From the sequence record NC_100372.1: DNA of 64,000 nucleotides. The stretch is one strand, 5' to 3'. Source of the DNA: a phage. Shown here in pieces: positions 1 through 64,000 of the stretch. Each line of letters starts with the position of its first letter. The first letter of the stretch is position 1. A program made the position numbers and the translations under genes. Under the pieces are notes generated by a model. That model searched no databases. It was not told where the DNA came from and worked only from the letters and a program-made list of their open reading frames with translations.

Positions 1-32
1 AATACAAAGAGACGATCTGCACACCTAAGAAC

Positions 33-1163
33 GTGGGTCGTGCCAATGAAACTACAGCTGAGCAACAGGCTGAGCTGGAAGCGATCAGTAAGTGGGAAAA
101 ACAAGTCCGTCTGGGGTATGTTGAAAATATGGAAGATTGCGAGCAGGGTGTTGACCTTTTACCCATGCTGGTGCATGACTACCTGAAGCGTGGAAAGGCA
201 CTTAAATTACCTTGCTGGATCTTGCGTAAGTTAGATGGCCTTCGTCTACTGGTTGTTTTCCAAAACGGTGAGCCTAAATTTATTTCCCGTGGTAATAAGT
301 CCTACCCTATTCAAGGAAAGCTTCTGGAGCAACTTCGTTCTTTCCACTTCACCACCGGGATTAAACAGCTCGACGGAGAGATCTATATTCATGGTCTGCC
401 TCTGCAGAAAATAGTGTCTCTTGCTAAACGTTGGCGCACACAGGAAGAGATTCAGGCCGAGATCGATAAAGACTACGAGGCAGATAAAAAACGCCGTCAT
501 GCCGCAATTAAGGCAGGCTTATCAACATACAAAAACTTCAATAAGGTAGATATTCCTGTTGATGTTGAGCCTGTTCGTGATGATTTGCGTTACGGAGGGT
601 ACTGTAGCTATGACTTAGAGTATCATATTTTCGACATCCCTAGTGACAAGGTATGGTGGGATCCGGAAACAGAATCTGGACGATGCAAGGATCTTATGGA
701 TGCAGAAGATACCATTACCACTCTGATGCTTGACCATATCAAGGTTGTTGACGCAGAGCTTGCGTACACAGTTGATCATTGCGAAGAATCTGTTGGTGTA
801 TTCATGTCCGAAGGATATGAAGGTACTATCATGCGTAACTTCTGTGGTAAATACGAATACGGTCAGCGAACATCTGAAGCATTGAAATGGAAAAAGTTCA
901 ACGATGCTGAGGTGAAAGTTATTGACGTTGAGAAAGATAAGAATGATGAAGGTGTTCTTATCTGTGTTGACAAGGAAGGTATCGTTGTTAAAATGAAGAT
1001 GAAAGGTACGCACGAGGAGCGTAGCTATGACAGGATGCAGGAAATGATCGGCAAGTTTGTCACCTTCAAATATCAAGCAAGGACAGAAGACAACAACTAC
1101 CAATTCCCTGTCGGCATCTGCGTCCGAAATGTTAACCCAGACACTTGGGAGGTTCTGGAATGA
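33..1163 (+). CDS. ATP-dependent DNA ligase (possibly 5-prime partial)
   Basis: Motif I KLDGLR (adenylation lysine) and motif V-like LKWKK; reading frame stays open to the window start, so the true start may lie upstream. Confidence 0.75.
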   Translation: MGRANETTAEQQAELEAISKWEKQVRLGYVENMEDCEQGVDLLPMLVHDYLKRGKALKLPCWILRKLDGLRLLVVFQNGEPKFISRGNKSYPIQGKLLEQLRSFHFTTGIKQLDGEIYIHGLPLQKIVSLAKRWRTQEEIQAEIDKDYEADKKRRHAAIKAGLSTYKNFNKVDIPVDVEPVRDDLRYGGYCSYDLEYHIFDIPSDKVWWDPETESGRCKDLMDAEDTITTLMLDHIKVVDAELAYTVDHCEESVGVFMSEGYEGTIMRNFCGKYEYGQRTSEALKWKKFNDAEVKVIDVEKDKNDEGVLICVDKEGIVVKMKMKGTHEERSYDRMQEMIGKFVTFKYQARTEDNNYQFPVGICVRNVNPDTWEVLE

Positions 1164-1190
1164 TGTAGGAAGGTTTAGTAGGTAACGGTA

Positions 1191-1242
1191 GCCAATTGAA
1201 TGATGGTTTTTCAATTGGCACCTGCATAACCACATTATGCAG
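1191..1242 (+). other. Two adjacent perfect inverted repeats (GCCAATTGA..TCAATTGGC and CTGCATAA..TTATGCAG) upstream of the endolysin gene
   Basis: Read directly: 9-bp and 8-bp perfect stems with 11-nt and 5-nt loops; no T-run, so probably not a simple terminator. Confidence 0.5.
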
Positions 1243-1287
1243 TGTTGTTGATCGGGTTAGTTATGAGTAAATTGGAGAGTATGAAAA

Positions 1288-1758
1288 ATGAAACTTGATA
1301 AAAATGTTCAACGAAAAGCTTTCTTGGATATGATCGCATATTCAGAAGGTACAGATAACGGTAGACAACCTACCAAGGATCGGGGCTATGATGTCATAGT
1401 CGGTGGCAAGCTGTTTAGCGATTACAGCAAGCATCCGGGTGTGTACGTTAAGCTAAATGCTAAACTTACCTCCTCTGCTGCGGGGCGCTACCAAGTTTTG
1501 GAGAAGTTTGCTAAACACTATATGAAACAGTTAGGATTACCAGATTTTGGCCCTGCCAGTCAGGATAAGATCGCACTACAATTGATCCGTGAGTGCAAGG
1601 CGCTCGATGATATTGATGAAGGTCGTATTCATCAGGCCATCCATCTTTGCAGATCCCGATGGGCAAGCCTTCCTGGTGCAGGGTACGGTCAGCATGAACA
1701 GAAGATTGAGAAGTTGATCGAGGTGTTTAAAAAGGCAGGCGGCATTGTCCTAGATTAA
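1288..1758 (+). CDS. Endolysin, lambda R-like lytic transglycosylase
   Basis: N-terminus QRKAFLDMIAYSEGTDNGRQ...GYDVIVGG and C-terminal WASLPGAGYGQ closely match the phage lambda R protein as I recall it; catalytic Glu in the SEGT motif. Confidence 0.85.
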   Translation: MKLDKNVQRKAFLDMIAYSEGTDNGRQPTKDRGYDVIVGGKLFSDYSKHPGVYVKLNAKLTSSAAGRYQVLEKFAKHYMKQLGLPDFGPASQDKIALQLIRECKALDDIDEGRIHQAIHLCRSRWASLPGAGYGQHEQKIEKLIEVFKKAGGIVLD

Positions 1759-1761
1759 TCA

Positions 1762-1790
1762 TTGACATGACCACATGGACGTGGTATTGT
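1762..1790 (+). promoter_or_regulatory. Sigma70-like promoter candidate (TTGACA-17-TATTGT)
   Basis: Perfect -35 hexamer, 17 bp spacer, 4/6 -10; upstream of ORF 1822. Confidence 0.35.
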
Positions 1791-1821
1791 TACCTAGTAA
1801 AATGTTAAGAAGGGTTTAACC

Positions 1822-2028
1822 ATGAAAGATTTTCTGTTGGCAATTTTGTTCATGGCAGCATGTCTGGCCTGTGGTGTCGTGTTTGCAGGTGAAACAGCGT
1901 ATCTTGTCGATGTATATCGGGACAATGGTAAACGTATTTGCCTTTATGAAACAAGCCAAGGTGAGCTCTACGAGCTTGTTAAACAAGGCGAGGCTGGATC
2001 TTGTCCTCGGACTCACTTCTTCGAATAA
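1822..2028 (+). CDS. Small protein with N-terminal signal/membrane anchor (possible lysis accessory)
   Basis: Hydrophobic N-terminus LLAILFMAACLACGVVFA directly downstream of the endolysin; RBS-like GAAGGG upstream. Confidence 0.5.
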   Translation: MKDFLLAILFMAACLACGVVFAGETAYLVDVYRDNGKRICLYETSQGELYELVKQGEAGSCPRTHFFE

Positions 2029-2038
2029 GGTTGGTAGT

Positions 2039-2257
2039 ATGGCTTTAGAAGGCACTGATTATATTCACGATTACCGTGGGAGTGCAGTGTATGTGGGCGA
2101 TACTGTTGCAGTATACTACGGTTATGGTTCCCTAGAAACAGCGAAGGTCATACAGATCAAGAATGACCGTGCTAAGCTTGAAGTTTATTACTCTAATGGT
2201 GAAAGATCGATTTCTAAGTGGAAAGATGGTCATTGTATGGTCAAATTGGAGGGCTGA
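2039..2257 (+). CDS. Hypothetical protein
   Basis: ATG preceded by GGTTGGTAG; internal start of track ORF 1871..2257 chosen to avoid overlap. Confidence 0.45.
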   Translation: MALEGTDYIHDYRGSAVYVGDTVAVYYGYGSLETAKVIQIKNDRAKLEVYYSNGERSISKWKDGHCMVKLEG

Positions 2258-2721
2258 TGGAAGACGGACGTTTAATGAAGTCTGAACGCAGGCTTATTGT
2301 GCAGCTGATCCCAGAAACAGCTTGGTATAATAATCTCCGAAACGCTGTGAAGAAGAGTGAGTGGGATAAGATCCGTAAGAAGTGCTACAGAGAAGCCAAC
2401 TATACTTGTGAGGTGTGCGGCGGTAAAGGCAGCAAACATCCGGTGGAGTGTCATGAACTTTACACTTTCGAAGAGGGAGTGATCCGGCTTGTCGGACTGA
2501 TAGCGTTGTGCCCAGATTGTCACACATCGGTGCATCCTGGGTTAGCAAATATCCGTGGAAAGTATGCTCAGGCAGTTAATCAGTTGGCTAAGGTGAATAA
2601 GATCACCAAGGGTATGGCAGAGGCCTATTACCGAGACTGCTTTGCAGAATGGCGGGAGCTTAGCAAAGTTCCTGAATGGAGAACTGACTTTTCGTGGATA
2701 GAGGGTTACCTTGATGGCTAA
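2257..2721 (+). CDS. Cys/His zinc-binding protein, possibly HNH-like nuclease
   Basis: CEVCGG...HPVECHE...CPDCH motif; ATGA start/stop overlap with upstream gene and GGAGGG RBS. Confidence 0.45.
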   Translation: MEDGRLMKSERRLIVQLIPETAWYNNLRNAVKKSEWDKIRKKCYREANYTCEVCGGKGSKHPVECHELYTFEEGVIRLVGLIALCPDCHTSVHPGLANIRGKYAQAVNQLAKVNKITKGMAEAYYRDCFAEWRELSKVPEWRTDFSWIEGYLDG

Positions 2722-3004
2722 GAAACCTGTAAAAGAGAAATTTGATAAGACAGCTTTTGTATTCGATACACCTCTGGACGACATTATTAGAGGTATGCAA
2801 GCACTGTATCGAAAGGCTGAATCTGAGCAGTTGTCTGAATCAGAACTTTACTGGCTTGGTTGGTGGGAGTTAAACCTGCCTAAAGCTGAAAGTTCTTGTC
2901 TGAGAACTGTTAAAACGTGCGCCCAAGAAAACGCCGCACTTGGAATCTACCACAAAAGGAAAAGATCAACAAAAAGCTCTCCAAGAAAGACTAAAAAGTC
3001 TTGA
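2714..3004 (+). CDS. Hypothetical protein with basic C-terminus
   Basis: ATG with GAGGG RBS; lysine/arginine-rich tail. Confidence 0.5.
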   Translation: MAKKPVKEKFDKTAFVFDTPLDDIIRGMQALYRKAESEQLSESELYWLGWWELNLPKAESSCLRTVKTCAQENAALGIYHKRKRSTKSSPRKTKKS

Positions 3005-3030
3005 CAAAAGTGCTATTAATCTGATATTAT
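3001..3030 (+). promoter_or_regulatory. Sigma70-like promoter (TTGACA-18-TATTAT)
   Basis: Perfect -35, 5/6 -10, followed by AGGAGAA RBS and ATG at 3064. Confidence 0.5.
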
Positions 3031-3063
3031 CAGTCAGATATTTATAAACTAGGAGAACTAGAC

Positions 3064-3372
3064 ATGCTTAAAATTTTTATTGTTGAAGATAAAGATATTG
3101 TCCAGTTGTATGCAAACGAGAATCATAAAGGTATGATCCTGAAGAAGGCAAGCAACCTTCATGAAAACACCATTCAACCTGGCGATGTAATTAAGATCTG
3201 TGGCTATCTGATACCAGACTCCTTGATGAAAATAACCCACCACTGGGGGTCTAATCCGTTCCTTTTTGAAAAATATTGGGATGTTGAGTCGCTTATTGCA
3301 GAGAGTGATGATGCATTCCATTACAGCATCCAACCATCTTGCAGAGTAACTAACAGGAGGGTCTTTGAGTAG
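3064..3372 (+). CDS. Hypothetical protein
   Basis: ORF with AGGAGAA RBS downstream of promoter. Confidence 0.55.
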   Translation: MLKIFIVEDKDIVQLYANENHKGMILKKASNLHENTIQPGDVIKICGYLIPDSLMKITHHWGSNPFLFEKYWDVESLIAESDDAFHYSIQPSCRVTNRRVFE

Positions 3373-4504
3373 AGAATATCCGCTTATTGAGTCCATAGAT
3401 TGTCTAGCTGATCTTCTTGAACCTGACGCTATAGTTTATTATGACTTCGATCAGGTTGCATACCAAGCTGCAGCAAGCTGTGAAAAAAGGACAATTGAGG
3501 TAACACATAAAGCCTCCGGACGTAAGAAGGTGTTTAAAACACGAACAGAGTTTTGGGGGAGGCAGAAGAACGCAGTTGGCGGCTGGTTAAAGGCTGAGAA
3601 CACCAACCGTGAAGCTGCATGTAAAAAAGCTGGCAAGGAGTTTATTCCGTGGACACGAGAAGATTTCGATGTCTTGGATATCCAAACCCCTGATCCTGTA
3701 GAGAACTGCTTGCACACAATTAAGTGTAAAGCTAATGCAGTCCTTAACTATCTCGGTATTCCTGAAGATCGGTGCGTAGGGGTGCTTGGAGGAACAGGCA
3801 ATTTCAGACTAGATCTTCCCATGCCGGAACGATATAAAGCCAACCGTAACAATACTCTTCGACCACTGTTGCTTGAAGATGCAAGACAGTATCTACAAAA
3901 GCAATATAACGCTCAAGTGATCAACGGTATTGAAGCTGACGACTGGTTAGCTATCCAGCAATTTGAAGGTTGGAACCACTACCAGAAAACAGGAAAGTTC
4001 AACAAGTTTATTATCTCTATAGATAAGGACCAGCGAACACTTCCTGGGCTTGTATTCGATCCGATGAGGAACGATAAAGGTGATTTTGTAAGAGAGACAC
4101 CTATGCTCATTGATAACGGTATGGGTAACATATTCATGAAACCAAACGGCGATGTTGGTGGGTATGGAATGTTGTTCTTCGGTTATCAAATGCTGTGTGG
4201 TGACTCGGCTGACAATATTAAGCCTTACCAAGGGCTTATTGGTAAAGGAAAGTTTGGAGATGCATCTGCATTCTCCTTACTGTCTCAGTGCAGCACACCG
4301 AAAGAGATGTGGTTAGCAATTATTGATCAGTATAAAAAATGGTTTCCGAAAGGTGCCGTTAAGTATACTGATTTCAATGGTATCGACCGTAGGATTTCCG
4401 TAGGCCAGTGGATGAGTATAATTTTTGACTGTTTGTATATGAAGCGAACATTCAATGATCAAACAAAACTTGTTAACGTTCTTAGAAATGTTGGAGCAAT
4501 TTGA
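3365..4504 (+). CDS. Flap endonuclease / 5-prime to 3-prime exonuclease (T4 RNase H / T5 D15-like)
   Basis: GIEADDWLA motif typical of the FEN family active site, plus acidic clusters; AGGAGG RBS before TTG start. Confidence 0.65.
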   Translation: MSREYPLIESIDCLADLLEPDAIVYYDFDQVAYQAAASCEKRTIEVTHKASGRKKVFKTRTEFWGRQKNAVGGWLKAENTNREAACKKAGKEFIPWTREDFDVLDIQTPDPVENCLHTIKCKANAVLNYLGIPEDRCVGVLGGTGNFRLDLPMPERYKANRNNTLRPLLLEDARQYLQKQYNAQVINGIEADDWLAIQQFEGWNHYQKTGKFNKFIISIDKDQRTLPGLVFDPMRNDKGDFVRETPMLIDNGMGNIFMKPNGDVGGYGMLFFGYQMLCGDSADNIKPYQGLIGKGKFGDASAFSLLSQCSTPKEMWLAIIDQYKKWFPKGAVKYTDFNGIDRRISVGQWMSIIFDCLYMKRTFNDQTKLVNVLRNVGAI

Positions 4505-4827
4505 TGACTAAAAATTCTGTAGATAATGCAATTATGGAAGCTGTTTTTGAGGATGATCATACAACAGGGACCCTTAAAACAAAAAATACATTTATTGTTG
4601 CTACAGGTATGTGGCGGTTGTATGAAGATGACACTATTGCATACATCCTGTATACTGATGATTACGCAGATGATCGTGTATGGTCTGCTGTTTTAAAAGA
4701 AGATTGCGAGCTGATTGAGGGCGAGCGGTTATGCATGTTTACCAGCGTGGAAACAGACGTTAAGCTTTGCTCTCTTGTGCTATTCAAAGACAAAGCTTAT
4801 TCTCCAGATGAAGAGGAAACAGCATGA
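4504..4827 (+). CDS. Hypothetical protein
   Basis: ATGA overlap coupling with upstream gene. Confidence 0.5.
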   Translation: MTKNSVDNAIMEAVFEDDHTTGTLKTKNTFIVATGMWRLYEDDTIAYILYTDDYADDRVWSAVLKEDCELIEGERLCMFTSVETDVKLCSLVLFKDKAYSPDEEETA

Positions 4828-5453
4828 GAGAAAGACTGCTGTCTATAGACCAGTCTCTTACCCACACAGCCTGTGTTGTATGGGACGATGGTAAGCCTGT
4901 TCATAAGATTGTGTTACGCACACAAAGCTCATCTGCAAAAGAGAAGAAACCAGGGACGGTTTCTTTTGCAACAGCTGCTGAGCGTATTGACTGGATCTGC
5001 AAACAGGTTAGATATTATATCCACACGCACGGAGTCGATACTGTGGTTATGGAAGGGCTTTCCTTTGGATCGCGAGGTGATGCCACACGTGAGCTGGCTG
5101 GGTTGTTTTACGGTCTTGAAGTTATGCTTTGGGATGCTTTAGCAGATTGTGAAAATGACGGCCTGTTTAAGGTTCACACAGTGACACCAACAACTGCCAA
5201 AAAGTTTGCTCGTAGTCATCTTCCTGAAGAACTTGCTTTTGAGGAGAAGAAAAAGCTTGACAAAAGGACAGGTAAAGAGCATACTGTGAAGAAACCTGTT
5301 ACGATGGATAAAAAGTTGATGGTTAAGGCCTGCGAAGTATCTGAACCCGGGTTCCTGGATGGGATCAACTTGGTACAAGGTAAGGCCGATCTCGCAGATG
5401 CTTATTGGATAGGCAGGGCGCATCTGGAGGGATTATCGCAAAGCGTAAAATAA
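4824..5453 (+). CDS. RuvC-like Holliday junction resolvase (tentative)
   Basis: LSIDQSLTHTACVV and VMEGLSFGS resemble RuvC/YqgF-fold acidic catalytic motifs. Confidence 0.4.
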   Translation: MRERLLSIDQSLTHTACVVWDDGKPVHKIVLRTQSSSAKEKKPGTVSFATAAERIDWICKQVRYYIHTHGVDTVVMEGLSFGSRGDATRELAGLFYGLEVMLWDALADCENDGLFKVHTVTPTTAKKFARSHLPEELAFEEKKKLDKRTGKEHTVKKPVTMDKKLMVKACEVSEPGFLDGINLVQGKADLADAYWIGRAHLEGLSQSVK

Positions 5454-6010
5454 GAAAGAAAGCTGTCAAAGCCCCCGTTCATAGCGGGTGGCTAAAAGAT
5501 TCTAAGGACATAGCTAACTTTCGGAAAGAATTGTCAGAAGAGCAGGATGGTCTTGATCCGATCTTGTGCGAACCACTTCGTAAGCCTTGTTTAGATCATG
5601 ATCATCTGACTGGTCGTTGCAGGGGTGTTTTGTCCCAATGCACTAATACCTTTGAGGGGTATGTGCTTAAATACTGGATGAAATACTGTAACGAGTATAC
5701 AGATTGCAGTTTATCAGAGGCGTTACGCCGGATGGCTGACTATCTGGAGAAAGACTACAGCGACTTCCCGCTCCACAAAAACTACAGAGATGATATGACA
5801 AAGTTCTTGAGGAGATGCTCTAAAGCTACGATTATTGCACGTGCAGAATCAGATCTCGGTCTTGTCATTAATTCAGAGTATACCAAGCATGAGGCTATTG
5901 AGGCCTACATGCAGGAGTTTATAAAGAAAACTGAGGAGAGAGATTTCTATGGGGACGAAAAAGGTATTCAATCCTTGCGATTCAGTTCTGATCAGGATGA
6001 AATACCGTAA
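5405..6010 (+). CDS. Endonuclease VII-like recombination endonuclease
   Basis: CLDHDHLTGRCRGVLSQCTN matches the T4 gp49 zinc/active-site signature (HLDHDH...VRGLLC..CN); start position uncertain. Confidence 0.65.
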   Translation: MDRQGASGGIIAKRKIRKKAVKAPVHSGWLKDSKDIANFRKELSEEQDGLDPILCEPLRKPCLDHDHLTGRCRGVLSQCTNTFEGYVLKYWMKYCNEYTDCSLSEALRRMADYLEKDYSDFPLHKNYRDDMTKFLRRCSKATIIARAESDLGLVINSEYTKHEAIEAYMQEFIKKTEERDFYGDEKGIQSLRFSSDQDEIP

Positions 6011-6170
6011 CTGGAAAGGTGTTGTTGCAGATCGCTGCGTTACTGAGCCTAATTTATGGTTTGGCTCTACAGAGTATCATAAAGAAGAGCAGTGGTTGAT
6101 GCATGCATTTGACGTAGATAAGGGCGAATACCGTGACTTCGCTTTAAAAGACATTCTTCAGTTTTACTAA
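5997..6170 (+). CDS. Hypothetical small protein
   Basis: Short ORF, weak RBS. Confidence 0.3.
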   Translation: MKYRNWKGVVADRCVTEPNLWFGSTEYHKEEQWLMHAFDVDKGEYRDFALKDILQFY

Positions 6171-6182
6171 GGAATCTTAACG

Positions 6183-7166
6183 ATGATGACAAAGTTAACT
6201 CTTGAGCAAATTTTAACACTAAAGCAACAGGGATACACTAATAGACAAATTGCTCGTGAATTTTTAGGGCGTGAGTCGCGTGAGAGCTGGATCCGACTAC
6301 AGCTTAAACGTGCACAAGAGAATATGTCAGAGATTGTAGGAGAGGCAACGGAGCGCTTCCTTGAAGAACACAAAGGCGCTAAAGTTTGGGTGTATGATAC
6401 AGAGACATCCCCAACAAACGGCTGGTTCTTTGGGCACTATAAGACCAACATTCAAACCTGCGGTATTGAAATTATGCCTTATATGCTAACTTTCGCAGGT
6501 AAATGGTTAGACAGCCCTAGTGTGGTCGACTGTGCTCTTCCTGATTACAAAATGTGGGGCGAGGATATCCACAACGATCTTGAACTGATTCAAGATTTGT
6601 GGTATTATCTGGATAAATGTGATGTTGCAGTAGCGCACAACTCTGGTTTTGACTGTGGATGGGCCAACCAACGATTTGCATTTCACGGTTTACCACCAAC
6701 AAGTCCATACAAAGAGGTTGACACCCTCAAGATGATTAAAAAGGCATTCCGTTTGAATGCAAACACGTTAGAGTATGCATGTAAATACTTCCAACTGGCC
6801 CGACAGAAGCTGATTGACCACACATTTGAAATGTGGATCAAGTGTGTTCATGGTGATCTTGAGGCGTTTAAACAGATGCGGGAGTATAATGTTGGGGACA
6901 TCTTGTCTCTTGAAGGCCTGTATTTGCTGGCGCGTCCGTTTGCTAAGCAGCACCCTAACATGTCGTTGTACTACCAAGATGAGGAGTCAAAAGTTCGTTG
7001 CCCACGTTGTGGTGGAGAACACCTTCACGAGGAAGAAGCTTTGGCGTATACTCAGCTGAGTGCATTTAAAACATACCGCTGCGAAGGTTGTGGATCTGTT
7101 GTTCGTGATCGTAACAACATCCGTACTAGGGAAGAGATGAAAAACACCCTTATTCAGATAATCTAA
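6183..7166 (+). CDS. DnaQ-like 3-prime to 5-prime exonuclease with N-terminal HTH and C-terminal zinc ribbon
   Basis: VYDTETS (Exo I-like) and AHNSGFDCGW (Exo II-like) motifs; CPRCGG...CEGCG zinc ribbon. Confidence 0.5.
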   Translation: MMTKLTLEQILTLKQQGYTNRQIAREFLGRESRESWIRLQLKRAQENMSEIVGEATERFLEEHKGAKVWVYDTETSPTNGWFFGHYKTNIQTCGIEIMPYMLTFAGKWLDSPSVVDCALPDYKMWGEDIHNDLELIQDLWYYLDKCDVAVAHNSGFDCGWANQRFAFHGLPPTSPYKEVDTLKMIKKAFRLNANTLEYACKYFQLARQKLIDHTFEMWIKCVHGDLEAFKQMREYNVGDILSLEGLYLLARPFAKQHPNMSLYYQDEESKVRCPRCGGEHLHEEEALAYTQLSAFKTYRCEGCGSVVRDRNNIRTREEMKNTLIQII

Positions 7167-7174
7167 CAAATAGA

Positions 7175-7200
7175 GGGAGGCTTGCGCCTCCCTTTTCCTT
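7175..7200 (+). terminator. Intrinsic terminator (GGGAGGC-TTGC-GCCTCCC + T-run)
   Basis: 7-bp GC stem, tetraloop, TTTTCCTTTT tail immediately after the exonuclease gene. Confidence 0.6.
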
Positions 7201-7211
7201 TTGGAGGCACT

Positions 7212-8018
7212 TTGAGCAAGAAAGAGTCCAACGACAAATATTACACAGACCCCGAGTATGCAGAATATCTTGTTGGTAAAGTAAAAGGTAAGTATGGGAA
7301 TTGTGCATACGTTGAGCCTTCTGCTGGAAAGGGTTCTTTTTCAAAACTATTTTCAGAGATACTGTCGTATGATTTGGTACCAGATCCTGAATTTGAAGGC
7401 CCAACCCCGTGTATTAAGGCAAACTTCTTAGAGGTGTACCCCAAGGCCGATGTATTCATAGGTAATCCTCCATTCGGCAAAAATTCGTCTTTAGCTTGCA
7501 AGTTCTTTAACCACTGTGCATCATTGCTAGAGCCTGGTGGAGCTATAGCCTTCATCTTGCCACGGACTTTTGAAAAAATATTTTTTGCAAACAAACTGGA
7601 CATGTCGATGCACCTTATTTACAGCGAAAGGTGCCCCAAGAACTCGTTTTTACTTAACGGCAAACCTTATGACGTGCCATGTGTTTTCCAAATTTGGGAG
7701 AAAAAGGTGTGCAATAGGGACCCTGTAGAGATCGGGGAGAATAAGTTATTTTCTTTTAGCACACCGGACGATTACGACTTCTGTATAAGACGTGTTGGGT
7801 ATAATGCTGGGAAAGTATTGGGAGAGGATGACCCAAAATCTGAAGAATCAACATATTTCATAAAATCTTTAGTTGATGGTGTTGACAGAGTGTTTGCTGA
7901 GTGCTATTCTTCTTTTCAAGAAGAAGCAGGTAAGACTGCTGGAATGAAGAGTATAGGCAAGAAAGAACTACAATACATTTTGGAGACCAGGTATGATCAA
8001 AAGTATAGACTTGACTAA
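7212..8018 (+). CDS. DNA N6-adenine methyltransferase
   Basis: YYTDPEY, EPSAGKGSF (AdoMet motif I) and GNPPFG (motif IV); start placed at TTG after GGAGG RBS because the track start sits inside the terminator hairpin. Confidence 0.7.
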   Translation: MSKKESNDKYYTDPEYAEYLVGKVKGKYGNCAYVEPSAGKGSFSKLFSEILSYDLVPDPEFEGPTPCIKANFLEVYPKADVFIGNPPFGKNSSLACKFFNHCASLLEPGGAIAFILPRTFEKIFFANKLDMSMHLIYSERCPKNSFLLNGKPYDVPCVFQIWEKKVCNRDPVEIGENKLFSFSTPDDYDFCIRRVGYNAGKVLGEDDPKSEESTYFIKSLVDGVDRVFAECYSSFQEEAGKTAGMKSIGKKELQYILETRYDQKYRLD

Positions 8019-8451
8019 AGAGCTTACTGATGCAAAAGCTTTTGGTGAGACAGCTGTGCAAAGGGGGCAGGCTATGGGGCTGGCACTACCTTTTGTCTTA
8101 AAAGAGCATTTTACAGATTTTCAGCTTATCCGTGGTGAAAAGGGGATGCTTATTCTGGAGCATAAGCTGAGTAAGAAACGTTATAAAGTTGTTTTTAATT
8201 CTAAAGCTCCAACAAAACTTGGATTCAGAACTTACAATCTCAACCCTTCTTATACTAAGGGTGTTGGAAGAGTGGAACAGCAACATCTCAGTGCTAGAGC
8301 TTCTTTAGCCCCTTTGATGCTAAATTTCTCAGGTGTTGCTTTGGGATACCTGGATAAGAAAAGAGTTCTTCATGTTCGTTTTACAGACTTCGTAACGCTT
8401 TTAGCTAACAACGAAGTAGATGAAAAGGGACGTGTAAAAACAAACTTCTAA
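7993..8451 (+). CDS. Hypothetical protein
   Basis: ORF in operon context. Confidence 0.5.
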   Translation: MIKSIDLTKELTDAKAFGETAVQRGQAMGLALPFVLKEHFTDFQLIRGEKGMLILEHKLSKKRYKVVFNSKAPTKLGFRTYNLNPSYTKGVGRVEQQHLSARASLAPLMLNFSGVALGYLDKKRVLHVRFTDFVTLLANNEVDEKGRVKTNF

Positions 8452-8466
8452 TAACGTGCAGTATGA

Positions 8467-8670
8467 TTGGAGACCGCAATGACACCAGAGTTAACAATTC
8501 CAGACAGCTTTTCAGAAAGCTTTATCCCAGAAATGATGAAGAAGATGCAATCACTGCTTGATCAGATTGAGGAGGCTGTTTGGGAAGACGATGCTGTAGT
8601 AGCTAACGAGCTGGTAGATAAGTGTAAAAGTATTATTGATGCAATTGAAGAATACCACGGAGGTTTTTAA
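8467..8670 (+). CDS. Hypothetical small acidic protein
   Basis: ORF with GGAGACC RBS. Confidence 0.45.
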   Translation: METAMTPELTIPDSFSESFIPEMMKKMQSLLDQIEEAVWEDDAVVANELVDKCKSIIDAIEEYHGGF

Positions 8671-9272
8671 TGGATATTATTGTTCTTAATGCTCCACCAA
8701 GTTCTGGAAAAGACCATATCGCAGATCTTTTGTTGGAAGCCATTCCAAACTCGCATCACCGCGAGGTAAAGGAAATGCTATTCAGTGTGGCAATTAAGGC
8801 AGCGGGTATTTCACCACAGTTGTGGAATGCACTCTATGATCGCCGCTACAAAGAAGAACCGTGCCCGTTCTTAATGATAGACGGCAAGCATGTTTCTCCG
8901 CGAGAATGGATGATCCATTGTAGTGAAAATCTGATTAAACCTATCTTTGGTGAAGACGCTTTCGGTAAGGCCGCAGTCGCATCCTTGAAGAAAGATTTCC
9001 CTGAAGGTAAAGGGGTTGTTGTTTACTCCGATGGTGGCTTCAAAGAGGAGCTGGCATGCCTTGGCGAGTACGCATACAGCACAGGTGGCGATCTTCTACT
9101 GTTCCGTATCCACCGTGCAGGATATGATTGGGGAAATGATTCCAGAACTTACCTTAGCCTAGAGAAGAACGGGATAAAAGGTATCGAGTTTGATGTTGTT
9201 AACCCTGAGGGGTCTCCTTGGGAGTGCGCATCTGAGATTGTGTGCAAGTATATTGATGCTAAAGAGGTCTGA
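8670..9272 (+). CDS. Deoxynucleoside monophosphate kinase-like protein
   Basis: N-terminal VLNAPPSSGKD P-loop-like segment resembling T4 gp1 LSGVKRSGKDT. Confidence 0.5.
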   Translation: MDIIVLNAPPSSGKDHIADLLLEAIPNSHHREVKEMLFSVAIKAAGISPQLWNALYDRRYKEEPCPFLMIDGKHVSPREWMIHCSENLIKPIFGEDAFGKAAVASLKKDFPEGKGVVVYSDGGFKEELACLGEYAYSTGGDLLLFRIHRAGYDWGNDSRTYLSLEKNGIKGIEFDVVNPEGSPWECASEIVCKYIDAKEV

Positions 9273-9277
9273 GAACA

Positions 9278-9871
9278 ATGCTGATCGGAATTGATGTAGA
9301 TTTAACACTGGTAGACTCAGGAACAGCATGGTGGGAGTGGCTAGAGCGTTTATATGGTCCAGCCAGCAAGACAGTCGCTAAACCTTCTAACGGACTGATG
9401 TATTACGATCTGTCAAAGTATTGGCCTGATCGCCCCAAAGAAAACATCATAGGGCCTTTTGATTTCTGGAGTGACCCGTTCCTCTACGACTTTCTTAAGC
9501 CTGAAGAGGGGGCTATTGAGGTTATGAAAGATTTGGTGGCTCGTGGTCACAAGCTTGCATTTATCTCTGTATGCAAGAAAGGTCACCTTGCATCTAAATC
9601 AAGGTTCTTAAAGCGTTGGACCAGCGATTTTATGGATCTGGACGATCACACCCAGGGTCACGGCTTCTACGCCACACATTTCAAAGGTAATGTGGCTGTA
9701 GATGTTATAATTGACGACAGACATGAATACCTGAACCAATTCGCTTCACGCCCTGAAGTTATTAAAATCTTAAAAGACACTCCTTATGAGCAATTCGAGG
9801 AGTTGAAGGTCAGTGTTGACTATACCACCAATAGTTGGTATAAAATAGGAAAGTTTTTAGAAGGTATTTGA
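9278..9871 (+). CDS. HAD-superfamily phosphatase (5-prime deoxyribonucleotidase-like)
   Basis: N-terminal IGIDVDLT fits HAD motif I DxDxT. Confidence 0.5.
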   Translation: MLIGIDVDLTLVDSGTAWWEWLERLYGPASKTVAKPSNGLMYYDLSKYWPDRPKENIIGPFDFWSDPFLYDFLKPEEGAIEVMKDLVARGHKLAFISVCKKGHLASKSRFLKRWTSDFMDLDDHTQGHGFYATHFKGNVAVDVIIDDRHEYLNQFASRPEVIKILKDTPYEQFEELKVSVDYTTNSWYKIGKFLEGI

Positions 9872-9872
9872 A

Positions 9873-10073
9873 ATGGGCAGATGTTCTAAAGGTGGCGATC
9901 CTGTAGTCAGATACGGTGACTGGCTAGAGGTATATGATCTTGGAGGTAAGCTAGTGTATGCCTCCAGGATCACCCAAGACATGTGCTCTGATATGTTTAA
10001 CAGATACCTTGCATTTAAGGCCAACATAAACCCAGACGAAATTTCCAAAATTAAAACAAGGAGAGCTAAATAA
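9873..10073 (+). CDS. Hypothetical protein
   Basis: ORF, start/stop coupling. Confidence 0.45.
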   Translation: MGRCSKGGDPVVRYGDWLEVYDLGGKLVYASRITQDMCSDMFNRYLAFKANINPDEISKIKTRRAK

Positions 10074-11056
10074 TGCTAAAACTGTGCACTGCAAAGATTA
10101 TTGCCGACAGCATTTCCGAGAAAGGTAAGCGTATCACCACTTTTGAGCTAGAGTATCCTCGAATTATTCACTCAGAGCTTATGACACATCGAGTGTTCAG
10201 CCGAAACGCCATGTCTTCTCGTGCAGTTCCTGTCGGTAAGATGCTACAGCAGATCGTGGAGAATCCGGCAATGCCAGTTCGCTTCGGTGTAAATAAGCGA
10301 GGGATGGAAGATGGTGGGGAACACGATCAAAAGATCCGTGTAGAGTATACCGACATGGAGTTAACTCCTGAAGAGTTTTGGAAAGAAGCTGCAAAAAACG
10401 CCGCGTGGCATGCAGAGAAGTTCGCCCTTGCTGGTTACCATAAGCAAGTATGTAATCGCTTAGTGGAGCCGTTTCAGCGCATGAAAACAGTTGTAACAAG
10501 CACCGAGTGGAATAATTTTTTCCATCTGCGTTGCTGGCACGATGCTGATCCTACGATTCAGATGCTGGCTAATTGTATGTGGGATGCTCTTATGAATAGC
10601 ACTCCTGAAACCCTTAAACCAGGCCAATGGCACACCCCATATGTAGAGCACGTTTATTTGGACGGTGAGTTTAACTATGCCGTGCGTGACACAGAAGGGA
10701 AGCTATGCATTCTCGATACTGGAGAAGCTCTATCTATTAGTGCGAGCTGCTGTGCACAAGTATCTTATCGCAATATTGACAGCACGTTTGAAAAAGCAGA
10801 TAGTGTGGCTAAAAAATTGATTGGTGGGGATCGTATTCATGCAAGCCCTTACGAGCACCAGGCGACACCTATGGATCACGATAATGCAATGGAACGTTTA
10901 AACTACTACCTGTCTTCATGTGAAATCACACAAGATAGTTGTGTTTGGCAGGAAGGTGTAACCCATCAAGACCGTGATGGTAAATTCTGGTCTGCCAACT
11001 TTTGTGGGTGGGTTCAGCACAGACAGTTGCTTAATAACCACTTCATGAAAGGGTAA
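10073..11056 (+). CDS. Flavin-dependent thymidylate synthase (ThyX-like)
   Basis: THRVFSRNAMSSRA resembles the ThyX RHR-x7/8-S signature; longer than typical ThyX. Confidence 0.5.
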   Translation: MLKLCTAKIIADSISEKGKRITTFELEYPRIIHSELMTHRVFSRNAMSSRAVPVGKMLQQIVENPAMPVRFGVNKRGMEDGGEHDQKIRVEYTDMELTPEEFWKEAAKNAAWHAEKFALAGYHKQVCNRLVEPFQRMKTVVTSTEWNNFFHLRCWHDADPTIQMLANCMWDALMNSTPETLKPGQWHTPYVEHVYLDGEFNYAVRDTEGKLCILDTGEALSISASCCAQVSYRNIDSTFEKADSVAKKLIGGDRIHASPYEHQATPMDHDNAMERLNYYLSSCEITQDSCVWQEGVTHQDRDGKFWSANFCGWVQHRQLLNNHFMKG

Positions 11057-11085
11057 GCCTATCACAGCGATAGGTAACTTTTGTG

Positions 11086-11114
11086 TTGACTAATAGCATT
11101 AGATAATCTATAAT
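11086..11114 (+). promoter_or_regulatory. Sigma70-like promoter (TTGACT-17-TATAAT)
   Basis: 5/6 -35, perfect -10, 17 bp spacer. Confidence 0.55.
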
Positions 11115-11154
11115 AGTGGCTCACTTTGTTGGTGAGCCAGAAAGGGAGACAGAT

Positions 11155-11616
11155 ATGAGTGATGTTATGATTCCTAAAAAGACATTTATTTCAGTTACTT
11201 TAGATTTCCTATCTACCGTTCCTGGGTTTAACGTTCGCACACGAAACGGTCTTCGAGCTGCACTCTTTGCCGTAGGGTTTGATTTAAAAAATATTGATGT
11301 TCTTCGTGGAAAAAACGTTAGATGCAAAAATAAACCAACTCATTATCGAAAGGCCGATGTATTTGCTGGTGTCATGCGTGCAGACTTTAGATACCCACAA
11401 ATGTATAATGGTGTAGATATTCTAGATGTAGATAAAGCACCCGGTGAGACAATGCTTGTTCAAGATCTTCCGTATGATATCCCCGTAGAGGATCGTGTCA
11501 ATGTAAGAAAGTATACAAAACAATCTGAAAAGGCTGAAGATATTCATATTGTTGATGAACCTTTCAATTTTGAAGATCTGCATCGCCTGGAAAAATTATT
11601 CGGTATTGAAAGCTAA
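11155..11616 (+). CDS. Hypothetical protein
   Basis: ATG after AGGGAGAC RBS; track ORF start at 11116 would precede the predicted transcript start. Confidence 0.5.
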   Translation: MSDVMIPKKTFISVTLDFLSTVPGFNVRTRNGLRAALFAVGFDLKNIDVLRGKNVRCKNKPTHYRKADVFAGVMRADFRYPQMYNGVDILDVDKAPGETMLVQDLPYDIPVEDRVNVRKYTKQSEKAEDIHIVDEPFNFEDLHRLEKLFGIES

Positions 11617-11626
11617 GGTGGTGAAG

Positions 11627-11857
11627 ATGAGTCATAACTCCAAGTGGAAGGATCTTGGTTTTGCAAGTCGGGCAGAATATGTTGGTTGGCTTTGGTTCAA
11701 TGGCCTGACAAACGATATTAAAATGTATGATGATGTTTATTATGACGAGTATACAGGTAAAATTATAAATATCTCTGTAGAAGAGGATACCTTTACCCAA
11801 CAAGATACTGATACCTGCCTTGATAAATACGTTGATGAAGTGGAGGAAGCAAATTGA
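11627..11857 (+). CDS. Hypothetical protein
   Basis: ATG after AAGGTGGTG RBS. Confidence 0.45.
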   Translation: MSHNSKWKDLGFASRAEYVGWLWFNGLTNDIKMYDDVYYDEYTGKIINISVEEDTFTQQDTDTCLDKYVDEVEEAN

Positions 11858-14169
11858 TCACCAAGGTAATTAAAAGCAACGGATGTGAAGTAGCATTCGA
11901 TCCGGAACGTTTAAATAAGGCAGCTATTTTCGGTGACGACGGTAACGGCAATTGGTCACATATTGCACTTGATGCATACAAACGGCTGTATGATGGATGC
12001 ACAACCAAAGAAGTTAACCAAGCTATTATAGACTCCTGTGTTAGCCGTAAGGACGAAGCACATTCTCGTATGGCTGGTCGTGTTCTTATCGGTCAGATTT
12101 ATAAAGAGGCTTTTGGAGGATTCACAAAGATCCCTTCCTTACCATCATTTTACAATACCATGGTTGATAAAGGGTATTGGGAGGATATGGGCTATAGCTT
12201 TACCGAGTTAAACACTTTAGACACTGTTATTGATCACAGTAAAGACCTTGGTTATGGCTATGCAGTCCTTAAACAGTTTCGAGACAAATACGGGATCAAG
12301 GATACTCTTAAAGACACCCTGTTCGAATCTCCACAGATGATGTTTATGGGGATAGCGATGGCTGTCATGAAAAATATGCCGAAAGAACGCCGTATTGACG
12401 ATGTTGTAAAATTATACACTTATCTGTCAGACTTAAAGATCAATGCCCCGACACCGTACTTAAACGGTCTACGCACAGGCAAGACAGGGTATGCATCTTG
12501 TTGTGTAATAAAAGCTGACGATACAGCAAAATCTATTGGTGTGGCACGTGAAGTTGCATACACAATGACGGTTAACCAAGCAGGTATTGGCTACTATTTA
12601 TCATCAAGATCTGCAGGTGATGGTGTTCGTGGTAACACTATTAAACATATGGGCAAGATTCCATATTATCGAGGTATTGATGCTGGAGTTAAGGAGAACA
12701 GACAACAATCACGTGGCGGTTCTGCAACAGTATCATTCCTTGCACTGGACCCGCAGATTGATGAGCTAATCCGTTTGAGAAACCCTATGACTGTTGCTTC
12801 AAAAAGAATCAACACCATGGACTACTCTATAGGTATTAATAGGTCGTTTATCAACCGTGTGGCTAAGAATTTAGATTGGATGCTTGTTTCTTATAAGCAC
12901 GCTCCTCAACTGCATGAGGGTATCTTCACCATGTCTATGGAGGAGTTTGATGCAGAGGTTGATCGTATCGCTAAAGATGACAGTATTCCTAAAACATGGA
13001 TCCGAGCTAGAGATCTTGCTGTTGAGCTGATCACTCAGCGTACCGAGGTTGGAAGGCTGTACGTATACTGGACAGATGAGATGAATAGACATACACCTTT
13101 TAAAGATGTAATCTATTCAAGTAACCTGTGTGCAGAAATAGCCCTCCCGACAAAAGGCTATTCAGATATGCGTAATATCTTCAAGTACGATGTTGATGAT
13201 GGCGAAGTTGCATTGTGCTTCCTGTCATCTCTTGTAGCCGGAAGGGTTACCCCAGAGGAGTATGAGGATGTTGCATACTACACGGTGCTTATGATTGACA
13301 ATGTTATGGAAATCATGACATATCCGTATGAAAATATGGAGAGCACTGTTAAAAAACGCAGATCCATTGGGGTTGGCCTTACTAATGTTGCACATTTTAT
13401 TGCCAGCCACAAGGTTACTTACGGATCTCCTGAAAGTAAACAGCTTGTTCACGATCTTGCAGAACTTCACAGCTACAGCTTGCATAAGGCAAGTTTACGA
13501 TTGGCAAAAGAGCGTGGTGTCTGTGAGTGGATGCATAAAACAAAATACCCGGAGGGTTGGTTACCAATCGACACCTATAACAAAGAGGTCGATAGTGTGG
13601 TGAAAGATCCTTCTCTTAAGCAGGATTGGGAAGGGTTACGTAAAGAAATCATTGAAAATGGTGGGCTACGTAATAGCGTTCTTGAAGCATATATGCCTAA
13701 TGAAAGCTCTTCGCTGGCAACAAACACCACTAACGGGGTTTATCCTGTCCGTGAACACATTATCTTTAAAAAGTCACCACAAGGGCAGGTGCTGTTTATC
13801 GTTCCTGAATATGATGAACTGAAAGAGTATTATACCTCGGCTTGGGACGTTGATACTAGCGACATGATTGATATGTATGCTGTGATTCAAAAATTCACAG
13901 GACAGGCAATCAGTGCTGACCTATATATTGATTACACCAAGTTGAAAGATGGTAAAATTTCAATGAAAGAGCAGCTGGGGTATCTTATCCGTGCTACTAA
14001 ATTCGGGATGAAGACATGGTATTACTTAAACTCTCGGGTTGGTGCTGGTGACTCTTTGACAGAGGAGCTTCACGCGAAGAAACAGGCTGAAGATGAAACC
14101 AGAAAGAACTATCCTTTGATTGCAGATAGTTCAGTTGAAGATCCGTATTGCGAAAGTTGTGCACTGTAA
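11854..14169 (+). CDS. nrdA: Ribonucleoside-diphosphate reductase large subunit (class Ia)
   Basis: ATP-cone N-terminus (VIKSNGCEVAFD), active-site NLCAEIALP, C-terminal CxxC tail. Confidence 0.95.
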   Translation: MITKVIKSNGCEVAFDPERLNKAAIFGDDGNGNWSHIALDAYKRLYDGCTTKEVNQAIIDSCVSRKDEAHSRMAGRVLIGQIYKEAFGGFTKIPSLPSFYNTMVDKGYWEDMGYSFTELNTLDTVIDHSKDLGYGYAVLKQFRDKYGIKDTLKDTLFESPQMMFMGIAMAVMKNMPKERRIDDVVKLYTYLSDLKINAPTPYLNGLRTGKTGYASCCVIKADDTAKSIGVAREVAYTMTVNQAGIGYYLSSRSAGDGVRGNTIKHMGKIPYYRGIDAGVKENRQQSRGGSATVSFLALDPQIDELIRLRNPMTVASKRINTMDYSIGINRSFINRVAKNLDWMLVSYKHAPQLHEGIFTMSMEEFDAEVDRIAKDDSIPKTWIRARDLAVELITQRTEVGRLYVYWTDEMNRHTPFKDVIYSSNLCAEIALPTKGYSDMRNIFKYDVDDGEVALCFLSSLVAGRVTPEEYEDVAYYTVLMIDNVMEIMTYPYENMESTVKKRRSIGVGLTNVAHFIASHKVTYGSPESKQLVHDLAELHSYSLHKASLRLAKERGVCEWMHKTKYPEGWLPIDTYNKEVDSVVKDPSLKQDWEGLRKEIIENGGLRNSVLEAYMPNESSSLATNTTNGVYPVREHIIFKKSPQGQVLFIVPEYDELKEYYTSAWDVDTSDMIDMYAVIQKFTGQAISADLYIDYTKLKDGKISMKEQLGYLIRATKFGMKTWYYLNSRVGAGDSLTEELHAKKQAEDETRKNYPLIADSSVEDPYCESCAL

Positions 14170-14175
14170 TTTAAA

Positions 14176-14197
14176 AAGGGGCTTCGGCCCCATTTTA
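14176..14197 (+). terminator. Intrinsic terminator (GGGGC-TTCG-GCCCC + ATTTTA)
   Basis: GC stem with UUCG tetraloop right after nrdA stop. Confidence 0.55.
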
Positions 14198-14208
14198 GAG
14201 GTAGAATA

Positions 14209-15297
14209 ATGGCTGTATTTAATACTGAGAACACTGCTCATAAAACTGGTGATTATCCGCTGTTTTTAGGACAGCAGATGGGGATGTACGACTCTATTAA
14301 CAAAAAGTACCCACAGCTGTTTGAACTATACAAAAAACAAAAAGAACAAGATTGGGCAGAGGACGAAGTAGATTTGTCACAGTCTATTTCGGATTTCGTA
14401 ACATGCTCAAAGTCAACTTACGATGTAATGGTGCAGACACTGATGTGGCAATGGGAGGCAGACAGTGTTGCAGCAAGATCTATCATTTGTCTGTTTTCAC
14501 CATTTATCACTAATAGTGAACTTTTCACCTTGTTGATGAAGCAGTCTGAGATCGAGGTTCTTCATGCACTAACTTACTCAGAGATTGTTAGACAATGCCT
14601 TCCTAATGCTCGTGAGATTATAGAAGAGATTCAGGAAAACCAGAACGTGCTAAGCAGGTCTGGAGTTATTGTCAAATATATGCAAGAGCTTGAGGTTATT
14701 GGTGCAAAATACCGACTGGATCCTTCCAGTGTTGAAGAAGATGTTGTACGGAAATGTATCCTTAGAGCACTTTTTGCACTTTTAGCTCTAGAGAGTATTG
14801 AGTTTATTGCAAGTTTTGCATGTACGTTCGCAGTAGCTGAGCAAGGTATTTTTGTTCAAGTTGCACAACTCGTTCAAAAAATTATGCTTGATGAGATGCT
14901 GCATTCGAAAGGTGATTTTGCTATCATCGATATCCTGCTTGATGATCCTACATGGGAGCAAAGCTTTCTTGAGATTAAGGGAGAGTTAAAAGAGATTCTT
15001 GACGAAGTACGGATCAAGGAGTACGGTTGGAGTGACTATATTTTCAGCGAAGGAAGGGCGATTATAGGGCTTAACTCACCATTACTTAAAGAATGGGTTG
15101 ACTATAACTGTTCACCGATTTATGATTACTATAACATCGACAAAGACTTTGTGCCGCCAACAAAAGACCCGTTACCGTTTATGCAGGTGTGGATGAAACC
15201 TTCACTGCAACAGACGGCTAACCAGGAAATGTCTAACACCGACTATCGCGTCAACACAACTGTTAATGACGCTGAAGAAGAAATTTGGGAGTTTTAA
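14209..15297 (+). CDS. nrdB: Ribonucleoside-diphosphate reductase small subunit
   Basis: Ferritin-like diiron protein immediately downstream of nrdA, conserved E/H-containing helices, C-terminal acidic tail. Confidence 0.9.
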   Translation: MAVFNTENTAHKTGDYPLFLGQQMGMYDSINKKYPQLFELYKKQKEQDWAEDEVDLSQSISDFVTCSKSTYDVMVQTLMWQWEADSVAARSIICLFSPFITNSELFTLLMKQSEIEVLHALTYSEIVRQCLPNAREIIEEIQENQNVLSRSGVIVKYMQELEVIGAKYRLDPSSVEEDVVRKCILRALFALLALESIEFIASFACTFAVAEQGIFVQVAQLVQKIMLDEMLHSKGDFAIIDILLDDPTWEQSFLEIKGELKEILDEVRIKEYGWSDYIFSEGRAIIGLNSPLLKEWVDYNCSPIYDYYNIDKDFVPPTKDPLPFMQVWMKPSLQQTANQEMSNTDYRVNTTVNDAEEEIWEF

Positions 15298-15300
15298 TAT

Positions 15301-15579
15301 ATGAGCTGTGAAAAATCTTTTTTCATTATCATCTACGGTAAGGATAACTGCCCACATTGTGTAAGAGCAAAAGAATTTGCAGCAAGCAAAGGTATACCTT
15401 TCGTATACAAGACGCTCGGTGAAGGATACACAAAAGAAGAGCTTATTGAGAAGTGTAGTCCATTTGTTCCCAGAACGTTGCCTCAGATCTTCTTGGAAAG
15501 CAACCTTGATAGTGTCCACATAGGTGGTGCTGACGATTTCATCTCTTTTGTTAAGAATGGTTTTGGAGAGAAAAAGTGA
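15301..15579 (+). CDS. Glutaredoxin/thioredoxin-like redoxin (RNR reductant)
   Basis: CPHC active site in a small protein between nrdB and nrdD. Confidence 0.7.
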   Translation: MSCEKSFFIIIYGKDNCPHCVRAKEFAASKGIPFVYKTLGEGYTKEELIEKCSPFVPRTLPQIFLESNLDSVHIGGADDFISFVKNGFGEKK

Positions 15580-17699
15580 AAGTTGTAAAACGGGACGGTA
15601 GAGAAGAGGTCTATAACGGAGTTAAGGTAATCAAGGCGGCAGAGTCCGCCTTACTTGAGTCTGGGCATACTGAAGAAGAAGCTTACCGGATCGCTTGTGC
15701 GATTAATGAAGTTGTTGCCAACAATCTACCAACCGACCAGTGCACGATCTCTGTAAAAAATATCCATATCCTTGTTGAAGATGCTCTTATGGATATGGGT
15801 TTAAAATGTGCAGCCAGAGAATATATCCAGTATAGACAGACAAGAGATAATAACAGAGAGGCAGGTGGAAAACTGCTTGCAGATATTAGTGGCTTCTTGG
15901 ATCGAACTTGTGATGAATTTACAAAAGAAAACGCAAATAAGCCCACTAATCATGTACATACTCATCGTGACCTGCTTGCAGGTATCCTTAGCAAACACCT
16001 TGCATCAACACAGATACTGCCAGATCGTGTCTCCGAAGAGCACAACAAGGGATTCATCCATGTGCATGATCTTGACTATCTGATCAGTCCGTTAACAAAC
16101 TGCTGTTTGGTGAATTATCCGGATATGCTGGAAAACGGATTCAACATTGGCAACGCCCATGTCAGTAAGCCGAAGTCAATAGGGGTTGCAACAACAATCC
16201 TCAGCCAAATCTCTAGTGCAGTAGCTAGTGCTCAATATGGTGGTCAGACCATGAGCCATATTGATCATTATCTGGCGCAGTATGCTGAAGCAACCTATGA
16301 GAAGAATCTTAAATTTTGTCAGGAACATTGGTTGCCGGATGCTGAGACTGTTGCAATGCAAATGACGGATAAAGACGTGTTTGATAGTATGCAAACTTTG
16401 CTATACCAAATCAATACGTTAACTTCTGTCAACGGGCAAACCCCATTCATCACATTAAGTTTAGGACTGGATACCTCAATCTTTGGTAGAATGATTACCA
16501 AAAACTACCTGAAAGTCCACAAAATGGGTCTTGGTGAAGAACGTATCACACCTGTGTTCCCTAAGGTGCTGTTCTTCCTGGAGGAGGGTATCAACATGAA
16601 CCCCGGGGATCCTAACTATGATTTGAAACGATTAGCTCTGGAATGCTCTGCAGAGCGGATTTATCCTGACTTCGTATCTGTACCACTAAATAGAAAAGTG
16701 ACAGGTTCAACAGAAGGTAATGTCACAAGCATGGGTTGCCGGAGTTTTCTTAGCAAATACAATGACTTGGAAACAGGAGAGGAGAAATACCTTGGCAGAT
16801 TTAACTTAGGTGTTGTTAGCCTTAACCTACCAATGATTGCGGCAAAAGCTAAAACGGAAGGTGTTGATTTCTTTGCAGTTCTTGACGAGTACTTGGATCT
16901 GGCATACGAGGCTCATCTTGTAAGGGTTAACCGTCTAAAAGGAACAAAGGCAGGGCAGAACCCCATCATGTGGTGTGAAGGAGCTCTTGCTCGCCTGGAT
17001 CCTGAAGAGAGTATTGATAAACTCTTCTATGACGGGTATGCTTCCATAAGTATTGGATATATTGGTGTGTATGAAACCTGCCAGATTTTAGGCAGAGAGG
17101 GAGACAAGTCCTTAGCTCTTGGGATCCTTCAGCACATGAAAGACGCTTGTGATCGGTACAAAAAAGAAAGTGGTCTGGCATTCAGCTTGTACGGCACTCC
17201 TTCAGAGAGCTTGTGCTATAAGGCTGCAACATGTCTAGATCGTGAATATCCTGAAGTGTTGAAGCACGAGCACGAATACCTTACCAACAGTTTCCACCAG
17301 CCCGTGTGGATCAATAGCTCACCTTTTGACAAGTGGAAGTATGAGGAAGGTTTTGCTATGATCTCTTCTGGCGGTAACATTGGATACATAGAAACACCTA
17401 ACCTGAAAAACAACCTGGATGCTTTGGAATCCCTTGTCGATTTCGGGTATAAACACATTATGTATTTTGGTATTAACCAACCTGTGGATAAATGTCTTAA
17501 GTGCGGATTCTCTGGTGAGTTCAGTGCAACAGCTAAAGGCTTTGTATGCCCAGAGTGCGGAAACCATGAAGAGGGAACGATCAGTGTGATTAGACGTGTA
17601 TCTGGGTATCTGTCCAGTCCAAACTCCCGACCTTACAACAAAGGTAAGCAAGCGGAAGTTATAGAACGGGTTAAGCACTACGGCAGCTGTGGTTGCTGA
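15576..17699 (+). CDS. nrdD: Anaerobic ribonucleoside-triphosphate reductase (class III)
   Basis: C-terminal glycyl-radical motif RVSGYL preceded by a CxxC...CxxC zinc site. Confidence 0.9.
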   Translation: MKVVKRDGREEVYNGVKVIKAAESALLESGHTEEEAYRIACAINEVVANNLPTDQCTISVKNIHILVEDALMDMGLKCAAREYIQYRQTRDNNREAGGKLLADISGFLDRTCDEFTKENANKPTNHVHTHRDLLAGILSKHLASTQILPDRVSEEHNKGFIHVHDLDYLISPLTNCCLVNYPDMLENGFNIGNAHVSKPKSIGVATTILSQISSAVASAQYGGQTMSHIDHYLAQYAEATYEKNLKFCQEHWLPDAETVAMQMTDKDVFDSMQTLLYQINTLTSVNGQTPFITLSLGLDTSIFGRMITKNYLKVHKMGLGEERITPVFPKVLFFLEEGINMNPGDPNYDLKRLALECSAERIYPDFVSVPLNRKVTGSTEGNVTSMGCRSFLSKYNDLETGEEKYLGRFNLGVVSLNLPMIAAKAKTEGVDFFAVLDEYLDLAYEAHLVRVNRLKGTKAGQNPIMWCEGALARLDPEESIDKLFYDGYASISIGYIGVYETCQILGREGDKSLALGILQHMKDACDRYKKESGLAFSLYGTPSESLCYKAATCLDREYPEVLKHEHEYLTNSFHQPVWINSSPFDKWKYEEGFAMISSGGNIGYIETPNLKNNLDALESLVDFGYKHIMYFGINQPVDKCLKCGFSGEFSATAKGFVCPECGNHEEGTISVIRRVSGYLSSPNSRPYNKGKQAEVIERVKHYGSCGC

Positions 17700-17762
17700 T
17701 ACTTGACAAAAGCCACAAGGATGTGGCATATTGTTGTTACACAGTAAACTAGGAGGTGCAGT

Positions 17763-17879
17763 ATGTCGTCAGGTATTTATAAAATTTGCAAGTGTGGTTG
17801 TCATTGCAATCTTCGTTGGTGCAAGGCACTGGATGATTTTATTTGGCATTGTCCTAAATGTGATGCGGAGTACTTATGA
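17763..17879 (+). CDS. Small Cys-rich zinc-ribbon protein (38 aa)
   Basis: AGGAGGTG RBS; CKCGCHC...WHCPKCD; stop overlaps nrdG start (ATGA). Confidence 0.45.
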   Translation: MSSGIYKICKCGCHCNLRWCKALDDFIWHCPKCDAEYL

Positions 17880-18349
17880 ATATTGTCGGATACACAGAAA
17901 TATCCTACACCGAAGGGCCAGGTCTCAGGACGGCCTTGTGGGTATCTGGGTGCCCACACGCTTGTCCTGGTTGCTTTAATCAAGCATTTTGGTCCAAAGA
18001 TAAGGGAAGAGAATTCACCGAAGAAGATTTGCAGAGAATTTTGTCAGATTTGGACAATGAATCTATATGCGGTATTTCTTTGCTTGGTGGAGAGCCTTTG
18101 GCTACGTATAATGAGCCCGGTATTATTAAACTTATGAGGAGAATTAAGGAAAAGTTTGGTGACAAGAAAACTATTCTTGTGTATACTGGGTTCACATTTG
18201 AGCATATCTCTAGTGATGTTCTTGAGCTGGCTGATATCATCATTGATGGCAAGTATGTAAAAGATTTACCAACAAAGAAACCATTCCGAGGCAGCGATAA
18301 CCAAAGAATGTTTAAAAAGGTAGCAGGCGGTTGGGTTCAGGTTGACTAA
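17876..18349 (+). CDS. nrdG: Anaerobic RNR activating enzyme (radical SAM)
   Basis: GCPHACPGCFN radical-SAM cysteine cluster. Confidence 0.85.
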   Translation: MNIVGYTEISYTEGPGLRTALWVSGCPHACPGCFNQAFWSKDKGREFTEEDLQRILSDLDNESICGISLLGGEPLATYNEPGIIKLMRRIKEKFGDKKTILVYTGFTFEHISSDVLELADIIIDGKYVKDLPTKKPFRGSDNQRMFKKVAGGWVQVD

Positions 18350-18352
18350 TCG

Positions 18353-18382
18353 TTGACAAAGCTTTGGTAAGTTGGTTATAAT
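18353..18382 (+). promoter_or_regulatory. Sigma70-like promoter (TTGACA-18-TATAAT)
   Basis: Perfect -35 and -10 hexamers. Confidence 0.5.
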
Positions 18383-18411
18383 TATCGTAATGAAAGCAGA
18401 GGAGGTGCCAA

Positions 18412-18525
18412 ATGGCTAAAAAAGCCTTGAAGAAGGCGTACAAGAAAGAGATTGCGCTTGAGCTTAAGAAAAAACACAAGCGTGAAAAGAAATATCATGA
18501 AGATGAAGAGGGGGTGCAGCAGTGA
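18412..18525 (+). CDS. Small basic protein (37 aa)
   Basis: AGGAGGTG RBS, lysine-rich MAKKALKKAYKK. Confidence 0.4.
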   Translation: MAKKALKKAYKKEIALELKKKHKREKKYHEDEEGVQQ

Positions 18526-18872
18526 CACAAGAGCGTATTGATTTAGCCAGTAAGTTTGTAGATCTCATTTTGCCACGGTTGGTTACTCAACATGCAGACG
18601 CTATTTCTACCAATCTTGATGGCTTACGCCTAATGCTGAACCGAACAGATGACCCACGTATTCGGGCCGATTTAGAGGCCTCTGCCAACAAACTGGAAAA
18701 GTTCTTGCAAGTAGACACGCAAGAAGCCTTGCACAAGATTATGGTGGAAGGTTTCTCTAAAGAATTCACCGTTAAAGAGCTTAAGGAGCTGATCCGCCAA
18801 GAAGAGATGAATATCCGAGTTCAGGCTGTTGCAAGCAGCATGGAAGCGGCTATTGAAAAACTGTTGCAGTAA
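18522..18872 (+). CDS. Hypothetical protein
   Basis: GTG start overlapping upstream stop. Confidence 0.5.
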   Translation: MTQERIDLASKFVDLILPRLVTQHADAISTNLDGLRLMLNRTDDPRIRADLEASANKLEKFLQVDTQEALHKIMVEGFSKEFTVKELKELIRQEEMNIRVQAVASSMEAAIEKLLQ

Positions 18873-18910
18873 AAGTCCTTGACACATCTCAATCTGAAAG
18901 GAGTCCCAAC

Positions 18911-19699
18911 ATGGGTCGAGCTAAAGAAACAAAACGCATGCGTGATGAAGCCAGAGAGGCTCGCAAATCTGATCGCCTGCGTAAGGCTGCTGAGAAATTT
19001 GCTGACGAACGAGAGCACACAGCTCCAGCTCTCCGACCAATGAACAAAAAGCAGCAAAAGTATCTTGATTATCTAGGATCGCGTAAGATTATTATTGTAA
19101 ACGGTGTGTTTGGATCCGGTAAGACATTCATGGCATCCGCATATGCAGGTGATCTTTTGCGTAAGAACGAGATTGATAAGATCATTGTTGCACGCCCTTA
19201 CGTTCAGACAGGAAAGACTTCAGGGTTTAAACCTGGAAACGCAATGCAGAAACTGTGGCCCTATCTCCGAAGCATGATGGACACGATTTGTCGTCGTGTT
19301 GGCAAAGGTGCTTTTGCCGCAATGCTGGGAGATGGTCAGAACAGTCGTATCGAGATCTGTGAAGTTGAAAGCATTCGTGGTCGTAGTTTCGATGAGCGAT
19401 GCTTTGTCCTAATTGACGAGGCACAGCAAACTAACCCTGAAGAGATGTTGTCAATTATCACAAGGATCTCTGATCAGGCCACACTTGTAATCATGGGTGA
19501 TAATAGCCAACGTGACATCCCTGGTAAGTCTGGGCTTGCATGGGTAACGGATTTCTTTACTCGTCATCCAGATCCTGAGGTTGGGATGATTAGCTTTGAT
19601 AGCCCAGATGATGTTGTTCGTTCTGGATTGGGCCGTCAGATTGCACTCAATCTTATTAAGGATCGTGCAAATCATATTTGGACACCTGTTTCCGAGTAA
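18911..19699 (+). CDS. phoH: PhoH-like ATPase
   Basis: Walker A GVFGSGKTF and PhoH-family core; common phage auxiliary gene. Confidence 0.85.
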   Translation: MGRAKETKRMRDEAREARKSDRLRKAAEKFADEREHTAPALRPMNKKQQKYLDYLGSRKIIIVNGVFGSGKTFMASAYAGDLLRKNEIDKIIVARPYVQTGKTSGFKPGNAMQKLWPYLRSMMDTICRRVGKGAFAAMLGDGQNSRIEICEVESIRGRSFDERCFVLIDEAQQTNPEEMLSIITRISDQATLVIMGDNSQRDIPGKSGLAWVTDFFTRHPDPEVGMISFDSPDDVVRSGLGRQIALNLIKDRANHIWTPVSE

Positions 19700-19743
19700 T
19701 ACAAAAGGGTGGTTATTCCACCCTTAAATATCTAAAACAATTA

Positions 19744-19772
19744 TTGACAAACAGATAAGTTTTAGGTATTAT
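19744..19772 (+). promoter_or_regulatory. Sigma70-like promoter (TTGACA-17-TATTAT)
   Basis: Perfect -35, 5/6 -10, followed by AAGGAGAA RBS. Confidence 0.5.
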
Positions 19773-19797
19773 CGAACAAAACAAGGAGAATGACAGT

Positions 19798-20109
19798 ATG
19801 GCTACAATACAAGAGAGACTGAATAAGATATACTGCCTATTTGTCTATAACGGTGAGACAATTTTGGCAAACAAAGGATACAAGAATGTGTGGATTAAGG
19901 ACAGCGGTGGTAACATAATCAACTTGGCGCTACTACGTGAGCGAAGACACCGATTCTTCACTGAGTCCCGTGTTATTGAAAGCAACACATTTTACAGAAC
20001 AGGGGATAAAGTAATTGTTGACAATGACACGTGGTATGTGGTAGACTGGCAATCGTTGACCTGTGATGCTTCTGACAATTGTAAGTATTCCATGGTAATT
20101 GCTAAATAA
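19798..20109 (+). CDS. Hypothetical protein
   Basis: ORF with strong RBS after promoter. Confidence 0.5.
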   Translation: MATIQERLNKIYCLFVYNGETILANKGYKNVWIKDSGGNIINLALLRERRHRFFTESRVIESNTFYRTGDKVIVDNDTWYVVDWQSLTCDASDNCKYSMVIAK

Positions 20110-20170
20110 AGGCAAATGAGAATCAGGTTTAAATAGATCGCTTTTAACTTTCCAACATTAAGGACCTCAC

Positions 20171-21220
20171 ATGAATTTAACACCTCGCAGCACCATGGTA
20201 CACGGCATGAAAGAAAAACAGAACGGCTTCGAACCGATGAGTAATAAAATGTTTGGTATGCCTGGTGGTATTATGGAAACATACAGCTACCCAACGCCAG
20301 TTGTTGACCACGTGCTTTATATTGACGATCTTGATGATTTGCAGGATCATATGTCCCGTTTGCAAACAATTCGTATGGCACGGCCGGAAGAAAGTATCCG
20401 TGTAATTGTTAACAGCCCTGGTGGTTGCGTCCACATTGCTATGGCGTATTTGCAGGCATTCCGCGAGTCTCAGGCAAGCGTTGTTGTACACGCTGAAGGG
20501 ATGTGCTGCTCAGCAGGAACAATCTTATGGCTGGGTTGCAAAGAACGAACTGTGGCTCCGGACACAGAGTTTATGTTCCACTACTATCAAGGTGGCACCT
20601 ATGGCAACGGTGTGAACATGAATACTCAGGTCAACTACTGGAAGAAACGTTTTGAACGCCTGATCGAAAAATACTACGGTGGGGTTCTGACAGAAGATGA
20701 GATCGCATCCATCACGGCTGGTGGAGAAGTGTGGTTGGATGGAGAAGAGCTGGCAGCTCGAACTGGTGCTATCATTCTGGACGATGAAAACATTCAGCGC
20801 ATTCAGAATGGGCAGAAACCGAAAAAGCTTTTGGCAAAAAGTGATGAAGAAGGTGTGCTAGGCGAAGCAGGCCTGCCAGAGATTCACCAATGCACATCTC
20901 TGGACGAGCTGGTCCATGCTGTTGAGTCTGCAAAAGTAAATGGTATGAAAGGTGATGTTCACACTGTGTTCCTGAATCTGCAGATGGAGAGTGGTGAGAC
21001 CGTTAAGATTGCACTGGGTGAGATTACCTCGGAAGATCTGCAGCGATTCTCTGTGGTAGAGCTTCAGGACATTTTGTCCCAATTGAAAACCACCCTGAAC
21101 GGAGGTGAAGAAGTTCAGGTTAAAGATAAGACCCGCAAGCGTCTGGTGGACAATATTATTAAAACAGCAAAAGAGCTCAATGAAAAAATCCTGGGCGCAG
21201 GAATTGTCGAAGAAGCTTAA
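20171..21220 (+). CDS. ClpP-like serine peptidase (S14 fold) with about 150 aa C-terminal extension
   Basis: VIVNSPGG, GMCCSAGTIL (Ser region) and FMFHYYQGG (His region). Confidence 0.6.
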   Translation: MNLTPRSTMVHGMKEKQNGFEPMSNKMFGMPGGIMETYSYPTPVVDHVLYIDDLDDLQDHMSRLQTIRMARPEESIRVIVNSPGGCVHIAMAYLQAFRESQASVVVHAEGMCCSAGTILWLGCKERTVAPDTEFMFHYYQGGTYGNGVNMNTQVNYWKKRFERLIEKYYGGVLTEDEIASITAGGEVWLDGEELAARTGAIILDDENIQRIQNGQKPKKLLAKSDEEGVLGEAGLPEIHQCTSLDELVHAVESAKVNGMKGDVHTVFLNLQMESGETVKIALGEITSEDLQRFSVVELQDILSQLKTTLNGGEEVQVKDKTRKRLVDNIIKTAKELNEKILGAGIVEEA

Positions 21221-21231
21221 ACATTAATCTT

Positions 21232-21256
21232 AAAGCCCTCTTCGGAGGGCTTTTAT
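21232..21256 (+). terminator. Intrinsic terminator (AAGCCCTC-TTCG-GAGGGCTT + TTTTAT)
   Basis: 8-bp stem, UUCG loop, T-run after the ClpP-like gene. Confidence 0.6.
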
Positions 21257-21271
21257 GATCTGGAGATTTGC

Positions 21272-21805
21272 ATGACTTGTGCTAGAAAACCTGACGAACA
21301 ACGTAACGCCTATGATGAATATGTGACACCAGAGTGGTGTGCAGAAGGGTTGTATGACCTCATTCCGTTCCCAGAAGATTGGACCTATTTGGAGCCTTGC
21401 AGGAATAGCGCCTCAGGTGTGTTCTACTCCCGTATGCCGTTAGGATCTGCATGGGGAGAAATCCAAGAAGGTGTTGACTATCTGAATACGGAATACAACC
21501 ATGTTGACTGTATTATCACCAACCCGCCGTACAGCCTGGCTCGTGAGTTTGTGGACAAGGCGTTGAAAGATGCCGACGTAGTTATTATGCTTTTGCGTCT
21601 TAATTTTCTGGAAAGCAAGGCCAGATTTGAATGGTGGCTTGATAATGCCCCTACCACTGTGATCACAATATCTAAGCGTCCATCATTCCAATCGAATGGC
21701 AGAACTGACGGGCAAGCATATGCATATTTTGTGTGGGACAAGAAGAACCGTTTAGACCTACCACCATTTATGTGGTTGGCACCTCCGGAGGCAGACTTGA
21801 AATGA
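21272..21805 (+). CDS. DNA N6-adenine methyltransferase (phage Dam-like)
   Basis: DEYVTPEW and IITNPPY catalytic motif. Confidence 0.7.
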   Translation: MTCARKPDEQRNAYDEYVTPEWCAEGLYDLIPFPEDWTYLEPCRNSASGVFYSRMPLGSAWGEIQEGVDYLNTEYNHVDCIITNPPYSLAREFVDKALKDADVVIMLLRLNFLESKARFEWWLDNAPTTVITISKRPSFQSNGRTDGQAYAYFVWDKKNRLDLPPFMWLAPPEADLK

Positions 21806-22086
21806 AAATGAGTGCTAAGGACAAGTTGCACCAGTTAGCGCTAAAACGTCCTGTAACTCTCCCTGACGAGCTTAACTCCATTTATGATGCGATTGTAGGG
21901 GAGATACAAAATAAGGCGTTAGCAGGCTTTCTGGGATGCGGATTTTCGATAAATCTTCCATCACACCTCTCAGACTACTTCCCACACATCGTTGGGGATT
22001 TGAGGGCAGGAGGTCTGCAGGTGGATGTTGTTGGCATCTCCCCGGAGAAAAATAACACAGTTGCCTACTTGACAGTGACCTGGTAG
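21802..22086 (+). CDS. Hypothetical protein
   Basis: ATGA overlap with upstream gene. Confidence 0.45.
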   Translation: MKMSAKDKLHQLALKRPVTLPDELNSIYDAIVGEIQNKALAGFLGCGFSINLPSHLSDYFPHIVGDLRAGGLQVDVVGISPEKNNTVAYLTVTW

Positions 22087-22122
22087 TAGTGTATTTTGTT
22101 TTCAACAAGAGGGGGGTCATCT

Positions 22123-22362
22123 ATGTATAAGTCATTTTCAATTTACTCAAGACAGGCAAAACACTACACAGAGATTCTGATCACTCAGAAAAAATCTGTG
22201 GAAGGTGAGTGGGAATATCATCATAAAATGTTGCGTCCAGACTGGGTTTTTGATAGGCTTATTGCTATGATCCCTCTTGGAGAAGTATACCCTCTGACAG
22301 GTCATAGGGATGCTTGGGATTTAATTGACTATATAGATTCATTTAAGGAGCCTAGATTATGA
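22123..22362 (+). CDS. Hypothetical protein
   Basis: ATG after GAGGGGGG RBS. Confidence 0.45.
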   Translation: MYKSFSIYSRQAKHYTEILITQKKSVEGEWEYHHKMLRPDWVFDRLIAMIPLGEVYPLTGHRDAWDLIDYIDSFKEPRL

Positions 22363-22757
22363 AGATTGAGATTACTGAAGAAGGTAAGAAAGTCTCTGGT
22401 AACTATGCAACAGTTATCCGTGATGTAATGTTCGAAGTCACTAAGATTGGCACATCCAAGGTTGGTCAAACGGTGAGTGTGCAAGGTAATATCACCGCAG
22501 GAGAGAAGATATTCATCGTGATAAAAGGCCAGGATCCTGTAGAAGGGACAGTTGGACGTGGTGGATACTTGTGTATCTCTGAAGAGCCTCGCATGCTAGT
22601 TGCTGATAACTCCACAGGTAAAAAGCGAGTATGTAACACGGACGAGGTGATGATTATCTATCCAGTCAACCCGGATGATCCGGCAACATGGATTGTGGGA
22701 AATGAAATCTTCTCTTTAGAAGAGCTATCCTTCCCAGCTCCGCGATCTGTTCAGTAA
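22359..22757 (+). CDS. Hypothetical protein (MKIEIT N-terminus)
   Basis: ORF, start/stop coupling. Confidence 0.5.
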   Translation: MKIEITEEGKKVSGNYATVIRDVMFEVTKIGTSKVGQTVSVQGNITAGEKIFIVIKGQDPVEGTVGRGGYLCISEEPRMLVADNSTGKKRVCNTDEVMIIYPVNPDDPATWIVGNEIFSLEELSFPAPRSVQ

Positions 22758-22796
22758 TAATTTATCTTGCCAGGGACGGCAAAAGCAGGAGGTAGC

Positions 22797-23030
22797 ATGA
22801 AAGTTAAATTTCTTACAGATTTAGGGTACCCTTCCTTGGTTGACTGCGTTGGTAAAATTGTGGAAGCAAAACGGCTATCTGCAAACGATAATGTTGTCAT
22901 GGTTAAGGGAAAAGATTTACTAGCTGCAGGTGCAGAGTCTGGCAGGATCTCTCCTGACTATACGTATTACCTGTCTTTAAGTAATCTACCAGAACGAGGC
23001 GGCAAAGGCCTTGAAGTTGTGGAGGAGTGA
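22797..23030 (+). CDS. Small acidic paralog-family protein
   Basis: AGGAGG RBS; MKVKFL N-terminus, VKGKDLLAAGA motif, C-terminal EVVEE. Confidence 0.5.
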   Translation: MKVKFLTDLGYPSLVDCVGKIVEAKRLSANDNVVMVKGKDLLAAGAESGRISPDYTYYLSLSNLPERGGKGLEVVEE

Positions 23031-23572
23031 CAGGTATGCTTCTGATTAACTGGGAAGACCTCTATGGGGACAAAGACCCTGTTGCGTTTGTTGATCGTAG
23101 GTGGAGGTACACTGAAGAACAACTGGCTGCAAAAAATTTAACTGCAAAACGCAGAAAGATCATCCAGTGCAAGTACAAATACGCACAGTTTGCTGCAAAA
23201 GTGTCTCCACAAATCGAGAGTTTTGTACTTAAATTGTATGACGAGTACCTCAAATTCAAATTGGATTTTGTACAGGTATACCGTGCACAGGTACGTCCAG
23301 ATACCAACATCTGTAGATGGAAGGTTGTTTGTGATGGTAAAGATTTGCCGCTCAGTTTGACAATTGAGTGGCGTTGGGGGTATCATGAGTGCGGTTTGTA
23401 TGATATTTGGGATGTCATTGTAGATCCTGCTAAGTACCTGAACACAGAGGAGCTGGAATATATCAATAAGGTTATTCTAGATATGTTTTTCAGCTACACC
23501 CATGAAAACTCTGAGAAAGAACGGGATAATTTTCTTGACACCCTCGGCAACCACCTGCAGTGTACAATTTAA
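23027..23572 (+). CDS. Hypothetical protein
   Basis: ORF in operon. Confidence 0.5.
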   Translation: MTGMLLINWEDLYGDKDPVAFVDRRWRYTEEQLAAKNLTAKRRKIIQCKYKYAQFAAKVSPQIESFVLKLYDEYLKFKLDFVQVYRAQVRPDTNICRWKVVCDGKDLPLSLTIEWRWGYHECGLYDIWDVIVDPAKYLNTEELEYINKVILDMFFSYTHENSEKERDNFLDTLGNHLQCTI

Positions 23573-23590
23573 CCTACAAAGGAGGAGCCA

Positions 23591-23827
23591 ATGAGTATAG
23601 ATGCTGTGCTGATAGGTTACCTGGTAGTAGCTGTTATAACAGCAGTAATCTTGGCAGGTATATGCATCGTGTCTACACGAAGGGTGAAGTTTGATGATTT
23701 TATCACCATCATCACTGCTGCGCCCTTTTGGCCTGTTGTTATCTTCATCGTAATAATGTGCCTAGTTGATTACCACAAGAATATCCGTAAGGAGAAAAAG
23801 GAGAGTAGGGATGGATACCGCACCTAA
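23591..23827 (+). CDS. Small membrane protein
   Basis: Two hydrophobic helices; AAAGGAGGAGCC RBS. Confidence 0.5.
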   Translation: MSIDAVLIGYLVVAVITAVILAGICIVSTRRVKFDDFITIITAAPFWPVVIFIVIMCLVDYHKNIRKEKKESRDGYRT

Positions 23828-23940
23828 AACTGTTTATACTGTTCTTAAAGAGATTGCGTTCTACGCAGATCTTAGCCGGGCACCTTTATGGGAAAAGAAT
23901 ATGTATTTAAAATGGTGCGTGAAATTAGGGGGGCCTTCTA

Positions 23941-24069
23941 ATGTTTCAAGCCATGTTTATTGAAATGCTCTCTGGGGTATTACTGCTGGTAGCCATTTTG
24001 GGTGGCGCGGCACTGATGTATAATTATCTTGAAAAAGGGGACAGTAATGACAAAAAAATAAATCCTTAG
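23941..24069 (+). CDS. Small membrane peptide (42 aa)
   Basis: GGGGGG RBS; hydrophobic core; ends just after an A7 run. Confidence 0.35.
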   Translation: MFQAMFIEMLSGVLLLVAILGGAALMYNYLEKGDSNDKKINP

Positions 24070-24235
24070 AACAGGCTGAAAACCTTCTCCACGAGCTGGT
24101 AAAGGAGTGGAAAGTTGAATACTCAGATTTTAATGCAAGAGAGGGGGAAGATTATTGGCCTACAGAGCGCTCAGAGGGAGAGTGGTATCAAGATTTCATA
24201 GAATGGCTATATCAGACGTGCGATGAGGGGTGACG

Positions 24236-24691
24236 ATGTTTGTTAAATATGTAAAAACGTGCCTCAACAACCTTGGTAGAGAGCATTGGTACACACTGCT
24301 TGAAAAAGGAGAAATTTTAACAAAATCTGGAAAGATAACTTTGATACCTTTGGACGATAAAGACCCGTCACTACTTGTCATAGATGATTACGTTACAGGT
24401 GTGTCGTACGAGGTATCTGTGGAGAGGTTAATACGCAGATCTGGAGGTCCTTATGACCGAAGAGAGTATGTTTTCGATTCCGTTACAGAGAAGGAAGATC
24501 CGTCCCTAATGTTTAGAATGGTAATCAGGGATATGAAATCATCTATAAATAGGATCGTAAAGGACATTAAGGAGCCTTTTAGGGTAAAAGTTAATAAGTT
24601 TTTTGATTCTAAGATCAACATACTCACCGTTGTGCTAGGCGTAATTCAACTTCTGTTAATTTTGCACTATTTTGAACTGTTGTTTAAGTAA
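24236..24691 (+). CDS. Hypothetical protein with C-terminal hydrophobic helix
   Basis: ATG after GAGGGG RBS. Confidence 0.5.
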   Translation: MFVKYVKTCLNNLGREHWYTLLEKGEILTKSGKITLIPLDDKDPSLLVIDDYVTGVSYEVSVERLIRRSGGPYDRREYVFDSVTEKEDPSLMFRMVIRDMKSSINRIVKDIKEPFRVKVNKFFDSKINILTVVLGVIQLLLILHYFELLFK

Positions 24692-24751
24692 TGTGCATTA
24701 TGGCACAAAGGATGTGCCATAATTAAATAAACTAAGAAAGAGGTAGAGAGA

Positions 24752-25099
24752 ATGTCAAAGATTAAATCGATATTAATGTGGGTGGCTGTTGTAGCTTTTG
24801 TAGGATACTGGACTTGGGAAACTGAATTAAAAGATATTGGGTATACCAGCCTTGAGAGCAAGGCGTGCATTGGCATAACCGATGCATTCAGGCAGAATGC
24901 TATGGATCACGAATGTGTCGATGCAGATATAGATGAGAAACTGTCTAAGGACAAAGATTTTTACCATGGTCATGCCTTGCTTGATAGTGGTGACACTGTG
25001 GAATTCTGGTCGTGGTTCCGTGAAGATGGGACAATAAAGACAGCAGTAAAGATTTCCAACAAAGAGTTGATGCTGTTGCAGCAGAAGGAGGTGCAATGA
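24752..25099 (+). CDS. Hypothetical membrane-anchored protein
   Basis: N-terminal TM helix; GAAAGAGG RBS. Confidence 0.5.
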   Translation: MSKIKSILMWVAVVAFVGYWTWETELKDIGYTSLESKACIGITDAFRQNAMDHECVDADIDEKLSKDKDFYHGHALLDSGDTVEFWSWFREDGTIKTAVKISNKELMLLQQKEVQ

Positions 25100-25383
25100 T
25101 CTGGATATCCTACGCTGATGGCACCATGCTGTATACTGCAGGTACTAGATATGAAGTTAAGGAGGACGATAAAAAATTTATCGTAAAAACATTTGACAAG
25201 GACGACAACCTTTTGCTAGAATTGACTTACAAGGTTGGGGATGTATCTAGCATCCAATTAGATTGCGGTCATAAAGATAACCCGCTCAAGAAACCTGGGG
25301 TAGGTAAAGCTTCAGAAGAACGCCTGTCTCGTATTGCAGAAAGCGTTTCTGCACAAAAATCTAAAAAGGGGACTAGAAAATGA
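25096..25383 (+). CDS. Hypothetical protein
   Basis: Coupled ORF. Confidence 0.5.
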   Translation: MIWISYADGTMLYTAGTRYEVKEDDKKFIVKTFDKDDNLLLELTYKVGDVSSIQLDCGHKDNPLKKPGVGKASEERLSRIAESVSAQKSKKGTRK

Positions 25384-25574
25384 AAAACTTACATTTTAAC
25401 ACTTATTACTACAACACTTTGAATGATTTGTATTATATTGTTCGAAGTAAAAATCCTGAAACAGTCCTATTCTGCCGCGAACCTTTCAAAGGAGAGGAAG
25501 TGGAGTCTGAGATGAATGTTAGCCAGATTACCTCTTTGTTGCTCTCAGGTGCAATGGAAGAAGCAATATTCTAA
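25380..25574 (+). CDS. Hypothetical protein
   Basis: Coupled ORF. Confidence 0.45.
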   Translation: MKNLHFNTYYYNTLNDLYYIVRSKNPETVLFCREPFKGEEVESEMNVSQITSLLLSGAMEEAIF

Positions 25575-25592
25575 ACCAGGCGGGAGGGTTTT

Positions 25593-25778
25593 ATGAAGCA
25601 CTATTGTCTGTCTGGTAGGATGGGGGTGGATTGTGATTGGGTTTTCTTAAAACTTGTCAGCGTTCGAGAGTCCATCCCAGAGGAAGAGCAAGAAAGTGAG
25701 CTGATGTCATGGATCAACTATTACGGCAACACTTTCCGGCATGTCAAAATGGAAGAGCTGCCAAACGAGGCTGATTGA
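25593..25778 (+). CDS. Hypothetical protein
   Basis: ORF with GGGAGGG RBS. Confidence 0.4.
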   Translation: MKHYCLSGRMGVDCDWVFLKLVSVRESIPEEEQESELMSWINYYGNTFRHVKMEELPNEAD

Positions 25779-25873
25779 TTATGGTCGCATCAATATTAAC
25801 GTTTATGGGTGGCGTGGCATTCGGATTCATTCTTTGTCTGTTTATAGTTATCATGGCTATGCGAGGCTGAATT

Positions 25874-26158
25874 ATGAAACTGTTCGAGTGGTTTAAAAAG
25901 TTTAAATACCAGGCTGTTGCTGTATCGAAATGGACCGTCCGCTGGGTGGACGATGATGGAACACAAATTCCCGGTGATCAGGATACCGGATACTGGGTTA
26001 TGATGGAGAACGGATTTGGGAAAAGGAAGTTTAAATGTGTTGGTGCTCCTACTCTTTTAAATGTTAGAAGTGTGCCAGGGTACAGCACTATGGTTGTTTG
26101 GGAGCTATCCGGTGTTCCTCCTGCTAATGTGCAATATCTGCCAAACCCAGAAAAATAA
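25874..26158 (+). CDS. Hypothetical protein
   Basis: ORF. Confidence 0.5.
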   Translation: MKLFEWFKKFKYQAVAVSKWTVRWVDDDGTQIPGDQDTGYWVMMENGFGKRKFKCVGAPTLLNVRSVPGYSTMVVWELSGVPPANVQYLPNPEK

Positions 26159-26170
26159 AAGGAGAAGATA

Positions 26171-26455
26171 ATGAGCAATGGTGTTAGCAATAGTGCTGCA
26201 GAGTTTAAAGTGATCTGTAAAGGAACTTATTGGATAGTGAAACAGAAAGTGTACCTATTCGGTTTCATACCGTTTTGGCAGAGATTTTGCTGGGGAGCTA
26301 ACGAGCTTAAGAGATACGCAACCAAGGCTATGGCACTTATTGGTATAGCTGAATACATTGCTGCCAGGGACAGAGAGGGTAAAACTTGTTACTACACTGC
26401 TGACGAGATTCGTAACAGTGTTTACGTTCCACAACCGCCCGATGGAGACCGCTGA
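26171..26455 (+). CDS. Hypothetical protein
   Basis: AAGGAGAAG RBS. Confidence 0.5.
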   Translation: MSNGVSNSAAEFKVICKGTYWIVKQKVYLFGFIPFWQRFCWGANELKRYATKAMALIGIAEYIAARDREGKTCYYTADEIRNSVYVPQPPDGDR

Positions 26456-26679
26456 TGAAAGTTAAAGTTTTAGATTCAAGCTTCTATATTGGTCAGGAGC
26501 CCTTAGTGGGGAAAGTGTTTACCGCTATCCCTAACGAAGATTATCCTGACCTTCTAAAAATAAAAGGTGCAGATCTTATTGCCGCTGGTGCATCCCAGGA
26601 ATGCTTTGACAGTCAGTGGACCTACAACTTTGCCCTAGGAGAGGATGTGGAGATAGTGGAGGACGATCATGAAGGTTAA
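26455..26679 (+). CDS. Small acidic paralog-family protein
   Basis: MKVKVLDS N-terminus, KIKGADLIAAGA motif, acidic C-terminus. Confidence 0.55.
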   Translation: MKVKVLDSSFYIGQEPLVGKVFTAIPNEDYPDLLKIKGADLIAAGASQECFDSQWTYNFALGEDVEIVEDDHEG

Positions 26680-26923
26680 AATTCTTGACTCTAACGTCTA
26701 CTTGGGACAATCCTTCCTGAAAGGAAAGGTAGTACCTGCTGTATACTTCGAAGGGTTGCCGTGGGACGATCCTGTGCGGCAAAATCACAGCCATGTAGGC
26801 CACAATGTGGTGTTCATCTTGGGATCAGACCTGATCGCGGCTGGTGCCCCGGAATATTATTTCGGAGAGGACTCGTATTATGCCTTTGGGGCAGGGTCAG
26901 ATGCAGATATTTTAGAGCTGTGA
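26669..26923 (+). CDS. Small acidic paralog-family protein
   Basis: MKVKILDS N-terminus, ILGSDLIAAGA motif. Confidence 0.55.
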   Translation: MKVKILDSNVYLGQSFLKGKVVPAVYFEGLPWDDPVRQNHSHVGHNVVFILGSDLIAAGAPEYYFGEDSYYAFGAGSDADILEL

Positions 26924-26935
26924 TGGGGAACTGTT

Positions 26936-27334
26936 GTGAAAAATAAACTGTTCAAAGTTACAATGAAAATTCGCGGAGCTTGGAGCGTAAAGCAAGGGCG
27001 TATCCCCGAATTTGAGAAAGACTTCTACGTAGTCTCCACCTCGGAGGAGGCTGCATGCTGGCAGGCTGGCTATGCCTATGCAAGAACCTGGTACGAAGGA
27101 TACCAGACTGGAGGCTATGACGGAGAAATTGTCAGTAAGGGTGTGGAAGAAATTAATGTGTTGACAAGTGAAAAAGTTTTTGTTATAGTGCATCCAGATT
27201 CCAGAGTGAAGCATTACTGGAATGCCAGAACAAAAACCTGGACACCGTTTGCAGATTCTGCTACACCACTTTTAAACCAGAAAGCTCTTGACTCTGCCCC
27301 AAGCTATGGGGTTGTTGAAGAAAAGATAAGCTGA
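26936..27334 (+). CDS. Hypothetical protein (paralog of 29141..29536)
   Basis: Shared VHPDSRVKHYWNARTKTWTP / RHPHSNIAYYWDVLNNEWTP segment. Confidence 0.5.
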   Translation: MKNKLFKVTMKIRGAWSVKQGRIPEFEKDFYVVSTSEEAACWQAGYAYARTWYEGYQTGGYDGEIVSKGVEEINVLTSEKVFVIVHPDSRVKHYWNARTKTWTPFADSATPLLNQKALDSAPSYGVVEEKIS

Positions 27335-27351
27335 AATAGTGGGGTGCTTAC

Positions 27352-27642
27352 ATGATGGATTTAGTTTTGGACGCTGATAACACCGGATCGTTTAAAAAAG
27401 ATGGTGTAATAAGCATGGACCAATCCTGCGATGTCAAGATTGACTCAAAATGGACCTACAAGTTTGACGGTGAGATCTTCGCAAATGATGAGAAGGTCGT
27501 GGATGCTGTAGCCATTTTAAACGCTTTAGGGTATGACCCTGTGAACTCATTGATCAAGGATCCTGTTGAGTTTGCAGAGTATGTTCGTAAAATGGCAGAT
27601 CTTGCAGTAGATATTTTAAAAACTATCGACAACAAGTTGTAA
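27352..27642 (+). CDS. Hypothetical protein
   Basis: ORF. Confidence 0.5.
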   Translation: MMDLVLDADNTGSFKKDGVISMDQSCDVKIDSKWTYKFDGEIFANDEKVVDAVAILNALGYDPVNSLIKDPVEFAEYVRKMADLAVDILKTIDNKL

Positions 27643-27648
27643 AAACTG

Positions 27649-27677
27649 TTGACACAACGCTTCAGATTTAGTATCAT
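27649..27677 (+). promoter_or_regulatory. Sigma70-like promoter (TTGACA-17-TATCAT)
   Basis: Perfect -35, 5/6 -10, directly upstream of the HPF-like gene. Confidence 0.45.
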
Positions 27678-27723
27678 TGTTTTCAAAGAGGGGTTGGTCC
27701 CTCTTCTTTAAAAGGAACACATT

Positions 27724-28041
27724 ATGCAAATTGAAATCACTGGCAACGTAGAGATCACTGAAGGTATGGTGTCTTTCATTTCCAACAAAATGTCCAAGCT
27801 GGAGCGTTTGCACCCCTCTGCCAACTATGCACGTGTGAGTGTAAAAGTTGAAAATGATCACCAGGAAGTTATGGCTTTCATTTTTGACACTTCTGGAAAA
27901 GAAGTTATCGCCAAAGCTAAAGGTAGTGATGCTTACGAGGCAACTGACCGTATGGTAGATGTTGCAGCACGCCAGTTGGCTAAGTGTGGTGGAAAGAAAG
28001 GTAAGGGAAAAGGCAAAGTAAAGATTGACTTTTTAGATTAA
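27724..28041 (+). CDS. Ribosome hibernation promoting factor / RaiA (YfiA) family protein
   Basis: MQIEITGNVEITEGM...KLERL...VSVKVE...ARQLAK aligns along its length with E. coli HPF as I recall it (MQLNITGNNVEITEAL...KLEQY...VVLKVE...ARQLTK); lysine/glycine tail. Confidence 0.8.
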   Translation: MQIEITGNVEITEGMVSFISNKMSKLERLHPSANYARVSVKVENDHQEVMAFIFDTSGKEVIAKAKGSDAYEATDRMVDVAARQLAKCGGKKGKGKGKVKIDFLD

Positions 28042-28178
28042 GGTGCTACAATGGGCACGATTAAGAAATTAATCCCAAATGTAGAGATTGCATGCTTTGA
28101 AATTATGTTTGCAATCGCAGTTGTAGTTAATGTGTTAGGTTACGGCTATTAATATCAAATAATTGAGGAGACCTCTAA

Positions 28179-28448
28179 ATGAAAATTAAATTATTCCAAA
28201 CTGAGCTGGCAGACAAAAACTGTGGACTGGTTGAAGGCATGATCGTTGAAGCACAACCAGTTGACTACATGAAGGTGGTTCGTGATGCCCTGGGTGAAGG
28301 TTTTGATCTGATGGAGCCAGCTCTGCGAGAAGATGTCATCGAAATGGCTAAAAAGCACACACCGGAAGGTTTGGTAGTGTTTGTTGCTCCAGGTAATGGA
28401 GAGGAGTTGATTGTAACTCCGGATGTGTATGAGGTTGTAGAAGAGTAA
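28179..28448 (+). CDS. Small acidic paralog-family protein
   Basis: MKIKLF N-terminus, C-terminal YEVVEE. Confidence 0.55.
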   Translation: MKIKLFQTELADKNCGLVEGMIVEAQPVDYMKVVRDALGEGFDLMEPALREDVIEMAKKHTPEGLVVFVAPGNGEELIVTPDVYEVVEE

Positions 28449-28540
28449 TCCTGCTTGGGTTGGAATACTTTCCTCGACAAGAAAGGTTTATAATTATTTG
28501 TGGGAAAGGAATCCCCATCTCTTACCAGAGGTGATACTAT

Positions 28541-28804
28541 ATGATTGTTTATTTTAAAACTTCAGGTGGATACCCTGATTCTCAAAGCTTGATTGGAAAA
28601 ACGTGCACAGCATACTCACCTCTTGATGAGGAGGTAAGTGGTATCCTACGAGATATGTATCGGATTGATCCACAAGAAGCTTTTGATCAAAACCTTGTAT
28701 TTGTCAAGGGATCAGACATAAAGTCTTTGGGGGCATTCCCTGAAGCAGATGATGATGCTGTTTATTCGTTTATGACACCTTTTGAAGCTATGGTTGTGGG
28801 GTAA
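28541..28804 (+). CDS. Small acidic paralog-family protein
   Basis: FVKGSDIKSLGA motif. Confidence 0.5.
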   Translation: MIVYFKTSGGYPDSQSLIGKTCTAYSPLDEEVSGILRDMYRIDPQEAFDQNLVFVKGSDIKSLGAFPEADDDAVYSFMTPFEAMVVG

Positions 28805-28808
28805 GAAT

Positions 28809-29141
28809 ATGAAAGTACGCTTTATTGGTGAAACAATTCCTGTGCATCTCCGGTCTCCTGAAGACTCTGCAGATCTTGCATCTCAAAAGGCGAGAGGGTA
28901 TGATAAGAAAGTGATCTCAAGCAATGTAGAGCTTGAGGCCACCAGTCTGCCTGACCCAGCTGCATTCTTCAATCATTATGGCTACTATTTTAGCAATCTG
29001 ATGAATATTGGTGAGCTTGTGTTTATTAGTGGTGGAGAGATAGTTAGCAAGCTTGGTGGAGATCCGGATATCTTTCATGAAACCTGTCCTTTTGCATTTG
29101 TGGTGGGTTCAGATGTGGAAGTTATTGAGGAGGTTCGGTAA
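28809..29141 (+). CDS. Small acidic paralog-family protein
   Basis: MKVRFIG start, VVGSDVEVIEE C-terminus. Confidence 0.5.
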   Translation: MKVRFIGETIPVHLRSPEDSADLASQKARGYDKKVISSNVELEATSLPDPAAFFNHYGYYFSNLMNIGELVFISGGEIVSKLGGDPDIFHETCPFAFVVGSDVEVIEEVR

Positions 29142-29536
29142 TGGTAAGTCTATACCGTGTTGAGTATAGCTCGGATACTGTATACAACGTAAGAAGCAAA
29201 GATCGCAGTGATAGAGTGCAAGAAATGTATGTTCTTGCAGATAGTCCGTTATCTGCAGCGTTCAAGGCAGGAGCTCTTGCATCTCGTTGGAAATTTGAGG
29301 GTGGATCTTTCTATGAAGAAACCCTCGAAGATTCTGTTGTTATTTCTTCTGTAGAGGTTTCAACCGACTACGAAGGGAAAAAGTTCGTAATGCGGCACCC
29401 ACACAGCAACATTGCGTACTACTGGGATGTTCTGAACAATGAGTGGACCCCTGATCTTCAGAAGGCCACTGTTCTAACCCCATTCCTGGCAGATAAGTTC
29501 CCACCAGAAGGTAATTTATCTGCACTGTTTCAGTAA
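29141..29536 (+). CDS. Hypothetical protein (paralog of 26936..27334)
   Basis: Shared HP.S..YW....WTP segment. Confidence 0.5.
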   Translation: MVSLYRVEYSSDTVYNVRSKDRSDRVQEMYVLADSPLSAAFKAGALASRWKFEGGSFYEETLEDSVVISSVEVSTDYEGKKFVMRHPHSNIAYYWDVLNNEWTPDLQKATVLTPFLADKFPPEGNLSALFQ

Positions 29537-29554
29537 TTTTATGCCACACAGGTG

Positions 29555-29583
29555 TTGACAACACCAACCCTGTGTGCAATAAT
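29555..29583 (+). promoter_or_regulatory. Sigma70-like promoter (TTGACA-17-AATAAT)
   Basis: Perfect -35, 5/6 -10. Confidence 0.45.
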
Positions 29584-29615
29584 ACCTTCATCTTAACAAG
29601 ATAGGAGACCGACTG

Positions 29616-29873
29616 ATGAAGATTAAATTGAAAAACCTTGAAACGGCAGAGATTCAGGAAGGTGTTGATTTCCGTTCTAAAGATGGAGACATCCTAGAGG
29701 CGAATGTCCCGACATATAAGTTGATTAAAGGTTTTGGCAACGTTCCGGAGGAGGATATTACAGACATTCTTATGATGTTGATCCTTGACGGGACTGTGTT
29801 TGTAGGTGAAGGTGAGAACGCTATTGCAATCCCGAGCCATTTTTATGAAGTAGTTGACGAAGAGGTGCTGTAA
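29616..29873 (+). CDS. Small acidic paralog-family protein
   Basis: MKIKLKNL start, C-terminal YEVVDEEVL. Confidence 0.55.
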   Translation: MKIKLKNLETAEIQEGVDFRSKDGDILEANVPTYKLIKGFGNVPEEDITDILMMLILDGTVFVGEGENAIAIPSHFYEVVDEEVL

Positions 29874-30224
29874 ATGAAAGTAGAGATCACAGGTTTTGAT
29901 ATGAATGCGGTTCCGGAAGATATTTTAGCTAAACTCCCGGAAGGTTTTAGTAACGGTGTTGTGGTGGATGCTGTCCCTCCTACCAAAGACATTCTGCTGC
30001 AGTATGGTGTAGCAGAGGAGGATGTCGATAAAGTTCTTACAATGATGGCAATCGACCGTGTTGTCGTTGTTAAAGGTCTTGAAGGTTTTGATGACGATCC
30101 TCTGATTATTCGTGGTGATGACTATCGCATCATCGACAACGAAGGCCAAGAGTTCTACGAACCTTCTGCTGAAGATGTTCTTAACTTACTACTGGAAGCA
30201 GGCACCGAAGAGGAGGAAGAATAA
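29874..30224 (+). CDS. Small acidic paralog-family protein
   Basis: MKVEITG start, poly-Glu tail. Confidence 0.55.
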   Translation: MKVEITGFDMNAVPEDILAKLPEGFSNGVVVDAVPPTKDILLQYGVAEEDVDKVLTMMAIDRVVVVKGLEGFDDDPLIIRGDDYRIIDNEGQEFYEPSAEDVLNLLLEAGTEEEEE

Positions 30225-30553
30225 TGAAAATTGATCCGTTACTGAAGGCTCGTGCAGAAAAAGCATACACTATCAAGCTGACCTCTCTGGTCCCTACTTG
30301 TCATCCGGATGTAGGTTGGCCTGAAGGCCTGGTAGAGGGGACTGTAACAGCTGCATACCTTCCTAACATCAAATACCTCATGGAGATCTTGGAGATGGAT
30401 GAGGAAACTGCAGAACAGTTCCAGTTAGACATGAAACAAAGTGGGACTCTGGTTATTCACGGGTGGTATAATACTAAAGATGCAGAAGATCCTCTGGTAA
30501 CTTCTAATCTGGCATATGAAATCTTAGGACCTTTGAACTTGGGGGAAGATTAA
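30224..30553 (+). CDS. Hypothetical acidic protein
   Basis: Coupled ORF. Confidence 0.5.
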   Translation: MKIDPLLKARAEKAYTIKLTSLVPTCHPDVGWPEGLVEGTVTAAYLPNIKYLMEILEMDEETAEQFQLDMKQSGTLVIHGWYNTKDAEDPLVTSNLAYEILGPLNLGED

Positions 30554-30840
30554 TGAAAGATTTGGTCAAGATCAAGATTAAAGATACCAATGGAGAACTC
30601 AGCCATTTTGGAATTAACGATGGTGACGAGCTGGTCGCCCACCTGCCTACCAAGGAAGTTGTAAGCAAGGCTGTTGCCGGAGAAGAAGATGCAATGCAGG
30701 CTGCTGGTGTGGATGAAAACTATGTAGCCATGTGCATGTGCCGAGATCAGGTTGTTCTGTATAAAGCGTATCGACCAAATGGAGCACCTGAGTGGCTTGT
30801 TTTCCGACCCGAAGGGTATGAAATTTTAGAGACACTATGA
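30553..30840 (+). CDS. Hypothetical acidic protein
   Basis: Coupled ORF. Confidence 0.5.
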   Translation: MKDLVKIKIKDTNGELSHFGINDGDELVAHLPTKEVVSKAVAGEEDAMQAAGVDENYVAMCMCRDQVVLYKAYRPNGAPEWLVFRPEGYEILETL

Positions 30841-30929
30841 TAAATCTTGCCAAGGTTGCAATGGCACTGCTAATTATTTGCTGGATAGTGACCTTGGCAC
30901 TATGTCTTGTATTTCATTAAGGGGGCTGT

Positions 30930-31193
30930 ATGAACATCTTGGTGTGGGTTGTGGCAGTGGCGTTTGTTGCGTGCCTCTCTTGTTGGGTTGCTGTGAGGAT
31001 TTCTATAGCCACTCTTCGGAAATTAGGGTTCTCAGAGTGGGATATTAATATCCTTTCTTTTCGCAATGAGACAATCTCAGCCGCCCTGCTGTGCAAGAGG
31101 TTTAAGTGGGAACCTTGTGAGGTCATGAACTATCTAAGAACAGGGGATATTCCTGAGAGATTTAAAAAAGTTCTTGACGGCAAAGACAAATGA
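30930..31193 (+). CDS. Small membrane protein
   Basis: N-terminal TM helix; GGGGG RBS. Confidence 0.5.
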   Translation: MNILVWVVAVAFVACLSCWVAVRISIATLRKLGFSEWDINILSFRNETISAALLCKRFKWEPCEVMNYLRTGDIPERFKKVLDGKDK

Positions 31194-31202
31194 TAGTATA
31201 GT
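31174..31202 (+). promoter_or_regulatory. Sigma70-like promoter (TTGACG-17-TATAGT)
   Basis: 5/6 hexamers, followed by AAGAGGTGAGG RBS. Confidence 0.4.
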
Positions 31203-31222
31203 GACTAACAAGAGGTGAGGAA

Positions 31223-31362
31223 TGACTGATTTTACTGAAGCTTTAATGATGGCCTTATCTGTTTTAGCGCTATCGGTGTGTTTTGGAGCGTTATTCACAT
31301 CTCTGGTTAGAGTTTTACATACCATATTATCACCCAAGGAGCACAGTAATGACGAAGATTGA
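31223..31362 (+). CDS. Small membrane peptide (46 aa)
   Basis: Strong RBS, hydrophobic helix. Confidence 0.35.
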
Positions 31363-31627
31363 CTTAAATGCTGGCGACCATTTGTTGTCAAATGCATCGG
31401 GGATTATCTTGGATTCACAATCGGCAACACTTACGAGGCGGTAGTGGCGAAGGTTTATCATGATAAAGTCCTCAGCCTTGTGTTTGACTGTGATGATGAC
31501 GGAGATGACCGTTACGTCTGTGAGGTGCTGGCACGTGACGATAGTGAAGACCAGAAATTCCTGGTTATTGAACTGAACGGTATTTTTGTAGAACGTTAAT
31601 TTAAAACAATATAAGGAGACTCTTACT

Positions 31628-31933
31628 ATGGCTAAATCTAAAGTTGAACTGTTCACCTCTCTGCCTTCTGACACTGCAGAGCGTGATCGCCTCCGTAAAA
31701 CAATTGAAGAGCTGGTGGAACTTCAGCTTCAGATTAAAGATCTGAAAGACGCTATCAAGGATATTATTCTTGTCGAGAAACAGGATCATCTGTATTCTCC
31801 TAAGTTTATCAAGTCATTGGTGGCTACCGAATTCGATATCCGCTACGAAGCTGAAAAACGTCGAGCTAAAATCGAAGAAGAGGTTGAGCACATGTCTGAA
31901 GCAGACATTCTGTTCAAACGCTCTGCAGAATAA
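31628..31933 (+). CDS. Hypothetical coiled-coil-like protein
   Basis: AAGGAGAC RBS. Confidence 0.55.
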   Translation: MAKSKVELFTSLPSDTAERDRLRKTIEELVELQLQIKDLKDAIKDIILVEKQDHLYSPKFIKSLVATEFDIRYEAEKRRAKIEEEVEHMSEADILFKRSAE

Positions 31934-31986
31934 CAACGAGGAGGGGTCTTGGCCCCTATTTTTACTATCTATGGAGAAGATCAGAA

Positions 31987-32313
31987 ATGCTAATGCCGAT
32001 TACTGTAAAAGAGCTAAATGAACGTGATGCAGGGGGCCTGTGGCCTGCACGGAAAATACGCTGCGTTTATATGAAAGAGAATCTTGAGCACCTTGATCAG
32101 CAGATTGCGGTTGGTGATATTTTCGAAGTTCTCTATTCTAATCGTCGCAACTGGGAAACCATTCAACCTTCCGGTTTTGTTCTTGCCAGACTTGATACTG
32201 GAGAAGTGATTATCCCCGGGCTGGATATTGTCTTCGAAATTATCCAGGAGTGGGATCCTGATAAGATTAAATATGAAGAGTTATTCGGTGAAGGTATTAT
32301 CAAGCCTGTGTGA
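31987..32313 (+). CDS. Hypothetical protein
   Basis: ORF. Confidence 0.5.
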   Translation: MLMPITVKELNERDAGGLWPARKIRCVYMKENLEHLDQQIAVGDIFEVLYSNRRNWETIQPSGFVLARLDTGEVIIPGLDIVFEIIQEWDPDKIKYEELFGEGIIKPV

Positions 32314-32621
32314 GGTGGATTATGTCTACAACGACAGCTAAATACTCCTATATGCCAGCAACCTCAGCAGAAATAGACTTCAGTTTCGATGTGTTTCCAT
32401 TGTTTGAGATAGTCCTGGCATACCCAACAATTCTATCTACTCCTGAATCACTTGTACCTGTTAAGTTGCAGAACGCTATGCATTCCATGCACTACAACAA
32501 TAAATGTAGGCACAGATGGTGTCAAGACGAGGAAAAAGATCTGGAGAGTTTGAAAGATTTTGACAGTCACCTTTTGACACCTTTTAGTTACTCAAACCTA
32601 GACAAACCCTCATGGGTATAG
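32310..32621 (+). CDS. Hypothetical protein
   Basis: Coupled ORF. Confidence 0.5.
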   Translation: MRWIMSTTTAKYSYMPATSAEIDFSFDVFPLFEIVLAYPTILSTPESLVPVKLQNAMHSMHYNNKCRHRWCQDEEKDLESLKDFDSHLLTPFSYSNLDKPSWV

Positions 32622-32645
32622 CAAAATATCAAATTTAAGGCACCT

Positions 32646-32672
32646 AGGACGCTCTGTGGCGTCCTTTTCTTT
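32646..32672 (+). terminator. Intrinsic terminator (AGGACGC-loop-GCGTCCT + TTTTCTTT)
   Basis: Hairpin plus T-run after 32621. Confidence 0.55.
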
Positions 32673-32834
32673 ATCTGGTGCACGATTCCATACCTTAGAC
32701 AATTAATCTCCTTACAGAGCGTTTAAAGGCATCCTACAAACAACTCTCTATTTCGAGCGTAGCGAGAACGCACGCCCGTTTTGACCCAAATCACCATACG
32801 CTCGGATTTTAACCAAACCCTCGCGGTGTTTCTG

Positions 32835-32863
32835 TTGACACATTACCGCTCCTGTGATAATAT
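32835..32863 (+). promoter_or_regulatory. Sigma70-like promoter (TTGACA-17-TAATAT)
   Basis: Perfect -35, 5/6 -10. Confidence 0.45.
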
Positions 32864-32895
32864 CCACACATCGTTTGAAGAATATGGGATACACA

Positions 32896-32976
32896 ATGAA
32901 AACATTGTCAGAGGTTTTAGTGGTGATCCTGATGATCATTGCGTCCATAGCGGCTGTTGCCGGAATATGCTTATAG
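32896..32976 (+). CDS. Very small hydrophobic peptide (26 aa, MKTLSEVLVVILMIIASIAAVAGICL)
   Basis: Single TM helix ORF 30 bp downstream of a promoter; weak RBS. Confidence 0.35.
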   Translation: MKTLSEVLVVILMIIASIAAVAGICL

Positions 32977-33051
32977 CATCGACACGTTCCAGCCATATGT
33001 CGATAAAGTCTTATTTTTTAAACATGTTGCCGGAATACTCACGGGTGGAAC

Positions 33052-33237
33052 ATGACCAACACACATGCATCTACAGAAACATCTGAAGGAGTGACAGAGG
33101 AAAACTTCAATTCTGAGGATTCTCTATCTCCGTCCCAGGTGGACCCTGAGGCTGATGACCTAACGTGGGAGGATATCATAGCCATCTGGTTCTCTATTAT
33201 GCCTGAGCACGAAGAGTTCAGAGGTGGGAGACTATGA
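33052..33237 (+). CDS. Hypothetical acidic protein
   Basis: ORF only. Confidence 0.35.
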   Translation: MTNTHASTETSEGVTEENFNSEDSLSPSQVDPEADDLTWEDIIAIWFSIMPEHEEFRGGRL

Positions 33238-33357
33238 AGCACCGAGCCCACATAAGTTTATCATGCTAAAGCATGGCCTGAAGGGGCAAACGTGCATAAT
33301 TCCATCGTATTGGAACGTATAAACCCCGTTCACACTCTCATTTCCAGAGGAGATTTC

Positions 33358-33573
33358 ATGAAAATAGAAATATTTGGTGGGGCTGACAACACTCGTGGCC
33401 TGATTTACCTTGAATTCGATGAATCTTACCTGCCAGAGGTGTTAAATATAGATGCTGTTGCGGAAGCCCTTGATGTAGACCCTAAAGATCTCTACTCCCG
33501 TGCTGAGATTGATGGTTGGGAAGAGACTCTGAACATTGATTTCAGTGAAGTAGTAGATGAACCTTTGGACTGA
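33358..33573 (+). CDS. Hypothetical small acidic protein (MKIEIFGG start)
   Basis: ATG after AGAGGAG RBS. Confidence 0.45.
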   Translation: MKIEIFGGADNTRGLIYLEFDESYLPEVLNIDAVAEALDVDPKDLYSRAEIDGWEETLNIDFSEVVDEPLD

Positions 33574-33936
33574 CACACAAGTCTGCTTTGCAGGTTTAGC
33601 TGCTCAGCTAAGGTTCTGGAGTCACCTATAACATCTTCCAACTAAATTTCCTACCAACACAGTTACTTACCCACCACACATGACTGTTTGCTTGTTTAGT
33701 GAGCAGTCATCCCTTGACATTCTTGCCTATCTTGATAAAATTAAGTTCTTCTCTTTTCTTTTACCGAGTAATTCGGGTTTTCTGTTCTCTTCGGTTTGAA
33801 GGGGTATGGAGATACACCTGAGTGAACAGGGTGAACAACCGAACCTTTAGCTATGGCATTAGCATGGCGAAGCGGACGGGTGACGAAAGAGGGGCCGGAG
33901 GACACCAGTCACTGCCATATAGTATATGGGTGATAA

Positions 33937-34476
33937 CCTGAAGAGTCTGAATAAGTGTTTAAGTACCAGTCAGAGGAAAAGGTGAATGGTAGCCGAAGGG
34001 GGAGGGGGGTTTCTTATATCTTTAATTTGTATACTTTATATACACTTGTAAACCAATTCAATTAGGATCTGTTTACCACACAAAGTGGATGGAGACAAAT
34101 ATCACCTATTAAACTTGAATTATTTATAGAAAATACCACAACACCGCTTAAGTCTTTGATTTTACACACAAATCTTACAAATATCCTACCTCCATATTTA
34201 ACATACTTGTAACATATTCCATATCCTACCTGCCTGATCAATTTACTCCCACCACATTCCCACATTTTCCCTGTCTGTACTACCCCACCCCCGCCGGGAG
34301 TCCCGTCATATCTGGCTTTCCAGCAAATATCACACCCACAAATATCATCACCTGAAGAGGGTTTCATCCCATAATACCTGCCTTACCTGAAGAGCGCTTC
34401 ATACACCACCTAAATTTTTTAATTGACCCCTCCCCGCCGCCGGAGAGGTTGGCTTTTCCCACACAGGCCTGAAGAG
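33937..34476. repeat. Four dispersed copies of CCTGAAGAG (about 33937, 34351, 34386, 34468)
   Basis: Read directly from the sequence. Confidence 0.6.
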
Positions 34477-34491
34477 TCAGCCAGAAATATC
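34097..34491. repeat. Five copies of AAATATC(A/C) in a CA-rich stretch
   Basis: Copies near 34097, 34179, 34325, 34340, 34485. Confidence 0.5.
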
Positions 34492-35023
34492 TGAACAGGT
34501 CCAGTTATGCCCCGATTTTGTGCTTGTCCTACAGGAGTGCTGCCCTGTCAGGAGCCGGTAGCGACTGGAGTGCTGCCAGGCGGACGGAATGGGAATACTT
34601 CTCATTTTTATAATAATTCTCAAATATCGAGGCAGTGAGGCAAATTAATAGGCCAGGCCGTTCACACAGTGGCACAACATTTGCAATCTATCTTGTGGGA
34701 GTGAATGAGAATACCTATCATTGTGAGAATGGTTATCATTACGGGCAATTTAACATAATACCTATTATGCGCACCACTGGCGATACATACAGGGATTGAT
34801 AACATGGGTTACTGTTTACGCACATAACAATTATATTTATTACTATTTGTGTGGGATATAGTTAGCAACCAATAGATTAGATATTGACCTGCAGACTTCT
34901 GACCGTCCAGACGTCTAAACGCCCACACAACAAGGATTATACATACATTCCTGAATGTAAACAGGGCCGCAAAAAATGCTACCATACCAGTTTGTAAATT
35001 TTTCATGCAGCACTTGACAAAGA

Positions 35024-35107
35024 GGAGAAAAACTTGTCTGACACAATGTGACAAAATTGCCACTTTTGACACTTTTACCTTTGACACAATATGACACAAT
35101 AACGGCT
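35024..35107. repeat. Array of TTGACA/TGACAC hexamers including three TGACACAAT
   Basis: Six TGACA(A/C) within 85 bp. Confidence 0.6.
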
Positions 35108-35136
35108 GTTACTATTCCATATCTCACTGTTTACGT

Positions 35137-35190
35137 ATAGACTGTTTACGCCTGAATAGTTTACGCCCAAACTGTTTACACAGAGATGAT
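35137..35190. repeat. Tandem CTGTTTAC(G/A) iteron-like repeats x4 (further copies near 34812 and 35583)
   Basis: actgtttacg, actgtttacg, tagtttacg, actgtttaca in series. Confidence 0.6.
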
Positions 35191-35202
35191 AAGCCATGAC
35201 AT

Positions 35203-35432
35203 TCGTTTGCATGAAAACAATTAACAAGTTAATAATATATGACATAATATAAAAGCAGGGCAACTATTAGAAGATCTATAGTTGCCTTGCTTGTTATGTC
35301 ATGATTAACTAAATACAAGGCAACTATGATCTGAATAATAGATTGCAGAAAAACTATCACGGGGGTGATTGTTACTGCTTTTATATTATGTCGCGACTCC
35401 GTCGCGCCATGCCATTCGTTTGCATAGTTGCC
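35203..35432. repeat. Nested symmetry block: 20-bp direct repeat, 15-bp perfect inverted repeat, four GGCAACTAT copies
   Basis: Direct repeat GCCATGNCATTCGTTTGCAT at 35203 and 35406; inverted arms GACATAATATAAAAG at 35251-35265 and 35378-35392; GGCAACTAT at 35269 and 35329 with reverse complements at 35288 and 35424. Confidence 0.65.
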
Positions 35433-36039
35433 TTATTGTTACAGGTAAAACAATTACATTATTAATTATTTCTTATCTTTCTCTTAGTCATCTAATGATT
35501 CCAGTCAGTATAGTAATGTACAGTAAACATTAGACGACTAAAGATTTCTCTGTGTATAATAACTTATCGTGACAATTTCGAACTGTTTACGAAAAATGTT
35601 GACACCTGAGCTGATTTATGTTATGCAGTTTACACGAATAATTATTTTATGCAGGTATTGACTATTCCGTTATTCTGTGGTTGGAATAAATACTTTGCAG
35701 ACTATAGAATGGCGTGCGTACGTGAATTCTGAGATCTGGCGGCTATAGTTATACTCGATTTTTCGCGTAGAACACGCTTTCGATGCTGTGTAAGTGTATG
35801 ACTTATAAAGATTTTTAGTTGTTGACAAGATATTGGAGATGTGCATCAGGTTAAAATTTGTGCAATAGCGGCATTACGTGCACTTTTGGGAGAGAAAACG
35901 GGTAAAAATGGCCCTGCTACCACACAATGAAAGATTATGCAATGGTTATTTTCCATGTATATTTGTACAGTATGTGGGATTGATGGCTAGTCAATTATTC
36001 CACTTGCCAGGTAGGGCCGTTTATGGTAGGAGAAGAGCA

Positions 36040-36068
36040 GACAAAAAGAAAGGGGCCTTTAAGCCCCT
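36040..36068 (-). terminator. Intrinsic terminator for the leftward block (AAGGGGC-loop-GCCCCTT with U-run on the minus strand)
   Basis: Hairpin followed on the minus strand by TTTCTTTTT, just downstream of gene 36088..36507. Confidence 0.5.
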
Positions 36069-36087
36069 TGATAATTCAGTTAAGAAA

Positions 36088-36507
36088 TTATAATGATTCG
36101 TATATTTCAAAAATCCGATTTGCCAGGTCGTTACGGTAGCGGAATTTTTCATCGCGCTTGATCATTAAATCCTTATAGCCGTACTCTTTAAGCACTTCAT
36201 TAACTTTATAGCGGCATACCTGCATATTATCTTGAGCGTCACCAATAAACTTGTTGCTGTGGTGCATTGCTTTAATTTCTTCTTCCAGGACCAGGGCAAC
36301 TACCCGGACCGGATCAAGCTGGTAGGCGGTAACATCTATGCGGCATTGTAGACGGCTTTTAACGTCTGCCACCGGATATACTGCAACCTCTTCCCCGTCA
36401 ACATTGACAATAATTAGTTTACCATCGATTTCGAATCCTTTCGCCGCCGGACCGTGACAAAAAGCGTTATCAAAGCTATATGCCGGATTATCAGATTTAA
36501 TGTTCAT
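36088..36507 (-). CDS. Hypothetical protein
   Basis: ORF with upstream promoter. Confidence 0.5.
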   Translation of the reverse strand: MNIKSDNPAYSFDNAFCHGPAAKGFEIDGKLIIVNVDGEEVAVYPVADVKSRLQCRIDVTAYQLDPVRVVALVLEEEIKAMHHSNKFIGDAQDNMQVCRYKVNEVLKEYGYKDLMIKRDEKFRYRNDLANRIFEIYESL

Positions 36508-36556
36508 GGTGTTTTTACCTCTTAGTTAATTTTCTTACAACTTCCCTTCAAAAAAG

Positions 36557-36585
36557 AATATAGCAAAACTGCCGATCCCTGTCAA
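36557..36585 (-). promoter_or_regulatory. Sigma70-like promoter on minus strand (TTGACA-17-TATATT)
   Basis: Reverse complement of 36557-36585. Confidence 0.45.
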
Positions 36586-36651
36586 CAAGGGATAGCATAA
36601 TTTTTATGTGATCAAGGGGCTTTATCGCCCCTGACCATGCAACCTGTTGTA

Positions 36652-36915
36652 TTATTTGTTGCTCATCCAGTTTTCCCAAGCTGCCTGATAATCTGCCTCA
36701 CTACGGCGGATCTCTTCTTGTTCTTCAAGCCGGATCTCTTCTTCCAGGTACCCCAAGATATCGGCTTTTTTGGTCTGGCGTAACATCCAATCGTCTTTTT
36801 TGCGAGTAAAGATCTTGTACGCTTTCTCGCAAACTTCTTTTTTGCTACCTTTTTGGACTTCAAGAATTCTGTAAGCCATGTACTGAACTAGTTTGAGCTG
36901 GTCAAGACGTTTCAT
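36652..36915 (-). CDS. Hypothetical protein
   Basis: ORF. Confidence 0.5.
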   Translation of the reverse strand: MKRLDQLKLVQYMAYRILEVQKGSKKEVCEKAYKIFTRKKDDWMLRQTKKADILGYLEEEIRLEEQEEIRRSEADYQAAWENWMSNK

Positions 36916-36971
36916 GATGTTTTCCTCTTTATGTGGTTCGTTTCGATTAGTTGATAATATAGCATGAATTG

Positions 36972-37190
36972 CTATTTACTCACAACAATATCGAAAACAA
37001 ATTTTTCTTTGTTGTCAAAACTCACGTATCCGATTCGACCACGCAATCCCCGAGTAGTGCCGTATTCGTAACCATCAAGGCCTTTAACCTTCCAATCCGT
37101 ACCCATTAAAACCGCATTATATTTCTGACCAACTACAAAAGCGCTACCAGTTGATTCAATGCAAACAACTTTAATTTTACGGGTTGCCAT
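36972..37190 (-). CDS. Hypothetical protein
   Basis: ORF. Confidence 0.45.
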   Translation of the reverse strand: MATRKIKVVCIESTGSAFVVGQKYNAVLMGTDWKVKGLDGYEYGTTRGLRGRIGYVSFDNKEKFVFDIVVSK

Positions 37191-37252
37191 TTTCTTTCTC
37201 TCTTTTTGTGCGGTTCTGATTAGTGGGCCTTTTGGCCCGTGTCATTATCTTA

Positions 37253-37525
37253 TTACTTACGGCGGCAGAATTCAAGCGTTTTTAATTGATAATCTTCCTC
37301 AGCCTGAAGTACAACCGCCTCGATCATTTCGTTGGCATTGTTGAAGCCATACCCTTTAGCGAACTCGTCCGCACCACCTTCGTGATCATGTTCTGCGTTC
37401 ATCGCTTCCACGAAATGGAATTCAAGATTATTGAGATAAGGGCTTGATGTTCCGTCCTCTTTTTCGATGAGATCCCAAATAGTATTAAAACGTGATTCGA
37501 CTTCTTGGTTAATCCAGCTTAACAT
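37253..37525 (-). CDS. Hypothetical acidic protein
   Basis: ORF. Confidence 0.5.
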   Translation of the reverse strand: MLSWINQEVESRFNTIWDLIEKEDGTSSPYLNNLEFHFVEAMNAEHDHEGGADEFAKGYGFNNANEMIEAVVLQAEEDYQLKTLEFCRRK

Positions 37526-37632
37526 GGCGTTTTCCTCTCTTCTGGTTGTTGTGTGGGCACTTTTGCCCCTTCAAGATAAATGTTACCCCACCGCCTGGCA
37601 GGTGTCAACGGTTTTTATAGTTTTTTATATGA

Positions 37633-37676
37633 CAGGCACCCCCGGTGATTGTCTCCCCCCGTCGCCAGGTGCCTGC
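37633..37676 (-). repeat. Conserved GC-rich element, reverse-orientation copy (core GGGAGACAATCACCGGGGGTGCC)
   Basis: Reverse complement matches the elements at 45328 and 45461. Confidence 0.6.
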
Positions 37677-37737
37677 CGTGAAACAAGTATAACAAAAAAC
37701 AGGACCATTACAAGCCCTGTTTTATGGTTTATAAAGA

Positions 37738-37929
37738 TTATATTTTTTCGCCTATATAGTCCGGTCGGTTTTTCTCTGTCATACGCTTAAGCAATTCTTG
37801 CATGTTGCTTATGGCTTGCAGTGTATCCTCTTCAAGGGATGAATCGAGATAATCAGGATCATTCTTCACCTTGCAATGGTTATGGTAACGTAGTACTGCC
37901 AGTACTTTTTTAACTTCTTCTGCTGTCAT
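37738..37929 (-). CDS. Hypothetical protein
   Basis: ORF. Confidence 0.4.
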   Translation of the reverse strand: MTAEEVKKVLAVLRYHNHCKVKNDPDYLDSSLEEDTLQAISNMQELLKRMTEKNRPDYIGEKI

Positions 37930-37937
37930 TATTCCAC

Positions 37938-38072
37938 CTAAAACAATGAGTTAATATATAACATTAGATCGCTGACTACCAGGACAACACTGATCAGCAC
38001 ATACCTAACCATAAGGGGAAAGATCGCCAACATTGCCACCACGATCCCCATGGTAATAATTATCTTTCTCAT
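37938..38072 (-). CDS. Small membrane peptide (44 aa)
   Basis: Hydrophobic ORF tightly coupled to the upstream stop; weak RBS. Confidence 0.3.
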   Translation of the reverse strand: MRKIIITMGIVVAMLAIFPLMVRYVLISVVLVVSDLMLYINSLF

Positions 38073-38074
38073 GG

Positions 38075-38359
38075 TTAACGGTTCACGTAAGTTTTCCCGT
38101 TTACGGTTATCGGCAGATCCTCCAGGTCTGGATCTTCTTTAAGGTCGCGAGCAAGTTCACCGCACCGGACGCCCTCGAATCCGTAGTACTCTGTAGTGCC
38201 GTCCTTAAAAGTTTTTGCGGCAAGGCATAGGCGATAAGTAACCCCGATTTGATTGACGGCATGGATATCAGTTAGATCTACCTCTTTTGCCAACTCTTTA
38301 GCCATTACAGGCGCATTAAGTCCAACAACCAGGGCAACCACTGCGATCATCTTTTTCAT
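38075..38359 (-). CDS. Small secreted protein
   Basis: N-terminal signal peptide MKKMIAVVALVVGLNAPVMA. Confidence 0.5.
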   Translation of the reverse strand: MKKMIAVVALVVGLNAPVMAKELAKEVDLTDIHAVNQIGVTYRLCLAAKTFKDGTTEYYGFEGVRCGELARDLKEDPDLEDLPITVNGKTYVNR

Positions 38360-38450
38360 TGTGTCTATCCTCTTTCTGCTACGTTTAAGGCGGCAGTAAC
38401 CGCCTGTTTATGCTTTGTTGGTTAATTTTCGGGTATCTGTATAAATTAAA

Positions 38451-38666
38451 CTATGCTGTACGCTCAACTATAACAACGGCTTGAGGGATCTCACCTTCAA
38501 CCACTATCAAGGCTTTTTTCTGCGTGATAGATATCTTTACCCGCTTCAGCGTGGCGGTAAAATCTTTCATTTCGTCACGTGGTGTTTTAGTGCAATACCA
38601 GATCTCAGGCTTGCCGATCTGCAAGTTGCGTAAAAATTCTGTTTTGCCTGTTTTGTTGGTGATCAT
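38451..38666 (-). CDS. Hypothetical protein
   Basis: ORF. Confidence 0.45.
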   Translation of the reverse strand: MITNKTGKTEFLRNLQIGKPEIWYCTKTPRDEMKDFTATLKRVKISITQKKALIVVEGEIPQAVVIVERTA

Positions 38667-38722
38667 TTGCCCCTCTTTATTTTTTCATAATTTCAGGAGG
38701 GGCCTTTTCGGCCCCGCCAGGC

Positions 38723-39007
38723 TTATTTATTGATGGCGTGCAACGGGAAAGGTACGCCAGGTTGATAGATAACTTTTACAACCTCATCAGGGCAAAAGAA
38801 GTTGCAAAATTCACCGCAATAGGCTTCGTCTTCTTTTAGCTCTTCATCAACATACTCAAAAAAGTAGTCGATGCTTGGATAATCCTGGCCGGGATTATAG
38901 TCGACCATTGTCAGGACTAGCTCAAGATCGTTGCGTAGGATATGCATACCAGCTTTTAAGTATTTGGCTTCCATTTCTACTACATCGCCAACGGTAACAA
39001 TAGCCAT
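38723..39007 (-). CDS. Hypothetical acidic protein
   Basis: ORF. Confidence 0.5.
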   Translation of the reverse strand: MAIVTVGDVVEMEAKYLKAGMHILRNDLELVLTMVDYNPGQDYPSIDYFFEYVDEELKEDEAYCGEFCNFFCPDEVVKVIYQPGVPFPLHAINK

Positions 39008-39215
39008 GGTTTTAACTCCTATCTATCCGGTTAATGATTGGAGGCCTCACCGCCCCCCCCGACACCCTTTATTATCCATATTGTAGGACTTGATGCAAGT
39101 ACTTCTTTAAAAAATTTTTAAGCGCCTTGGGGCCGCTGTAACGCCAAAATAATAAAGGCCATGCGGGTTGCATAGCCTTTAGATGATTATATCGCTGTAG
39201 GCCCTGCTGGGGGCC

Positions 39216-39566
39216 TTATTTTGCATTATTTCCTATATTGCCGCTACGGTACCAGCGTTTACGGTGAAAATGGTAATAATCGCCATCGGCATTGAACATC
39301 AGATGGTTTTCAATAACCAGCTTACGAAGGTGGGCCGGATCTTGTTCCATTCTTGCCAGACTCTGGCGGCTGTTACGTAAGCGGATAAATTCCATATTCA
39401 GGCCGTTGATTGCAGCATGGATGTCAAAGTAACCACCTTTGAGACGTTCACGCATGGCGTTAATCTCAACACAATATACAGATTTCTCACAAATCAAGGT
39501 ATTAGCCAGGGCGCGGACCTGGGCAAGGGGGTTAAGCTCATTAAGGTAATATAGTTTTACTTTCAT
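39216..39566 (-). CDS. Hypothetical protein
   Basis: ORF. Confidence 0.5.
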   Translation of the reverse strand: MKVKLYYLNELNPLAQVRALANTLICEKSVYCVEINAMRERLKGGYFDIHAAINGLNMEFIRLRNSRQSLARMEQDPAHLRKLVIENHLMFNADGDYYHFHRKRWYRSGNIGNNAK

Positions 39567-39583
39567 AAAATAACCTGCTGAAA

Positions 39584-39883
39584 CTAGTTTGAGAAAACAT
39601 CGTTCACAATAGCGATCACAATGCCGTTCACCTTGTCACGGTCAACAATGCACAAATCGCCATAGATCATGTGGTAGTCTGGATGATCTTTCACGGAATA
39701 ATCAATGAGTGTTTTCTTATCGTCCAGCTTACTAACTTCCATTCTCATAACGATATGAGAATCATCAAAGGCATTATTCCGAAAAGTCATAACCTGACCG
39801 CCAGGGCACCCGGTGATCTCTACTTCCACGCCGTCTACGATCTGACCATCAAAGAAATAAAGATTATTAGCCTGGATAAACAT
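39584..39883 (-). CDS. Hypothetical protein
   Basis: Start moved to the ATG 8 nt after AAGGAG. Confidence 0.5.
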   Translation of the reverse strand: MFIQANNLYFFDGQIVDGVEVEITGCPGGQVMTFRNNAFDDSHIVMRMEVSKLDDKKTLIDYSVKDHPDYHMIYGDLCIVDRDKVNGIVIAIVNDVFSN

Positions 39884-39974
39884 GATCATTACTCCTTTTT
39901 GCACTGATTATTTTAACAGGGTTTAAATTTACTTTATTGATGGCCCTGGAGTCAAGGCCATCTAAAAATAAATT

Positions 39975-40175
39975 TTACAGGCCTACAATCTCTTTAATTC
40001 GTTTTACTGCTGCCTCAGCGCCTTGAGGGTAAAAATTATGGTAACCAATCACGCGGGTAATACTGATCGCCACTTGATGATCTTCATAATCGCCTTTGAA
40101 GATTTCTTGACCGTCAATCAGCACGGCAATTTTTTCTTCTTTTTTGAAGTTAATAACGCGGATATTGTTGCTCAT
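39975..40175 (-). CDS. Hypothetical protein
   Basis: Start at MSNNIRV after AAAGGAGAAACAAA RBS. Confidence 0.45.
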   Translation of the reverse strand: MSNNIRVINFKKEEKIAVLIDGQEIFKGDYEDHQVAISITRVIGYHNFYPQGAEAAVKRIKEIVGL

Positions 40176-40289
40176 TTTGTTTCTCCTTTCTGGTCTTTGT
40201 GTTGGTGGGGATTGCTCCCCGTTGATTGTTATTATCCATATTTCCGGACCGGATTGCAACACCCTAGAAGAAAAATTTTTGAAAAAGTT

Positions 40290-40312
40290 AAGCCCCCAGG
40301 GATTGGGGGCCG
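40290..40312 (-). terminator. Intrinsic terminator candidate (GCCCCCA-loop-TGGGGGC, U-rich tail on minus strand)
   Basis: Hairpin downstream of the small gene 40316..40435. Confidence 0.4.
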
Positions 40313-40315
40313 TTA

Positions 40316-40435
40316 TCAGTTACTTACAGCGATAAAGTACATCCCTACGCCTAACAATATTTCAAGGGCGATGATCTCAAGCCATACCGTAACACGGCGC
40401 ACCTTATCGGTGCGGGGCTTATCCTTGGGTGTCAT
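40316..40435 (-). CDS. Small membrane peptide (39 aa)
   Basis: AGGAGG...GGGGGAG RBS; hydrophobic C-terminal half. Confidence 0.35.
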   Translation of the reverse strand: MTPKDKPRTDKVRRVTVWLEIIALEILLGVGMYFIAVSN

Positions 40436-40601
40436 CGTCTCCCCCTTTCCTCCTGTTAGCAGTGACGTGGTTTGCAATGGCCCCCAGGAGTATTATCACC
40501 ACGCACATTACAAGAAAAATTATCTCTGTCGTTGTTCGATCCATTGTTATAAAATTCCTTAAGATCAGGCCTGAAAATAAAGCTTTCGTTATTGAATCCA
40601 T
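40419..40601 (-). CDS. Small membrane protein
   Basis: ORF with TM helix. Confidence 0.35.
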   Translation of the reverse strand: MDSITKALFSGLILRNFITMDRTTTEIIFLVMCVVIILLGAIANHVTANRRKGGDDDTQG

Positions 40602-40654
40602 CCCGCCAGGCGGCTGGCTTCAAATCTTCACTAAATGGATTAATTAACGTGGTA

Positions 40655-41026
40655 TTATTTAAACGGCTGGCCCACATATTTTCTATTCCTCTCAAATAAG
40701 CGATCCGCCTCAGTTAAACAAATCTCATGGGCGTGATCTCTGGTTTTAGCTTCATCGAAAACCTGTTGTGCAAGGCTGCAACGTAGGGAGACTGGAAGAT
40801 CACTATAATAGGCGTTGACAAACGTTTGAGCGTCGTACAGGTCTGAAAATACTTTACCCTTTCTATTATTCCCCTTGTCAACAATTGCAAGGATAACCAA
40901 TACAATAGTTGCAACCACTCCCAGGAAGATAGATATAATAAACCATAAAAAGGCGGATCTACCCATCTTGCCAGCGATCCAGGCGTTAAACAAGGCAACT
41001 AATATAGCCAAAATAATAAATTCCAT
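40655..41026 (-). CDS. Membrane protein (two TM helices)
   Basis: Start at MEFIIL after AAAGAGG RBS. Confidence 0.5.
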   Translation of the reverse strand: MEFIILAILVALFNAWIAGKMGRSAFLWFIISIFLGVVATIVLVILAIVDKGNNRKGKVFSDLYDAQTFVNAYYSDLPVSLRCSLAQQVFDEAKTRDHAHEICLTEADRLFERNRKYVGQPFK

Positions 41027-41093
41027 TCTATGTACCTCTTTTACAGTTCTGATTAACAATAAGGCGGCAAATATGCCGCCGCCTGTTACCTGA

Positions 41094-41474
41094 TTAAAAA
41101 TTATCGCCGTAAATCTTTCCGCTTTCTACCCATACCACCACGCGGGGCATACTATCCCACACATCTTGTTTTAGATTGAGCGAGTGCAGTTCTTCGGTGG
41201 TGCTCATACCGGGCACGGGCTGATTGTATACTGCAAAACGACCGCCTGCATAATCATAGGCCAGGGTTAAATCACACTGGATCATCTTTTTGATCATGGC
41301 ATTAAGCATAGCGTTAGCCGCGTACTGATCTCGTTTTAATGGCAACTCTTTAATCAGTTTGCGATAGTTTTCGATATGGTCGCACACTGTTTCACGCGGA
41401 AGATCTTTCATATCTTCACGGAATGTAACCAGGTTAAACATAACGGTGTCAATAGCTTTAGTAGTGTTTTTCAT
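41094..41474 (-). CDS. Hypothetical protein
   Basis: Start at MKNTTK after AAGAGGAAAAC RBS. Confidence 0.5.
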   Translation of the reverse strand: MKNTTKAIDTVMFNLVTFREDMKDLPRETVCDHIENYRKLIKELPLKRDQYAANAMLNAMIKKMIQCDLTLAYDYAGGRFAVYNQPVPGMSTTEELHSLNLKQDVWDSMPRVVVWVESGKIYGDNF

Positions 41475-41565
41475 GATGTTTTCCTCTTTGTTTTGTGGGA
41501 GGCAAGTCATCTCGCCCCCTTGAGTTTTAAATATAGCAGGTTTTTAGATTATTGCAACACTTTAT

Positions 41566-42189
41566 TTATGAAAAACTCATCTCACCATATTCATCCACAT
41601 CAAACCGCCAATCATTGGCTTCAATAAGGCCGATCAGGTTTTCGGTAGTAAACTGTTCAAGATAGGCCTCCTCCAGGTCTACATAAACCTTGCGGGATAG
41701 CTCCCGTACCGTCTCGGTGATCAGCTCTTCCAGGTCTTCCACTTTGTTTTCTTGTTTGGCGGTCAGATCTAGCCAGGTGGTATCAATGTATCCGCTTACA
41801 GTGTTTTCATGGCTGTAATGGCTGTACTTGTCGCGTTCAACACTGGCTGATAACTCGCCATCGTGCATTGTGCCGAACAAGTGACGAATTGATCGGAACT
41901 TGGTCAGGGCCTTTACTTTACGCAAGAATTTTTCTAAATCCACGTTTTCAGCACTGATTGACGCGCCGTCACCCTGGCACCAAAAGCCGGACCAATGTAC
42001 TTCGGTATCTTCAAGGCCGTACTCTGGAAAAACTTGTTCTTTATAATATTCAATTACACTTTCTGCGAAAAAATCCTCTCCGCTGTGTTCTTCTCTTTCG
42101 CGGACCATTTCAATAGCTTTTTCTTTTTGTTCGTCGGTCAGCACGTCGAAAGATAAATTGCAACCTGTGGTAATGTTAACGGTGGTCAT
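41566..42189 (-). CDS. Hypothetical acidic protein (207 aa)
   Basis: Glu/Asp-rich, HWSGFWCQGDGASI segment; no confident family assignment. Confidence 0.55.
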   Translation of the reverse strand: MTTVNITTGCNLSFDVLTDEQKEKAIEMVREREEHSGEDFFAESVIEYYKEQVFPEYGLEDTEVHWSGFWCQGDGASISAENVDLEKFLRKVKALTKFRSIRHLFGTMHDGELSASVERDKYSHYSHENTVSGYIDTTWLDLTAKQENKVEDLEELITETVRELSRKVYVDLEEAYLEQFTTENLIGLIEANDWRFDVDEYGEMSFS

Positions 42190-42263
42190 GATATTTTCTC
42201 CTGTTTTCTTTATTAGTGGCGGGAAGTTTTCCCGCCTGTGTGTTTAATTATACTTATTGAGAT

Positions 42264-42524
42264 TTACTTGTCAACACTATTTTTTAAATTATTGTGGCGT
42301 AAAATGTTCAAGATCTCTTCAACGTCATCAACACGGCGGTAATTTTTAAACGCTACCAATTGCCCCATGATTTTAATCACTGGGCGGCCTTGCCAGTGCC
42401 CCTGGAGAAAGCGCGCCTTGACTTTATCGGTGGAGCTATCACGCCACCAAATGGCCTTGTTGTTGCAGTAGTAAAAATTATTCAGGACAACATCAACCTT
42501 ATCAAAATTTTTTAATTTACGCAT
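42264..42524 (-). CDS. Hypothetical protein
   Basis: ORF with upstream promoter. Confidence 0.5.
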   Translation of the reverse strand: MRKLKNFDKVDVVLNNFYYCNNKAIWWRDSSTDKVKARFLQGHWQGRPVIKIMGQLVAFKNYRRVDDVEEILNILRHNNLKNSVDK

Positions 42525-42556
42525 GGCGTTTACTCCTTTCTCTCTTTGATGTGGTT

Positions 42557-42584
42557 AGTATAGCTAACCTGTTTAAGATGTCAA
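42557..42584 (-). promoter_or_regulatory. Sigma70-like promoter on minus strand (TTGACA-16-TATACT)
   Basis: Reverse complement of 42557-42584. Confidence 0.45.
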
Positions 42585-42730
42585 GCTTTAAATAAAATCA
42601 CTGTCAATAATATTTTTAACGCCATAAAACGGCCCTGGGCGATGTTTTCAGGTTAAGAAAGGCGATTGCATAGGTGGGGGCCTTTTCGGCGCTTACAGGG
42701 CCAACCAGGGGCGCTATTCGTAGGATAGAA

Positions 42731-42757
42731 ATAAAAAGCCCCGCACAATGGCGGGGC
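42731..42757 (-). terminator. Intrinsic terminator (GCCCCGC-loop-GCGGGGC with TTTTTATTT on minus strand)
   Basis: Strong hairpin plus U-run immediately after gene 42766..42963. Confidence 0.65.
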
Positions 42758-42765
42758 GTTGGTTG

Positions 42766-42963
42766 TTATTTGTCTTTATGGCGGTATCGTTCTGCCTGTC
42801 GTTCACGTTCCAAAAGTAGGCCAGGCAATTTACGATCATAATGATTTCGCCAGATCTTTCCAAATCTTTTTGGCTTATTTAGTTTATTGTTACGCTGGCG
42901 GCGTTCCGGCAGCTCTTCGGAATCATGAGATCGCTTTACAATCTTCTCAAAATTAATCTTCAT
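42766..42963 (-). CDS. Hypothetical basic protein
   Basis: Start at MKINFEK after AGGGGG RBS. Confidence 0.45.
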   Translation of the reverse strand: MKINFEKIVKRSHDSEELPERRQRNNKLNKPKRFGKIWRNHYDRKLPGLLLERERQAERYRHKDK

Positions 42964-43306
42964 ATATTCCCCCCTTGCTAACTTCAATATTTGCCTGAAT
43001 AGCCCGGATACGGCGCTTTATAACTTCCTGGTCTGTGTGATCGTATCCCCAAAAGTCTACAATTTTTGCGCCCCCCGCCTCCAGGCGGTATAGTGTTTCC
43101 TGCATCTTGTAAGCCGGGACCGGTCGCGGTGTTACTTGGTCACCTTCTTTATTTTTATACTTTATAATATAATCTTCGTTATCGTTGAATGCCCAAAATG
43201 GATATTTTGCAAGGGCGTTGCTTTCTTTTTCGTTCTTAGATTGGATCTTGTTTACAATTAAAGCCGTAGCAATAGCGCCGATAATAAAACTTGCACCGCT
43301 GATCAT
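42953..43306 (-). CDS. Membrane-anchored protein
   Basis: Start at MISGAS after GAAAGGAGAA RBS; N-terminal TM helix. Confidence 0.5.
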   Translation of the reverse strand: MISGASFIIGAIATALIVNKIQSKNEKESNALAKYPFWAFNDNEDYIIKYKNKEGDQVTPRPVPAYKMQETLYRLEAGGAKIVDFWGYDHTDQEVIKRRIRAIQANIEVSKGGIYED

Positions 43307-43381
43307 GTTACTTTCTCCTTTCATGGTGTTAATAAATTATCTTTATAGATGGCCCTGCAGCCAGGACCACCGAAAAAATAA

Positions 43382-43627
43382 CTATTTCACAATGCCCACA
43401 AAACAGATCCCGCCTTCCCCGACGTAGGCAATATCGGTCACTTTGTAGTCGGTTAAGATCTGTTTATTCAGATCATTAATAAAATCGGTCATTGCGTTGG
43501 TGTAGTTGTCTTCCATGTCTAGGGAATAATCCCAGGTGTAAACCTTTTTACGTCCGAAGCCTTTAACAACAACACGGGCACCTTTGGTGTTGGTTGGTGC
43601 ATAGTATTTAGTGATTAGTGCTGCCAT
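43382..43627 (-). CDS. Hypothetical protein
   Basis: ORF. Confidence 0.5.
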   Translation of the reverse strand: MAALITKYYAPTNTKGARVVVKGFGRKKVYTWDYSLDMEDNYTNAMTDFINDLNKQILTDYKVTDIAYVGEGGICFVGIVK

Positions 43628-43716
43628 GGTTTTAACTCCTCTGTATTAGTTCAGTGTTAACAGTGTAAAGTTTACTTTATTGATGGCCCTGGAGTCAAGG
43701 CCATCTAAAAATAAAC

Positions 43717-44121
43717 TTAGTAAGTTTTCAGTACTTTACCGTCCAACCTGTCAAGCTGGATCTCGATAGCTGCAGAAAACCTATTGTACACCACGTCGCC
43801 CATGGAATCCAACCAGTCTATGACGTTATACACCTGCTCTTTGTTCTTGCAGGTCCGGATCCGTTTCATGATGTAAGCCGGATCAATATTGGTACTTTCG
43901 TTGGTGTTCCCCTGTACCTGATTTGCCGTATTAGTTACATCTTTAATGGCCTTTACCACCACCTGGAAGGGCTTTAAGGTGCCTTTTGCGTTCATCTCAC
44001 GCGCTTTTGCGGCGCGGTTGTTATATGTTACACAACGGCGGCAAATGTTCACCAAATGCATGTCAATAATTTTTTCATCGTTTGCCAGTTCGTTCATGAT
44101 GCGGCGTACGTTCTTATTCAT
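43717..44121 (-). CDS. Hypothetical protein
   Basis: ORF. Confidence 0.5.
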   Translation of the reverse strand: MNKNVRRIMNELANDEKIIDMHLVNICRRCVTYNNRAAKAREMNAKGTLKPFQVVVKAIKDVTNTANQVQGNTNESTNIDPAYIMKRIRTCKNKEQVYNVIDWLDSMGDVVYNRFSAAIEIQLDRLDGKVLKTY

Positions 44122-44140
44122 GATCTTTTTCCTTTGTGTT

Positions 44141-44165
44141 GGCGGGAAACATTCCCGCCTTTTGT
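44141..44165 (+). other. Hairpin GGCGGGAA-ACAT-TTCCCGCC with T-run on the plus strand only
   Basis: Sits in the 5-prime leader of a minus-strand gene; near-identical hairpin at about 42203-42222. Confidence 0.4.
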
Positions 44166-44203
44166 GACTAGTTTACTTGAATTTTGCAGCGTGTCAACAA
44201 TTT

Positions 44204-44602
44204 TTATTCGTGGGCGCATGTTACAATGTGCTTTTTATAGCCCAGGTGGTTAGCAAGTGCCGACAAAAACTCTTCTTCATAGATCCAGCCGTTGGCAGTG
44301 ATCCCCATAGCATTTAATGCGCTCTCAAGTGCTGCATTAGCTTTATCGTAACCGTGACCGCTCGCCTTCCCGCCAGTATAACCGTACTTATTGTTCTTGT
44401 TGTCGTGAATCCAAAAAACGCAGTATTGAGTGTTCCCGCTGGCGGCGGCATAATACCGGATCTCAGCTACTTCGTGCAAATTATTGTCATCGTCCAGGCC
44501 CACCAGATTATAAGCCTTGTAAAATCCACGATCACGGCGGCAGTTCTTGACATCAGAAAAAGAAAAGTCCGCATTATCAAAATTAAAGGTAGTGGTTTTC
44601 AT
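44204..44602 (-). CDS. Hypothetical protein
   Basis: ORF. Confidence 0.5.
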   Translation of the reverse strand: MKTTTFNFDNADFSFSDVKNCRRDRGFYKAYNLVGLDDDNNLHEVAEIRYYAAASGNTQYCVFWIHDNKNNKYGYTGGKASGHGYDKANAALESALNAMGITANGWIYEEEFLSALANHLGYKKHIVTCAHE

Positions 44603-44666
44603 GATTTTATCCTCTTAGTGTCTTTTGTGCTTTTAGTGTATTTGGTGTCGGACTGTATGTCAATAC

Positions 44667-44864
44667 TTATTTTTTATTAAACCAGTGGTTGATCTGGCCT
44701 TTTGTCAGGGCGCAACGATTAAGCTGTTGCCGGGTATAGCTCTGACCGCGACGGAATTTATAAAGGCCTTGCCCGTTGTTGATGGTTACGTCCACCTGGC
44801 AAATCATTTGATCGGTGACGGCCTGGCGAGTGTTGCGACGTACTTTAATTCCGTAGGCGTTCAT
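44667..44864 (-). CDS. Hypothetical basic protein
   Basis: ORF. Confidence 0.45.
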   Translation of the reverse strand: MNAYGIKVRRNTRQAVTDQMICQVDVTINNGQGLYKFRRGQSYTRQQLNRCALTKGQINHWFNKK

Positions 44865-44947
44865 GATTTTTATCCTCTCTGTTAATTAGTGTGGTGTTGT
44901 TCACCTTGCGAGGATAAGAATAACAGAACTATCCGAGCTGTCAACCA

Positions 44948-45121
44948 TTAGTTAGAATTATTTTTTGGGCAGAATTCTCCAGCCGCCGCCCCTGCCAGGT
45001 TAACCATCATTTTTTCGTACTCTTCTTTATGTTCCAACGCTCCCGCCATAGCCTTTTCAACCAGGGCGATAGCCTCAGCGTCATTAATCGCTACATTTCC
45101 AGGGATCCTATTACCTTTCAT
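44948..45121 (-). CDS. Small protein (57 aa), below the ORF-track size cutoff
   Basis: Hand-translated MKGNRIPGNVAINDAEAIALVEKAMAGALEHKEEYEKMMVNLAGAAAGEFCPKNNSN with GAGGAGG RBS. Confidence 0.4.
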   Translation of the reverse strand: MKGNRIPGNVAINDAEAIALVEKAMAGALEHKEEYEKMMVNLAGAAAGEFCPKNNSN

Positions 45122-45327
45122 TTTTGTACCTCCTCTTCAATTGTTACCTGCCCTGTAGCATAGGCCTACCAGGTTTGCAAGCTTTCACTCTCTCCTACCT
45201 GGTCAGTCAGGTCCTGCCAGGCTGGCCCCGCCAGGTTGCAGCGGTTGGTGTATTATGTTAGAAAAAATTTTTGAAGAAGTGTTGACAGCGGCCCCGCCAG
45301 GTGGCACAATATACCTATCGAAAGGAC

Positions 45328-45398
45328 GGCAGGCACCGGTGACGGGGGAGACAACCACCGGGGATGGGCGCTGCATAAAATGAGAACGGTTATCATTA
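45328..45398 (+). repeat. Conserved module copy 1: GC-rich element (GGCAGGCACC..GGGAGACAACCACCGGGG) followed by GAGAACGGTTATCATT
   Basis: Read directly; a second copy lies 135 bp downstream and a third element in reverse orientation at 37633. Confidence 0.6.
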
Positions 45399-45460
45399 TC
45401 ATTTAAAAATTTATGCAAAAAATCCTTGCTTTCTTTGTCCTGTGTGATACTATAATAACA

Positions 45461-45533
45461 AGCCGGGGCAACAGGGGCCGGGAGACAATCACCGGGGGTG
45501 CCCGTTATTCTGCAAACGAGAATGATTATCATT
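45461..45533 (+). repeat. Conserved module copy 2: GGGAGACAATCACCGGGGGTGCC followed by GAGAATGATTATCATT
   Basis: 21-bp core identical to the reverse complement of 37641-37661. Confidence 0.6.
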
Positions 45534-45663
45534 CAAAATTCTAAATGAGAACTTTTCGCATTTCATAAATTTAGTTAGCATGCTAATTACCTACCGTGAC
45601 AATTCTATATAAAATAATACCTCCTTAAATATTTCCATATACAAATTTTAAAAATCCATTTCC

Positions 45664-45830
45664 GAAAACGAAAAATCGATTTCGTCCCCAAAAATTTCAG
45701 GTCGAGCTCCGGAACGATTTCCAGAAAATCTGATTCAGAAAACGAAAAACAGATCGAGTACTAAGAAATTTATCGAGAAAAATTTTCAGAAAATTCAATC
45801 TTTGAAACGAAAAACAGATCGAGTACTGAG
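45664..45830. repeat. Three degenerate tandem repeats (about 70 bp) with core GAAAACGAAAAACAGATCGAGTACT
   Basis: Cores at about 45664, 45738, 45804. Confidence 0.55.
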
Positions 45831-46138
45831 AGAGATGTATCAAAACCTGCTGAGAATAATGGGTTTATTGTTATAAAGGGTCAAAGGTAAGCTGGGAAAG
45901 TTCCGGTAGAAGGGTGAGAGTATGTGCGGAAAATCTGGAATAGTAACTTAAAGTACGGTGCGAACGATAGAATGAGCAGCACATCTTATCGCGCCTGTCT
46001 TGAAAAATCCATTTTAGTTTTCGATCCATTTTCTGATTTTCTAAGAATTTTAAAATATCCGGCTAGGTAAAATATCAAAAGGAGGAAATCCATTTTAGAA
46101 ATCCTCCTTATACTTGATGTGCCAGGGATTTTCAAGTA

Positions 46139-46468
46139 TCAACTGTCTTTGTTTTTAGGCTTGTGCATACGTAGAGGTATGGTCTTTATAACATTCCATC
46201 TGCCCAACCCCTCCCAGTTCCAATTGTGAGCGTGATACCCAGTTATGCATGCACTGCTGGCGTGATCATAAGCATAAGAGAACGCTATGCGAACCAGGTG
46301 GGGCCAGTCCCTCCACGGCTGTGGACCGTAAGCCTTTCTCCAACACCGACACAAACTAATTGTCTCAAGAATAGGTAGAATAACAAATCCATATACCGCC
46401 ACCAAAATGGTAAGAGCAATGATTGTCAGGAATACATACCCTGCAGTTGAAATAATGATCTCTGTCAT
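46139..46468 (-). CDS. Membrane protein
   Basis: N-terminal TM helices. Confidence 0.5.
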   Translation of the reverse strand: MTEIIISTAGYVFLTIIALTILVAVYGFVILPILETISLCRCWRKAYGPQPWRDWPHLVRIAFSYAYDHASSACITGYHAHNWNWEGLGRWNVIKTIPLRMHKPKNKDS

Positions 46469-46668
46469 TTGTCATCCCCTTTCTTACGGATATAGATGTG
46501 AGAGCCTGCTTGTACATAAATTTCCCGACCATCTTCTGCAAAGATGTGGAATACACGGTCGCCTTCGTATTCAATACGGGATATCTTCATAACGGTCTTC
46601 CCACCCGGAATGCGGATCTCATCACCCACAGCAATGTTCCATGCAGATTTAAGCTTAAACATCTGCAC
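46465..46668 (-). CDS. Hypothetical protein
   Basis: Coupled ORF. Confidence 0.45.
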   Translation of the reverse strand: MQMFKLKSAWNIAVGDEIRIPGGKTVMKISRIEYEGDRVFHIFAEDGREIYVQAGSHIYIRKKGDDK

Positions 46669-46900
46669 CCCCCTTTGGGAGCTCTAACTCTGGCATAGCC
46701 ATATACGCCACGACAGGGTTGTAATCAAAGTAGAAATGACCGTTAATTATCCCAGTTTTGTGGGCATAGTCACCAGATCCTGCAAGAACAATCTCGCAAA
46801 CTCCGAAATCCACCTCGCCATTCTCATCTGCCATGGCTACAATATACTTTCCTAGAGGCATGTTTTTAACGCCGTCTACAAATGTCCACCCTTTGTTCAT
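46655..46900 (-). CDS. Hypothetical protein
   Basis: ORF. Confidence 0.5.
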   Translation of the reverse strand: MNKGWTFVDGVKNMPLGKYIVAMADENGEVDFGVCEIVLAGSGDYAHKTGIINGHFYFDYNPVVAYMAMPELELPKGGADV

Positions 46901-46920
46901 ACTTTATCTCCTGCACTTTC

Positions 46921-47253
46921 TTAAGGTAACCAGTAAACAATTTCGCCTTTCAGTTCCATGTCGTTACCGACATAGATTTTCCAGCCATCCATTTTAGCCA
47001 CTGCAGGAGTGAAGCCCGTAGAACCACTAACCTCTTTCCAAGTCCCGTAGTCAGGTTGCCAGATATAGAATCCACCTCCCTTGTCCCATGCTCCATATAC
47101 CACATCGAGCAGGTTGCCCATTGCAACAATAGTAGGCCGTGGGAATAATACATCTACAGATGCGCCACAATTTCGGGTAGATTTTAAATTACAATCCCAA
47201 AAGATGTCTGCCAGTGTGGCGGCGATAGCTTTACGTCTTTCTAATGTTACCAT
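46921..47253 (-). CDS. Hypothetical protein
   Basis: ORF. Confidence 0.5.
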   Translation of the reverse strand: MVTLERRKAIAATLADIFWDCNLKSTRNCGASVDVLFPRPTIVAMGNLLDVVYGAWDKGGGFYIWQPDYGTWKEVSGSTGFTPAVAKMDGWKIYVGNDMELKGEIVYWLP

Positions 47254-47263
47254 GGCACGATAC

Positions 47264-47455
47264 TCACTTGTTGTTAAGAAGTTCTAAAACTTTCTGTTTT
47301 ACTTTATCAAGGTCTGTTGATTCAAAAATTGTGCGATATCCCCAACTTTGCCCATAGGAATAACTGCAATCCCCGTAACACCATTGCTCAACTTGATAGT
47401 ATTCAAGGAATGGGTGCTGTCTGACTATGATACCGTCTCGATTAAAAATTACCAT
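47264..47455 (-). CDS. Hypothetical protein
   Basis: ORF. Confidence 0.45.
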   Translation of the reverse strand: MVIFNRDGIIVRQHPFLEYYQVEQWCYGDCSYSYGQSWGYRTIFESTDLDKVKQKVLELLNNK

Positions 47456-47518
47456 AATTTATCCCTCTCTGCTAGTCTATGTTTGTATTATATACTGCAG
47501 TTTTCAGATGTCAACCTT

Positions 47519-47713
47519 TTACAGGTTACTCCAGTATAATCGGCATTTACACTTCGGGCAATGAGGTTCTTTTATGTAATAACCATCAGTCTTTGGAACA
47601 CTTTTTGGTGCAGTTTTAAGATTGTACCGAGTAAAGCACCGGAAGCAGGTTACCTCTCCTACCTGTTGATCGTTTATCCACTCACCAGAGTAAAGCTCTT
47701 TCTTGTTTCTCAT
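47519..47713 (-). CDS. Small zinc-ribbon protein
   Basis: CFRCF...CPKCKC; start at MRNKK after GGGGAGAG RBS. Confidence 0.45.
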   Translation of the reverse strand: MRNKKELYSGEWINDQQVGEVTCFRCFTRYNLKTAPKSVPKTDGYYIKEPHCPKCKCRLYWSNL

Positions 47714-47738
47714 AATTCTCTCCCCAATCCTCTGCAAT

Positions 47739-47910
47739 CTTATACCAGAATCTCCAGCCAGAAAGCACACGGGAACACTTTGAGGATTGAATCTTTACTA
47801 GGCTCGGAAGTTCTTTTTCCGTAGGGCAGGTAGAAATACCCTCCTGCAGATTCAAACATGGCTCCTTCTGTTGTATCTATCACAGCTAGAATTAAGATTT
47901 TAGTCTCCAT
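47739..47910 (-). CDS. Small protein (56 aa), below the ORF-track cutoff
   Basis: Hand-translated METKILILAVIDTTEGAMFESAGGYFYLPYGKRTSEPSKDSILKVFPCAFWLEILV with AGGGGAG RBS. Confidence 0.35.
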
Positions 47911-47964
47911 AGTGCTCCCCTGTCTTAATCGTTGTGGTGACTATACCACCTTAAAATATAGCTG

Positions 47965-48423
47965 TCAACACTCTTTGTACTCCACCACGATAATATCTAT
48001 ATCAAAAGTGGCAAGGTTAATAATGTCCTCTACATGTTCCCACTTCAAACCGCCTATGCCGCACCCGATCTTAGGGATGTAGAATGGTAAAATCGACCCC
48101 TCAAATACTTCATTGACTCGCTCAAAGCCTTTCAGTATTGAGAAATATTCAGCATTAGGCCCTGGGTAGAACTGAGTATACAGATTTATTCCGTAGACAA
48201 TACCTCTCGGAGATAAGTGCTCCCAGCGGGAGAACGCGCCCAGTTTACTTAGGCAACCGTGCATAGTCATTTTATCAGCTTCCAATGCTTGAGGGAACTC
48301 ACGGGCAATCTGTTTTGCTACACCCTTACCCATTGTGTGGAAGCAGTTACAACCGTGGATCAGGTGACCATCACCGCTCTTAAAAAGGGAGATTAAATCT
48401 CCCTCTACAGTATCAATAATCAC
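47965..48423 (-). CDS. Macro-domain protein (ADP-ribose binding/hydrolase-like)
   Basis: HGCNCFHTMGKGVAKQI resembles the macro-domain glycine-rich ADP-ribose pocket; C-terminal IPKIGCGIGGL resembles the second conserved loop; start placed at GTG after GAGGAG RBS. Confidence 0.5.
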   Translation of the reverse strand: MIIDTVEGDLISLFKSGDGHLIHGCNCFHTMGKGVAKQIAREFPQALEADKMTMHGCLSKLGAFSRWEHLSPRGIVYGINLYTQFYPGPNAEYFSILKGFERVNEVFEGSILPFYIPKIGCGIGGLKWEHVEDIINLATFDIDIIVVEYKEC

Positions 48424-48838
48424 GATATTCCAGCTCCTCTTCCACAATTTCAAAAAACTCAGTCCAGCACTGTGGCATATTGGAGTTACCGAAGTGGCTT
48501 TCATAGTAAAGGTTTTTACCGCTCGGAAGATAGAAATCTGTTACCTCATAAAATCCACAATCGTCGCACTCTCCCTCTTCAAACTTGGCCTTAACCTTAA
48601 TGCCGAGGAAGGTGAAAAGTTTATGGATATCTTCGGTCTCGAACTCCCAATTAATGTTGTTTTCCGCATCGGTGTAAAACTGGATCAGTAGGCCATCATC
48701 CATTTTTCCAAAATATTCTGTGAAGTAGCTTCCTTCCCAGAAGTCTTTGTGACAAATAATATCCATGCGCTTGCCCATAATAAAGGTGTGGGCGTTTCGT
48801 GCATCGTCACGAATCAGTTTTGGCATTTCATAAATCAT
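48413..48838 (-). CDS. Hypothetical acidic protein
   Basis: ORF. Confidence 0.5.
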   Translation of the reverse strand: MIYEMPKLIRDDARNAHTFIMGKRMDIICHKDFWEGSYFTEYFGKMDDGLLIQFYTDAENNINWEFETEDIHKLFTFLGIKVKAKFEEGECDDCGFYEVTDFYLPSGKNLYYESHFGNSNMPQCWTEFFEIVEEELEYRDY

Positions 48839-48903
48839 CGTAGTTCTCCAGGATCAATAGGTGGTGCTACAGGAAGATCATAAAACATGGCGATCACATT
48901 CTC

Positions 48904-49101
48904 TTACGCAGGAATTGCTTCAAACAGGCCGTTATCGATACCATCCTTCAAGTAAAGATTATACTCTATGTCAGTATCTGTGTAAAGGGCAGCATCTAGC
49001 ATTCTATCTGTGAGTCCATCCATTGGGTGGAGAAACCACCACCCACGCCAGTCAAAGTAACAACCTGGTGCATCTTCTCTCACACGGATTCGATAAATCA
49101 T
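48904..49101 (-). CDS. Hypothetical protein
   Basis: AGGAGG RBS. Confidence 0.45.
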   Translation of the reverse strand: MIYRIRVREDAPGCYFDWRGWWFLHPMDGLTDRMLDAALYTDTDIEYNLYLKDGIDNGLFEAIPA

Positions 49102-49170
49102 GGGCAGTGGCCTCCTGTTAGTTACACATCCCAGTTTTCTTCGTTCATCACATCCTCCAGCTCAACAAGG

Positions 49171-49202
49171 TTATAATTGCACACCTTACAACCCGTGTCA
49201 AC
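49171..49202 (-). promoter_or_regulatory. Sigma70-like promoter on minus strand (TTGACA-17-AATTAT)
   Basis: Perfect -35, 4/6 -10. Confidence 0.35.
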
Positions 49203-49614
49203 AGAAAACTTCAACAAATTCTTCCACAGTTTTAATGTCATGGGAAAAAGGTTTGCGGCTATAACGGGCAATAGCACTGTCAACCACCGCCCGGTACTCC
49301 AAATCTTCAGAATATTTCATGAAGCATTGCAACGTCTCTGGACAGATAGCCAGATAGCTCCACCACCCCTCTTCAGATTGGTAGTCAAATCCCATACTCT
49401 CTAGCCACGAAGCGTATACACCTGCACCTTCCAGCCAGTGAGTATTTTCATCAAGAAACTTGTTCACAGTCATGTGAGCTTCTAAGCATTTATCCAGCTC
49501 TTTTCCGTTAACCAGCCACGCACTGACAGTGGCGCATCCAAGATCCACAGATTGAGCTGATAGATTGTATTGGTCATAGTTCTCAGGTTTAACAATGATA
49601 TCTTCTAATGTCAT
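49198..49614 (-). CDS. Hypothetical protein
   Basis: ORF. Confidence 0.5.
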   Translation of the reverse strand: MTLEDIIVKPENYDQYNLSAQSVDLGCATVSAWLVNGKELDKCLEAHMTVNKFLDENTHWLEGAGVYASWLESMGFDYQSEEGWWSYLAICPETLQCFMKYSEDLEYRAVVDSAIARYSRKPFSHDIKTVEEFVEVFC

Positions 49615-49631
49615 TTTTCAGTCCTCTATAT

Positions 49632-49660
49632 ACAAAAATGCCCCACCCTTTCGGGTAGGG
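49632..49660 (-). terminator. Intrinsic terminator with GAAA tetraloop (GCCCUACCC-GAAA-GGGUGGGGC + U-run)
   Basis: 9-bp stem with one G-U pair, followed on the minus strand by ATTTTT; downstream of the SSB-like gene. Confidence 0.65.
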
Positions 49661-49676
49661 CTATGTTAACTAGATG

Positions 49677-50903
49677 TTAAAAAGGTATGTCATCATCAAA
49701 GGCGTACTGTGCCGGATTCTGATCCATCGGGTCGTCTTCCGCATCATCTACAGGAGGAGCGTCTACAGTGTTTTGCTGTGGGGCGGCTTCCTGTTTGGCA
49801 GCTTGAGGCTCTTGATGGTCAGTGGCTCCAGCACCGTTCTTGATCCAATCATACAACGGTTCAGCAAGATTAGTCAAGACATCTTTTGCCTCTGCAGTAA
49901 TTGCTACTGCAAAATCATCAACTTTCGTTTTCTTGTCAATACGGCGACAAGCGTTCAATACCGCATTACCAACACTGGCACCTACTTCATCTTCAGTTCG
50001 GTTAGTGGCTTGAGCGTACTCTTTCTTAAGCTCGATGGTGACCACGTGCAGTGTTTTAGCCACATCTAAAGGGCTGTCAATCTTAAACCCGCGATCCAGG
50101 ATGATCTGCAATGCATTGATACTGTGCCCTGTCTCTACACCGATGGGGTCGTAAGAGGATTTACGCTTACCACCAGAACCTTGTGTACCGTTCTCTGCTT
50201 TAGGCGGGTAGGCCTTGAAGCCGCTGATAATATTCCCGGTGTCTTTGTCAACAATAGCTGCAACACGACCACCTACCACCAGGTCTTTAAGCTGCTCATC
50301 AGAGACAACCATAGCACCTTCACCAATCTTGTGATCATTGACAGTAACCACGTTGCCAACAATCTGAGTCACATCGCCATAGATGCGTAAAACGTCCTGA
50401 TTGGCATTCTGCTGAGGTTTCTGCTTCTGGCCTTGTGATTGTGCACCTTGTTGCTGTTTTTGCTGCTGAGTCGCTGCTGGAGCCTCTCCTGCACCCAGCT
50501 TGACCATCTTAGCCAGGGAGCCTTTGTAATAGGTCTTACCGTTATGCTCGTTTGCCTTCAAAGGGATATTTACGATCCATCCTGGCGTTACAGTTTCCCA
50601 CTTGTCATCAATTTTAACAGAGACAGAGTCTTGATGACCCGGTTTAAGCAGCTTATCACCCATACTGATCCAAACTTCTTCACCACCTTGAAGCAGGTTA
50701 TCAGAGGAATCCAGTTCAGAAATCAGTAAAGAGATGGTGTGGCTGGATTCAATTTTCTTACCTTGCCACACAGTGGTTTTAATACCTGTTGTAGGATCAG
50801 CACCTTTGATAGGCTTGATGCTGACACGTTTAATCATGCCGTGAGCCAGTAAAACAGTTTCACGCGGATTCATCGGGTTAGCGAATTGTTGAATAACGCT
50901 CAT
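49677..50903 (-). CDS. Single-stranded DNA-binding protein-like (long form)
   Basis: C-terminal acidic tail ending DDDIPF, as in bacterial SSB; Gln/Gly-rich linker. Confidence 0.55.
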   Translation of the reverse strand: MSVIQQFANPMNPRETVLLAHGMIKRVSIKPIKGADPTTGIKTTVWQGKKIESSHTISLLISELDSSDNLLQGGEEVWISMGDKLLKPGHQDSVSVKIDDKWETVTPGWIVNIPLKANEHNGKTYYKGSLAKMVKLGAGEAPAATQQQKQQQGAQSQGQKQKPQQNANQDVLRIYGDVTQIVGNVVTVNDHKIGEGAMVVSDEQLKDLVVGGRVAAIVDKDTGNIISGFKAYPPKAENGTQGSGGKRKSSYDPIGVETGHSINALQIILDRGFKIDSPLDVAKTLHVVTIELKKEYAQATNRTEDEVGASVGNAVLNACRRIDKKTKVDDFAVAITAEAKDVLTNLAEPLYDWIKNGAGATDHQEPQAAKQEAAPQQNTVDAPPVDDAEDDPMDQNPAQYAFDDDIPF

Positions 50904-51379
50904 TATTTATCTCCTTGTTCTTCGTTAGTGTTTGCCGTGTGTGCAAACCCTGCTTGAATTAATTTGTCCTGAACTTGAGCCAACAGGCCCATTGCAAAAC
51001 TTGTGGTCCCAGAGAGGGCCATCAGCATATCTCGTTGTTGAGCTACCCAACCTAAGGCATAGTCCAAACGACGATATTTTTCTTCTTCACGCAGAGCCTG
51101 GAATAATTGTTCAGCCTCTGGCTGTTGTGTAAGCTCCTGAAGTCTTCCCATGAAAGAAGAAAGCACTAGCAGAAGAGACACTTGATCTTTACTTAACCCT
51201 AAGAAAAATTCTTGAGGTTGTTCTTGCTCGTTCATCGCAACCGACGCTTGATCGTTCATTTGTTCCATTATGGAATCTCCGATTTTATTTGAACAACATA
51301 GAAGGAGACACCATTTTAGCATCTCCTTCTGCAAATTACAACAGGTATTTGTTAGCCAATTACTTCGAAAGTACCCCAA
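50903..51379 (-). CDS. Hypothetical protein
   Basis: Coupled ORF. Confidence 0.5.
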   Translation of the reverse strand: MGYFRSNWLTNTCCNLQKEMLKWCLLLCCSNKIGDSIMEQMNDQASVAMNEQEQPQEFFLGLSKDQVSLLLVLSSFMGRLQELTQQPEAEQLFQALREEEKYRRLDYALGWVAQQRDMLMALSGTTSFAMGLLAQVQDKLIQAGFAHTANTNEEQGDK

Positions 51380-51597
51380 CTCCCGTTCAGCAGGCAGGTG
51401 ATCGGATCACCATCATCGTCAATTATTTCAAAGTTTTCAACATCCAGAATATGGTCATCGAACACAATGCTCTTATCGCCACCACCAGAAATAACAGCGT
51501 ATTCCTTACCTTGTGTTAGGTTCTGGCAACCTTTGCCGCCGAAACCAACTTCAACACAACGTACTTTCTGTCCTGCGCGAGCAACTACTCCAGCCAT
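51352..51597 (-). CDS. Hypothetical protein
   Basis: ORF. Confidence 0.45.
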   Translation of the reverse strand: MAGVVARAGQKVRCVEVGFGGKGCQNLTQGKEYAVISGGGDKSIVFDDHILDVENFEIIDDDGDPITCLLNGSWGTFEVIG

Positions 51598-51614
51598 CTT
51601 AAGGTCTCCTGATA

Positions 51615-51935
51615 TTAATCGTCAAGTTCAAAATAGATTTTAACAGCTTCATCAAAGATTGGAATCCCGATGTTGTTGATAAGCTGCCAAACTACCATAT
51701 CTTTTCCTGGATCTGGGAGAATGTCAACCTTTCTCCATGCGCTGTATATCCAGTTCGGACCGCCTTCTGCACTAACTGGTAGATTTTCACCAGCTTCTTG
51801 TAAATACTTATACAGCAAAAGGTATTCTGGGTACTCTAGAACACTGTCCTCTGTAGTATATAGCAGTTCACGGTATACTTTCAAGAATCCTGTTGGGTTG
51901 ATGTTTTCAGTCTTCATTTGCTGCTTCTCCTGCAT
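51615..51935 (-). CDS. Hypothetical protein
   Basis: ORF. Confidence 0.5.
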   Translation of the reverse strand: MQEKQQMKTENINPTGFLKVYRELLYTTEDSVLEYPEYLLLYKYLQEAGENLPVSAEGGPNWIYSAWRKVDILPDPGKDMVVWQLINNIGIPIFDEAVKIYFELDD

Positions 51936-52311
51936 TCATCAGATCTGCCATAGCGTCACCAACGAAGAGGACAACCACGTCGTTGACAGCGTCAGCATCA
52001 TCTTTATTGATGTTGCTGAATTTGGGGCACACTGCAATGACCATATAGACCCCGTTGCCCAACTGAACAGTGCGTGTAGTGCACATTAGTGTGGTGCTTG
52101 TGCCTTCTTTAAAGGCAAATCCTTGCAGACGTTCTTCCAGAGAGTCACCTGTGGATTTCAACAAGGCAAGATCGCCCAATGCGTAGGTAGTGTCCTCATA
52201 GGTCAGTCCAGAGGTCAATGTTGCCTTTCCATCAGAAACTATAATAACCCCATCGGCACCGTCAAGCTCAGAGGCTTCAAAGATATTAATATCCCAAATG
52301 TTTTTCATCAC
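51907..52311 (-). CDS. Hypothetical acidic protein
   Basis: ORF. Confidence 0.5.
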   Translation of the reverse strand: MMKNIWDINIFEASELDGADGVIIVSDGKATLTSGLTYEDTTYALGDLALLKSTGDSLEERLQGFAFKEGTSTTLMCTTRTVQLGNGVYMVIAVCPKFSNINKDDADAVNDVVVLFVGDAMADLMNAGEAANED

Positions 52312-52628
52312 GCTTCCTCGTCATCTAATGAGTTGAAGATTTCACCGAAGTATTCTAAGACTTCCAGCTCACGGGTGGTGCAGAAAACACAGTCCCCGTT
52401 GTCATCTTCGATAACGGCCTCTTTACCAAGAACATCCACTTCAAATTCGTCGTTTAACAGAACGGAACCTGTGTAAACTTTATCTGCCGTGCAGTCCCGA
52501 AAAGCAGAGTCCTTCTCCAAGTAGTCTGGCTTAACCTTGGCTTTAATTCGTTGATATTGTTTGGTCATTGCTGTGGTCCCCTTTCGTTTTGATAGGGCCA
52601 TTATATTAGGCCCTATCGCTATTGTCAA
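52308..52628 (-). CDS. Hypothetical Cys-containing protein (paralog of 52632..52886)
   Basis: Shared AFRDCT/AFKDCT and DDNGDCVFCT/DDEGDSVWCT segments. Confidence 0.5.
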   Translation of the reverse strand: MTIAIGPNIMALSKRKGTTAMTKQYQRIKAKVKPDYLEKDSAFRDCTADKVYTGSVLLNDEFEVDVLGKEAVIEDDNGDCVFCTTRELEVLEYFGEIFNSLDDEEA

Positions 52629-52631
52629 GTA

Positions 52632-52886
52632 TTAATGCTCAGGTTTTACAAAAACTACTTCGTTAACAGTGCACCAGACAGAATCTCCTTCATCATCTTT
52701 AAAGGTAAGACACTGGGCTGAGTTTTCCAACTCATCGAGCTCTTCTTGTGATAAATAGGTCCCTTCTTCCAGAAGAGCTTTTACCAGAGGGTTCTCACAA
52801 AACTCTGCTTCATAAACTGTACCGATTGTGCAATCTTTAAAAGCTCGGTCATTTGCAACGCACTCTGGCTTCAAAGTGATTTTCAT
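52632..52886 (-). CDS. Hypothetical Cys-containing protein (paralog of 52308..52628)
   Basis: See paralog. Confidence 0.5.
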   Translation of the reverse strand: MKITLKPECVANDRAFKDCTIGTVYEAEFCENPLVKALLEEGTYLSQEELDELENSAQCLTFKDDEGDSVWCTVNEVVFVKPEH

Positions 52887-52962
52887 TTTAGCAGTCTCCT
52901 CAATTATTTAAAAATCAACTCTCTGTTTGTGTGGAGCATCTTATATCCAATCTTACTTCTTG

Positions 52963-53334
52963 TCAATGACTATTTTCAATCATCCACACAGGGTCGAGGT
53001 AAATTTGTTGGCGTTTTGCCCAATGACAAACTTCATTGTACATCTGAATCTCTTTGTCTGTCAATTCACGAATAGGCTCATCTATACCCTCATTTTTGTG
53101 GTAATCCCAGTCGGCATCGATTTCCCACAACCATGACTTACGATCTTCACGCTTACGCACACAAAAGTCCCCAGGACGGCCTGCCAGTGCATTTAAGAAC
53201 TCGTTCTCCGCTCGCTCCTGAAGAATACTAAGGAGCAAAACGTTGGAGCATGACCGTAAAATATGCTTCAGCTCACAATCATCAATCTCAACTTCAATAC
53301 GTTGCTTGACTGTGTGGGTACCTTTTACTAACAT
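52963..53334 (-). CDS. Hypothetical protein
   Basis: Start at MLVKGTH after AGAGGAGG RBS. Confidence 0.5.
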   Translation of the reverse strand: MLVKGTHTVKQRIEVEIDDCELKHILRSCSNVLLLSILQERAENEFLNALAGRPGDFCVRKREDRKSWLWEIDADWDYHKNEGIDEPIRELTDKEIQMYNEVCHWAKRQQIYLDPVWMIENSH

Positions 53335-53344
53335 TCTACCTCCT

Positions 53345-53539
53345 CTATACAAACTCTGCAAGGGTTGTGTTGTTCACCGCACCACAGTAGATGGAATATC
53401 CCAACCCATTATGGTGCAGAAACCACGGCACACCTTGGTCATCCTTCACGTATACATCTCCATTTTCCGTGAAGGGCCAATACTCTTCCCCAAGGGTAAA
53501 ATACCTACTCATACCTTCAGCCAGATACTTTACTTTCAT
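53345..53539 (-). CDS. Small paralog-family protein (WF/WY motif)
   Basis: DDQGVPWFLHHNGLGYSIY resembles the next two genes. Confidence 0.45.
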   Translation of the reverse strand: MKVKYLAEGMSRYFTLGEEYWPFTENGDVYVKDDQGVPWFLHHNGLGYSIYCGAVNNTTLAEFV

Positions 53540-53763
53540 AGATCCTCTTCAACAACTACAAACTTGGCAAGTAGGGTGGTCCCATAGATATGATACTCAC
53601 CATTTGCCAGATGGGAGATATACCAGGAGATACCGTCCTCGTCTTCGATCATATTGTTCCTGCGATCCTTATCGTAATAAACCTTGTAGACCTTACCTTC
53701 TTCAAAGAATGACAGGTCTGTCATCTTTTCTTCTACAAATGTAGCTTTAACCAAAGTTGTCAT
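53536..53763 (-). CDS. Small paralog-family protein
   Basis: DEDGISWYISHLANGEYHIY. Confidence 0.45.
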   Translation of the reverse strand: MTTLVKATFVEEKMTDLSFFEEGKVYKVYYDKDRRNNMIEDEDGISWYISHLANGEYHIYGTTLLAKFVVVEEDL

Positions 53764-54044
53764 TGATCTGTCTCCTTCTTGTTGAGCCGGAACACTGCAA
53801 TAATAGCATTTCCAAGATGCAGTGTCAAATCATTCCCCAGATACCATAACATTCCACGGTCATCTTTGATGAAAGGATAACAATCCGGTGCTTTCCAGAC
53901 ATTATACACTTTGCCGACCTGAAAGAAATCAGGCCCTGTTGGAATTTTAGTACCGGGCCACACTTGAGACACCTGAACGCACTCTACCTGCATAATGACA
54001 GGGATAGTCATAGAAGTAAATGTTTTTGTTGGTTCTACTACCAT
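53760..54044 (-). CDS. Small paralog-family protein
   Basis: DDRGMLWYLGNDLTLHLG; start at MVVEPT after AGAGGAGAC RBS. Confidence 0.45.
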   Translation of the reverse strand: MVVEPTKTFTSMTIPVIMQVECVQVSQVWPGTKIPTGPDFFQVGKVYNVWKAPDCYPFIKDDRGMLWYLGNDLTLHLGNAIIAVFRLNKKETDQ

Positions 54045-54093
54045 AAAAGTCTCCTCTCTGTCTAACAACACTTCCGTGTGTTGATAGTTTACA

Positions 54094-56871
54094 TTAGTGA
54101 CAATCGCCCCAGTTACGACCGCACAAGTATTCACCTGTGATCTGGAACGGAACGCCCATCATTTTAGAAGCCTGCCAGAAGCAATGCACCACCATTTCGC
54201 CCACAGGGCTCCAGATAAGTTCAAGCTTTCCGTCATCGTTCAAGATAGGATCGTATACCGTATTTCCGTCCTTGTCAACCACTTCGTTTCCGTCCTCATT
54301 TTTGCGTGCCTTTTTGTACTTATGACCGTCGAACACATGAAGTTTAGCCTCTTGTTGGGCTTTAAATGTTTCCAGCTCTTCAATTGTGTCGAAGGTGTAT
54401 ACAGTTTTATACTTAGGGGTGTCAGGCACTTGAAGCTGATATTCGTCATGGTAATAAATAATACGACGAACACCTTCATCATACCATCCACGCTTCACCA
54501 TTTGGTGGTGCATGAGGATTCCGACCAAGTCGCACAACGATGCACCGCCATTTTGCTGATATGCATTAAGCAAAGAGTGTTTAGAGCGGGTCCAAATGGC
54601 ATGCCCGTCAAAAGAGTAGATAAATTTCTTACCTGTTGCTTCCCAGAATTTCTCCAGATCCTCTTTGCGCCCCTTAAGACCTGGGTTGGCATCCCAGAGA
54701 GCATCAATTACTCTCTGCCCCAGTTCTGGAGAGATATCCAGCATATCTGCAACTTTATCTTTTTGTGCCCCATACATAACCCCATACGTGATAGGTTTAC
54801 CATCGTTACGAGACACCTCTCTACCTGCTACTTTTGTATATGCCTCAGCATTGTTTTGGTGCGCGTCCCCGTTACTTACAACATCATAATACAGACCGTT
54901 GTCAAACTCAAAGGCACCCCAGGCCCCGATGAGCTGCTCTAAGTTGGACCCGTCAATACCGATCTCAAAGTATCCAGGAGGAACACCCCACAGACTACGC
55001 ATCTCTTTACCCATAACCACTTTAGGAGATGGTTTAGGCATGTTTGCACAAATACTATGTTTCTGTCTGGAAGTGTTTGTTAATCCAGAACTTTTAGCAG
55101 GAAGCTTGTGGTCAATCTTCAAACGTGGATGATTAAGAAGACCAGTATCTACCTTATCTTCCTTGATTGGATCAAGGACCGATCTGCGGTTTCGCAATGA
55201 TAACCACAAAACGATATCTTTAGCCATCTCTCCGTTCAATTTTTCAAGATTCGGGCACAGGTGTCCAAACGTATCTTTCAGTTGCGGAGAAGTAATAAGC
55301 GCTCTGGCTTTTCTACGTATCTTCCCAAACACTTCCTTTTTAATCCTTTCTGAGTTAGGGAAGCTTCGGAACTTGTGCACGGTTGTCTGGAACTTAGCAT
55401 CGGTTTTGTTCCAGAAGTTGATAATCAGGTCACAATACTCTGACTCTAAAAGCTCGTCCATATATGCATATACTCGTGCATCAACATCTGCATCAGGTAG
55501 AGCTTTCTTCTTGCTGTCTTTAGTTACATCCTTAGTTCTCCACATTGTCGGAAGCCAACCAGCACTGATCAGGTATCGCTTAATGTCGTCCTGGTTGCTG
55601 ATTTTCATAGGTATCTTGCAGTCCGGCATTCGCTTCTGCTGTAGATCACTTATTGCCTGATCCATTAGCTCTTTAGGTAAAGGTTGTGGTGTGGAGGTGC
55701 CCTTAATATAGCCTCTCAAGAAATCAGCCATCTTATCGGGGTCTTTGCAGCCCATCTCTTCACACCATTTTATCCCCATCTTGCTGACATCTCCTGTGGA
55801 GGTAAATGCTCGCTTAGGCGGGGCTTTGAACTCTAAAGCGCTCATGTCCACAGGATAGCCAAGCTTATCTTTTAACCATTTCCAACCATTATTGGAGATT
55901 GTCCCATCTTGGTTAAACGGCTTTTCAGGGAACTTGGGCCGCTGAGACATTGACAACTCTTTTAAAGGAAGTTGAGGTTCAACACGATCAGCGATCTCTT
56001 TCATCCACGCATCGCAACGGTCCCGTAAAGCAATAGCCCCATCTATGTCGAAATACACCCCCTGTCGAGCCTGCAGCTCCATCAGAAAGTGCTGTAACAT
56101 GCCTCGGCGTAATGCGTTCTTCCAGGTGATTTTCTTGAAGCCTTTCGGCTTCTCTTTGGCAGGATCGTACATAAAGTTCTGCATGTCAGATTTGCCGTAG
56201 AATACACCTTTTGATTCCGCTACCAACTCCTTCCAGAGCAACTCCTGGATGATAACGTCCTCGAACACACGATCCACATACTTCCACAGAGGAAGCTCAC
56301 GCCAGTCATCGATTTGAACTTTCTGGTTACCAAGGGCATAGCCCCATGCCATAAGGCCATGAGGTCCAACAGGTTGCATTTTCTTGGTAACTGGATTAAA
56401 TACTGCGTCCGGACAACCTTTTGGCAAAGGGCGGTCAGGCCACAAGATTCGACTCATTGCTAACGTATCGAACAGATTAACCTGGTGGTCGTTGATAGTC
56501 CCCATGCATTTAGGATCACGGAACATATCAAAATGAATACCGGATAATCTCTCCATCAGCATAAAGTCGTAGCTGTAGCAGTTATGACAGTTCAAAGCTG
56601 TAGGTGACCAGTCTGAGTTGCCTGTAAGCCAGCCTTCCAACTCTGAAAAATCTGCTATGCGAGCCTCAAAATCTGTATAAAGGGTCTTCTTTGCCAGAAT
56701 GAAGTTCTTAGCTTTCTCCACATCCTCTTCAGAGTAGTGTGTGCGGTCATTTAGAGGAAGGAACAGCATAAAACGGTTCTTATTCAGCTCTTTAAACAAA
56801 CCGCAGTGATAATAAAGATCTGGGTCTTCCAGCAGGCCAGAGGCCTCAAAATCGAACGACCACATGCTCAT
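54094..56871 (-). CDS. Family A DNA polymerase with N-terminal 3-prime to 5-prime exonuclease domain
   Basis: Exo I FDFEASG; motif B KPITYGVMYGAQ; motif C YYHDEYQLQV. Confidence 0.85.
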   Translation of the reverse strand: MSMWSFDFEASGLLEDPDLYYHCGLFKELNKNRFMLFLPLNDRTHYSEEDVEKAKNFILAKKTLYTDFEARIADFSELEGWLTGNSDWSPTALNCHNCYSYDFMLMERLSGIHFDMFRDPKCMGTINDHQVNLFDTLAMSRILWPDRPLPKGCPDAVFNPVTKKMQPVGPHGLMAWGYALGNQKVQIDDWRELPLWKYVDRVFEDVIIQELLWKELVAESKGVFYGKSDMQNFMYDPAKEKPKGFKKITWKNALRRGMLQHFLMELQARQGVYFDIDGAIALRDRCDAWMKEIADRVEPQLPLKELSMSQRPKFPEKPFNQDGTISNNGWKWLKDKLGYPVDMSALEFKAPPKRAFTSTGDVSKMGIKWCEEMGCKDPDKMADFLRGYIKGTSTPQPLPKELMDQAISDLQQKRMPDCKIPMKISNQDDIKRYLISAGWLPTMWRTKDVTKDSKKKALPDADVDARVYAYMDELLESEYCDLIINFWNKTDAKFQTTVHKFRSFPNSERIKKEVFGKIRRKARALITSPQLKDTFGHLCPNLEKLNGEMAKDIVLWLSLRNRRSVLDPIKEDKVDTGLLNHPRLKIDHKLPAKSSGLTNTSRQKHSICANMPKPSPKVVMGKEMRSLWGVPPGYFEIGIDGSNLEQLIGAWGAFEFDNGLYYDVVSNGDAHQNNAEAYTKVAGREVSRNDGKPITYGVMYGAQKDKVADMLDISPELGQRVIDALWDANPGLKGRKEDLEKFWEATGKKFIYSFDGHAIWTRSKHSLLNAYQQNGGASLCDLVGILMHHQMVKRGWYDEGVRRIIYYHDEYQLQVPDTPKYKTVYTFDTIEELETFKAQQEAKLHVFDGHKYKKARKNEDGNEVVDKDGNTVYDPILNDDGKLELIWSPVGEMVVHCFWQASKMMGVPFQITGEYLCGRNWGDCH

Positions 56872-56929
56872 ATACAGTTCTCCTTAAAGGGGAGGCGGTT
56901 GTACTACCCCTCCCACTCTTGGTTAAACA

Positions 56930-59008
56930 TTAAAAAGGTGTTTCGTCGTCTTCAAAACCAGGAACGTGGTTAGAGGACGGATCATCATACTGAAGATCTT
57001 CCTGTGTGTCAACAGGGTTAACAGCAGGGGTTATAACCTTATCAGCCACAACCTTGCCCACAGGTGTTTCTACAACTGCATGCTCCTGATCCTCAAACAT
57101 AGCCTGAGGTCTCCAAACAACCTCCCCACCTTCCCCATCTGTAAACATCTGCATTTCTTTGTCCCAGTACCAGTTGCTGGCATCATGGAACTTGCCTGTG
57201 TGGGGATCCATAACTAGAGTGTCTGCAATACCTAAGGTTTTTGCTGGGCGGTTTTTAAGACCTACCAGTCGGACACGTCCACGGGAACGATCCACCATCT
57301 CCTCTGCCTCTACCCCGACAACCACCCAGCTAAGTTGCTCCAATCCGGCACTACCGCGAAGGTTCTCTTTTCGTACAGGGTACCAGAAAGGTAACGGATT
57401 TCCATCCTTATCCTTCGGAGGTACAATCTCTGTGCGCTTCAGGTGAGCAATCACCAAGATAAACACATTAAACTGCTTACAGAACGCGGCTAGTTGAGTC
57501 ATAGCCATGTCAAGTTCTTTGCGCTCATCCTTAACATTAAGCCCTGAAATCACCATAGACAAGTGATCCAGCACAATGTAACGGCAGTGATACAGGCACA
57601 CCATTTGTTTAAGCTTAGTGATCAGCTCATCTACAGGAATGGAGCCGAAATGCTTGAACACTTTGATTTTTCCGGCCTTGGCCCAAGATTGATGAATCTC
57701 AGCGTGCTCCTGATCGGTCAGGAACTGACTGGGGTCTTCAACAAACTCTTTAACATCAAACCCCAGCTGGTTAGCGTACAGAGAGTTGATTGCTTCCTCA
57801 GGATCCTCTTCAAGGTGAATCAGGCACAGGCGATCATCCTCTTCATAATCATCAGCTTTAGGGCATGTTGGATCCATCAAGTATCTTGCAATGCAATGTT
57901 CCAGCTTCTTGGCTACAGTTGTTTTACCACCGCCAGACGGGCCTGTCAGCATCATCAAGGTGCCTTTGTGGAGTCCTTTCAGCATCTTCTGCAGTTTAGG
58001 GAACTCTGCACTAATATCCACGCCATTGGAAGTCTTCTTACGAAGAGATTCAATGGAGAAGTCTTCTAAATCAGATACAGCATCAGGCACATATTTGACT
58101 GGGTGACGGAACATGTTGACAATATCTTCCAGCTTTTTAGCCTTCAGCATGTCACGAATATCTTTTACACCATCAGGGTCGTTTACCTCACCTGGGTATT
58201 CCACGTGGTAAACGTTGTCAGCCATCAAAAATGCTGCGATATTATGCGTAGCTTCAACACCTTTGATAACGTGTTTTTGCTTCTCTACCTCGTTAGCTGC
58301 ATCGTTGTCCATTGCAAGGACTACTGTTCCGTAGCTACGGATAAATTTCTCATTGTTCGCAAAAGTGTCTACGGCGTTTGCACACCCGCAGTTAATTCCG
58401 ACAAAAGGCAGGCATGGTTTTCCTGCCAGATCACCGCCGTTGATAACTGCATCAATCCCATCCTGGACTTCTTTAGCCCACTGCTTCACCTTCGCCGGGG
58501 CTTTAGCATTGGTGAGAATTCCTTTTACTTGTACCTGATATGCAGCCTGCCACGCTGCAATAACATCTCCTTCCCCCTCACAAACGTTAATCTGCTTGCG
58601 GTTGTTGGAGGATGCACACAGCTTTTGACCAAACATCTGGGAGTTGGCCTTTACTATGCCGACAACCGAGAAATGGCCCCTTTGCTCTTTAGGGATTGTC
58701 CAGTCACGCTTTTTAAAGCCAGATAGATTACCGTAGCGGTCATAATACGGAAAGTAGGTGGCAGTAACAGTTACGCCATCCTCTTGGGATAGCGATGATC
58801 GTACACCAAAATATTGTGCAGCCATCAGTCCAATATTTTGTTGTGGAACAGGGACAATTTTAGTGTTTTCTAAAACAGTCTCCACAGTTTCAACTTCTTT
58901 TTCATCACGATAGTCTCGTTTCACACTTCCCCCACTTTTATACTTAGTTGCTTTCGGGTTTGGCTCACCGAAACGGTTGTATGCAGATGCCATGAATTTA
59001 CTGCCCAT
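56930..59008 (-). CDS. DNA primase/helicase fusion (TOPRIM primase + DnaB-like helicase, T7 gp4-like)
   Basis: TOPRIM VCEGEGD and VLAMDNDAANE; Walker A TGPSGGGKTT; Walker B VLDHLS; start at ATG after AAGGAGAAG RBS. Confidence 0.8.
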   Translation of the reverse strand: MGSKFMASAYNRFGEPNPKATKYKSGGSVKRDYRDEKEVETVETVLENTKIVPVPQQNIGLMAAQYFGVRSSLSQEDGVTVTATYFPYYDRYGNLSGFKKRDWTIPKEQRGHFSVVGIVKANSQMFGQKLCASSNNRKQINVCEGEGDVIAAWQAAYQVQVKGILTNAKAPAKVKQWAKEVQDGIDAVINGGDLAGKPCLPFVGINCGCANAVDTFANNEKFIRSYGTVVLAMDNDAANEVEKQKHVIKGVEATHNIAAFLMADNVYHVEYPGEVNDPDGVKDIRDMLKAKKLEDIVNMFRHPVKYVPDAVSDLEDFSIESLRKKTSNGVDISAEFPKLQKMLKGLHKGTLMMLTGPSGGGKTTVAKKLEHCIARYLMDPTCPKADDYEEDDRLCLIHLEEDPEEAINSLYANQLGFDVKEFVEDPSQFLTDQEHAEIHQSWAKAGKIKVFKHFGSIPVDELITKLKQMVCLYHCRYIVLDHLSMVISGLNVKDERKELDMAMTQLAAFCKQFNVFILVIAHLKRTEIVPPKDKDGNPLPFWYPVRKENLRGSAGLEQLSWVVVGVEAEEMVDRSRGRVRLVGLKNRPAKTLGIADTLVMDPHTGKFHDASNWYWDKEMQMFTDGEGGEVVWRPQAMFEDQEHAVVETPVGKVVADKVITPAVNPVDTQEDLQYDDPSSNHVPGFEDDETPF

Positions 59009-59792
59009 CAATTCTTCTCCTTACTACAGGCTCGTTTGCTAAGAATACAGCTCTTGCCCAGCCACGTGGTGTAAGGCTTCGAATCATCTTCGTCCTTGCA
59101 CTCTTTCCACCTAGCTTAGCGTGTTGCATGGAATAACCACTAACCACATCAACTATTTGCGGGACAGGTTTTGTGGCGGGGATTATAAATCCATTTCCTA
59201 TCCAACCGCAAGTTATTTTTGGGTAGGCATCACGTGGAGCTATAAATTCAGGAAACCATGGGTTTACATCATCCTCTGGTAAATACCCACCATAATCCGA
59301 AGGATGAAAACGGTAATCAGGTTTTCGCCACAGTGTTGACATAACTCCTACAGGGTTCTCTACATGCCACGGGCAATCGTAAATCTCTCCCAACTCTTCT
59401 GCAACCCGAGCATCTTTCACAGCATTAATTTGGATCAGAGGATCCTTAGCCAGCTTTTTCTTAAAGTGTGCAGCTCCGGATACTGCTAAATGCGTGCACG
59501 GAGGAAATGCAAGAATAAAGTCTGGAGCTGGATACATGCAAAAAGTTTCTTGAGGGAACCATGGATCAATCCAATAATCCACATAGTGAATGTTAGGATG
59601 ATCTGTTATCACCTCTGCATAACTACCGTGGTCAGCACCTTCTGCATTAAAGCACAGGCACAGGTACCCAGCTTTTGCCCAGTCAATAACTGCACCACCA
59701 GACCCGTCAAATAGACTCCACACAACACCTTTGTGGTAGTGTTCTTTGTAGATAAATTTCAATTTGCTGTCTCCTAATGCAAAAAGCCCCAC
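58998..59792 (-). CDS. DNA cytosine-5 methyltransferase-like protein (tentative)
   Basis: SLFDGSGG (motif I-like), AFPPCTHLAVSG (PC motif-like), HVENPVG (ENV-like); only 264 aa, so assignment is tentative. Confidence 0.4.
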   Translation of the reverse strand: MGLFALGDSKLKFIYKEHYHKGVVWSLFDGSGGAVIDWAKAGYLCLCFNAEGADHGSYAEVITDHPNIHYVDYWIDPWFPQETFCMYPAPDFILAFPPCTHLAVSGAAHFKKKLAKDPLIQINAVKDARVAEELGEIYDCPWHVENPVGVMSTLWRKPDYRFHPSDYGGYLPEDDVNPWFPEFIAPRDAYPKITCGWIGNGFIIPATKPVPQIVDVVSGYSMQHAKLGGKSARTKMIRSLTPRGWARAVFLANEPVVRRRIDGQ

Positions 59793-59808
59793 CCTTTCGG
59801 GCAGGGCC
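59781..59808 (-). terminator. Intrinsic terminator with GAAA tetraloop, near-identical to the one at 49632
   Basis: GCCCUGCCC-GAAA-GGGUGGGGC + UUUUU on the minus strand; coordinates may be off by 1. Confidence 0.6.
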
Positions 59809-59813
59809 TAGTG

Positions 59814-60296
59814 TTAAACCCGGATACCTATTGTATACTCGGTGGATACCAATGTCAAATCTAAATTTAAAATTTCTTGCATCTCATAGTATGCATCCAG
59901 AGTGAGATACATTTCCCCATCCTCTTCTACATACTTGTCGAGATGTTTGAGGCACTTTGGATAACTATCAAGGGCAGCTTTTAAGCACTCAAACTCCGTG
60001 CTGTTGATGAATCCTTCCATCTTAGCTACCCGTTCTGGAGTAACAATAGCACTGTAGTGAGATTTAGCTTCCTGAATGCAATGGGTCCAAGCATCAACTT
60101 TCTCTTCAAAAAGCCCGAAGAATTTCTTTTTGGTGAGTTTCAGATTTTTTAAGTGCTTAAGCACTCGGTTGCCGATTACAGCCACATCACGAAACTTAAA
60201 GATAACTTTGTCGATATCCTCGCGGCCTATTTTCACAAAGCAGGCCTTGCACATCTCGGGAGCAGCGTAGCCTACCTTCCACATAAAATCTGACAT
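59814..60296 (-). CDS. Hypothetical protein
   Basis: ORF; start verified as ATG. Confidence 0.5.
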   Translation of the reverse strand: MSDFMWKVGYAAPEMCKACFVKIGREDIDKVIFKFRDVAVIGNRVLKHLKNLKLTKKKFFGLFEEKVDAWTHCIQEAKSHYSAIVTPERVAKMEGFINSTEFECLKAALDSYPKCLKHLDKYVEEDGEMYLTLDAYYEMQEILNLDLTLVSTEYTIGIRV

Positions 60297-60308
60297 AACA
60301 CTCTCTCC

Positions 60309-60704
60309 TTATTCCTGAAAAGCAACAATATCATATGCACTTGCAGATGATCCTGGTGAAGAGTGACTCCAGTCTAGGTCATCAGAGTAGTCAGCATACT
60401 GTGCACCGCTACGTAGTTTGTATTTTACCCACTTACCTGGTGCAGGGTTTTCACCACCTTCCCATGCTTCCCAGCCTTCTGGTAGGCCATCCTGAGAGTA
60501 GTCGTCCACCTCACTAATAATCTTAGGGTTTGGCACCAAGATTCCGGCTGGTTCTTCCTTCTTAGCAAGTGTCCACACAATGTATGTGTCTGAACAGGAG
60601 CATGTCAGTAAAGTATACCCACTGTTCAGAACTTCTGAAAGCTCTTTTTCAGCATCTTCTAATTTGGTTAGGTGGTATTGGATAATCTTCACATCTGTAA
60701 TCAT
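60309..60704 (-). CDS. Hypothetical protein
   Basis: ORF. Confidence 0.5.
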   Translation of the reverse strand: MITDVKIIQYHLTKLEDAEKELSEVLNSGYTLLTCSCSDTYIVWTLAKKEEPAGILVPNPKIISEVDDYSQDGLPEGWEAWEGGENPAPGKWVKYKLRSGAQYADYSDDLDWSHSSPGSSASAYDIVAFQE

Positions 60705-61006
60705 TAGAAACCTCCTGTCTCTTCAGCAAATGCAGCCGCTGTCGTCGCTGCATCCAGATAGGACTCTAGTTCACGTGCTGCACGTTTGTAAATCGAGTGG
60801 CGCAGATCATTTGGTAACTGGTGAAAATCAACCTCTTCTCCGTTGTGGTAAACATGCACATCAGTAATCTGTCTAAATCCATAATAATCAACATCAGAAT
60901 CACGGCACTCCGGATCTGGCAACTGGACAACTGCCTGAGCTTCTACAGTGAGCATATCGTCAAGTTCGAAATCGATTTCAAAAGTGTATGGTTTATAACG
61001 CTTCAT
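60704..61006 (-). CDS. Hypothetical acidic protein
   Basis: Coupled ORF. Confidence 0.5.
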   Translation of the reverse strand: MKRYKPYTFEIDFELDDMLTVEAQAVVQLPDPECRDSDVDYYGFRQITDVHVYHNGEEVDFHQLPNDLRHSIYKRAARELESYLDAATTAAAFAEETGGF

Positions 61007-61031
61007 CGTTTGGTGCTCTCCTCAGTTTTGT

Positions 61032-61062
61032 GGGGAGGAGTTCCTCCCCCTTTTTTTTTTTT
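61032..61062 (+). terminator. Plus-strand intrinsic terminator (GGGGAGG-AGTT-CCTCCCC + T12) inside the minus-strand block
   Basis: 7-bp stem followed by 12 T on the plus strand; the minus strand has the A-run before the hairpin. Confidence 0.55.
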
Positions 61063-61076
61063 ATACTCACATCTTA

Positions 61077-61418
61077 CTACTCAAGGTCTTCAGAGTCAAG
61101 CTCAAAAAGAATCAAACTGTGCATGCCTGCAGAGAGATCAACACACCCTGCAACAATAAGGGTTTGATAGTAAGGTTCAGCACCCTCAATATCTTCGTTA
61201 AAATCCACAACAAGGTAGTCACCTTTGTTAAAGGTGTATTTGTCCGATGTAAACGCAAAACCTGCCCAGTCCCCTACTGCAGGATCTTTATCAGTCACCT
61301 TTGTTAGCAGTAGATCTTTTTCACGGGATCTTTTAGTAAAATCGTGAATCACAACATCCTTCTCTTCAGGAGTCGGATTGCCACACACGTAGTTAACGAT
61401 ATTTCTCCACAAACTCAT
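61077..61418 (-). CDS. Hypothetical protein
   Basis: ORF. Confidence 0.5.
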   Translation of the reverse strand: MSLWRNIVNYVCGNPTPEEKDVVIHDFTKRSREKDLLLTKVTDKDPAVGDWAGFAFTSDKYTFNKGDYLVVDFNEDIEGAEPYYQTLIVAGCVDLSAGMHSLILFELDSEDLE

Positions 61419-62785
61419 ACGTCCCCCTTTTCTGCTCTAGTTTCAAAATCTTTCCTGACTTTCTCGTCTAAGCCAGGGAAAGTTGTATTATAAAACTCTA
61501 CGACTCTCGGGTCAACAATAATATCCACCTCTCTTAATGGACGCAACAAGTTTATTCCTTGTATCGTCTTAACCCGACTCAAGGCAACATACGTCATTCC
61601 GGGAGAGAAAGCTCCGTTCTTTCCGAGGTCTAGGTTGTAACAATCTAACGTAAGTCCTTGACTTTTGTGCGATGTTACTGCGTACCCAGATTTCAAAGGA
61701 AGTTGCTCATAAGACCCGATCACAACCCTCTCTATGAACTTCTCCATCTTCCTTTCGGCAATATTGTACCTCTGGGAAGGTTTGTACTCGTTATTCTCCC
61801 ACAATCTCGGCTCAATTTCAACCTGTGTCCCGTCTTCCAGCTCAACCACCACAGACTTGGTCTTGAATTTTACCACTGTGGCGCGTGTCCCGTTGACATA
61901 GTACGGAACTTTGTGTGTCGGGTCAACATCGTTTGAGGTTATCATAACCTTCATCCCTATCTTCAGCCTCATTTCCTGCTCCACAGGCAGTGTGGAGGGG
62001 AACTTACCTTTCATTTTACCAATGTAGGTCTTCTCTGGGGCCTTGATGGCATCATAGAAACGTCTGTTCACCTCCTCTGCTTGCTTATTGGTGGCACAGA
62101 TGGTCAAGGCATCTGTTGGGACACCACCATGATAGCAACGAGTGTTAAGCTCTGCTACAACCTCTTTTATGCGACGACCTTCACGAACACAGTTCAACAT
62201 TGTGGCGAAGCGAACAGATTCCTGACGGAACTGGTCTACTAATGCTATATTGTGAAGATTAAGATCCTCCCAAGATTTTGTATAGCAACACAGGTCTGTG
62301 TGGTAGAAGTTGAAGTAGGCTTCTTTCTCCATAGAAGAGACAACTGGGGGTGCTTGGTAGAAATCTCCAAACAATAACACCTGAATGCCTCCGAAAGGTT
62401 TGTCATTTTTCCGAAGAAAGCGGAGTTTTCTATCCATCTCTATGAACTTGTCAGCACGGATCATAGAGATTTCATCGATAATTAGGATGGTAAATGCCTT
62501 GCTTTTCAGAGGCTTTGCTGTTTTTGCCCTTATTGCTGTCCAGTCTGACTCCATGCTCACACCTGCGGCAAGATCGAAAGTTCGGTGCGCTGTTGCTCCA
62601 TTAACGTTTAAAGCGGCTACCCCTGTCGGGGCAACCGTTATGCAAGAGTCTCCATACATGGACTGGATCATGTTGATAAGATATGTCTTCCCGGTTCCAC
62701 CAGGTCCACTTACGAAGACATTCTCACCGCTCATGATTGCAACAAGGGCAGCATCTGTGCCTACATCGTACTGCCCTTTTTCCAT
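61415..62785 (-). CDS. SF1 DNA helicase, Dda/Pif1/RecD-like
   Basis: Walker A VSGPGGTGKTY, motif Ia VAPTGVAA, Walker B IIDEISMI. Confidence 0.75.
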   Translation of the reverse strand: MEKGQYDVGTDAALVAIMSGENVFVSGPGGTGKTYLINMIQSMYGDSCITVAPTGVAALNVNGATAHRTFDLAAGVSMESDWTAIRAKTAKPLKSKAFTILIIDEISMIRADKFIEMDRKLRFLRKNDKPFGGIQVLLFGDFYQAPPVVSSMEKEAYFNFYHTDLCCYTKSWEDLNLHNIALVDQFRQESVRFATMLNCVREGRRIKEVVAELNTRCYHGGVPTDALTICATNKQAEEVNRRFYDAIKAPEKTYIGKMKGKFPSTLPVEQEMRLKIGMKVMITSNDVDPTHKVPYYVNGTRATVVKFKTKSVVVELEDGTQVEIEPRLWENNEYKPSQRYNIAERKMEKFIERVVIGSYEQLPLKSGYAVTSHKSQGLTLDCYNLDLGKNGAFSPGMTYVALSRVKTIQGINLLRPLREVDIIVDPRVVEFYNTTFPGLDEKVRKDFETRAEKGDV

Positions 62786-63990
62786 TACGCCTCCTCGTAG
62801 ATAATGTCGATAGTATTACCGTCGCGGTCAACCACGTACTCAATTGGGTCGCCATCTTTGCGCGATTCTGGAGCTACTACGATTTCGTAGCGGCATGCAC
62901 GGCACTTGGCGCTGTTGTGTTGGTAAGGTACACTAACTACATCGGCAGGGTCAACCATAACCGTCATCACAGTTCCGTAGCTCTTTGCATACTCTTTGCT
63001 GGCACAGTGCAGGCCATAAGAGCATGCAGCTTCCGGATCATCCTCTACAAAGTTACGAGGCATGGATACAAAAGCCCCCTGGTATTGTGGGACTTTACCA
63101 CTGTGCCAATCCACCCACTTGTCGCCGTTAAACTGAACCCCTTTGTAGCAAATGATTCGACCATCTTCTGCAATCTGAATGTCGTTTGCCTGCATAAAAT
63201 CGTAGAGCATGTTTACAGATTTTGCAGAAGGATTGCGTAGCAGGCGAACGAGGAATTTCACATAGCGGTCATCCAGTGTTCCGTCTGCATAATCTTTCTC
63301 AATTTTCTTTGCAATGGTGGATCGCATCTCTACACCGTAGTAGTAGAGCTTACCGTCTTTCATGATCAGGTTGTCTGCAAGTGTGGTGAACTCATTCTTG
63401 CGTTCCAGCCAGACAAGGATTTCACCAATTGCCTCGTCATATTCCTGAACAGAGATATGGTCGAAAACTTTCTGGTAAACTTCCTCACTTTCACTGCGGC
63501 GAATTTCAAAAATACCTTCGTTGCAGGTGATCTGGAGGAGTTCCCCGCAAATAACCACCAAAGGCTCGATGCTTCGGGTCTGTTGCTGAGACACACTGCT
63601 CACCACCTCCAGCACCGGGTCTTTTACTTCTACTAAAGGTTCTTCTGACTTGATTGCTACCCCAGTGAACCCTACACCGTGAACAACACACAGTGGATAT
63701 ACCACACCCCAACGTTTAACGGAACCTTCTCCTAAATCTAAGATCATGGCGTACTTACCGTTATCTTCCAGCCCATATCGAAATAAACGGGCCTCTTCAC
63801 GGGTTTCAAAATCCTCACGGGTGTAGCAGACGCTGTCACGGTCAGGATCGAACAACTCTGGGGCACCTACTGCCAGTGTCCAGGTTGTGTTACCTTTCTC
63901 AATAGCGCATGTGAAACCCTTCTTCTCAAGCTCTGCACGGCGGTCACGTGCTTCTTTACGAGTTTTGAAATGTTCGTAGATGAAAATCAT
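62785..63990 (-). CDS. Hypothetical protein with duplicated N-terminal segment
   Basis: 401 aa; two similar N-terminal segments (FKTRKEARDRRAELEKKGF / FETREEARLFRYGLEDNGKY); no family recognised. Confidence 0.55.
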   Translation of the reverse strand: MIFIYEHFKTRKEARDRRAELEKKGFTCAIEKGNTTWTLAVGAPELFDPDRDSVCYTREDFETREEARLFRYGLEDNGKYAMILDLGEGSVKRWGVVYPLCVVHGVGFTGVAIKSEEPLVEVKDPVLEVVSSVSQQQTRSIEPLVVICGELLQITCNEGIFEIRRSESEEVYQKVFDHISVQEYDEAIGEILVWLERKNEFTTLADNLIMKDGKLYYYGVEMRSTIAKKIEKDYADGTLDDRYVKFLVRLLRNPSAKSVNMLYDFMQANDIQIAEDGRIICYKGVQFNGDKWVDWHSGKVPQYQGAFVSMPRNFVEDDPEAACSYGLHCASKEYAKSYGTVMTVMVDPADVVSVPYQHNSAKCRACRYEIVVAPESRKDGDPIEYVVDRDGNTIDIIYEEA

Positions 63991-64000
63991 CTTGGTCTCC

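Follow-up and report, generated by a model that had tools for sequence, protein, structure and literature searches.

The locus lies in a window of 64,000 nucleotides (the whole stretch of DNA that was analysed) from a Vequintavirus, an rV5-like E. coli myophage. Positions 34600-36100 of the window match 119 phage records, nearly all of them Vequintavirus, at 80-99% identity, and 112 of the 119 at an identity of at least 90%. The block described below sits within an ORF-poor stretch of about 1.7 kb (approximately 34367-36088), with + strand genes to the left and - strand genes to the right. The GC minimum of the window (0.353, at 35-36 kb) falls in this stretch, and the cumulative GC skew reaches its maximum just to the left of it, at about 34 kb, where the switch in skew coincides with the change of transcription direction in the window. 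The rV5 genome paper draws the corresponding region as a 'non-coding' box; its authors ascribed the change in skew to the switch in transcription direction, expected bidirectional terminators in the region and found none (PMC3606486).

We further note that the physical end of the genome maps to this stretch. The terminal repeats of the Vequintavirus phages Gotham (459 bp; PMC7471380) and EdH4 and HdK5 (458 bp; PMC6563267) have been published, and in the Gotham record the repeat is marked at both ends, at 1-459 and at 136567-137025. Both Gotham copies align to the interval that is listed as the terminal repeat in Table 1, which places the block about 200 bp inside the left end of the genome. 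Two arrays of short repeats lie in between. Exact TGACAYAAT sites number four in the window, all within 35039-35248, and the motif is present both at the cut site and in an arm of the inverted repeat that frames the block. The six window matches to CTGTTYACR, the unit of the second array, all fall within 34812-35591.

The block is framed by an inverted repeat with arms of 18 nt (left arm GACATAATATAAAAGCAG) that are 100% complementary and stand 116 nt apart. A sequence-only reading of the window had reported a perfect 15-bp inverted repeat with arms about 113 bp apart; the repeat is real and perfect, and the 15 bp are a subset of the full arms. No second copy of the 18-nt repeat is found in the window, even at 3 mismatches (0.06 expected). 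The same reading had pointed to four sites of the 9-mer GGCAACTAT, and these are indeed the only four in 64 kb, at 35259 (+), 35278 (-), 35319 (+) and 35424 (-), all within 35259-35432, where 0.53 would be expected in the whole window and none of 100 shuffles reached four. Sites 1 and 2 stand head-to-head with a 10-nt spacer inside the inverted repeat, as had been noticed, but site 3 is enclosed as well; site 4 lies outside and overlaps the second of two direct repeats. These direct repeats, first given as 20-bp copies 203 bp apart, are present, with 19 of 20 positions identical, 213 bp from start to start and 193 bp between them. The first of them begins 10 bp to the left of position 35203, at which the block had been said to start.

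The remaining ~71 kb of the genome were taken from phage ECP26, which is 99% identical at the overlaps. One further GGCAACTAT only occurs in this added part, so that a whole-genome search for enrichment of the motif, which had been proposed as a check, returns four sites at the locus and one elsewhere in the window and ECP26 together. No extra inverted-repeat arm or direct repeat occurs in the ECP26-derived ~71 kb, and both features are thus single copy in ~137 kb. The symmetry also goes beyond what the sequence-only reading listed, to a degenerate palindrome (P2, GCAACTAT-N10-ATAGaTTGC), a further hairpin (P3) and a GC hairpin. The left arm of the inverted repeat has a third possible partner in the segment TTATGTCAT (35294-35302), and the four GGCAACTAT sites can pair alternatively as 1:2, 2:3 or 3:4.

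Table 1. Features of the genome end and of the structured block, in window coordinates
Feature	Position	Strand	Remarks
Direct terminal repeat (DTR, ~460 bp) of virion DNA	34579..35038	.	placed by homology to Gotham
TGACA(Y)AAT-type array, from the first base past the terminal repeat	35039..35100	+	copy number hypervariable among relatives
Iteron-like CTGTTYACR repeats, 15-bp spacing	35119..35180	+	copy number differs in relatives
Direct repeat 1, GCCATGACATTCGTTTGCAT	35193..35212	+	conserved in relatives; left end-point of FV3 deletion
Left arm of inverted repeat, A-tract + GCAG (5' strand of closing helix)	35241..35258	+	invariant in 21 relatives
Hairpin P1: site 1 (35259-35267) with site 2 (35278-35286), 10-nt loop	35253..35292	+	-25.7 kcal/mol, z -7.5
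Hairpin P2: site 3 (GCAACTAT) with ATAG(a)TTGC, one bulged base	35320..35346	+	read from sequence
Hairpin P3 (35352-35373, GGGG loop), closed by GCAG/CUGC, then UUUUAUAUUAU	35345..35389	+	-12.3 kcal/mol
Right arm of inverted repeat, CUGC + U-tract (3' strand of closing helix)	35375..35392	+	
GC-rich hairpin CGCGAC-TCC-GTCGCG, with motif TGTCGC-N7-9-TCGCGCCA	about 35392..35409	+	
Direct repeat 2, GCCATGCCATTCGTTTGCAT	35406..35425	+	right end-point of FV3 deletion
GGCAACTAT site 4 (ATAGTTGCCTT), external copy of the P1 3' arm	35424..35434	+	can pair with site 3 or 1

What had been described as nested dyad symmetry is a set of base-paired helices. In the predicted fold, the 18-bp inverted repeat is a closing helix that encloses the three hairpins P1, P2 and P3, and 3' of it follow the GC hairpin and then the external copy of the P1 3' arm (site 4). 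The stretch from arm to arm folds with z = -9.2 on the + strand and -11.2 on the - strand, and the block is the sole strongly structured part of 34360-36200, with sliding z values down to -9.7 (+) and -5.9 (-); over the P1 region the sliding z is -9.7 on the + strand versus -5.0 on the - strand. These values lie far below random. The earlier statement that the symmetry exceeds chance was right, and the symmetry marks an element that is functional and conserved. The minimum-energy fold (209 nt) uses the 3:4 helix between GGCAACTAT sites. An extended hairpin of that fold, formed by ATGACATAA and TTATGTCAT, is not supported: because T-to-C changes break its pairing in Gotham, in HeinrichReichert and in an IMG/VR contig, the extension is not selected.

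The block is kept in 117 of the 119 records. Across 21 distinct Vequintavirus sequences, compared over the 152 nt from arm to arm, one of 86 paired columns is variable versus 20 of 66 unpaired columns in loops and linkers (Fisher p = 1.2e-7). Every insertion or deletion likewise falls in a loop or in the linker: the P1 loop can be 1 nt shorter, the P1-P2 linker can be 33 nt longer, and the loops of P2 and P3 can each have 1 nt more. Sites 1 and 2 are separated by 9 or 10 nt of variable sequence, and the bulge of P2 is A or T and its loop variable while its stems are invariant. In EPFV3 a G·U pair of P1 has become G-C; an apparent occurrence of the block at two places in that phage is a self-match of its perfect palindrome. 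As read from these alignments, selection acts on pairing in the block. A scan of IMG/VR with the P1 palindrome recovered five Vequintavirus contigs only.

The same variation bears on three small open reading frames, at 35229-35360 (-), 35343-35465 (+) and 35369-35533 (+). A protein-coding reading of these was rejected because some relatives are one base short in the P1 loop or have bases inserted in the loops of P2 and P3, and because the variation tracks the pattern of stems and loops rather than codon positions.

In one record, FV3, precisely the DNA that separates the direct repeats is missing, and a single copy of the repeat remains. The block is therefore probably dispensable, unless the old FV3 record holds a cloning artefact. 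The deletion looks like slippage across a hairpin rather than programmed excision, and nothing supports the site-specific recombination target that had been suggested among other roles. FV3 could also be read as the empty site of a small non-autonomous mobile element, with the direct repeats, which flank the block and of which FV3 has a single copy, as its target duplication and the inverted repeat as its terminal repeats. Such an element would, however, be present once per genome and in 117 of 119 records, gaps of 28 and 13 bp would separate its arms from the direct repeats, and a duplication of 20 bp is atypical for transposition. The same architecture is moreover found at the same place, with diverged sequence, in five other lineages, and we consider a mobile origin very hard to credit. 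As to the suggested packaging target, the block does adjoin the packaging end, as the terminal repeat ends at 35038, but an essential signal fits poorly: a signal required for packaged genomes should be present in all of them, and the FV3 record is without the block, a record artefact being possible. An essential packaging or origin signal is also hard to reconcile with a distance to the terminal repeat that varies.

Loci of other genera were reached through the published terminal-repeat coordinates of KPP-1, the annotated non-coding gap of PVP-SE1 and blastn searches; a neighbouring 87-aa protein, used as an anchor, reaches Septuagintavirus only. Five other Vequintavirinae lineages (Septuagintavirus, Mydovirus, two Seunavirus lineages and Henunavirus) carry at the same genomic place a perfect inverted repeat of 16-22 nt around hairpins, with different sequence and with arms 73-231 nt apart. 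The arms are 16 nt long and 73 nt apart in A73 and UPEC06 (Septuagintavirus), 18 nt and 183 nt in PVP-SE1 and 17 nt and 231 nt in LNA4 (both Seunavirus), and 21 nt and 173 nt in pEp_SNUABM_01 (Henunavirus). In KPP-1 (Mydovirus), perfect arms of 21 nt with 164 nt between them lie 308 bp inside the terminal repeat, which is published as 514 bp long; the record of Hena1 (Henunavirus) annotates a terminal repeat, and arms of 22 nt with 204 nt between them lie 260 bp inside it. The block is thus ~200-310 bp from the terminal repeat wherever this has been mapped (~200 bp here and in Gotham), and the distance shifts with the copy number of the intervening repeat arrays.

The arms follow a loose consensus, yWATAAmm and then a GC-rich inner part; their sequences differ and their complementarity is perfect in every genome. 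The two Erwinia phages have arms of different sequence that are each perfectly complementary. Several features outside and inside the closing helix are shared as well. The motif TGTCGC-N7-9-TCGCGCCA just 3' of the right arm is common to Vequintavirus, Septuagintavirus, Mydovirus and Seunavirus and absent in Henunavirus; an IMG/VR scan with this motif gave chance matches only, none of them with the extended motif. In all lineages the 3' arm of an internal helix is present again 30-40 nt past the right arm (ATAGTTGCCTT in the window, GATAACGCGAAC in other genera), and this external duplicate is predicted to permit alternative pairing. The sequence of the H2 stem, GYGTTATCGTGGC / GCCACGATAACGC, is preserved in phages ranging from those of Klebsiella to those of Erwinia. 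The Mydovirus/Seunavirus type of the element is recovered by blastn in at least 72 records, from phages of Klebsiella, Salmonella, Cronobacter, Erwinia, Proteus, Enterobacter, Raoultella and Escherichia.

Covariation was assessed in six distinct sequences of the Mydovirus/Seunavirus type (Klebsiella and Salmonella phages), a small sample. Their consensus fold comprises 76 pairs, and 97.1% of the cells are paired, versus 21-45% in slid controls, and double changes occur in eight pairs, four of them in the closing helix, where no pair is broken except in one cell at the outermost position. The covariation score of these six sequences is 0.120 versus 0.063 in shuffles, and none of 500 shuffles reaches it. 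This signal agrees with the independent arms of Henunavirus and Septuagintavirus. Compensatory changes together with variation at unpaired positions, by which structured noncoding RNAs are generally recognized, are seen in these alignments. Searches with the Rfam 15 covariance models returned chance-level matches only (E above 1) for window positions 33500-36600, and nothing at E up to 1 for five loci from the other lineages. Judged by sequence comparison, the block is the Vequintavirus version of a putative structured nucleic-acid element that each of the six sampled Vequintavirinae lineages carries at this position.

The alignments also bear on which strand folds. The G·U pairs of the six-sequence alignment, and one A-U to G·U change, are on the + strand, and the + strand fold is the stabler one in seven of seven lineage representatives, by 2.6 to 12.5 kcal/mol. 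Together with the modelled folds, this points to the + strand as the folding strand, as RNA or, less likely, as single-stranded DNA. G·T pairs are tolerated in folded single-stranded DNA too. The covarying helices, the arms 73-231 nt apart and the wobble bias toward one strand favour a folded single strand, and argue against both protein half-sites and a cruciform in duplex DNA; the cruciform, which had been proposed in connection with an origin, is unlikely for arms so far apart.

A multimeric DNA-binding site had also been suggested. Under such a reading, GGCAACTAT would be the half-site of a phage or host protein such as an operator-binding protein, an initiator or the small subunit of the terminase. 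Four identical 9-mers within 174 bp, with one more in the whole genome and all four invariant in relatives, would suit such an array, and the neighbouring iteron-like arrays hint at protein binding in the region. An operator would, however, be expected to keep a fixed spacing and its sequence rather than its complementarity, and we find the reverse: the spacer between sites 1 and 2 is of variable length, the partner site in P2 has a one-base bulge, and loops, bulge and spacer vary where the stems are conserved. Other genera keep the helices and not the motif, with compensatory changes in every helix, even for arms as much as 231 nt apart, and the wobble bias is specific to one strand. We therefore do not favour protein-binding sites as the explanation and regard them as improbable.

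The block carries signals that could act on transcription in both directions. On each strand a GC-containing stem is followed by a U-rich tract, as in bidirectional terminators: on the - strand UUUUAUAUUAU comes after the stem of P1, and P1 is annotated as a terminator in the GenBank records of Murica and Alma; on the + strand GCAG-P3-CUGC is followed by UUUUAUAUUAU, and the same site in Gotham is called terminator-like by a prediction tool. The compact hairpin of a standard terminator, with a loop of ~3-8 nt, is not what we find, as 116 nt lie within the closing helix and 10 nt in the loop of P1, and a scan of the window by standard criteria makes no call in 35200-35440. The element also accounts for the failure of terminator finders to detect the bidirectional terminator that had been expected here. 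The phage has a simple bidirectional terminator where its genes converge elsewhere (ECP26 locus L158, ~16600-16650), with flanks of the same TATAAAAAG...CTTTTTTAT style. In Mydovirus and Seunavirus, a conserved + strand hairpin followed by AUUUUUAUUU lies just 3' of the element. The arms in these genera are only moderately U-rich and the tracts past them are poor U-tracts, so that termination by the closing helix is not clearly family-wide. A simple hairpin would suffice for termination, and the conserved internal complexity exceeds that.

Evidence for a promoter upstream of the left arm is less coherent. Sigma-70 predictions there are inconsistent between relatives in position and quality. 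The best prediction in the window, TTAACA-16-CATAAT, is split by a variable insertion point at 35236/7, and a transcript from it, should the promoter be genuine, would begin within the left arm and be unable to form the full closing helix. Candidates in Septuagintavirus and PVP-SE1 end in TATAAG and TATAAC and fail the criteria of the tool. Downstream of the block nothing is encoded on the + strand, and the literature searched holds no Vequintavirinae transcriptome.

The block might be a plain compound bidirectional terminator, or transcription insulator, that halts read-through from both convergent gene blocks before this enters the terminal repeat and the repeat arrays or continues antisense into the opposing genes, its RNA having no function of its own. 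It sits where the gene blocks converge and where bidirectional terminators had been expected by the rV5 authors, its arms place an A-tract and a U-tract beside a GC stem as the simple bidirectional terminator of the phage does, terminator-like hairpins are present on both strands, and the block is apparently dispensable in FV3. Both gene blocks already have canonical terminators upstream of the block, however (for example at 36050-36069 on the - strand), and the U-tracts past the arms are poor in Mydovirus and Seunavirus. Where a simple hairpin would be enough, the four-way junction has been kept and the H2 stem conserved, and the wobble bias favours one strand. We consider a role in termination alone possible, though on the unlikely side. 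The internal junction, the H2 stem and the 3' motif exceed the needs of a terminator and so favour a structured RNA module on the + strand.

The position of the block near the genome end raises another possibility, a cis-acting structure in + strand single-stranded DNA that would serve duplication or processing of the terminal repeat at the concatemer junction, or initiation of replication beside the iteron-like arrays. The element is near the terminal repeat wherever the repeat has been mapped, arrays of short repeats border directly on the terminal repeat, a feature shared with T7, and TGACAYAAT occurs at the cut site and in the arm; a deletion between direct repeats, as in FV3, is the classic result of a single-stranded DNA hairpin during replication. 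A precedent is the hairpin-intermediate model for T7 (Chung and Hinkle, 1990, as cited in PMC4281155). Against these points, FV3 is viable without the block (unless a cloning artefact affects its record), the distance to the terminal repeat varies with array copy number, and arms 73-231 nt apart are unlikely to extrude from duplex DNA. The TGACA similarity of cut site and arm is absent in Mydovirus and Seunavirus, and in a standard staggered-nick scheme the displaced strand would, by our reasoning, exclude the region of the block. We regard a DNA structure of this kind as distinctly unlikely.

Our preferred explanation, to which we give a probability of roughly 0.45, is that the block encodes a structured RNA on the + strand, whose closing helix of A-tract and U-tract also terminates transcription. 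Its transcription would lead away from the genome end. On the + strand, transcription would be stopped by the closing helix together with P3 and the UUUUAUAUUAU beside it, and on the - strand by P1 with its mirror-image U-tract. The product would be a stable RNA of ~150 nt with paired ends, and read-through into the terminal-repeat region and into the opposing genes would be blocked. Because the promoter evidence is weak and inconsistent, we infer, rather than read directly, that the folded molecule is RNA, that transcription terminates here and that a discrete RNA accumulates.

A further and clearly more tentative possibility is that the block represents an undescribed functional class of nucleic acid tied to the genome end, either a trans-acting RNA or a + strand DNA structure that regenerates the terminal repeat. 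A trans-acting RNA may, for example, bind a phage or host protein, counter a defence system or assist packaging, and under this reading the 3' motif TGTCGC-N7-9-TCGCGCCA, the H2 stem and the external duplicate of the 3' arm may serve recognition or switching. As far as the searched sources show, the element is undescribed: our literature search found no description of it, and P1 alone had been annotated before, as a terminator. Within Vequintavirinae it is best classed as a new family of structured noncoding element, a putative RNA and terminator module.

The rV5-like phages (Vequintavirinae) are among the commonest broad-host-range phages for therapy and biocontrol, directed at E. coli, Salmonella, Klebsiella, Cronobacter and Erwinia. 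Their 'non-coding' region of ~1.5-2.5 kb has been left blank since 2013, and we now place the physical genome ends inside it, along with a structured element that is supported by covariation and without a match among RNA families. Of the 119 Vequintavirus records 117 contain it, as do at least 72 from other genera. If the element is an RNA, it constitutes a new family of phage noncoding RNA; if it acts as DNA, it bears on how phages with short terminal repeats regenerate the repeat, a long-unsettled question. The analysis also flags a hairpin-prone and deletion-prone site for the engineering of Vequintavirinae phages.

Several known systems resemble the block in part. It shares with bidirectional rho-independent terminators such as that at L158 of ECP26 the perfect inverted repeat of A-tract, GC-rich stem and U-tract, the location between convergent genes, and a hairpin followed by a U-tract on both strands. 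It differs from them in a 'loop' of 116 nt (73-231 nt in other genera) that holds three to four conserved, covarying hairpins, in extra conserved features on the 3' side (TCGCGCCA and the direct repeats) and in the wobble bias toward one strand.

The concatemer junction of T7 offers a second parallel, in a short direct terminal repeat that short repeat arrays abut and in sequence capable of forming a hairpin a few hundred bp from that repeat. In T7 the hairpin is on the other side of the terminal repeat than in this phage. The Vequintavirus block has a multi-branched fold instead of a simple palindrome and is apparently dispensable in FV3; hairpin-ended DNA belongs to the T7 model and is not known to occur in this phage group.

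The packaging RNA (pRNA) of phi29 is a structured RNA of 120-170 nt encoded near the genome end, with its 5' and 3' ends paired around a multi-helix junction. Packaging in phi29 depends on pRNA, which is known only from phi29-like, protein-primed phages. The block is like it in its closing helix around a junction, in its position near a genome end and in being conserved among relatives through covariation more than through sequence; it differs in that its phage has an ordinary terminase and a natural deletion variant, FV3.

Attenuators of the trp-leader type resemble the block in having four alternately complementary segments (here sites 1-4), all three helices being predicted and one of them being followed by a U-tract, but the block has no leader peptide and no downstream gene, and the loop of its 3:4 helix is 94 nt. 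Iteron-type origins, as in the lambda ori and in plasmid iterons, are matched by the tandem CTGTTYACR repeats beside an AT-rich region of dyad symmetry; the block differs from them in that it is not itself iterated and in that its helices covary like those of a folded strand.

We further note several features in the surroundings of the block, the multi-hairpin fold at about 35193-35434. A few bases left of the left arm (the 5' half of the inverted repeat), at window position 35236/7, many relatives carry an insertion of 17-60 bp (rV5, Murica, A135, LL12, HMD-6, APCEc02, S127 and V18; loci such as L004, at 1590-1633, and L011). This insertion contributes additional hairpins, including a terminator-like CACCCCTTCGGGTG followed by TTTCT on the + strand. 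Another insertion, of 33 nt, falls at window position 35293 in the linker between the hairpins P1 and P2 of rV5, A135 and LL12. Eighteen records in the phage collection that are named 'Campylobacter phage' align to this part of the E. coli Vequintavirus genome with identities of about 79-96%; their Campylobacter host labels look wrong, and A135, the only one of them inspected, is flagged UNVERIFIED.

Three genera, Seunavirus, Mydovirus and Henunavirus, have a conserved palindromic motif, ATGGTTTGTCAACCAT, at a distance of 60-150 bp upstream of the element; after it comes a hairpin whose sequence varies (L148, the PVP-SE1 locus, at about 25975-25995; likewise on the upstream side in L149, L153, L155 and L156). 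This conservation suggests that the structured region may extend further left in these three genera. The Seunavirus PVP-SE1 also has a third copy of the inverted-repeat arm, preceded at 18-nt spacing by TTGACT; this arrangement resembles a promoter with its -10 element inside the arm motif.

Features flanking the block and the terminal repeat (window positions unless a locus is named)
Feature	Sequence	Position	Strand	Remarks
Third arm copy, direct	GCGACACTATAACAC	L148 26043-26057		PVP-SE1; 92 bp upstream of left arm
Direct repeats	ACAGGAGTGCTGCC + ACTGGAGTGCTGCC	34531-34577		spaced 33 bp; adjacent to the left boundary of the terminal repeat, outside it
Two short direct-repeat arrays	TGACAYAAT-type + CTGTTYACR (15-bp spacing)	35039-35180		from the first base past the terminal repeat
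Canonical terminator	AAGGGGCTTAAAGGCCCCTT then TCTTTTTGTC	36050-36069	-	closely follows the 139-aa gene (36088-36507)

A stretch of about 600 bp on the right side of the block (35445-36050) is poor in ORFs and 90-98% conserved among relatives. No significant predicted structure was found in this stretch, which may be a site of promoters. The canonical terminator at its far end indicates that leftward transcription is already halted about 660 bp ahead of the block. The 139-aa gene neighbouring the non-coding region is missing in FV3, HMD-6 and APCEc02, and its presence does not correlate with that of the block.

By homology to Gotham, a Vequintavirus whose record annotates a direct terminal repeat, the repeat of about 460 bp maps to 34579-35038, and this placement puts the physical genome ends there as well; the majority of the genus records in databases are opened elsewhere. 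The motif at its right boundary, TTGACA with a purine-rich run and TTGTS after it, can be made out in Vequintavirus, Mydovirus and Seunavirus. The direct repeats outside its left boundary lie in a segment prone to insertion and deletion, with identities of 0.49-0.73 among relatives. The two arrays past its right boundary differ strongly in copy number between close relatives and could be binding sites for terminase or an initiator. They are reminiscent of T7, whose terminal repeat has arrays of short repeats next to it.

Follow-up and report, generated by a model that had tools for sequence, protein, structure and literature searches.

A leftward array of 36 small genes and a conserved non-coding island in a Vequintavirus genome

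The closest described counterparts of the locus considered here are found in coliphage rV5 and in phage Bas54 (MaxBurger). The genes of the block were already annotated in the rV5 genome paper, which also reported 33 sigma-70-like promoters genome-wide, the authors noting their occurrence across the whole genome. Bas54 has been subjected to a published transposon screen (Tn-seq, preprint) in E. coli K-12 and in the uropathogenic clinical isolate CFE311. In K-12, 39 of the 46 annotated CDS of its block are non-essential; three of the other seven lie inside the non-coding island described below, and the sole essential protein gene is bas54_0110. Vequintavirinae have been reported to be exceptionally sensitive to restriction-modification systems. 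The macrodomain protein Tk.4 (AdfM) of T4 is an experimentally supported anti-DarTG2 factor, and anti-DarTG2 activity has also been described for a chimallivirus AdfM.

The stretch of DNA analyzed here (the window; 64,000 nucleotides of NC_100372.1) comes from a Vequintavirus, i.e. an rV5-like coliphage. Small leftward genes are densely packed in positions 36088-49614 (13.5 kb), as a first-pass annotation of the sequence had proposed, although the supported number of protein-coding genes is 36 and not about 40 (Table 1). Their products range from 39 to 207 aa with a median of 86.5 aa; 33 of them are shorter than 140 aa, in keeping with the earlier remark that nearly every ORF is below that size, and 23 are shorter than 100 aa. 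The array extends past 49614, where that annotation had closed it: one 408-aa gene lies beyond this position and is followed by more small genes until the DNA polymerase gene at ~54.1 kb.

The counterparts of the block are the genes from gp164 onward in rV5 and bas54_0089-0134 in Bas54, a close relative that is ~92% identical across the block, and more than 200 public genomes carry the block with its genes annotated as hypothetical proteins. It is an ordinary and already catalogued region and not an unrecognized feature, having been annotated since the rV5 paper and already screened by Tn-seq. As a whole, it is quite probably best explained as the distal end of the long leftward arm of pre-replicative transcription in a Vequintavirus. 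Gene content differs among relatives at the promoter-distal end (g01-g10), and g03 is found in just 2 of 9 relatives. Compared with the window, Bas54 has four extra genes (0122-0125) between the equivalents of g08 and g09, as well as 0107 and 0108 between those of g21 and g22.

Coding status was assessed by dN/dS and codon-position bias against nine Vequintavirus relatives. In 33 of the 36 genes, dN/dS is at most 0.30 with a strong third-position bias, and these genes are under strong purifying selection, g34 being the most constrained of the block. Higher ratios are seen in g14, g31 and g25. Variable sites in g31 are distributed over the codon positions as [53, 31, 73], while the distribution in g14, [64, 37, 41], lacks third-position bias; the g14 ORF is intact in 9/9 relatives, and its coding status is uncertain. 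Each of the 36 genes matches a PHROG family of its own along the full length. Both genes that had been found by hand, below the ORF-track cutoff, are present in relatives: 47739..47910 is g35, and 44948..45121 is the faster-evolving g25, whose N-terminal indels total 3 nt, a multiple of three. Most start codons are preceded by a Shine-Dalgarno motif, consistent with the many strong ribosome-binding sites noted before. The several signal peptides and transmembrane helices noted alongside them are represented by six products whose hydrophobic segments are N-terminal, C-terminal or signal-like (g06, g07, g13, g15, g20 and g29). Among these, the g06 mini-protein is hydrophobic along its entire length, and g07 begins with the signal-peptide-like segment MKKMIAVVALVVGLNAPVMA.

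The block consists of numerous short units, which each have a sigma-70 promoter of the host type and often an intrinsic terminator as well. The coding strand carries 12 near-consensus sigma-70 promoters compared to 2.5 ± 1.6 in shuffled sequences, and the opposite strand carries 2. Ten of the 12 are intergenic, with a start codon 30-72 nt downstream. Host RNA polymerase would thus read the block early, a timing that we infer from promoter type alone because the literature searched contained neither a transcriptome nor a proteome of this phage group.

Table 1. Features of the small-gene block. Gene products are in aa; dN/dS is against Vequintavirus relatives; RBS, ribosome-binding site.
Feature	Position	Strand	aa	Bas54 equivalent	dN/dS	Remarks
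Terminator-like hairpin	36050..36069	-				after g01, end of leftward arm
g01	36088..36507	-	139	bas54_0134	0.11	GAGG RBS; phrog_12277
Sigma-70 promoter	36557..36585	-				11/12, TG-extended; upstream of g01
g02	36652..36915	-	87	bas54_0133	0.03	
g03	36972..37190	-	72	bas54_0132	0.30	2 relatives
g04	37253..37525	-	90	bas54_0131	0.06	Tn-seq non-essential
Sigma-70 promoter	37580..37608	-				10/12; upstream of g04
Terminator-like hairpin	37696..37723	-				after g05
g05	37738..37929	-	63	bas54_0129	0.13	
g06	37938..38072	-	44	bas54_0128	0.23	one full-length relative; phrog_16005
g07	38075..38359	-	94	bas54_0127	0.07	
g08	38451..38666	-	71	bas54_0126	0.09	
g09	38723..39007	-	94	bas54_0121	0.04	acidic; AGGAG RBS
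Terminator-like hairpin	39153..39181	-				after g10
g10	39216..39566	-	116	bas54_0120	0.25	in 6/9 relatives
g11	39584..39883	-	99	bas54_0119	0.15	AGGAG RBS
g12	39975..40175	-	66	bas54_0118	0.07	AGGAG RBS
Terminator-like hairpin	40291..40311	-				after g13
g13	40316..40435	-	39	bas54_0117	0.27	C-terminal hydrophobic helix
g14	40456..40677	-	73	bas54_0116	0.65	low complexity
g15	40655..41026	-	123	bas54_0115	0.06	two N-terminal transmembrane segments
Terminator-like hairpin	41062..41084	-				after g16
g16	41094..41474	-	126	bas54_0114	0.03	
g17	41566..42189	-	207	bas54_0113		acidic; largest gene of block
Sigma-70 promoter	42247..42274	-				consensus, 12/12; upstream of g17
g18	42264..42524	-	86	bas54_0112	0.07	basic; AGGAG RBS
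Sigma-70 promoter	42557..42584	-				11/12; upstream of g18
Terminator-like hairpin	42738..42757	-				directly after g19
g19	42766..42963	-	65	bas54_0111	0.02	very basic; T7 gp1.1-like
g20	42953..43306	-	117	bas54_0110	0.09	N-terminal membrane anchor
g21	43382..43627	-	81	bas54_0109	0.09	AGGAG RBS
g22	43717..44121	-	134	bas54_0106	0.11	basic
Sigma-70 promoter	44170..44197	-				10/12; upstream of g22
g23	44204..44602	-	132	bas54_0105	0.09	
Sigma-70 promoter	44635..44663	-				10/12; upstream of g23
g24	44667..44864	-	65	bas54_0104	0.26	basic
Sigma-70 promoter	44917..44944	-				10/12; upstream of g24
g25	44948..45121	-	57	bas54_0103	0.40	AGGAGG RBS, spacing 7; phrog_21957
Non-coding island	45122..46138	.		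stretch holding bas54_0100-0102		~1 kb
Operator-like site, copy 3	45379..45400	.				palindromic; GATAATGATAACCGTTCTCATT; 3 mismatches to consensus
Operator-like site, copy 2	45515..45536	.				palindromic; TTGAATGATAATCATTCTCGTT; 2 mismatches to consensus
Operator-like site, copy 1	45544..45562	.				palindromic; AATGCGAAAAGTTCTCATT; 3 mismatches to AATGAGAATnATTCTCATT
Three iteron-like direct repeats	45651..45831	-				CTCGATCnnTTTTTCGTTT then A/T tracts; repeat families D1, D2
g29	46139..46468	-	109	bas54_0099	0.10	N-terminal hydrophobic region
g30	46465..46662	-	65	bas54_0098	0.03	
g31	46655..46900	-	81	bas54_0097	0.47	fast-evolving; AGGAG RBS
g32	46921..47253	-	110	bas54_0096	0.16	
g33	47264..47455	-	63	bas54_0095	0.10	
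Sigma-70 promoter	47487..47514	-				TTGACA-16-TATAAT, 12/12; upstream of g33
g34	47519..47713	-	64	bas54_0094	0.01	zinc-ribbon protein
g35	47740..47910	-	56	bas54_0093	0.08	phrog_15268
Sigma-70 promoter	47940..47968	-				11/12, TG-extended; upstream of g35
g36	47965..48423	-	152	bas54_0092	0.19	GTG start; stand-alone macrodomain (by sequence)
g37	48413..48838	-	141	bas54_0091	0.07	acidic
g38	48904..49101	-	65	bas54_0090	0.02	acidic; AGGAGG RBS
Sigma-70 promoter	49173..49201	-				10/12; upstream of g38
g39	49198..49614	-	138	bas54_0089	0.03	acidic
Intrinsic terminator-like hairpin	49640..49661	-				upstream of g39

The block had been read as genes throughout, and this does not apply to the ~1 kb between g25 and g29. 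The ORFs examined there (45203-45532, 45871-46029, 45986-46093, and the equivalents of bas54_0100 and 0101) were rejected as genes: their dN/dS is near 1, codon-position bias is absent, and in relatives they carry frameshifts or stops or miss their start codons. Across 10 genomes, identity in the core of the island (45290-45810) is 91-100%, compared to a dS of 0.2-0.6 in adjacent genes. Four other genera that were examined have a comparable stretch devoid of annotated leftward genes; in CR8, 4MG, Kashira and ukendt it measures ~1-1.4 kb around the conserved core. The island is conserved across two phage subfamilies. It also appears to be essential; the Bas54 screen recorded hardly any insertions in it, with 0/11 TA sites hit in bas54_0101 and 5/15 in bas54_0102.

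Neither an Rfam family nor a tRNA was found in the island. It features iteron-like repeats, the motif triplet of which is also present in CR8, 4MG, Kashira and a Klebsiella phage, adjoined by a segment (45660-45541) of 72-80% A+T. It also features tandem palindromic operator-like sites ahead of promoter-like sequence. Sites with up to four mismatches to the operator consensus AATGAGAATnATTCTCATT number six in the 64 kb, where 0.62 are expected, and all six fall in the two non-coding regions. Copy 2 does not differ among 10 Vequintaviruses and is also conserved in five further genera; its TTGAAT could be a -35 element. It matches the Fur-box consensus at 15/19 positions; copy 3 matches at 16/19 and is the only match in the window with three or fewer mismatches. 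The island is a non-coding cis-element that interrupts the array; it would most likely act as an origin of replication or as an essential hub of transcription control.

Remote homology and structure searches, which had been suggested for every ORF, yielded a function by homology for g36 only, and library and structure searches gave no family with a function for 33 of the 36 genes. The remaining two match families of unknown function: g19 matches Phage_1_1 (Pfam PF08200; E 9.5e-10, 39.2 bits versus a cutoff of 21), and g34, which carries CxxC...CxxC, matches Phage_zn_bind_2 (PF23903; E 1.6e-21, 76.4 bits versus a cutoff of 27). The predicted fold of g17 is confident, yet resembles no solved structure. 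The equivalent of g15 is annotated as "putative holin", but 27/28 of its TA sites are hit and it is non-essential, ruling it out as the only holin. The g20 gene falls into only 7 protein clusters, all Vequintavirus-like. It overlaps g19 by 11 nt, and the two are fused in one genome (P0049). The 117-aa g20 product is an essential membrane-anchored protein, and its translation is coupled to that of the T7 gp1.1-like g19.

The Tn-seq values mapped onto the window are those of the relative Bas54 and not of the window's own phage. In Bas54, the Tn-seq check that had been called for shows nearly all of the block to be dispensable in K-12, with the equivalent of g20 classed as Essential (9/31 TA sites hit). 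The equivalents of g01 (26/35) and g25 are Intermediate, and that of g33 has Reduced fitness (11/15). Another set, bas54_0106, 0123, 0126, 0127 and 0132-0134, is needed only in CFE311. The window equivalents are g22 (log2FC -3.18, q <1e-5), g08 (-2.34, q 0.018), g07 (-2.24, q 0.025), g03 (-4.34, q 0.003), g02 (-5.18, q 0.003; non-essential in K-12) and g01 (-2.88, q <1e-5). In CFE311, the consecutive moderate depletions across bas54_0123-0129 may in part reflect a polar or locus effect. The g22 equivalent, with neighbors unaffected on both sides, has a clean single-gene host-specific phenotype. Represented by 4 sequences in a set of 1.84 billion proteins, g22 is a lineage-specific ORFan. In its AF2 model (pTM 0.37), a disordered linker follows a long N-terminal helix and leads to a small C-terminal domain that is helical. 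This gene, and separately g01-g03 together with g07 and g08, are candidate counter-defense or host-adaptation factors.

On sequence grounds, g36 belongs to the T4 Tk.4/AdfM family, as a stand-alone macrodomain. It is 41% identical to T4 Tk.4 over its full length (E 7e-43) and matches Pfam Macro (9.7e-7), PADLOC DarG (9.8e-13) and, below cutoff, NCBIfam antitoxin_DarG (1.3e-10); its best PDB match is 5m3i. The catalytic Lys80 of DarG is replaced by Gln in g36, as it is in T4 Tk.4. Most likely, g36 would remove ADP-ribose placed by DarT2 on thymidines of phage DNA and so neutralize DarTG2. Its Bas54 equivalent is hit at 31/31 TA sites in K-12 and lacks a phenotype in K-12 or CFE311.

The proposal that the block holds host-takeover and anti-defense factors stands in part. 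It is favored by real conserved genes, sigma-70 promoters, the mostly dispensable content, the CFE311-specific need and g36, and it is weakened by the 33 genes without a functional family, the essential g20 and the restriction-modification sensitivity of Vequintavirinae. Such sensitivity argues that the block is not a broad anti-defense arsenal. Most of its products would be accessory host modulators, whose value may depend on the strain that is infected.

The block of small leftward genes forms the far end of a long leftward arm, since the last rightward gene of the window ends at about 33.6 kb and the leftward genes terminate at 36088. The skew of base composition switches sign near 33-35 kb. 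The arm begins beyond the DNA polymerase gene; this gene and the primase gene lie upstream of the block, on its strand. A megablast search of 50,697 phage records returned 222 that match the block, mostly from Escherichia phages, and the matching records inspected belong to the Vequintavirinae (rV5-like phages). The best matches, O157 typing phage 14, JES2013, navn, EdH4 and Alma, cover 94-99% of it at about 91-92% identity. An rV5-like block at about 87-88% identity is also carried by 17-19 records named "Campylobacter phage" (host Campylobacter jejuni; MG065672, MG065635, MG065644 and MG065650 are among them), and the names or hosts of these records are probably wrong.

The block as such has been described before, and a screen of it has already been made. 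It is the same block as gp164 to about gp209 of the published Vequintavirus rV5 (Kropinski et al. 2013, PMC3606486), where the arm is part of a transcription unit designated "10-1-238-164" that consists largely of ORFans, and where a "non-coding" box is mentioned. It is also bas54_0089-0134 of the relative Bas54 (MaxBurger, MZ501093.1), which was screened in the HIDEN-SEQ preprint (10.1101/2025.11.20.689424). Gene order is collinear with both, at about 88-95% nucleotide identity (for Bas54, about 92% over the 81% that aligns), and the ORFans, sigma-70-type promoters and mid-block gap are the same. The differences are in cargo: the window lacks bas54_0107, 0108, 0122-0125 and the homing endonuclease gene bas54_0088, all in Bas54, and it has two genes, g03 and g10, that are missing from several relatives. 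Its macrodomain allele is only 79% identical to that of Bas54. Small leftward genes continue past the block up to the DNA polymerase gene, with one 408-aa gene (bas54_0087, called essential) followed by about ten small genes (bas54_0077-0086). A homing endonuclease or endonuclease VII gene adjoins the 408-aa gene in Bas54 and several relatives and is absent from the window.

Leftward ORFs were enumerated with candidate start codons and ribosome-binding sites, which gave a model of 39 ORFs, numbered g01 to g39 from the 36088 end. Each was tested against nine related genomes by Nei-Gojobori dN/dS and by counts of variable sites per codon position; as further coding controls, the same measures were taken in the two wrong frames and the ORFs were scanned for frame-breaking indels and stops. 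Three ORFs (g26, g27 and g28) fail as genes, leaving 36. The first-pass annotation had spoken of about 40 genes; the array stands, at 36 genes, and about 1 kb of it is non-coding.

Positions of the features discussed, in window nucleotides unless a record is named, with coding measures and the published Tn-seq results for Bas54 genes in laboratory E. coli K-12 and in the uropathogenic isolate CFE311 (10.1101/2025.11.20.689424)
Feature	Position	Strand	Coding measure (relatives)	K-12 TA sites hit	K-12 class	CFE311 log2 fold change
Expected bas54_0140 orthologue	~32300-32620	+				
Gene-free junction	33604-36087					
Three operator sites in junction	34588-34740					
Block, g01-g39	36088-49614	-				
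g01 (bas54_0134)				26/35	Intermediate	-2.88
g02 (bas54_0133)						-5.18
g03 (bas54_0132)						-4.34
g07 (bas54_0127)						-2.24
g08 (bas54_0126)						-2.34
bas54_0123, absent from window						-2.85
g14	40456-40677	-	dN/dS 0.65			
g20/g19 overlap, 11 nt	42953-42963	-				
g20 (bas54_0110)				9/31	Essential	
g22 (bas54_0106)						-3.18
g25 (bas54_0103)			dN/dS 0.40	12/14	Intermediate	
Non-coding island	45122-46138					
Conserved island segment	45290-45810					
AT-rich island segment	45660-45541					
g26 (bas54_0102), in island	45203-45532	-	dN/dS 1.10; variable sites by codon position even (40, 55, 50)	5/15	Strong fitness defect	
bas54_0101, in island				0/11	Essential	
bas54_0100, in island				1/3	Not classified	
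g27, in island	45871-46029	-	dN/dS 0.82			
g28, in island	45986-46093	-	stops or frameshifts in 6/8 relatives			
g33 (bas54_0095)				11/15	Reduced fitness	
Small leftward genes beyond block	49677-54094	-				
DNA polymerase gene	54094-56871	-				
Island homologue, Klebsiella phage (L004)	OY978796.1 8472-13547					
88-aa ORF, Kashira (L013)	1028-1294					
88-aa ORF, ukendt (L014)	within 888-2148					
Clp protease gene, SYGMH1 (L009)	10089-10664					

The rejected ORFs lie together in a non-coding island inside the block, which relatives either leave unannotated for about 1 kb or fill with inconsistent mini-ORFs. The three Bas54 "genes" in it, bas54_0100-0102, are not conserved as ORFs: bas54_0102 has a frameshift in Alma and two stops in MiataMamis, bas54_0101 is broken by a stop codon in the window and two other genomes, and bas54_0100 lacks its start codon in five of ten genomes. 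The DNA itself is highly conserved. Its central segment is 91-100% identical across ten genomes, against a synonymous divergence of 0.2-0.6 in the flanking genes. In Bas54, the equivalent of the island (bas54_0100-0102) takes almost no transposon insertions (10.1101/2025.11.20.689424).

Conservation of the island extends beyond the genus. Sensitive blastn recovers a core of 76-100 nt at 80-86% identity in phages of Klebsiella, Cronobacter, Pectobacterium, Serratia, Raoultella, Enterobacter and Salmonella. It lies within 1-1.4 kb that has no leftward annotated gene in Certrevirus CR8, Seunavirus 4MG, Serratia phage Kashira and Phapecoctavirus ukendt, of which ukendt belongs to another subfamily; the Klebsiella Mydovirus locus has the same sequence motifs, in a record whose annotation is unreliable. 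These loci have a four-part architecture in common. Its parts are GATATTT repeats, three iteron-like units (CTCGATCnnTTTTTC and A/T tracts; 65-74 nt each in the window), an AT-rich segment (72-80% A+T in the window), and two to four tandem palindromes with the consensus AATGAGAAnnnTTCTCATT, followed by promoter-like sequence. Tandem direct repeats beside an AT-rich segment, the mark of iteron origins, are thus present in the island and kept across genera. In phage SYGMH1, a 576-bp "ATP-dependent Clp protease" gene is inserted beside the island, an example of cargo gain at an island-adjacent spot.

The island is best read as a cis-element that acts at the level of DNA, as a replication origin or as an essential control region. 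Alternatively, small regulatory RNAs (at least one) or degenerate tRNA-like genes could be encoded there, in which case insertions would be missing because they destroy an essential RNA. GC-rich segments do follow the promoter-like sequence after every operator, rV5 was reported to have six tRNAs (PMC3606486), and one Klebsiella phage record (OY978796.1) has tRNA-Met, tRNA-Ile and tRNA-Lys annotated at the homologous place. However, ARAGORN found no tRNA in the window or in the Klebsiella locus, and no family emerged from Rfam, whether at gathering score over the whole window or at a permissive E-value over the island and five related loci; the sole weak match, to the Lst thermometer, scored 20 bits where the cutoff is 126. 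Nine sequences from six genera yielded no conserved fold in RNAalifold (3 pairs, -1.9 kcal/mol), and the features that are conserved (sequence motifs, direct repeats, palindromes) are those usual in DNA bound by proteins. An RNA product is unlikely on this evidence. The same results dispose of two narrower proposals. A conserved RNA hairpin downstream of the operator was rejected on the RNAalifold result, and the tRNA reading of the 76-nt cross-genus core, drawn from the tRNA-Met of OY978796.1, was rejected on the ARAGORN result and the lack of tRNA features; it is further weakened by the partial or pseudo flags on most CDS of that record. The coordinates in the annotation of OY978796.1 look unreliable.

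The palindromes of the island also occur elsewhere in the window. At no more than four mismatches there are six operator sites against 0.62 expected, and all six fall in two non-coding regions: three in the island and three in the junction between the rightward and leftward arms. In Bas54 the equivalent of the junction (between bas54_0134 and 0135) is likewise reported to be insertion-free (10.1101/2025.11.20.689424). The junction is a gene-free stretch of 2.5 kb where the two arms converge, with an A+T content of about 61%; it contains five to six copies of CGTAAACAGT, four copies of TGACACAAT and other direct repeats.

The form of the palindrome bears on what might bind it. The island copies match the E. 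coli Fur consensus GATAATGATAATCATTATC at 16/19 and 15/19 positions, where a match at no more than three mismatches is expected 0.01 times per window, and the 4MG copy, TTGAATGATAATCATTATC, also matches at 16/19. If they were true Fur boxes, host Fur would make expression or replication of the locus iron-responsive. The unit repeated across genera, AATGAGAAnnnTTCTCATT, is instead a TGAGAAT palindrome (TGAGAAT-n-ATTCTCA) rather than one of TGATAAT, and TTCTC, where Fur boxes have TTATC, is kept in all copies examined but that of 4MG. The initial description as plain Fur boxes was therefore downgraded, and Fur binding, judged from these half-sites, is treated as a minority possibility and would be quite unlikely. 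The retention of TTCTC and the TGAGAAT unit point to a dedicated dimeric binder of a Fur-family-like 7-1-7 site, which is probably phage-encoded. One regulator candidate was tried: the Kashira and ukendt islands carry a rightward 88-aa ORF (54% identical between the two, with the motif LGWQGGTVHQVA), which may regulate the locus in these two phages' genera, and it has no relative anywhere in the window.

We tentatively propose that the island and the junction together are the replication origin or master control locus of the Vequintavirinae and Stephanstirmvirinae, run by a putative dimeric binder of TGAGAAT-n-ATTCTCA; we hold this to be possible, at somewhat less than even chances. If it is true, the "essential hypothetical proteins" bas54_0101 and 0102 are mis-annotated pieces of a cis-element. 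Iteron-containing origins that also depend on transcription are known in other phages, namely lambda ori, the T7 primary origin and T4 oriF and oriG. The island resembles them in its three direct repeats, its A/T tracts and AT-rich segment, its apparent indispensability, and its promoter-like sequence guarded by palindromic operators. Unlike them, it has no identified adjoining initiator gene, and a second insertion-free non-coding region, the junction, has the same operator motif.

Outside the island, most genes of the block are dispensable in Bas54 on K-12. Tn-seq, proposed in the first-pass annotation as a check, has been published for Bas54, and the phage screened was Bas54 and not that of the window; we mapped bas54_0089-0134 onto g39-g01 and read the per-gene tables. 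In K-12, 39 of the 46 Bas54 CDS of the block were classed as non-essential, with 80-100% of TA sites hit (10.1101/2025.11.20.689424). Two genes with mild effects, bas54_0125 and 0130, have no counterpart in the window gene model. In CFE311, by contrast with the laboratory host, seven block genes were significantly depleted (HIDEN-SEQ, 10.1101/2025.11.20.689424), and six of them are present in the window. The phenotype of g22 is clean, since both of its neighbours are unaffected in CFE311; the even, moderate depletion across bas54_0123-0129 may partly be a locus effect. In the copy of the preprint's Extended Data Table 8 used here, sheets S6 (K-12 vs CFE303) and S7 (K-12 vs CFE311) have the same content, with the CFE311 input file named in each. 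A phenotype of bas54_0108, a gene missing from the window, was reported for CFE303 (10.1101/2025.11.20.689424).

This pattern in the relative Bas54, dispensability in a defence-poor host with conditional need in strains, is that of an accessory island, and the evidence fits an accessory, host-interaction role for most block genes. A different reading is that the block is mainly core machinery for replication, transcription switching or lysis, without recognisable domains. Its place downstream of the DNA polymerase and primase genes would suit this, as would the essentiality of g20, the fitness effects of g33 and g01 in K-12, the annotation of g15 as a putative holin, and the occurrence of most of the block (g09, g11-g24 and g29-g39) in nine of nine relatives. 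It is nevertheless very unlikely, given how few of the Bas54 genes are needed in K-12 (g15 itself was hit at 27 of 28 TA sites), the variation of gene content among close relatives, and the several genes that matter in one clinical isolate only.

The earlier suggestion that the block serves host takeover or anti-defence can accordingly be kept in part. An accessory role suits most genes, six have a published host-specific need, and one, g36, is a credible anti-defence factor by homology; g20 is essential, and the majority offer no clue to function. The Vequintavirinae are exceptionally sensitive to restriction-modification systems (BASEL paper). As to named defences, the preprint ties only bas54_0063 and bas54_0140 to the predicted defence system DS-28, and both lie outside the block (10.1101/2025.11.20.689424). 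From the Bas54 alignment, the orthologue of bas54_0140, which is reported to be required to overcome DS-28 (10.1101/2025.11.20.689424), is expected on the rightward strand just outside the block.

The coding status of the remaining ORFs is well supported, and the dense block of tiny leftward genes described at first pass is real. In 33 ORFs, dN/dS across the nine relatives is 0.01-0.30 with a marked third-position bias, and ratios in the alternative frames are mostly near 1 or higher (0.24-39, the lowest belonging to the weakest calls). Third-position changes exceed second-position changes three- to hundred-fold in these ORFs; variable sites at the three positions number 54, 2 and 201 in g39, 16, 1 and 130 in g30, and 6, 2 and 71 in g34. 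Frame-breaking indels are almost absent, and Shine-Dalgarno motifs precede most of the 33. Three more ORFs evolve faster but are intact in all nine relatives: g14, g31 (dN/dS 0.47) and g25. The conservation that had been made a condition of the first reading was thus found, with ORFs nearly frame-intact across the relatives. Both genes found by hand hold up in the nine-relative coding tests, and the signal peptides and transmembrane helices reported earlier correspond to hydrophobic or signal-like segments in g06, g07, g13, g15, g20 and g29. The median product of the 36 genes is 86.5 aa, and 33 are under 140 aa.

That the block is over-called, with many tiny ORFs being chance frames in AT-rich spacer DNA, holds for one part, where g26, g27, g28 and the bas54_0100/0101 equivalents fail every coding test, and draws something from the discordant counts of annotators over the same stretch (35 to 58 features) and from g14, but for the block at large the constraint, third-position excess, intact frames and Shine-Dalgarno motifs of the 33 ORFs make it highly improbable. 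In g14 the ORF is kept in nine of nine relatives, and first-position changes outnumber third-position ones; either the gene is under diversifying selection or this frame is untranslated.

All 36 products match their own PHROG family at full length, and 35 of these families are labelled "unknown function"; the exception is the family of g36, labelled "phosphatase". The remote homology search that had been recommended was productive for few genes. Sequence searches of all products against Pfam, NCBIfam, PADLOC and PDB gave matches for g19, g34 and g36 alone, and only for g36 is the family one that bears a function.

The product of g36 is a macrodomain. It matches Pfam Macro (E 9.7e-7, 29.2 bits against a cutoff of 22, profile positions 1-118) and PADLOC DarG (9.8e-13), and its nearest structure is PDB 5m3i (4.9e-7), the closest solved relatives being DarG macrodomains. 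The match to NCBIfam antitoxin_DarG (NF048014; 1.3e-10) scores 41.1 bits, far under the equivalog cutoff of 250. At 152 aa, g36 is a stand-alone domain that covers only positions 4-143 of the 338-position NCBIfam model, and the DarT-binding C-terminal domain of DarG is absent. A full-length homologue was found by tblastn in the T-even gene tk.4. Identity is 41% over 153 columns to T4 Tk.4 (E 7e-43) and 44% to PP01 Tk.4. Both g36 and T4 Tk.4 are stand-alone proteins of about 150 aa with the motifs HGCNCFHTMG.G, NLYTQ..PGPN and IP(K/R)IG.GI in common, and NLYTQ..PGPN is present in PP01 Tk.4 as well.

Active-site residues were compared with the DarG2 macrodomain (PDB 5M3E). The active-site Asn of DarG (T. 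aquaticus N22) is kept in g36 as the N of HGCNC, which is invariant in 10 orthologues and stands opposite the N of VNTVNC in the alignment with M. tuberculosis DarG. At the catalytic Lys of DarG (T. aquaticus K80, in a PTK motif), all 10 Vequintavirus orthologues have Gln (YTQ). This substitution would argue against DarG-like chemistry, but g36 is homologous to Tk.4 over its full length and has the same motif, and in T4 and PP01 Tk.4, too, Gln replaces the catalytic lysine of DarG and TARG1. On cells that express DarTG2, tk.4 has been shown to be the one gene that T4 needs, and it was named AdfM (HIDEN-SEQ preprint, 10.1101/2025.11.20.689424); a chimallivirus macrodomain AdfM has been shown to strip DarT2-made ADP-ribose from DNA (PMC13309987). 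In the chimallivirus protein (PhiKZ gp104) the putative active-site residues are N23 and K78 (PMC13309987), whereas g36 has Gln at the lysine position. On its homology to Tk.4, g36 is filed under the Tk.4/AdfM family and is predicted to be an anti-DarTG2 factor. Its orthologue in Bas54, bas54_0092, had no Tn-seq phenotype in the hosts tested.

Other genes of the block offer fewer leads, and their families are mostly confined to Vequintavirus. The very basic protein g19 matches the T7 gp1.1 family (PF08200; 39.2 bits against 21, E 9.5e-10, profile positions 1-32 of 40), a family without known function; a literature search found nothing on the function of T7 gp1.1. The most constrained gene of the block (dN/dS 0.01), g34, encodes a zinc ribbon (PF23903; 76.4 bits against 27, E 1.6e-21) whose CFRC...CPKC supplies two CxxC pairs. 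The essential g20 is confined to Vequintavirus-like genomes, in seven close clusters. It overlaps g19, and the two form a single 179-aa fusion protein in one public genome, P0049, which suggests translational coupling and a common function. Neither a word-index search nor an exhaustive HMMER search turned up an informative distant relative of g22, which has 4 representatives among 1.84 billion proteins; in its AF2 model (pTM 0.37) a disordered linker joins a long helix to a small helical domain. The "putative holin" of the BASEL records, g15, has two hydrophobic segments, and its tolerance of insertions in Bas54 suggests that it is not an indispensable holin.

Transcription signals in the block favour the coding strand. 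Sigma-70-type sites scoring at least 10/12 number 12 on that strand and 2 on the opposite one, against a shuffled expectation of 2.5 +/- 1.6 (maximum 8). Ten of the 12 are intergenic, in a region that is one quarter intergenic, and have a start codon 30-72 nt downstream; two of the 12 match TTGACA-16-TATAAT perfectly. Seven terminator-like hairpins stand just 3' of stop codons. The promoters and hairpins would split the block into many short transcription units for unmodified host RNA polymerase. Early genes are expected to be arranged in this way, from which we infer early timing. A literature search found no transcriptome for this phage group. In rV5, 33 sigma-70-like promoters were reported, spread over the whole genome (PMC3606486).

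The block resembles the early regions of T4 and T5 in its many small, mostly dispensable genes and host-type promoters. The small-early-gene blocks of T4 and the pre-early and early regions of T5 contain dozens of small genes that are mostly dispensable in laboratory hosts and have strong host-type promoters. Among the small early genes of T4, anti-defence factors are scattered (HIDEN-SEQ preprint, 10.1101/2025.11.20.689424). The block and T4 have one gene in common, g36, which is related to tk.4.

Most of the functional dark matter in large virulent phages sits in blocks of this kind, and rV5-like phages, which are common and have a broad host range, are candidates for therapy and biocontrol. 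The useful outcome here is triage. It consists of a checked gene list, a directly testable pairing of g36 with DarTG2, a shortlist with published host-specific phenotypes (g22, g01-g03 and g07-g08), and one essential ORFan, g20. Of what is new here, two results are the most useful: g36 can be placed in the Tk.4/AdfM family, and the evidence indicates that bas54_0100-0102, the "essential small genes", belong to a non-coding element that is conserved. The second result corrects the annotation of Bas54, in which an insertion-free stretch is given as three small genes. The general view of phage biology is unchanged, and experiments can be better targeted; the island points to where the origin or control region of these phages might lie.

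Follow-up and report, generated by a model that had tools for sequence, protein, structure and literature searches.

In the primary origin of phage T7, which can be bypassed, an AT-rich segment lies downstream of two promoters arranged in tandem, phi1.1A and phi1.1B. The T4 origins oriF and oriG, ColE1 with its RNA II, and the mitochondrial LSP/CSB region are R-loop-primed origins. To our knowledge, no Fur operators occur in R-loop-primed origins, and we know of no role for Fur in replication. In rV5, the origin has never been mapped (PMC3606486); our literature searches on the rV5 origin or transcriptome found nothing relevant, and the same was true for Fur in connection with rV5 or the Vequintavirinae. 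Here, we analyzed the region 45122-46138 of a 64-kb stretch of phage DNA (64,000 nucleotides, NC_100372.1, hereafter the window), whose source genome is a Vequintavirus (rV5-like coliphage). Our preferred interpretation, which we hold tentatively, is that this region may be an essential cis-acting noncoding control element of rV5-like phages, its most likely role being that of their replication origin.

A first-pass annotation had described the region as a gene-free stretch of about 1 kb, and this description holds. Only small ORFs are present, their annotation is inconsistent from record to record among relatives, and the homologous frames in other Vequintavirus genomes contain in-frame stops and length changes that are not multiples of 3. 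The ORFs annotated there in relatives are interrupted by stops and frameshifts as well, and no open frame with a start codon was found to be conserved. At the same time, across six Vequintavirus genomes, the region comprises three strongly conserved blocks with 93-96% identity, separated by spacers with 72-74%, while the flanking genes show 90-95%. Comparison with relatives, the check proposed for the initial idea, thus revealed neither a coding sequence nor a lack of conservation, and selection on the region appears to act upon the DNA sequence itself. No Pfam domains were detected in the ORFs flanking the region, and the scans found no tRNA or tmRNA genes. Rfam 15 scans, with gathering and E-value thresholds, gave no match in the region, in five related loci, or anywhere else in the window (only sub-threshold hit, E = 0.92). 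The features of the region are collected in Table 1.

Table 1. Features of the region 45122-46138, in window coordinates; functional names are predictions
Feature	Position	Strand	Description
Variable left spacer	45122..45281		GC-rich GGCCCCGCCAGGT-type repeats at 45210-45240; poly-A/T tract whose length differs between genomes
Block 1	45282-45580		Tandemly duplicated cassette, opposed to flanking genes: sigma-70 promoter, G-rich hairpin, Fur boxes
Promoter P1	45282..45310	+	TTGACA, 17-nt spacer, CACAAT, TG upstream; opposed to flanking minus-strand genes
Module 1	45329..45374	+	GC- and purine-rich nested hairpin, conserved loop GAGACAACCACCG
Candidate Fur boxes 1a, 1b	45379..45403		Centers 45388 and 45394, overlapping, 6 bp apart; 24.0 and 15.7 bits
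Promoter P2	45426..45453	+	TTGCTT, 16-nt spacer, TACTAT; preceded by TGa (extended -10)
Module 2	45466..45503	+	Nested GC-rich hairpin, loop GAGACAATCACCG
Candidate Fur boxes 2, 3	45515..45562		Centers 45524 and 45553, 29 bp apart; 25.9 and 16.7 bits
Palindrome	45575..45586		Perfect, 12 bp, TTAGCATGCTAA
AT-rich segment	45587..45660		Candidate DNA-unwinding element
Three long repeats	45651..45831	+	Iteron-like; U1 45651-45724, U2 45725-45789, U3 45790-45831
Second terminator-like hairpin	45695-45658	-	Weaker
Variable spacer	45832..45995		No conserved element; identity 71.8%
Conserved right motif block	45996..46138		AAATCCATTT at 46005 and 46086; ATCCATTTT at 46024; AAATATC at 46053 and 46070; identity 92.7%
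Terminator-like hairpin	46069..46107	-	GGAGGA/UCCUCC stem, then UUUUGAUAUUUU; just downstream of minus-strand gene 46139..46468

The order of these elements is common to all seven genera examined, which belong to two subfamilies. At the DNA level, conservation in other genera is restricted to module 2 with its following Fur boxes; the BLAST matches from six further genera span about 45465-45573. Larger sequence collections were also scanned: the 18-mer Fur palindrome matched at least 120 IMG/VR contigs, almost all of them unrelated, the module-2 core recovered two viral contigs only, and the combined pattern had no match among metagenome contigs. Our comparisons are therefore based on GenBank phage records.

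Transposon insertion data for the relative Bas54, given as per-ORF figures in the HIDEN-SEQ preprint (10.1101/2025.11.20.689424), bear on the importance of the region. According to these figures, bas54_0101 (window 45587-45691) was hit at none of its 11 TA sites and is classed "Essential," while bas54_0102 (window 45258-45532), with 5 of 15 TA sites hit and low reads, is classed "Strong fitness defect." The neighbors 0099 and 0103-0109 accept insertions in the same data set, so that, at the resolution of these figures, a polar effect is excluded. GenBank annotation offers a reading in which small essential proteins are encoded here (rV5 gp193/gp194; bas54_0100 to 0102), and ORFs of 30-119 aa are indeed annotated in many records, a 109-aa ORF at 45203..45532(-) matches phrog_14993, and the HIDEN-SEQ listing carries bas54_0101 as an essential gene. 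We nevertheless regard this as very improbable, given that in MiataMamis two stops interrupt the 45203..45532 frame, that its C-terminus is frameshifted in four of the six genomes, and that its ATG falls in a predicted Fur box, without a ribosome-binding site. Also, the bas54_0101 frame lacks an ATG start codon in the window and contains a stop in HMD-6, the remaining ORFs are disrupted by 1-2-nt indels, and other genera keep the DNA motifs but no ORF at these positions, whereas the PHROG match merely reflects nucleotide conservation among close relatives.

The "conserved modules" mentioned in the first-pass annotation correspond to the two copies of the promoter/GC-rich-hairpin/Fur-box cassette in block 1. 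P1 agrees with the consensus at 10 of 12 positions in a promoter scan and is nearly invariant across the six aligned genomes, the sole changes affecting the -10 hexamer of two of them. P2, a weak consensus match in the present phage that falls below the scan threshold, was read from the sequence; both of its hexamers are constant in the six genomes, and spacer positions alone vary (three genomes). Its counterpart in other genera, PB (TTGATC/TTGCAA, 17 nt, TATTAT/TATATT), is conserved among relatives. The two hairpin modules are paralogs, 136 bp apart, in which the loop sequence is almost invariant and the surrounding stems vary. Module 1 folds with an MFE of -21.9 kcal/mol (z = -1.9), and for module 2 the outer and inner stems were predicted in 11 of 12 variants despite changed sequence. 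The predicted leaders are purine-rich, with G25 C15 A15 T4 for the P1 transcript and G20 C14 A11 T6 for the other. Hairpin z-scores range from -0.8 to -3.2, single-sequence values being mostly non-significant; RNAalifold on a MAFFT alignment of module 2 missed the nested stems and returned nothing beyond the Fur-box palindrome and a stem of 3 bp, and the + strand of this module folds just slightly better than the minus strand. As the statistics are weak, module 2 is not claimed as a proven RNA structure. In other genera, the same region additionally contains RNA-A, a structured element that is likewise conserved, and a CpxR-like box.

To score the Fur boxes, a matrix was derived from 14 footprinted or gel-shifted E. 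coli K-12 sites (19 bp, 9-1-9), with leave-one-out scores of 17.9-28.1 bits. In a control of 46 kb of E. coli DNA, held-out sites were recovered (nohB, 26.2 bits; fepB, 16.2 bits), and the one additional site above 14 bits was a 6-bp-offset neighbor of the entC training site. At a cutoff of 14 bits, the window yields nine sites, compared with 0.77 for shuffled sequence, and the best eight all lie within two hubs, namely this region and a large hub with additional candidate boxes at 34597-34731. The sites in 45122-46138 match the matrix at the level of proven sites. Both 45388/45394 and 45524/45530 are offset by 6 bp (45530 scoring 9.8 bits), while the main array spacing is 29 bp, and predicted arrays of one to four sites, mostly at 29-bp spacing, occur in all 14 relatives examined. 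The conserved modules shared by the two hubs are predicted to be host Fur operators, which the first-pass annotation had not recognized. Their position is atypical for Fur repression, which counts against the Fur part of the origin model: the boxes do not cover the -35/-10 elements of P1 or P2 and are instead found about +64 to +100 downstream. According to Chen et al. (2007, PMC2189734), a few genuine Fur sites (fecA, fepD-entS) are likewise positioned downstream of the promoter. The only promoter candidate that overlaps the boxes is on the minus strand (ATGAAA-17-TAGAAT, 45566-45538); it would give the classic repression geometry and was rejected, being only a weak match in Vequintavirus and not conserved elsewhere.

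The number of boxes also suggests a decoy, in which the multiplying phage genome would soak up host Fur and derepress iron uptake and the iron-sparing response, from which the iron-dependent ribonucleotide reductases of the phage would profit; the rest of the region would have nothing to do with this. Multicopy plasmids with a single Fur box titrate Fur, as exploited in the FURTA assay, and here each genome has seven or eight high-scoring boxes in two hubs, with arrays in all relatives. Class I and class III reductases are phage-encoded according to the Bas54 annotation, and window ORF 11854..14169 is of NrdA size. Even so, we rate a decoy as improbable. It leaves the promoters, the hairpins, the three repeats, and the fixed element order unexplained, decoys have no need of a fixed post-promoter position, and it does not account for the lethality of insertions in rich medium, and in the per-ORF Bas54 figures the lethal segment is outside the Fur boxes.

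Downstream of block 1, the near-palindrome noted previously turned out to be a perfect one, above chance and kept in five of the six Vequintavirus genomes (broken in MiataMamis). The adjoining AT-rich segment includes the lowest-stability 60-bp duplex in all 64 kb (45601-45660), with 82% A+T at 45600-45649. Its identity among Vequintavirus genomes is about 86%, a variability that is as expected for an unwinding element. As for the tandem degenerate units of about 70 bp that had been reported next to it, three units above chance were confirmed, with starts at 45651, 45725, and 45790 in a repeat search and hence spacings of 74 and 65 bp; however, they are too diverged and too irregularly spaced to form a classical tandem array. 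U1 is degenerate (72% identical to U2; U2 versus U3, 78%), and Tandem Repeats Finder reported a 12-bp fragment only. Each unit has a short dyad and a core ACGAAAAAcaGATCGAGTACT, AnTn tracts are located within the spacers, and GAAAACGAAAAACAGATCGAGTACT is found exactly at 45738-45762 and with two mismatches at 45803-45827 (shuffles, 0). The long repeats are 94.0% identical among the Vequintavirus genomes. Exactly three are present in each of the five other Vequintavirinae genera tested, with units of 62-74 bp overall and spacings that are similar, though not identical, across genera, and in Hena1 the core is altered jointly in all three copies, i.e., by concerted evolution.

ToxI-like RNAs are composed of contiguous tandem repeats of ~34-45 nt, followed by a terminator and the toxin gene, and a pseudo-ToxI is carried by the related phage PhiTE. 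A type III antitoxin repeat RNA was thus considered for the three units and rejected, as these are 62-74 nt long, irregularly spaced, followed by a variable spacer, and without a toxin gene.

Bent AnTn tracts and phased repeats in a cis element that appears to be essential would also suit another kind of essential DNA site, such as one for packaging initiation (pac), a signal for entry or for an injection stop, or a bent-DNA/repeat-based anchoring or partition site. The records EC152, ETEC-TG, and "Campylobacter phage" C2 start or end within ~2 kb, but with 4 of 60 nearby ends among the records listed, against ~2 by chance, this is non-significant. Moreover, the terminase genes are ~80 kb away (Bas54 coordinates) and the promoters and Fur operators have no obvious packaging role, so that sites of this kind seem to us quite unlikely.

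The repeated AAATCCATTT was recovered above chance in the region at 45652, 46005, and 46086 (45652, 46006, and 46089 in the first-pass annotation); together with an unrelated copy at 59187, this gives 4 in the window versus 0.34 expected, a number that no shuffle reached. ATCCATTTT is a shorter copy of it, and other genera have analogous clusters of AAAyCCATTTC and AAATATC at the corresponding end of the region. The terminator-like hairpin of the right block (MFE -16.7 kcal/mol, z = -3.35) includes the third AAATCCATTTT. Given the minus-strand terminator-like hairpins at its bounds, the region separates two minus-strand transcription units. Among the spacers, the left one has a mean pairwise identity of 73.7% in the six Vequintavirus genomes and indels that include a 29-nt deletion in HMD-6, and in rV5, NHEP1, and HMD-6, indels have destroyed the ORFs within 45832..45995.

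Such a boundary would suit an iron-responsive transcriptional switch or a noncoding RNA locus instead of an origin. P1 and P2 would then give short regulatory RNAs, with the conserved GAGACAAnCACCG loop as seed, or RNAs antisense to the upstream minus-strand genes; Fur bound downstream would be a roadblock that sets the extent of the transcript, the repeats would bind a phage regulator, and lethality would result from misregulated early or middle gene expression. The conserved promoters and predicted Fur boxes fit this scheme, as do the near-invariant loop amid variable stems and, in the per-ORF Bas54 figures, the strongly deleterious effect of insertions in the promoter/Fur part; RNA-A and the CpxR-like box of other genera suggest a hub of host-regulated promoters. 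Conversely, the part that is strictly insertion-free in those figures is the AT-rich one, which varies in sequence and is better explained by a physical property of the DNA, and every neighboring gene that could be controlled is dispensable in the same figures. In addition, one would not expect the phage to need an iron switch in rich medium, the statistics give weak support for an RNA structure, and there is no Rfam match. We see the switch or RNA locus as possible, with the balance of evidence leaning against it.

The earlier suggestion of a regulatory switch or origin pointed in the right direction, in that the region is noncoding, conserved, and located at a transcription-unit boundary, has an origin-like anatomy, and possesses a core that appears undisruptable in the Bas54 figures. 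That it would be a "second" origin is not sustained: the large hub is likewise insertion-free in the Bas54 per-ORF figures (10.1101/2025.11.20.689424), and with both regions apparently indispensable, these data argue against two redundant origins. By the same token, the large hub could be the origin instead. In the origin interpretation, which we put forward with caution as somewhat short of probable, 45122-46138 would serve as a replication origin of the transcription-activated type, with host Fur as its gate. The predicted promoters are directed into the adjacent AT-rich unwinding element (P1 according to the scan, P2/PB according to reading and conservation), three direct repeats in the same orientation lie beside this segment, and the genes for a DnaB-type helicase, a family-A polymerase-like protein, and a PIF1 helicase are 8-17 kb away. 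On the other hand, the region has no DnaA boxes with up to one mismatch and no GATC enrichment, no initiator (Rep) gene is evident next to it, and the T4 and T7 origins are individually dispensable, unlike the present element, which appears indispensable. The weak consensus match of P2 and the weak structural support for the hairpins likewise count against the model. The GC skew has no origin-type sign change at the region, and at 45-46 kb its magnitude changes in the sense opposite to the expectation for a bidirectional origin; in rV5, the skew changes only where the direction of transcription changes (PMC3606486).

The noncoding status, the pattern of conservation, the quality of the motifs, and the instability of the duplex are established by our analysis; for the origin model, we further infer that the promoters are active, that Fur binds, that an R-loop forms, and that the origin fires, all of which would be linked as follows. 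The host sigma-70 promoters P1 and P2 would fire in tandem on the + strand, opposed to the flanking genes, and from each a purine- and G-rich, hairpin-forming leader would be made. Every transcript would have to traverse an array of host-Fur operators before entering the lowest-stability DNA (45590-45660), where its passage could aid duplex opening or where, as an R-loop, it could serve as a primer for synthesis. The three phased 65-74-bp repeats with their bent AnTn tracts, along with the AAATCCATTT block, would assemble a co-evolving and probably phage-encoded DNA-binding protein, and the T7-like (DnaB-type) helicase and family-A polymerase of the phage would then take over. A more far-reaching version, which we judge unlikely, is that host Fur would be a built-in component of essential noncoding elements in rV5-like and phAPEC8-like phages, with 29-bp-phased arrays that gate or organize a transcription-primed origin, so that the iron status of the cell would directly license the replication of a virulent phage and the "essential hypothetical genes" bas54_0101/bas54_0102 would be a noncoding DNA element; in other genera, the hub might, by way of its CpxR-like box, sense envelope stress as well.

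These results matter because rV5-like phages are broad-host-range candidates for therapy and biocontrol. A 600-bp candidate essential cis element is now delimited, and two ORFs scored in the screen as "Essential" and "Strong fitness defect" are recast as noncoding DNA. High-scoring predicted Fur operators are conserved in strictly virulent phages of two subfamilies, and we found no report of such for any virulent phage. If Fur binds them, phage development would be tied to iron availability, which is relevant to iron-limited environments, namely the gut, plants, and infected tissue, and a replicating phage would titrate Fur as well.

Among the known systems, the T7 primary origin resembles the region in that two tandem predicted promoters are directed into AT-rich, easily melted DNA, and the replisome of the phage is T7-like, with a DnaB/gp4-type helicase and a family-A polymerase (PMC3606486). 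It differs in that here the promoters are predicted to be of the host sigma-70 type, candidate Fur operators and G-rich hairpins separate them from the AT-rich DNA, behind which come three long repeats, and the element is apparently indispensable. With T4 oriF/oriG, ColE1 RNA II, and LSP/CSB, the region shares a promoter upstream of an unwinding element and a predicted G/purine-rich structured transcript, which would favor a lasting RNA-DNA hybrid; however, the R-loop is hypothetical here, ~140 nt separate promoter and unwinding element, and the T4 origins are redundant. Iteron origins (lambda ori, P1 oriR, theta plasmids) have the same arrangement of direct repeats in one orientation beside an AT-rich segment and bent DNA, and the concerted repeat evolution within each genome is a further likeness, but iterons measure 17-22 bp, whereas only three units of 62-74 bp are present here, with no DnaA boxes and no adjacent initiator gene found. 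As in P4 ori/crr, two separated noncoding regions both appear to be needed. Regarding the E. coli Fur operators (fecI, ryhB, gpmA, entC; PMC2189734), the phage sites share the 19-bp 9-1-9 form AATGAnAATnATTnTCATT, 45524 and 45388 score within the upper half of proven sites, one pair overlaps at the classic 6-bp offset, and the hub site TGTGAGAATGGTTATCATT shares 17 of 19 positions with the site TATGAGAATGGTTATCATT of fecI; the difference is that the phage candidates are on a virulent phage, downstream of promoters, and in 29-bp arrays. Strong Fur sites in phage-derived DNA are also represented by the boxes upstream of nohA/nohB in the cryptic prophages Qin and DLP12 (PMC2189734, Table 4), and lambdoid phages that carry sitABCD as a cargo operon have a Fur box upstream of it (PMC6969025). 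Those are single sites on temperate or cryptic phages that mostly regulate cargo genes, whereas rV5-like phages have conserved candidate arrays in apparently essential noncoding regions of strictly virulent phages.

The gene-free region of this rV5-like phage (genus Vequintavirus) is an essential cis-acting element, as follows from the transposon results in a relative, Bas54, together with our coding analysis. Bas54 (MZ501093, MaxBurger) is a Vequintavirus with 85% identity to the window over the region, and a saturated Himar1 transposon library of it is described in the HIDEN-SEQ preprint (10.1101/2025.11.20.689424). After alignment of Bas54 to the window, our own TA-site counts for the ORFs (14, 15, 11, and 3) equalled those of the supplement, which confirmed the mapping. 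The interval of bas54_0101 took no insertion at all, and polarity was excluded as the cause of lethality, since the genes downstream accept insertions. The Bas54 ORFs of this locus are not discussed by the authors of that study, who do remark that the 2-kb large hub, the other gene-free region of the window, is without insertions (10.1101/2025.11.20.689424).

Small ORFs annotated at the locus differ widely between GenBank records. In an alignment of six Vequintavirus genomes, the longest one (45203..45532, minus strand) is interrupted by two in-frame stops in MiataMamis, its C-terminus is frameshifted in four of the six, and its ATG falls within a predicted Fur box; the remaining ORFs are disrupted by indels of 1-2 nt. 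Between 45560 and 45860, no frame combines a conserved start with being open throughout all aligned genomes, so that the gene-free character proposed in the first-pass annotation was borne out. No Pfam domains were found in the region, and PHROG matches were rejected as evidence of genes because they reflect nucleotide conservation only. That small proteins are encoded here is thus hardly credible.

The region and its 20-kb surroundings are 93-98% identical to Escherichia phages ECP2303, B9-1, and NHEP1, and about 88-90% identical to rV5 itself. Neighboring genes are all on the minus strand. In rV5, NHEP1, and HMD-6, frameshifts or interruptions break the ORF that bounds the region on the left, although it matches phrog_21957. 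Possibly this ORF is no gene, and the non-coding region would then reach the promoter at 44944.

Features of the gene-free region, its surroundings, and related loci (identities are pairwise means among six Vequintavirus genomes; Fur boxes are given by their centers; L002-L009 are loci of related phages)
Feature	Position	Strand	Property
Left flanking gene (65 aa)	44667-44864		95.2% identity
Left bounding ORF	44948-45121	-	57 aa
Left spacer	45122-45281		73.7% identity
Promoter/hairpin/Fur block	45282-45580		95.5% identity
Palindrome/AT-rich segment	45581-45650		85.7% identity
Three repeats	45651-45831		94.0% identity
Variable spacer	45832-45995		71.8% identity
Right motif block	45996-46138		92.7% identity
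Right flanking gene (109 aa), right bound	46139-46468	-	90.2% identity
DnaB-type helicase, family-A polymerase-like protein, PIF1 helicase	8-17 kb to the right of the region		
Predicted promoter P1	45282-45310	+	TTGACA-17-CACAAT, TG upstream
Predicted promoter P2	45426-45453	+	TTGCTT-16-TACTAT with TGa
Fur box	45388		24.0 bits
Fur box	45394		15.7 bits, classic 6-bp offset
Fur box	45524		25.9 bits
Fur box	45553		16.7 bits
Large-hub Fur boxes	34597, 34615, 34713, 34731		16.0, 14.9, 19.0, 20.1 bits
bas54_0099	right flank		18/21 TA sites hit, Non-essential
bas54_0100	45697-45843		1/3 TA sites hit, not classified
bas54_0101	45587-45691		0/11 TA sites hit, Essential
bas54_0102	45258-45532		5/15 TA sites hit, low counts, Strong fitness defect
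bas54_0103	left flank		12/14 TA sites hit, Intermediate
bas54_0104	left flank		13/13 TA sites hit, Non-essential
bas54_0105	left flank		25/25 TA sites hit, Non-essential
51-nt intergenic element	39925-39975, 43334-43384, 43668-43718		
Third Seunavirus promoter	L003:2093-2125, L006:1587-1620	+	TTGACA, extended -10 TGaGAAAAT
RNA-A	L003:1817-1908, L005:1316-1407, L006:1336-1429, L007:1149-1242 and 1340-1428, L008:1329-1411, L002:1882-1971		about 90 nt
GTAAA-N5-GTAAA	L003:1919-1933, L004:1429-1443, L005:1418-1432, L006:1440-1454, L009:1482-1496, others		
Small gene outside Vequintavirus	L003:1569-1760, L002:1575-1841	+	

All features claimed in the first-pass annotation were found, each above chance. 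The three repeat units start at 45651, 45725, and 45790, with near-exact copies of GAAAACGAAAAACAGATCGAGTACT at 45738 and 45803 and a degenerate third unit; AAATCCATTT recurs at 45652, 46005, and 46086 (four copies in the whole window versus 0.34 expected), and what had been called a near-palindrome, TTAGCATGCTAA at 45575, is a perfect one. The alignment also showed conservation concentrated in three blocks with less conserved sequence between them (see table). Beyond the genus, BLAST aligns only about 45465-45573; nevertheless, the homologous gene-free regions that we read in Seunavirus, Mydovirus, Certrevirus, Henunavirus, and Phapecoctavirus, the last from a different subfamily, keep the order of parts unchanged on the strand opposite the flanking genes: sigma-70 promoter(s), a nested GC-rich hairpin with the loop GAGACAAnCACCG, an array of 7-1-7 palindromes TGAGAATnATTCTCA, three long AT-rich repeats, and clusters of short motifs.

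The palindromes of the region are predicted Fur boxes. We mapped the centers of 14 footprinted or gel-shifted E. coli K-12 sites (Chen et al. 2007, PMC2189734) onto NC_000913.3, confirmed the AATGATAATnATTATCATT-like reading, and built a symmetric weight matrix, with which the real sites score 17.9-28.1 bits in leave-one-out (mean 21.9). At 14 bits or more, the 64-kb window holds nine sites versus 0.77 in shuffles, and the eight best all lie within the two gene-free hubs. For specificity, 46 kb of E. coli DNA was scanned; the held-out nohB and fepB sites were recovered, and otherwise only an offset neighbor of the entC site exceeded 14 bits. All 14 relatives examined carry one to four sites, mostly of 20-29 bits, with centers 29 bp apart in most arrays. 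The large-hub boxes form two pairs, with centers 18 bp apart within each, and one site (TGTGAGAATGGTTATCATT) shares 17 of its 19 positions with the Fur site of E. coli fecI. The feature common to both hubs is the Fur boxes, not an RNA module. The Fur-box 18-mer ATGAGAATGATTMTCATT also occurs in at least 120 IMG/VR viral contigs (L010-L129), almost all unrelated to rV5-like phages, with two to three copies in some (L012, L034, L037, L041); Fur boxes may therefore be common among viral contigs, some of the matches probably being due to chance. Our literature search found no description of this region and no report of Fur boxes in Vequintavirinae or Stephanstirmvirinae. Only two cases of Fur sites within phage DNA are known, namely single ones upstream of nohA/nohB in cryptic prophages (PMC2189734) and those upstream of cargo operons in lambdoid phages (PMC6969025). 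Hundreds of genome copies would probably titrate Fur as a side effect, and we consider it improbable that a Fur decoy is the main function.

Relative to the predicted P1 and P2 starts, the Fur boxes are at about +64 to +100, without promoter overlap. P2 is a weak consensus match, but it is the counterpart of good promoters (PB) in relatives. Promoter, hairpin, and palindrome form a cassette present twice with a period of 136 bp, and a purine-rich leader follows each promoter (G25 C15 A15 T4 and G20 C14 A11 T6). Its predicted fold, with an outer stem and an inner one that closes the conserved loop, is found in 11 of 12 sequence variants, with weak thermodynamic and covariation support. An iron-responsive non-coding RNA or an antisense switch made from these promoters is conceivable, if rather unlikely.

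Other genera carry additional elements. A strongly conserved one, RNA-A (ACGCCACCCCACGGCG..AAAGGCGGGGCUAAC..hairpin..GGAAGGUGGAUCGCCGGUAG), stands behind its own sigma-70 promoter in all five genera named above. Some GC-to-AU covariation is seen in it, and a pseudoknot is possible (CCCC/GGGG becoming CCAA/TTGG); nothing in Rfam matches it. RNA-A is missing from the window, where the cassette of P1 and its hairpin takes its place. Exactly one copy of GTAAA-N5-GTAAA, the consensus of the envelope-stress regulator CpxR, is located just upstream of the PB -35 in 12 of the 13 relatives from other genera, with no copy anywhere in the 64-kb window. Outside the genus, the region opens with a small plus-strand gene with its own promoter (DUF7170 in GAP31, phrog_19316 in Phapecoctavirus), the sole gene co-oriented with the non-coding promoters and likewise missing from the window. 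Seunavirus has a third promoter, placed after the Fur array and before the three repeats. The spacer of this promoter is a tract of alternating purines and pyrimidines, CGCGTGTGCGTGTGTG, with the potential to form Z-DNA; Vequintavirus has the TTAGCATGCTAA palindrome at that position instead.

All three repeats have the core ACGAAAAAcaGATCGAGTACT and a short dyad, and their spacers carry AnTn tracts. GAP31, CR3, BIS47, SSE121, and Hena1 have exactly three units each (39-67 nt), spaced by 63-69 and then 74-78 bp, and in Hena1 the core is altered jointly in all three copies; such concerted change, as in iterons, implies that a binding protein co-evolves with the repeats. The right block contains the remaining AAATCCATTT copies, AAATATC repeats, and a terminator-like hairpin on the minus strand (-16.7 kcal/mol, z = -3.35) that immediately follows gene 46139..46468. 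As a second such hairpin lies within repeat unit 1, the region is also a boundary between minus-strand transcription units. Among the early genes, an intergenic element of 51 nt is found in three copies, each with the dyad GATGGCCCTGGAGTCAAGGCCATC between A/T runs; a repeated terminator/promoter module is its probable nature.

No 60-bp duplex anywhere in the window is less stable than 45601-45660; at 100 bp the same site ranks second, after one in the large hub. This AT-rich segment is the strictly insertion-free piece, is variable in sequence, and lies between highly conserved, putatively protein-binding blocks with two promoters facing it, a combination that is the signature of a DNA-unwinding element in an origin. 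Given the T7-like replisome and that the rV5 origin was never mapped (PMC3606486), the transcription-activated type is favored. Our leading, still tentative reading is thus a transcription-activated replication origin, in which P1 and P2 transcripts would open or prime the AT-rich segment, Fur would gate or stall them, and the three repeats would assemble a phage factor. Several observations count against it: there is no GC skew inversion at the region, no DnaA box in 45122-46138, and no adjoining initiator gene; the large hub is just as indispensable in Bas54, and Fur is not known to act in replication. The skew-magnitude change at 45-46 kb has the wrong direction for an origin. GC skew goes from about -0.07 (about 36000-44500) to about -0.15 (46000-54000); for AT skew the two values are about -0.15 and about -0.05, with all genes still on the minus strand. 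Within 45300-45950 the plus strand is purine-rich, opposite to the surroundings. For another DNA-level site, such as pac, we see little probability. The origin reading and the Fur boxes have their closest parallels in the T7 primary origin, R-loop origins of the T4 oriF/oriG and ColE1 type, iteron origins (among them the two-part ori/crr of P4), and chromosomal Fur operators.
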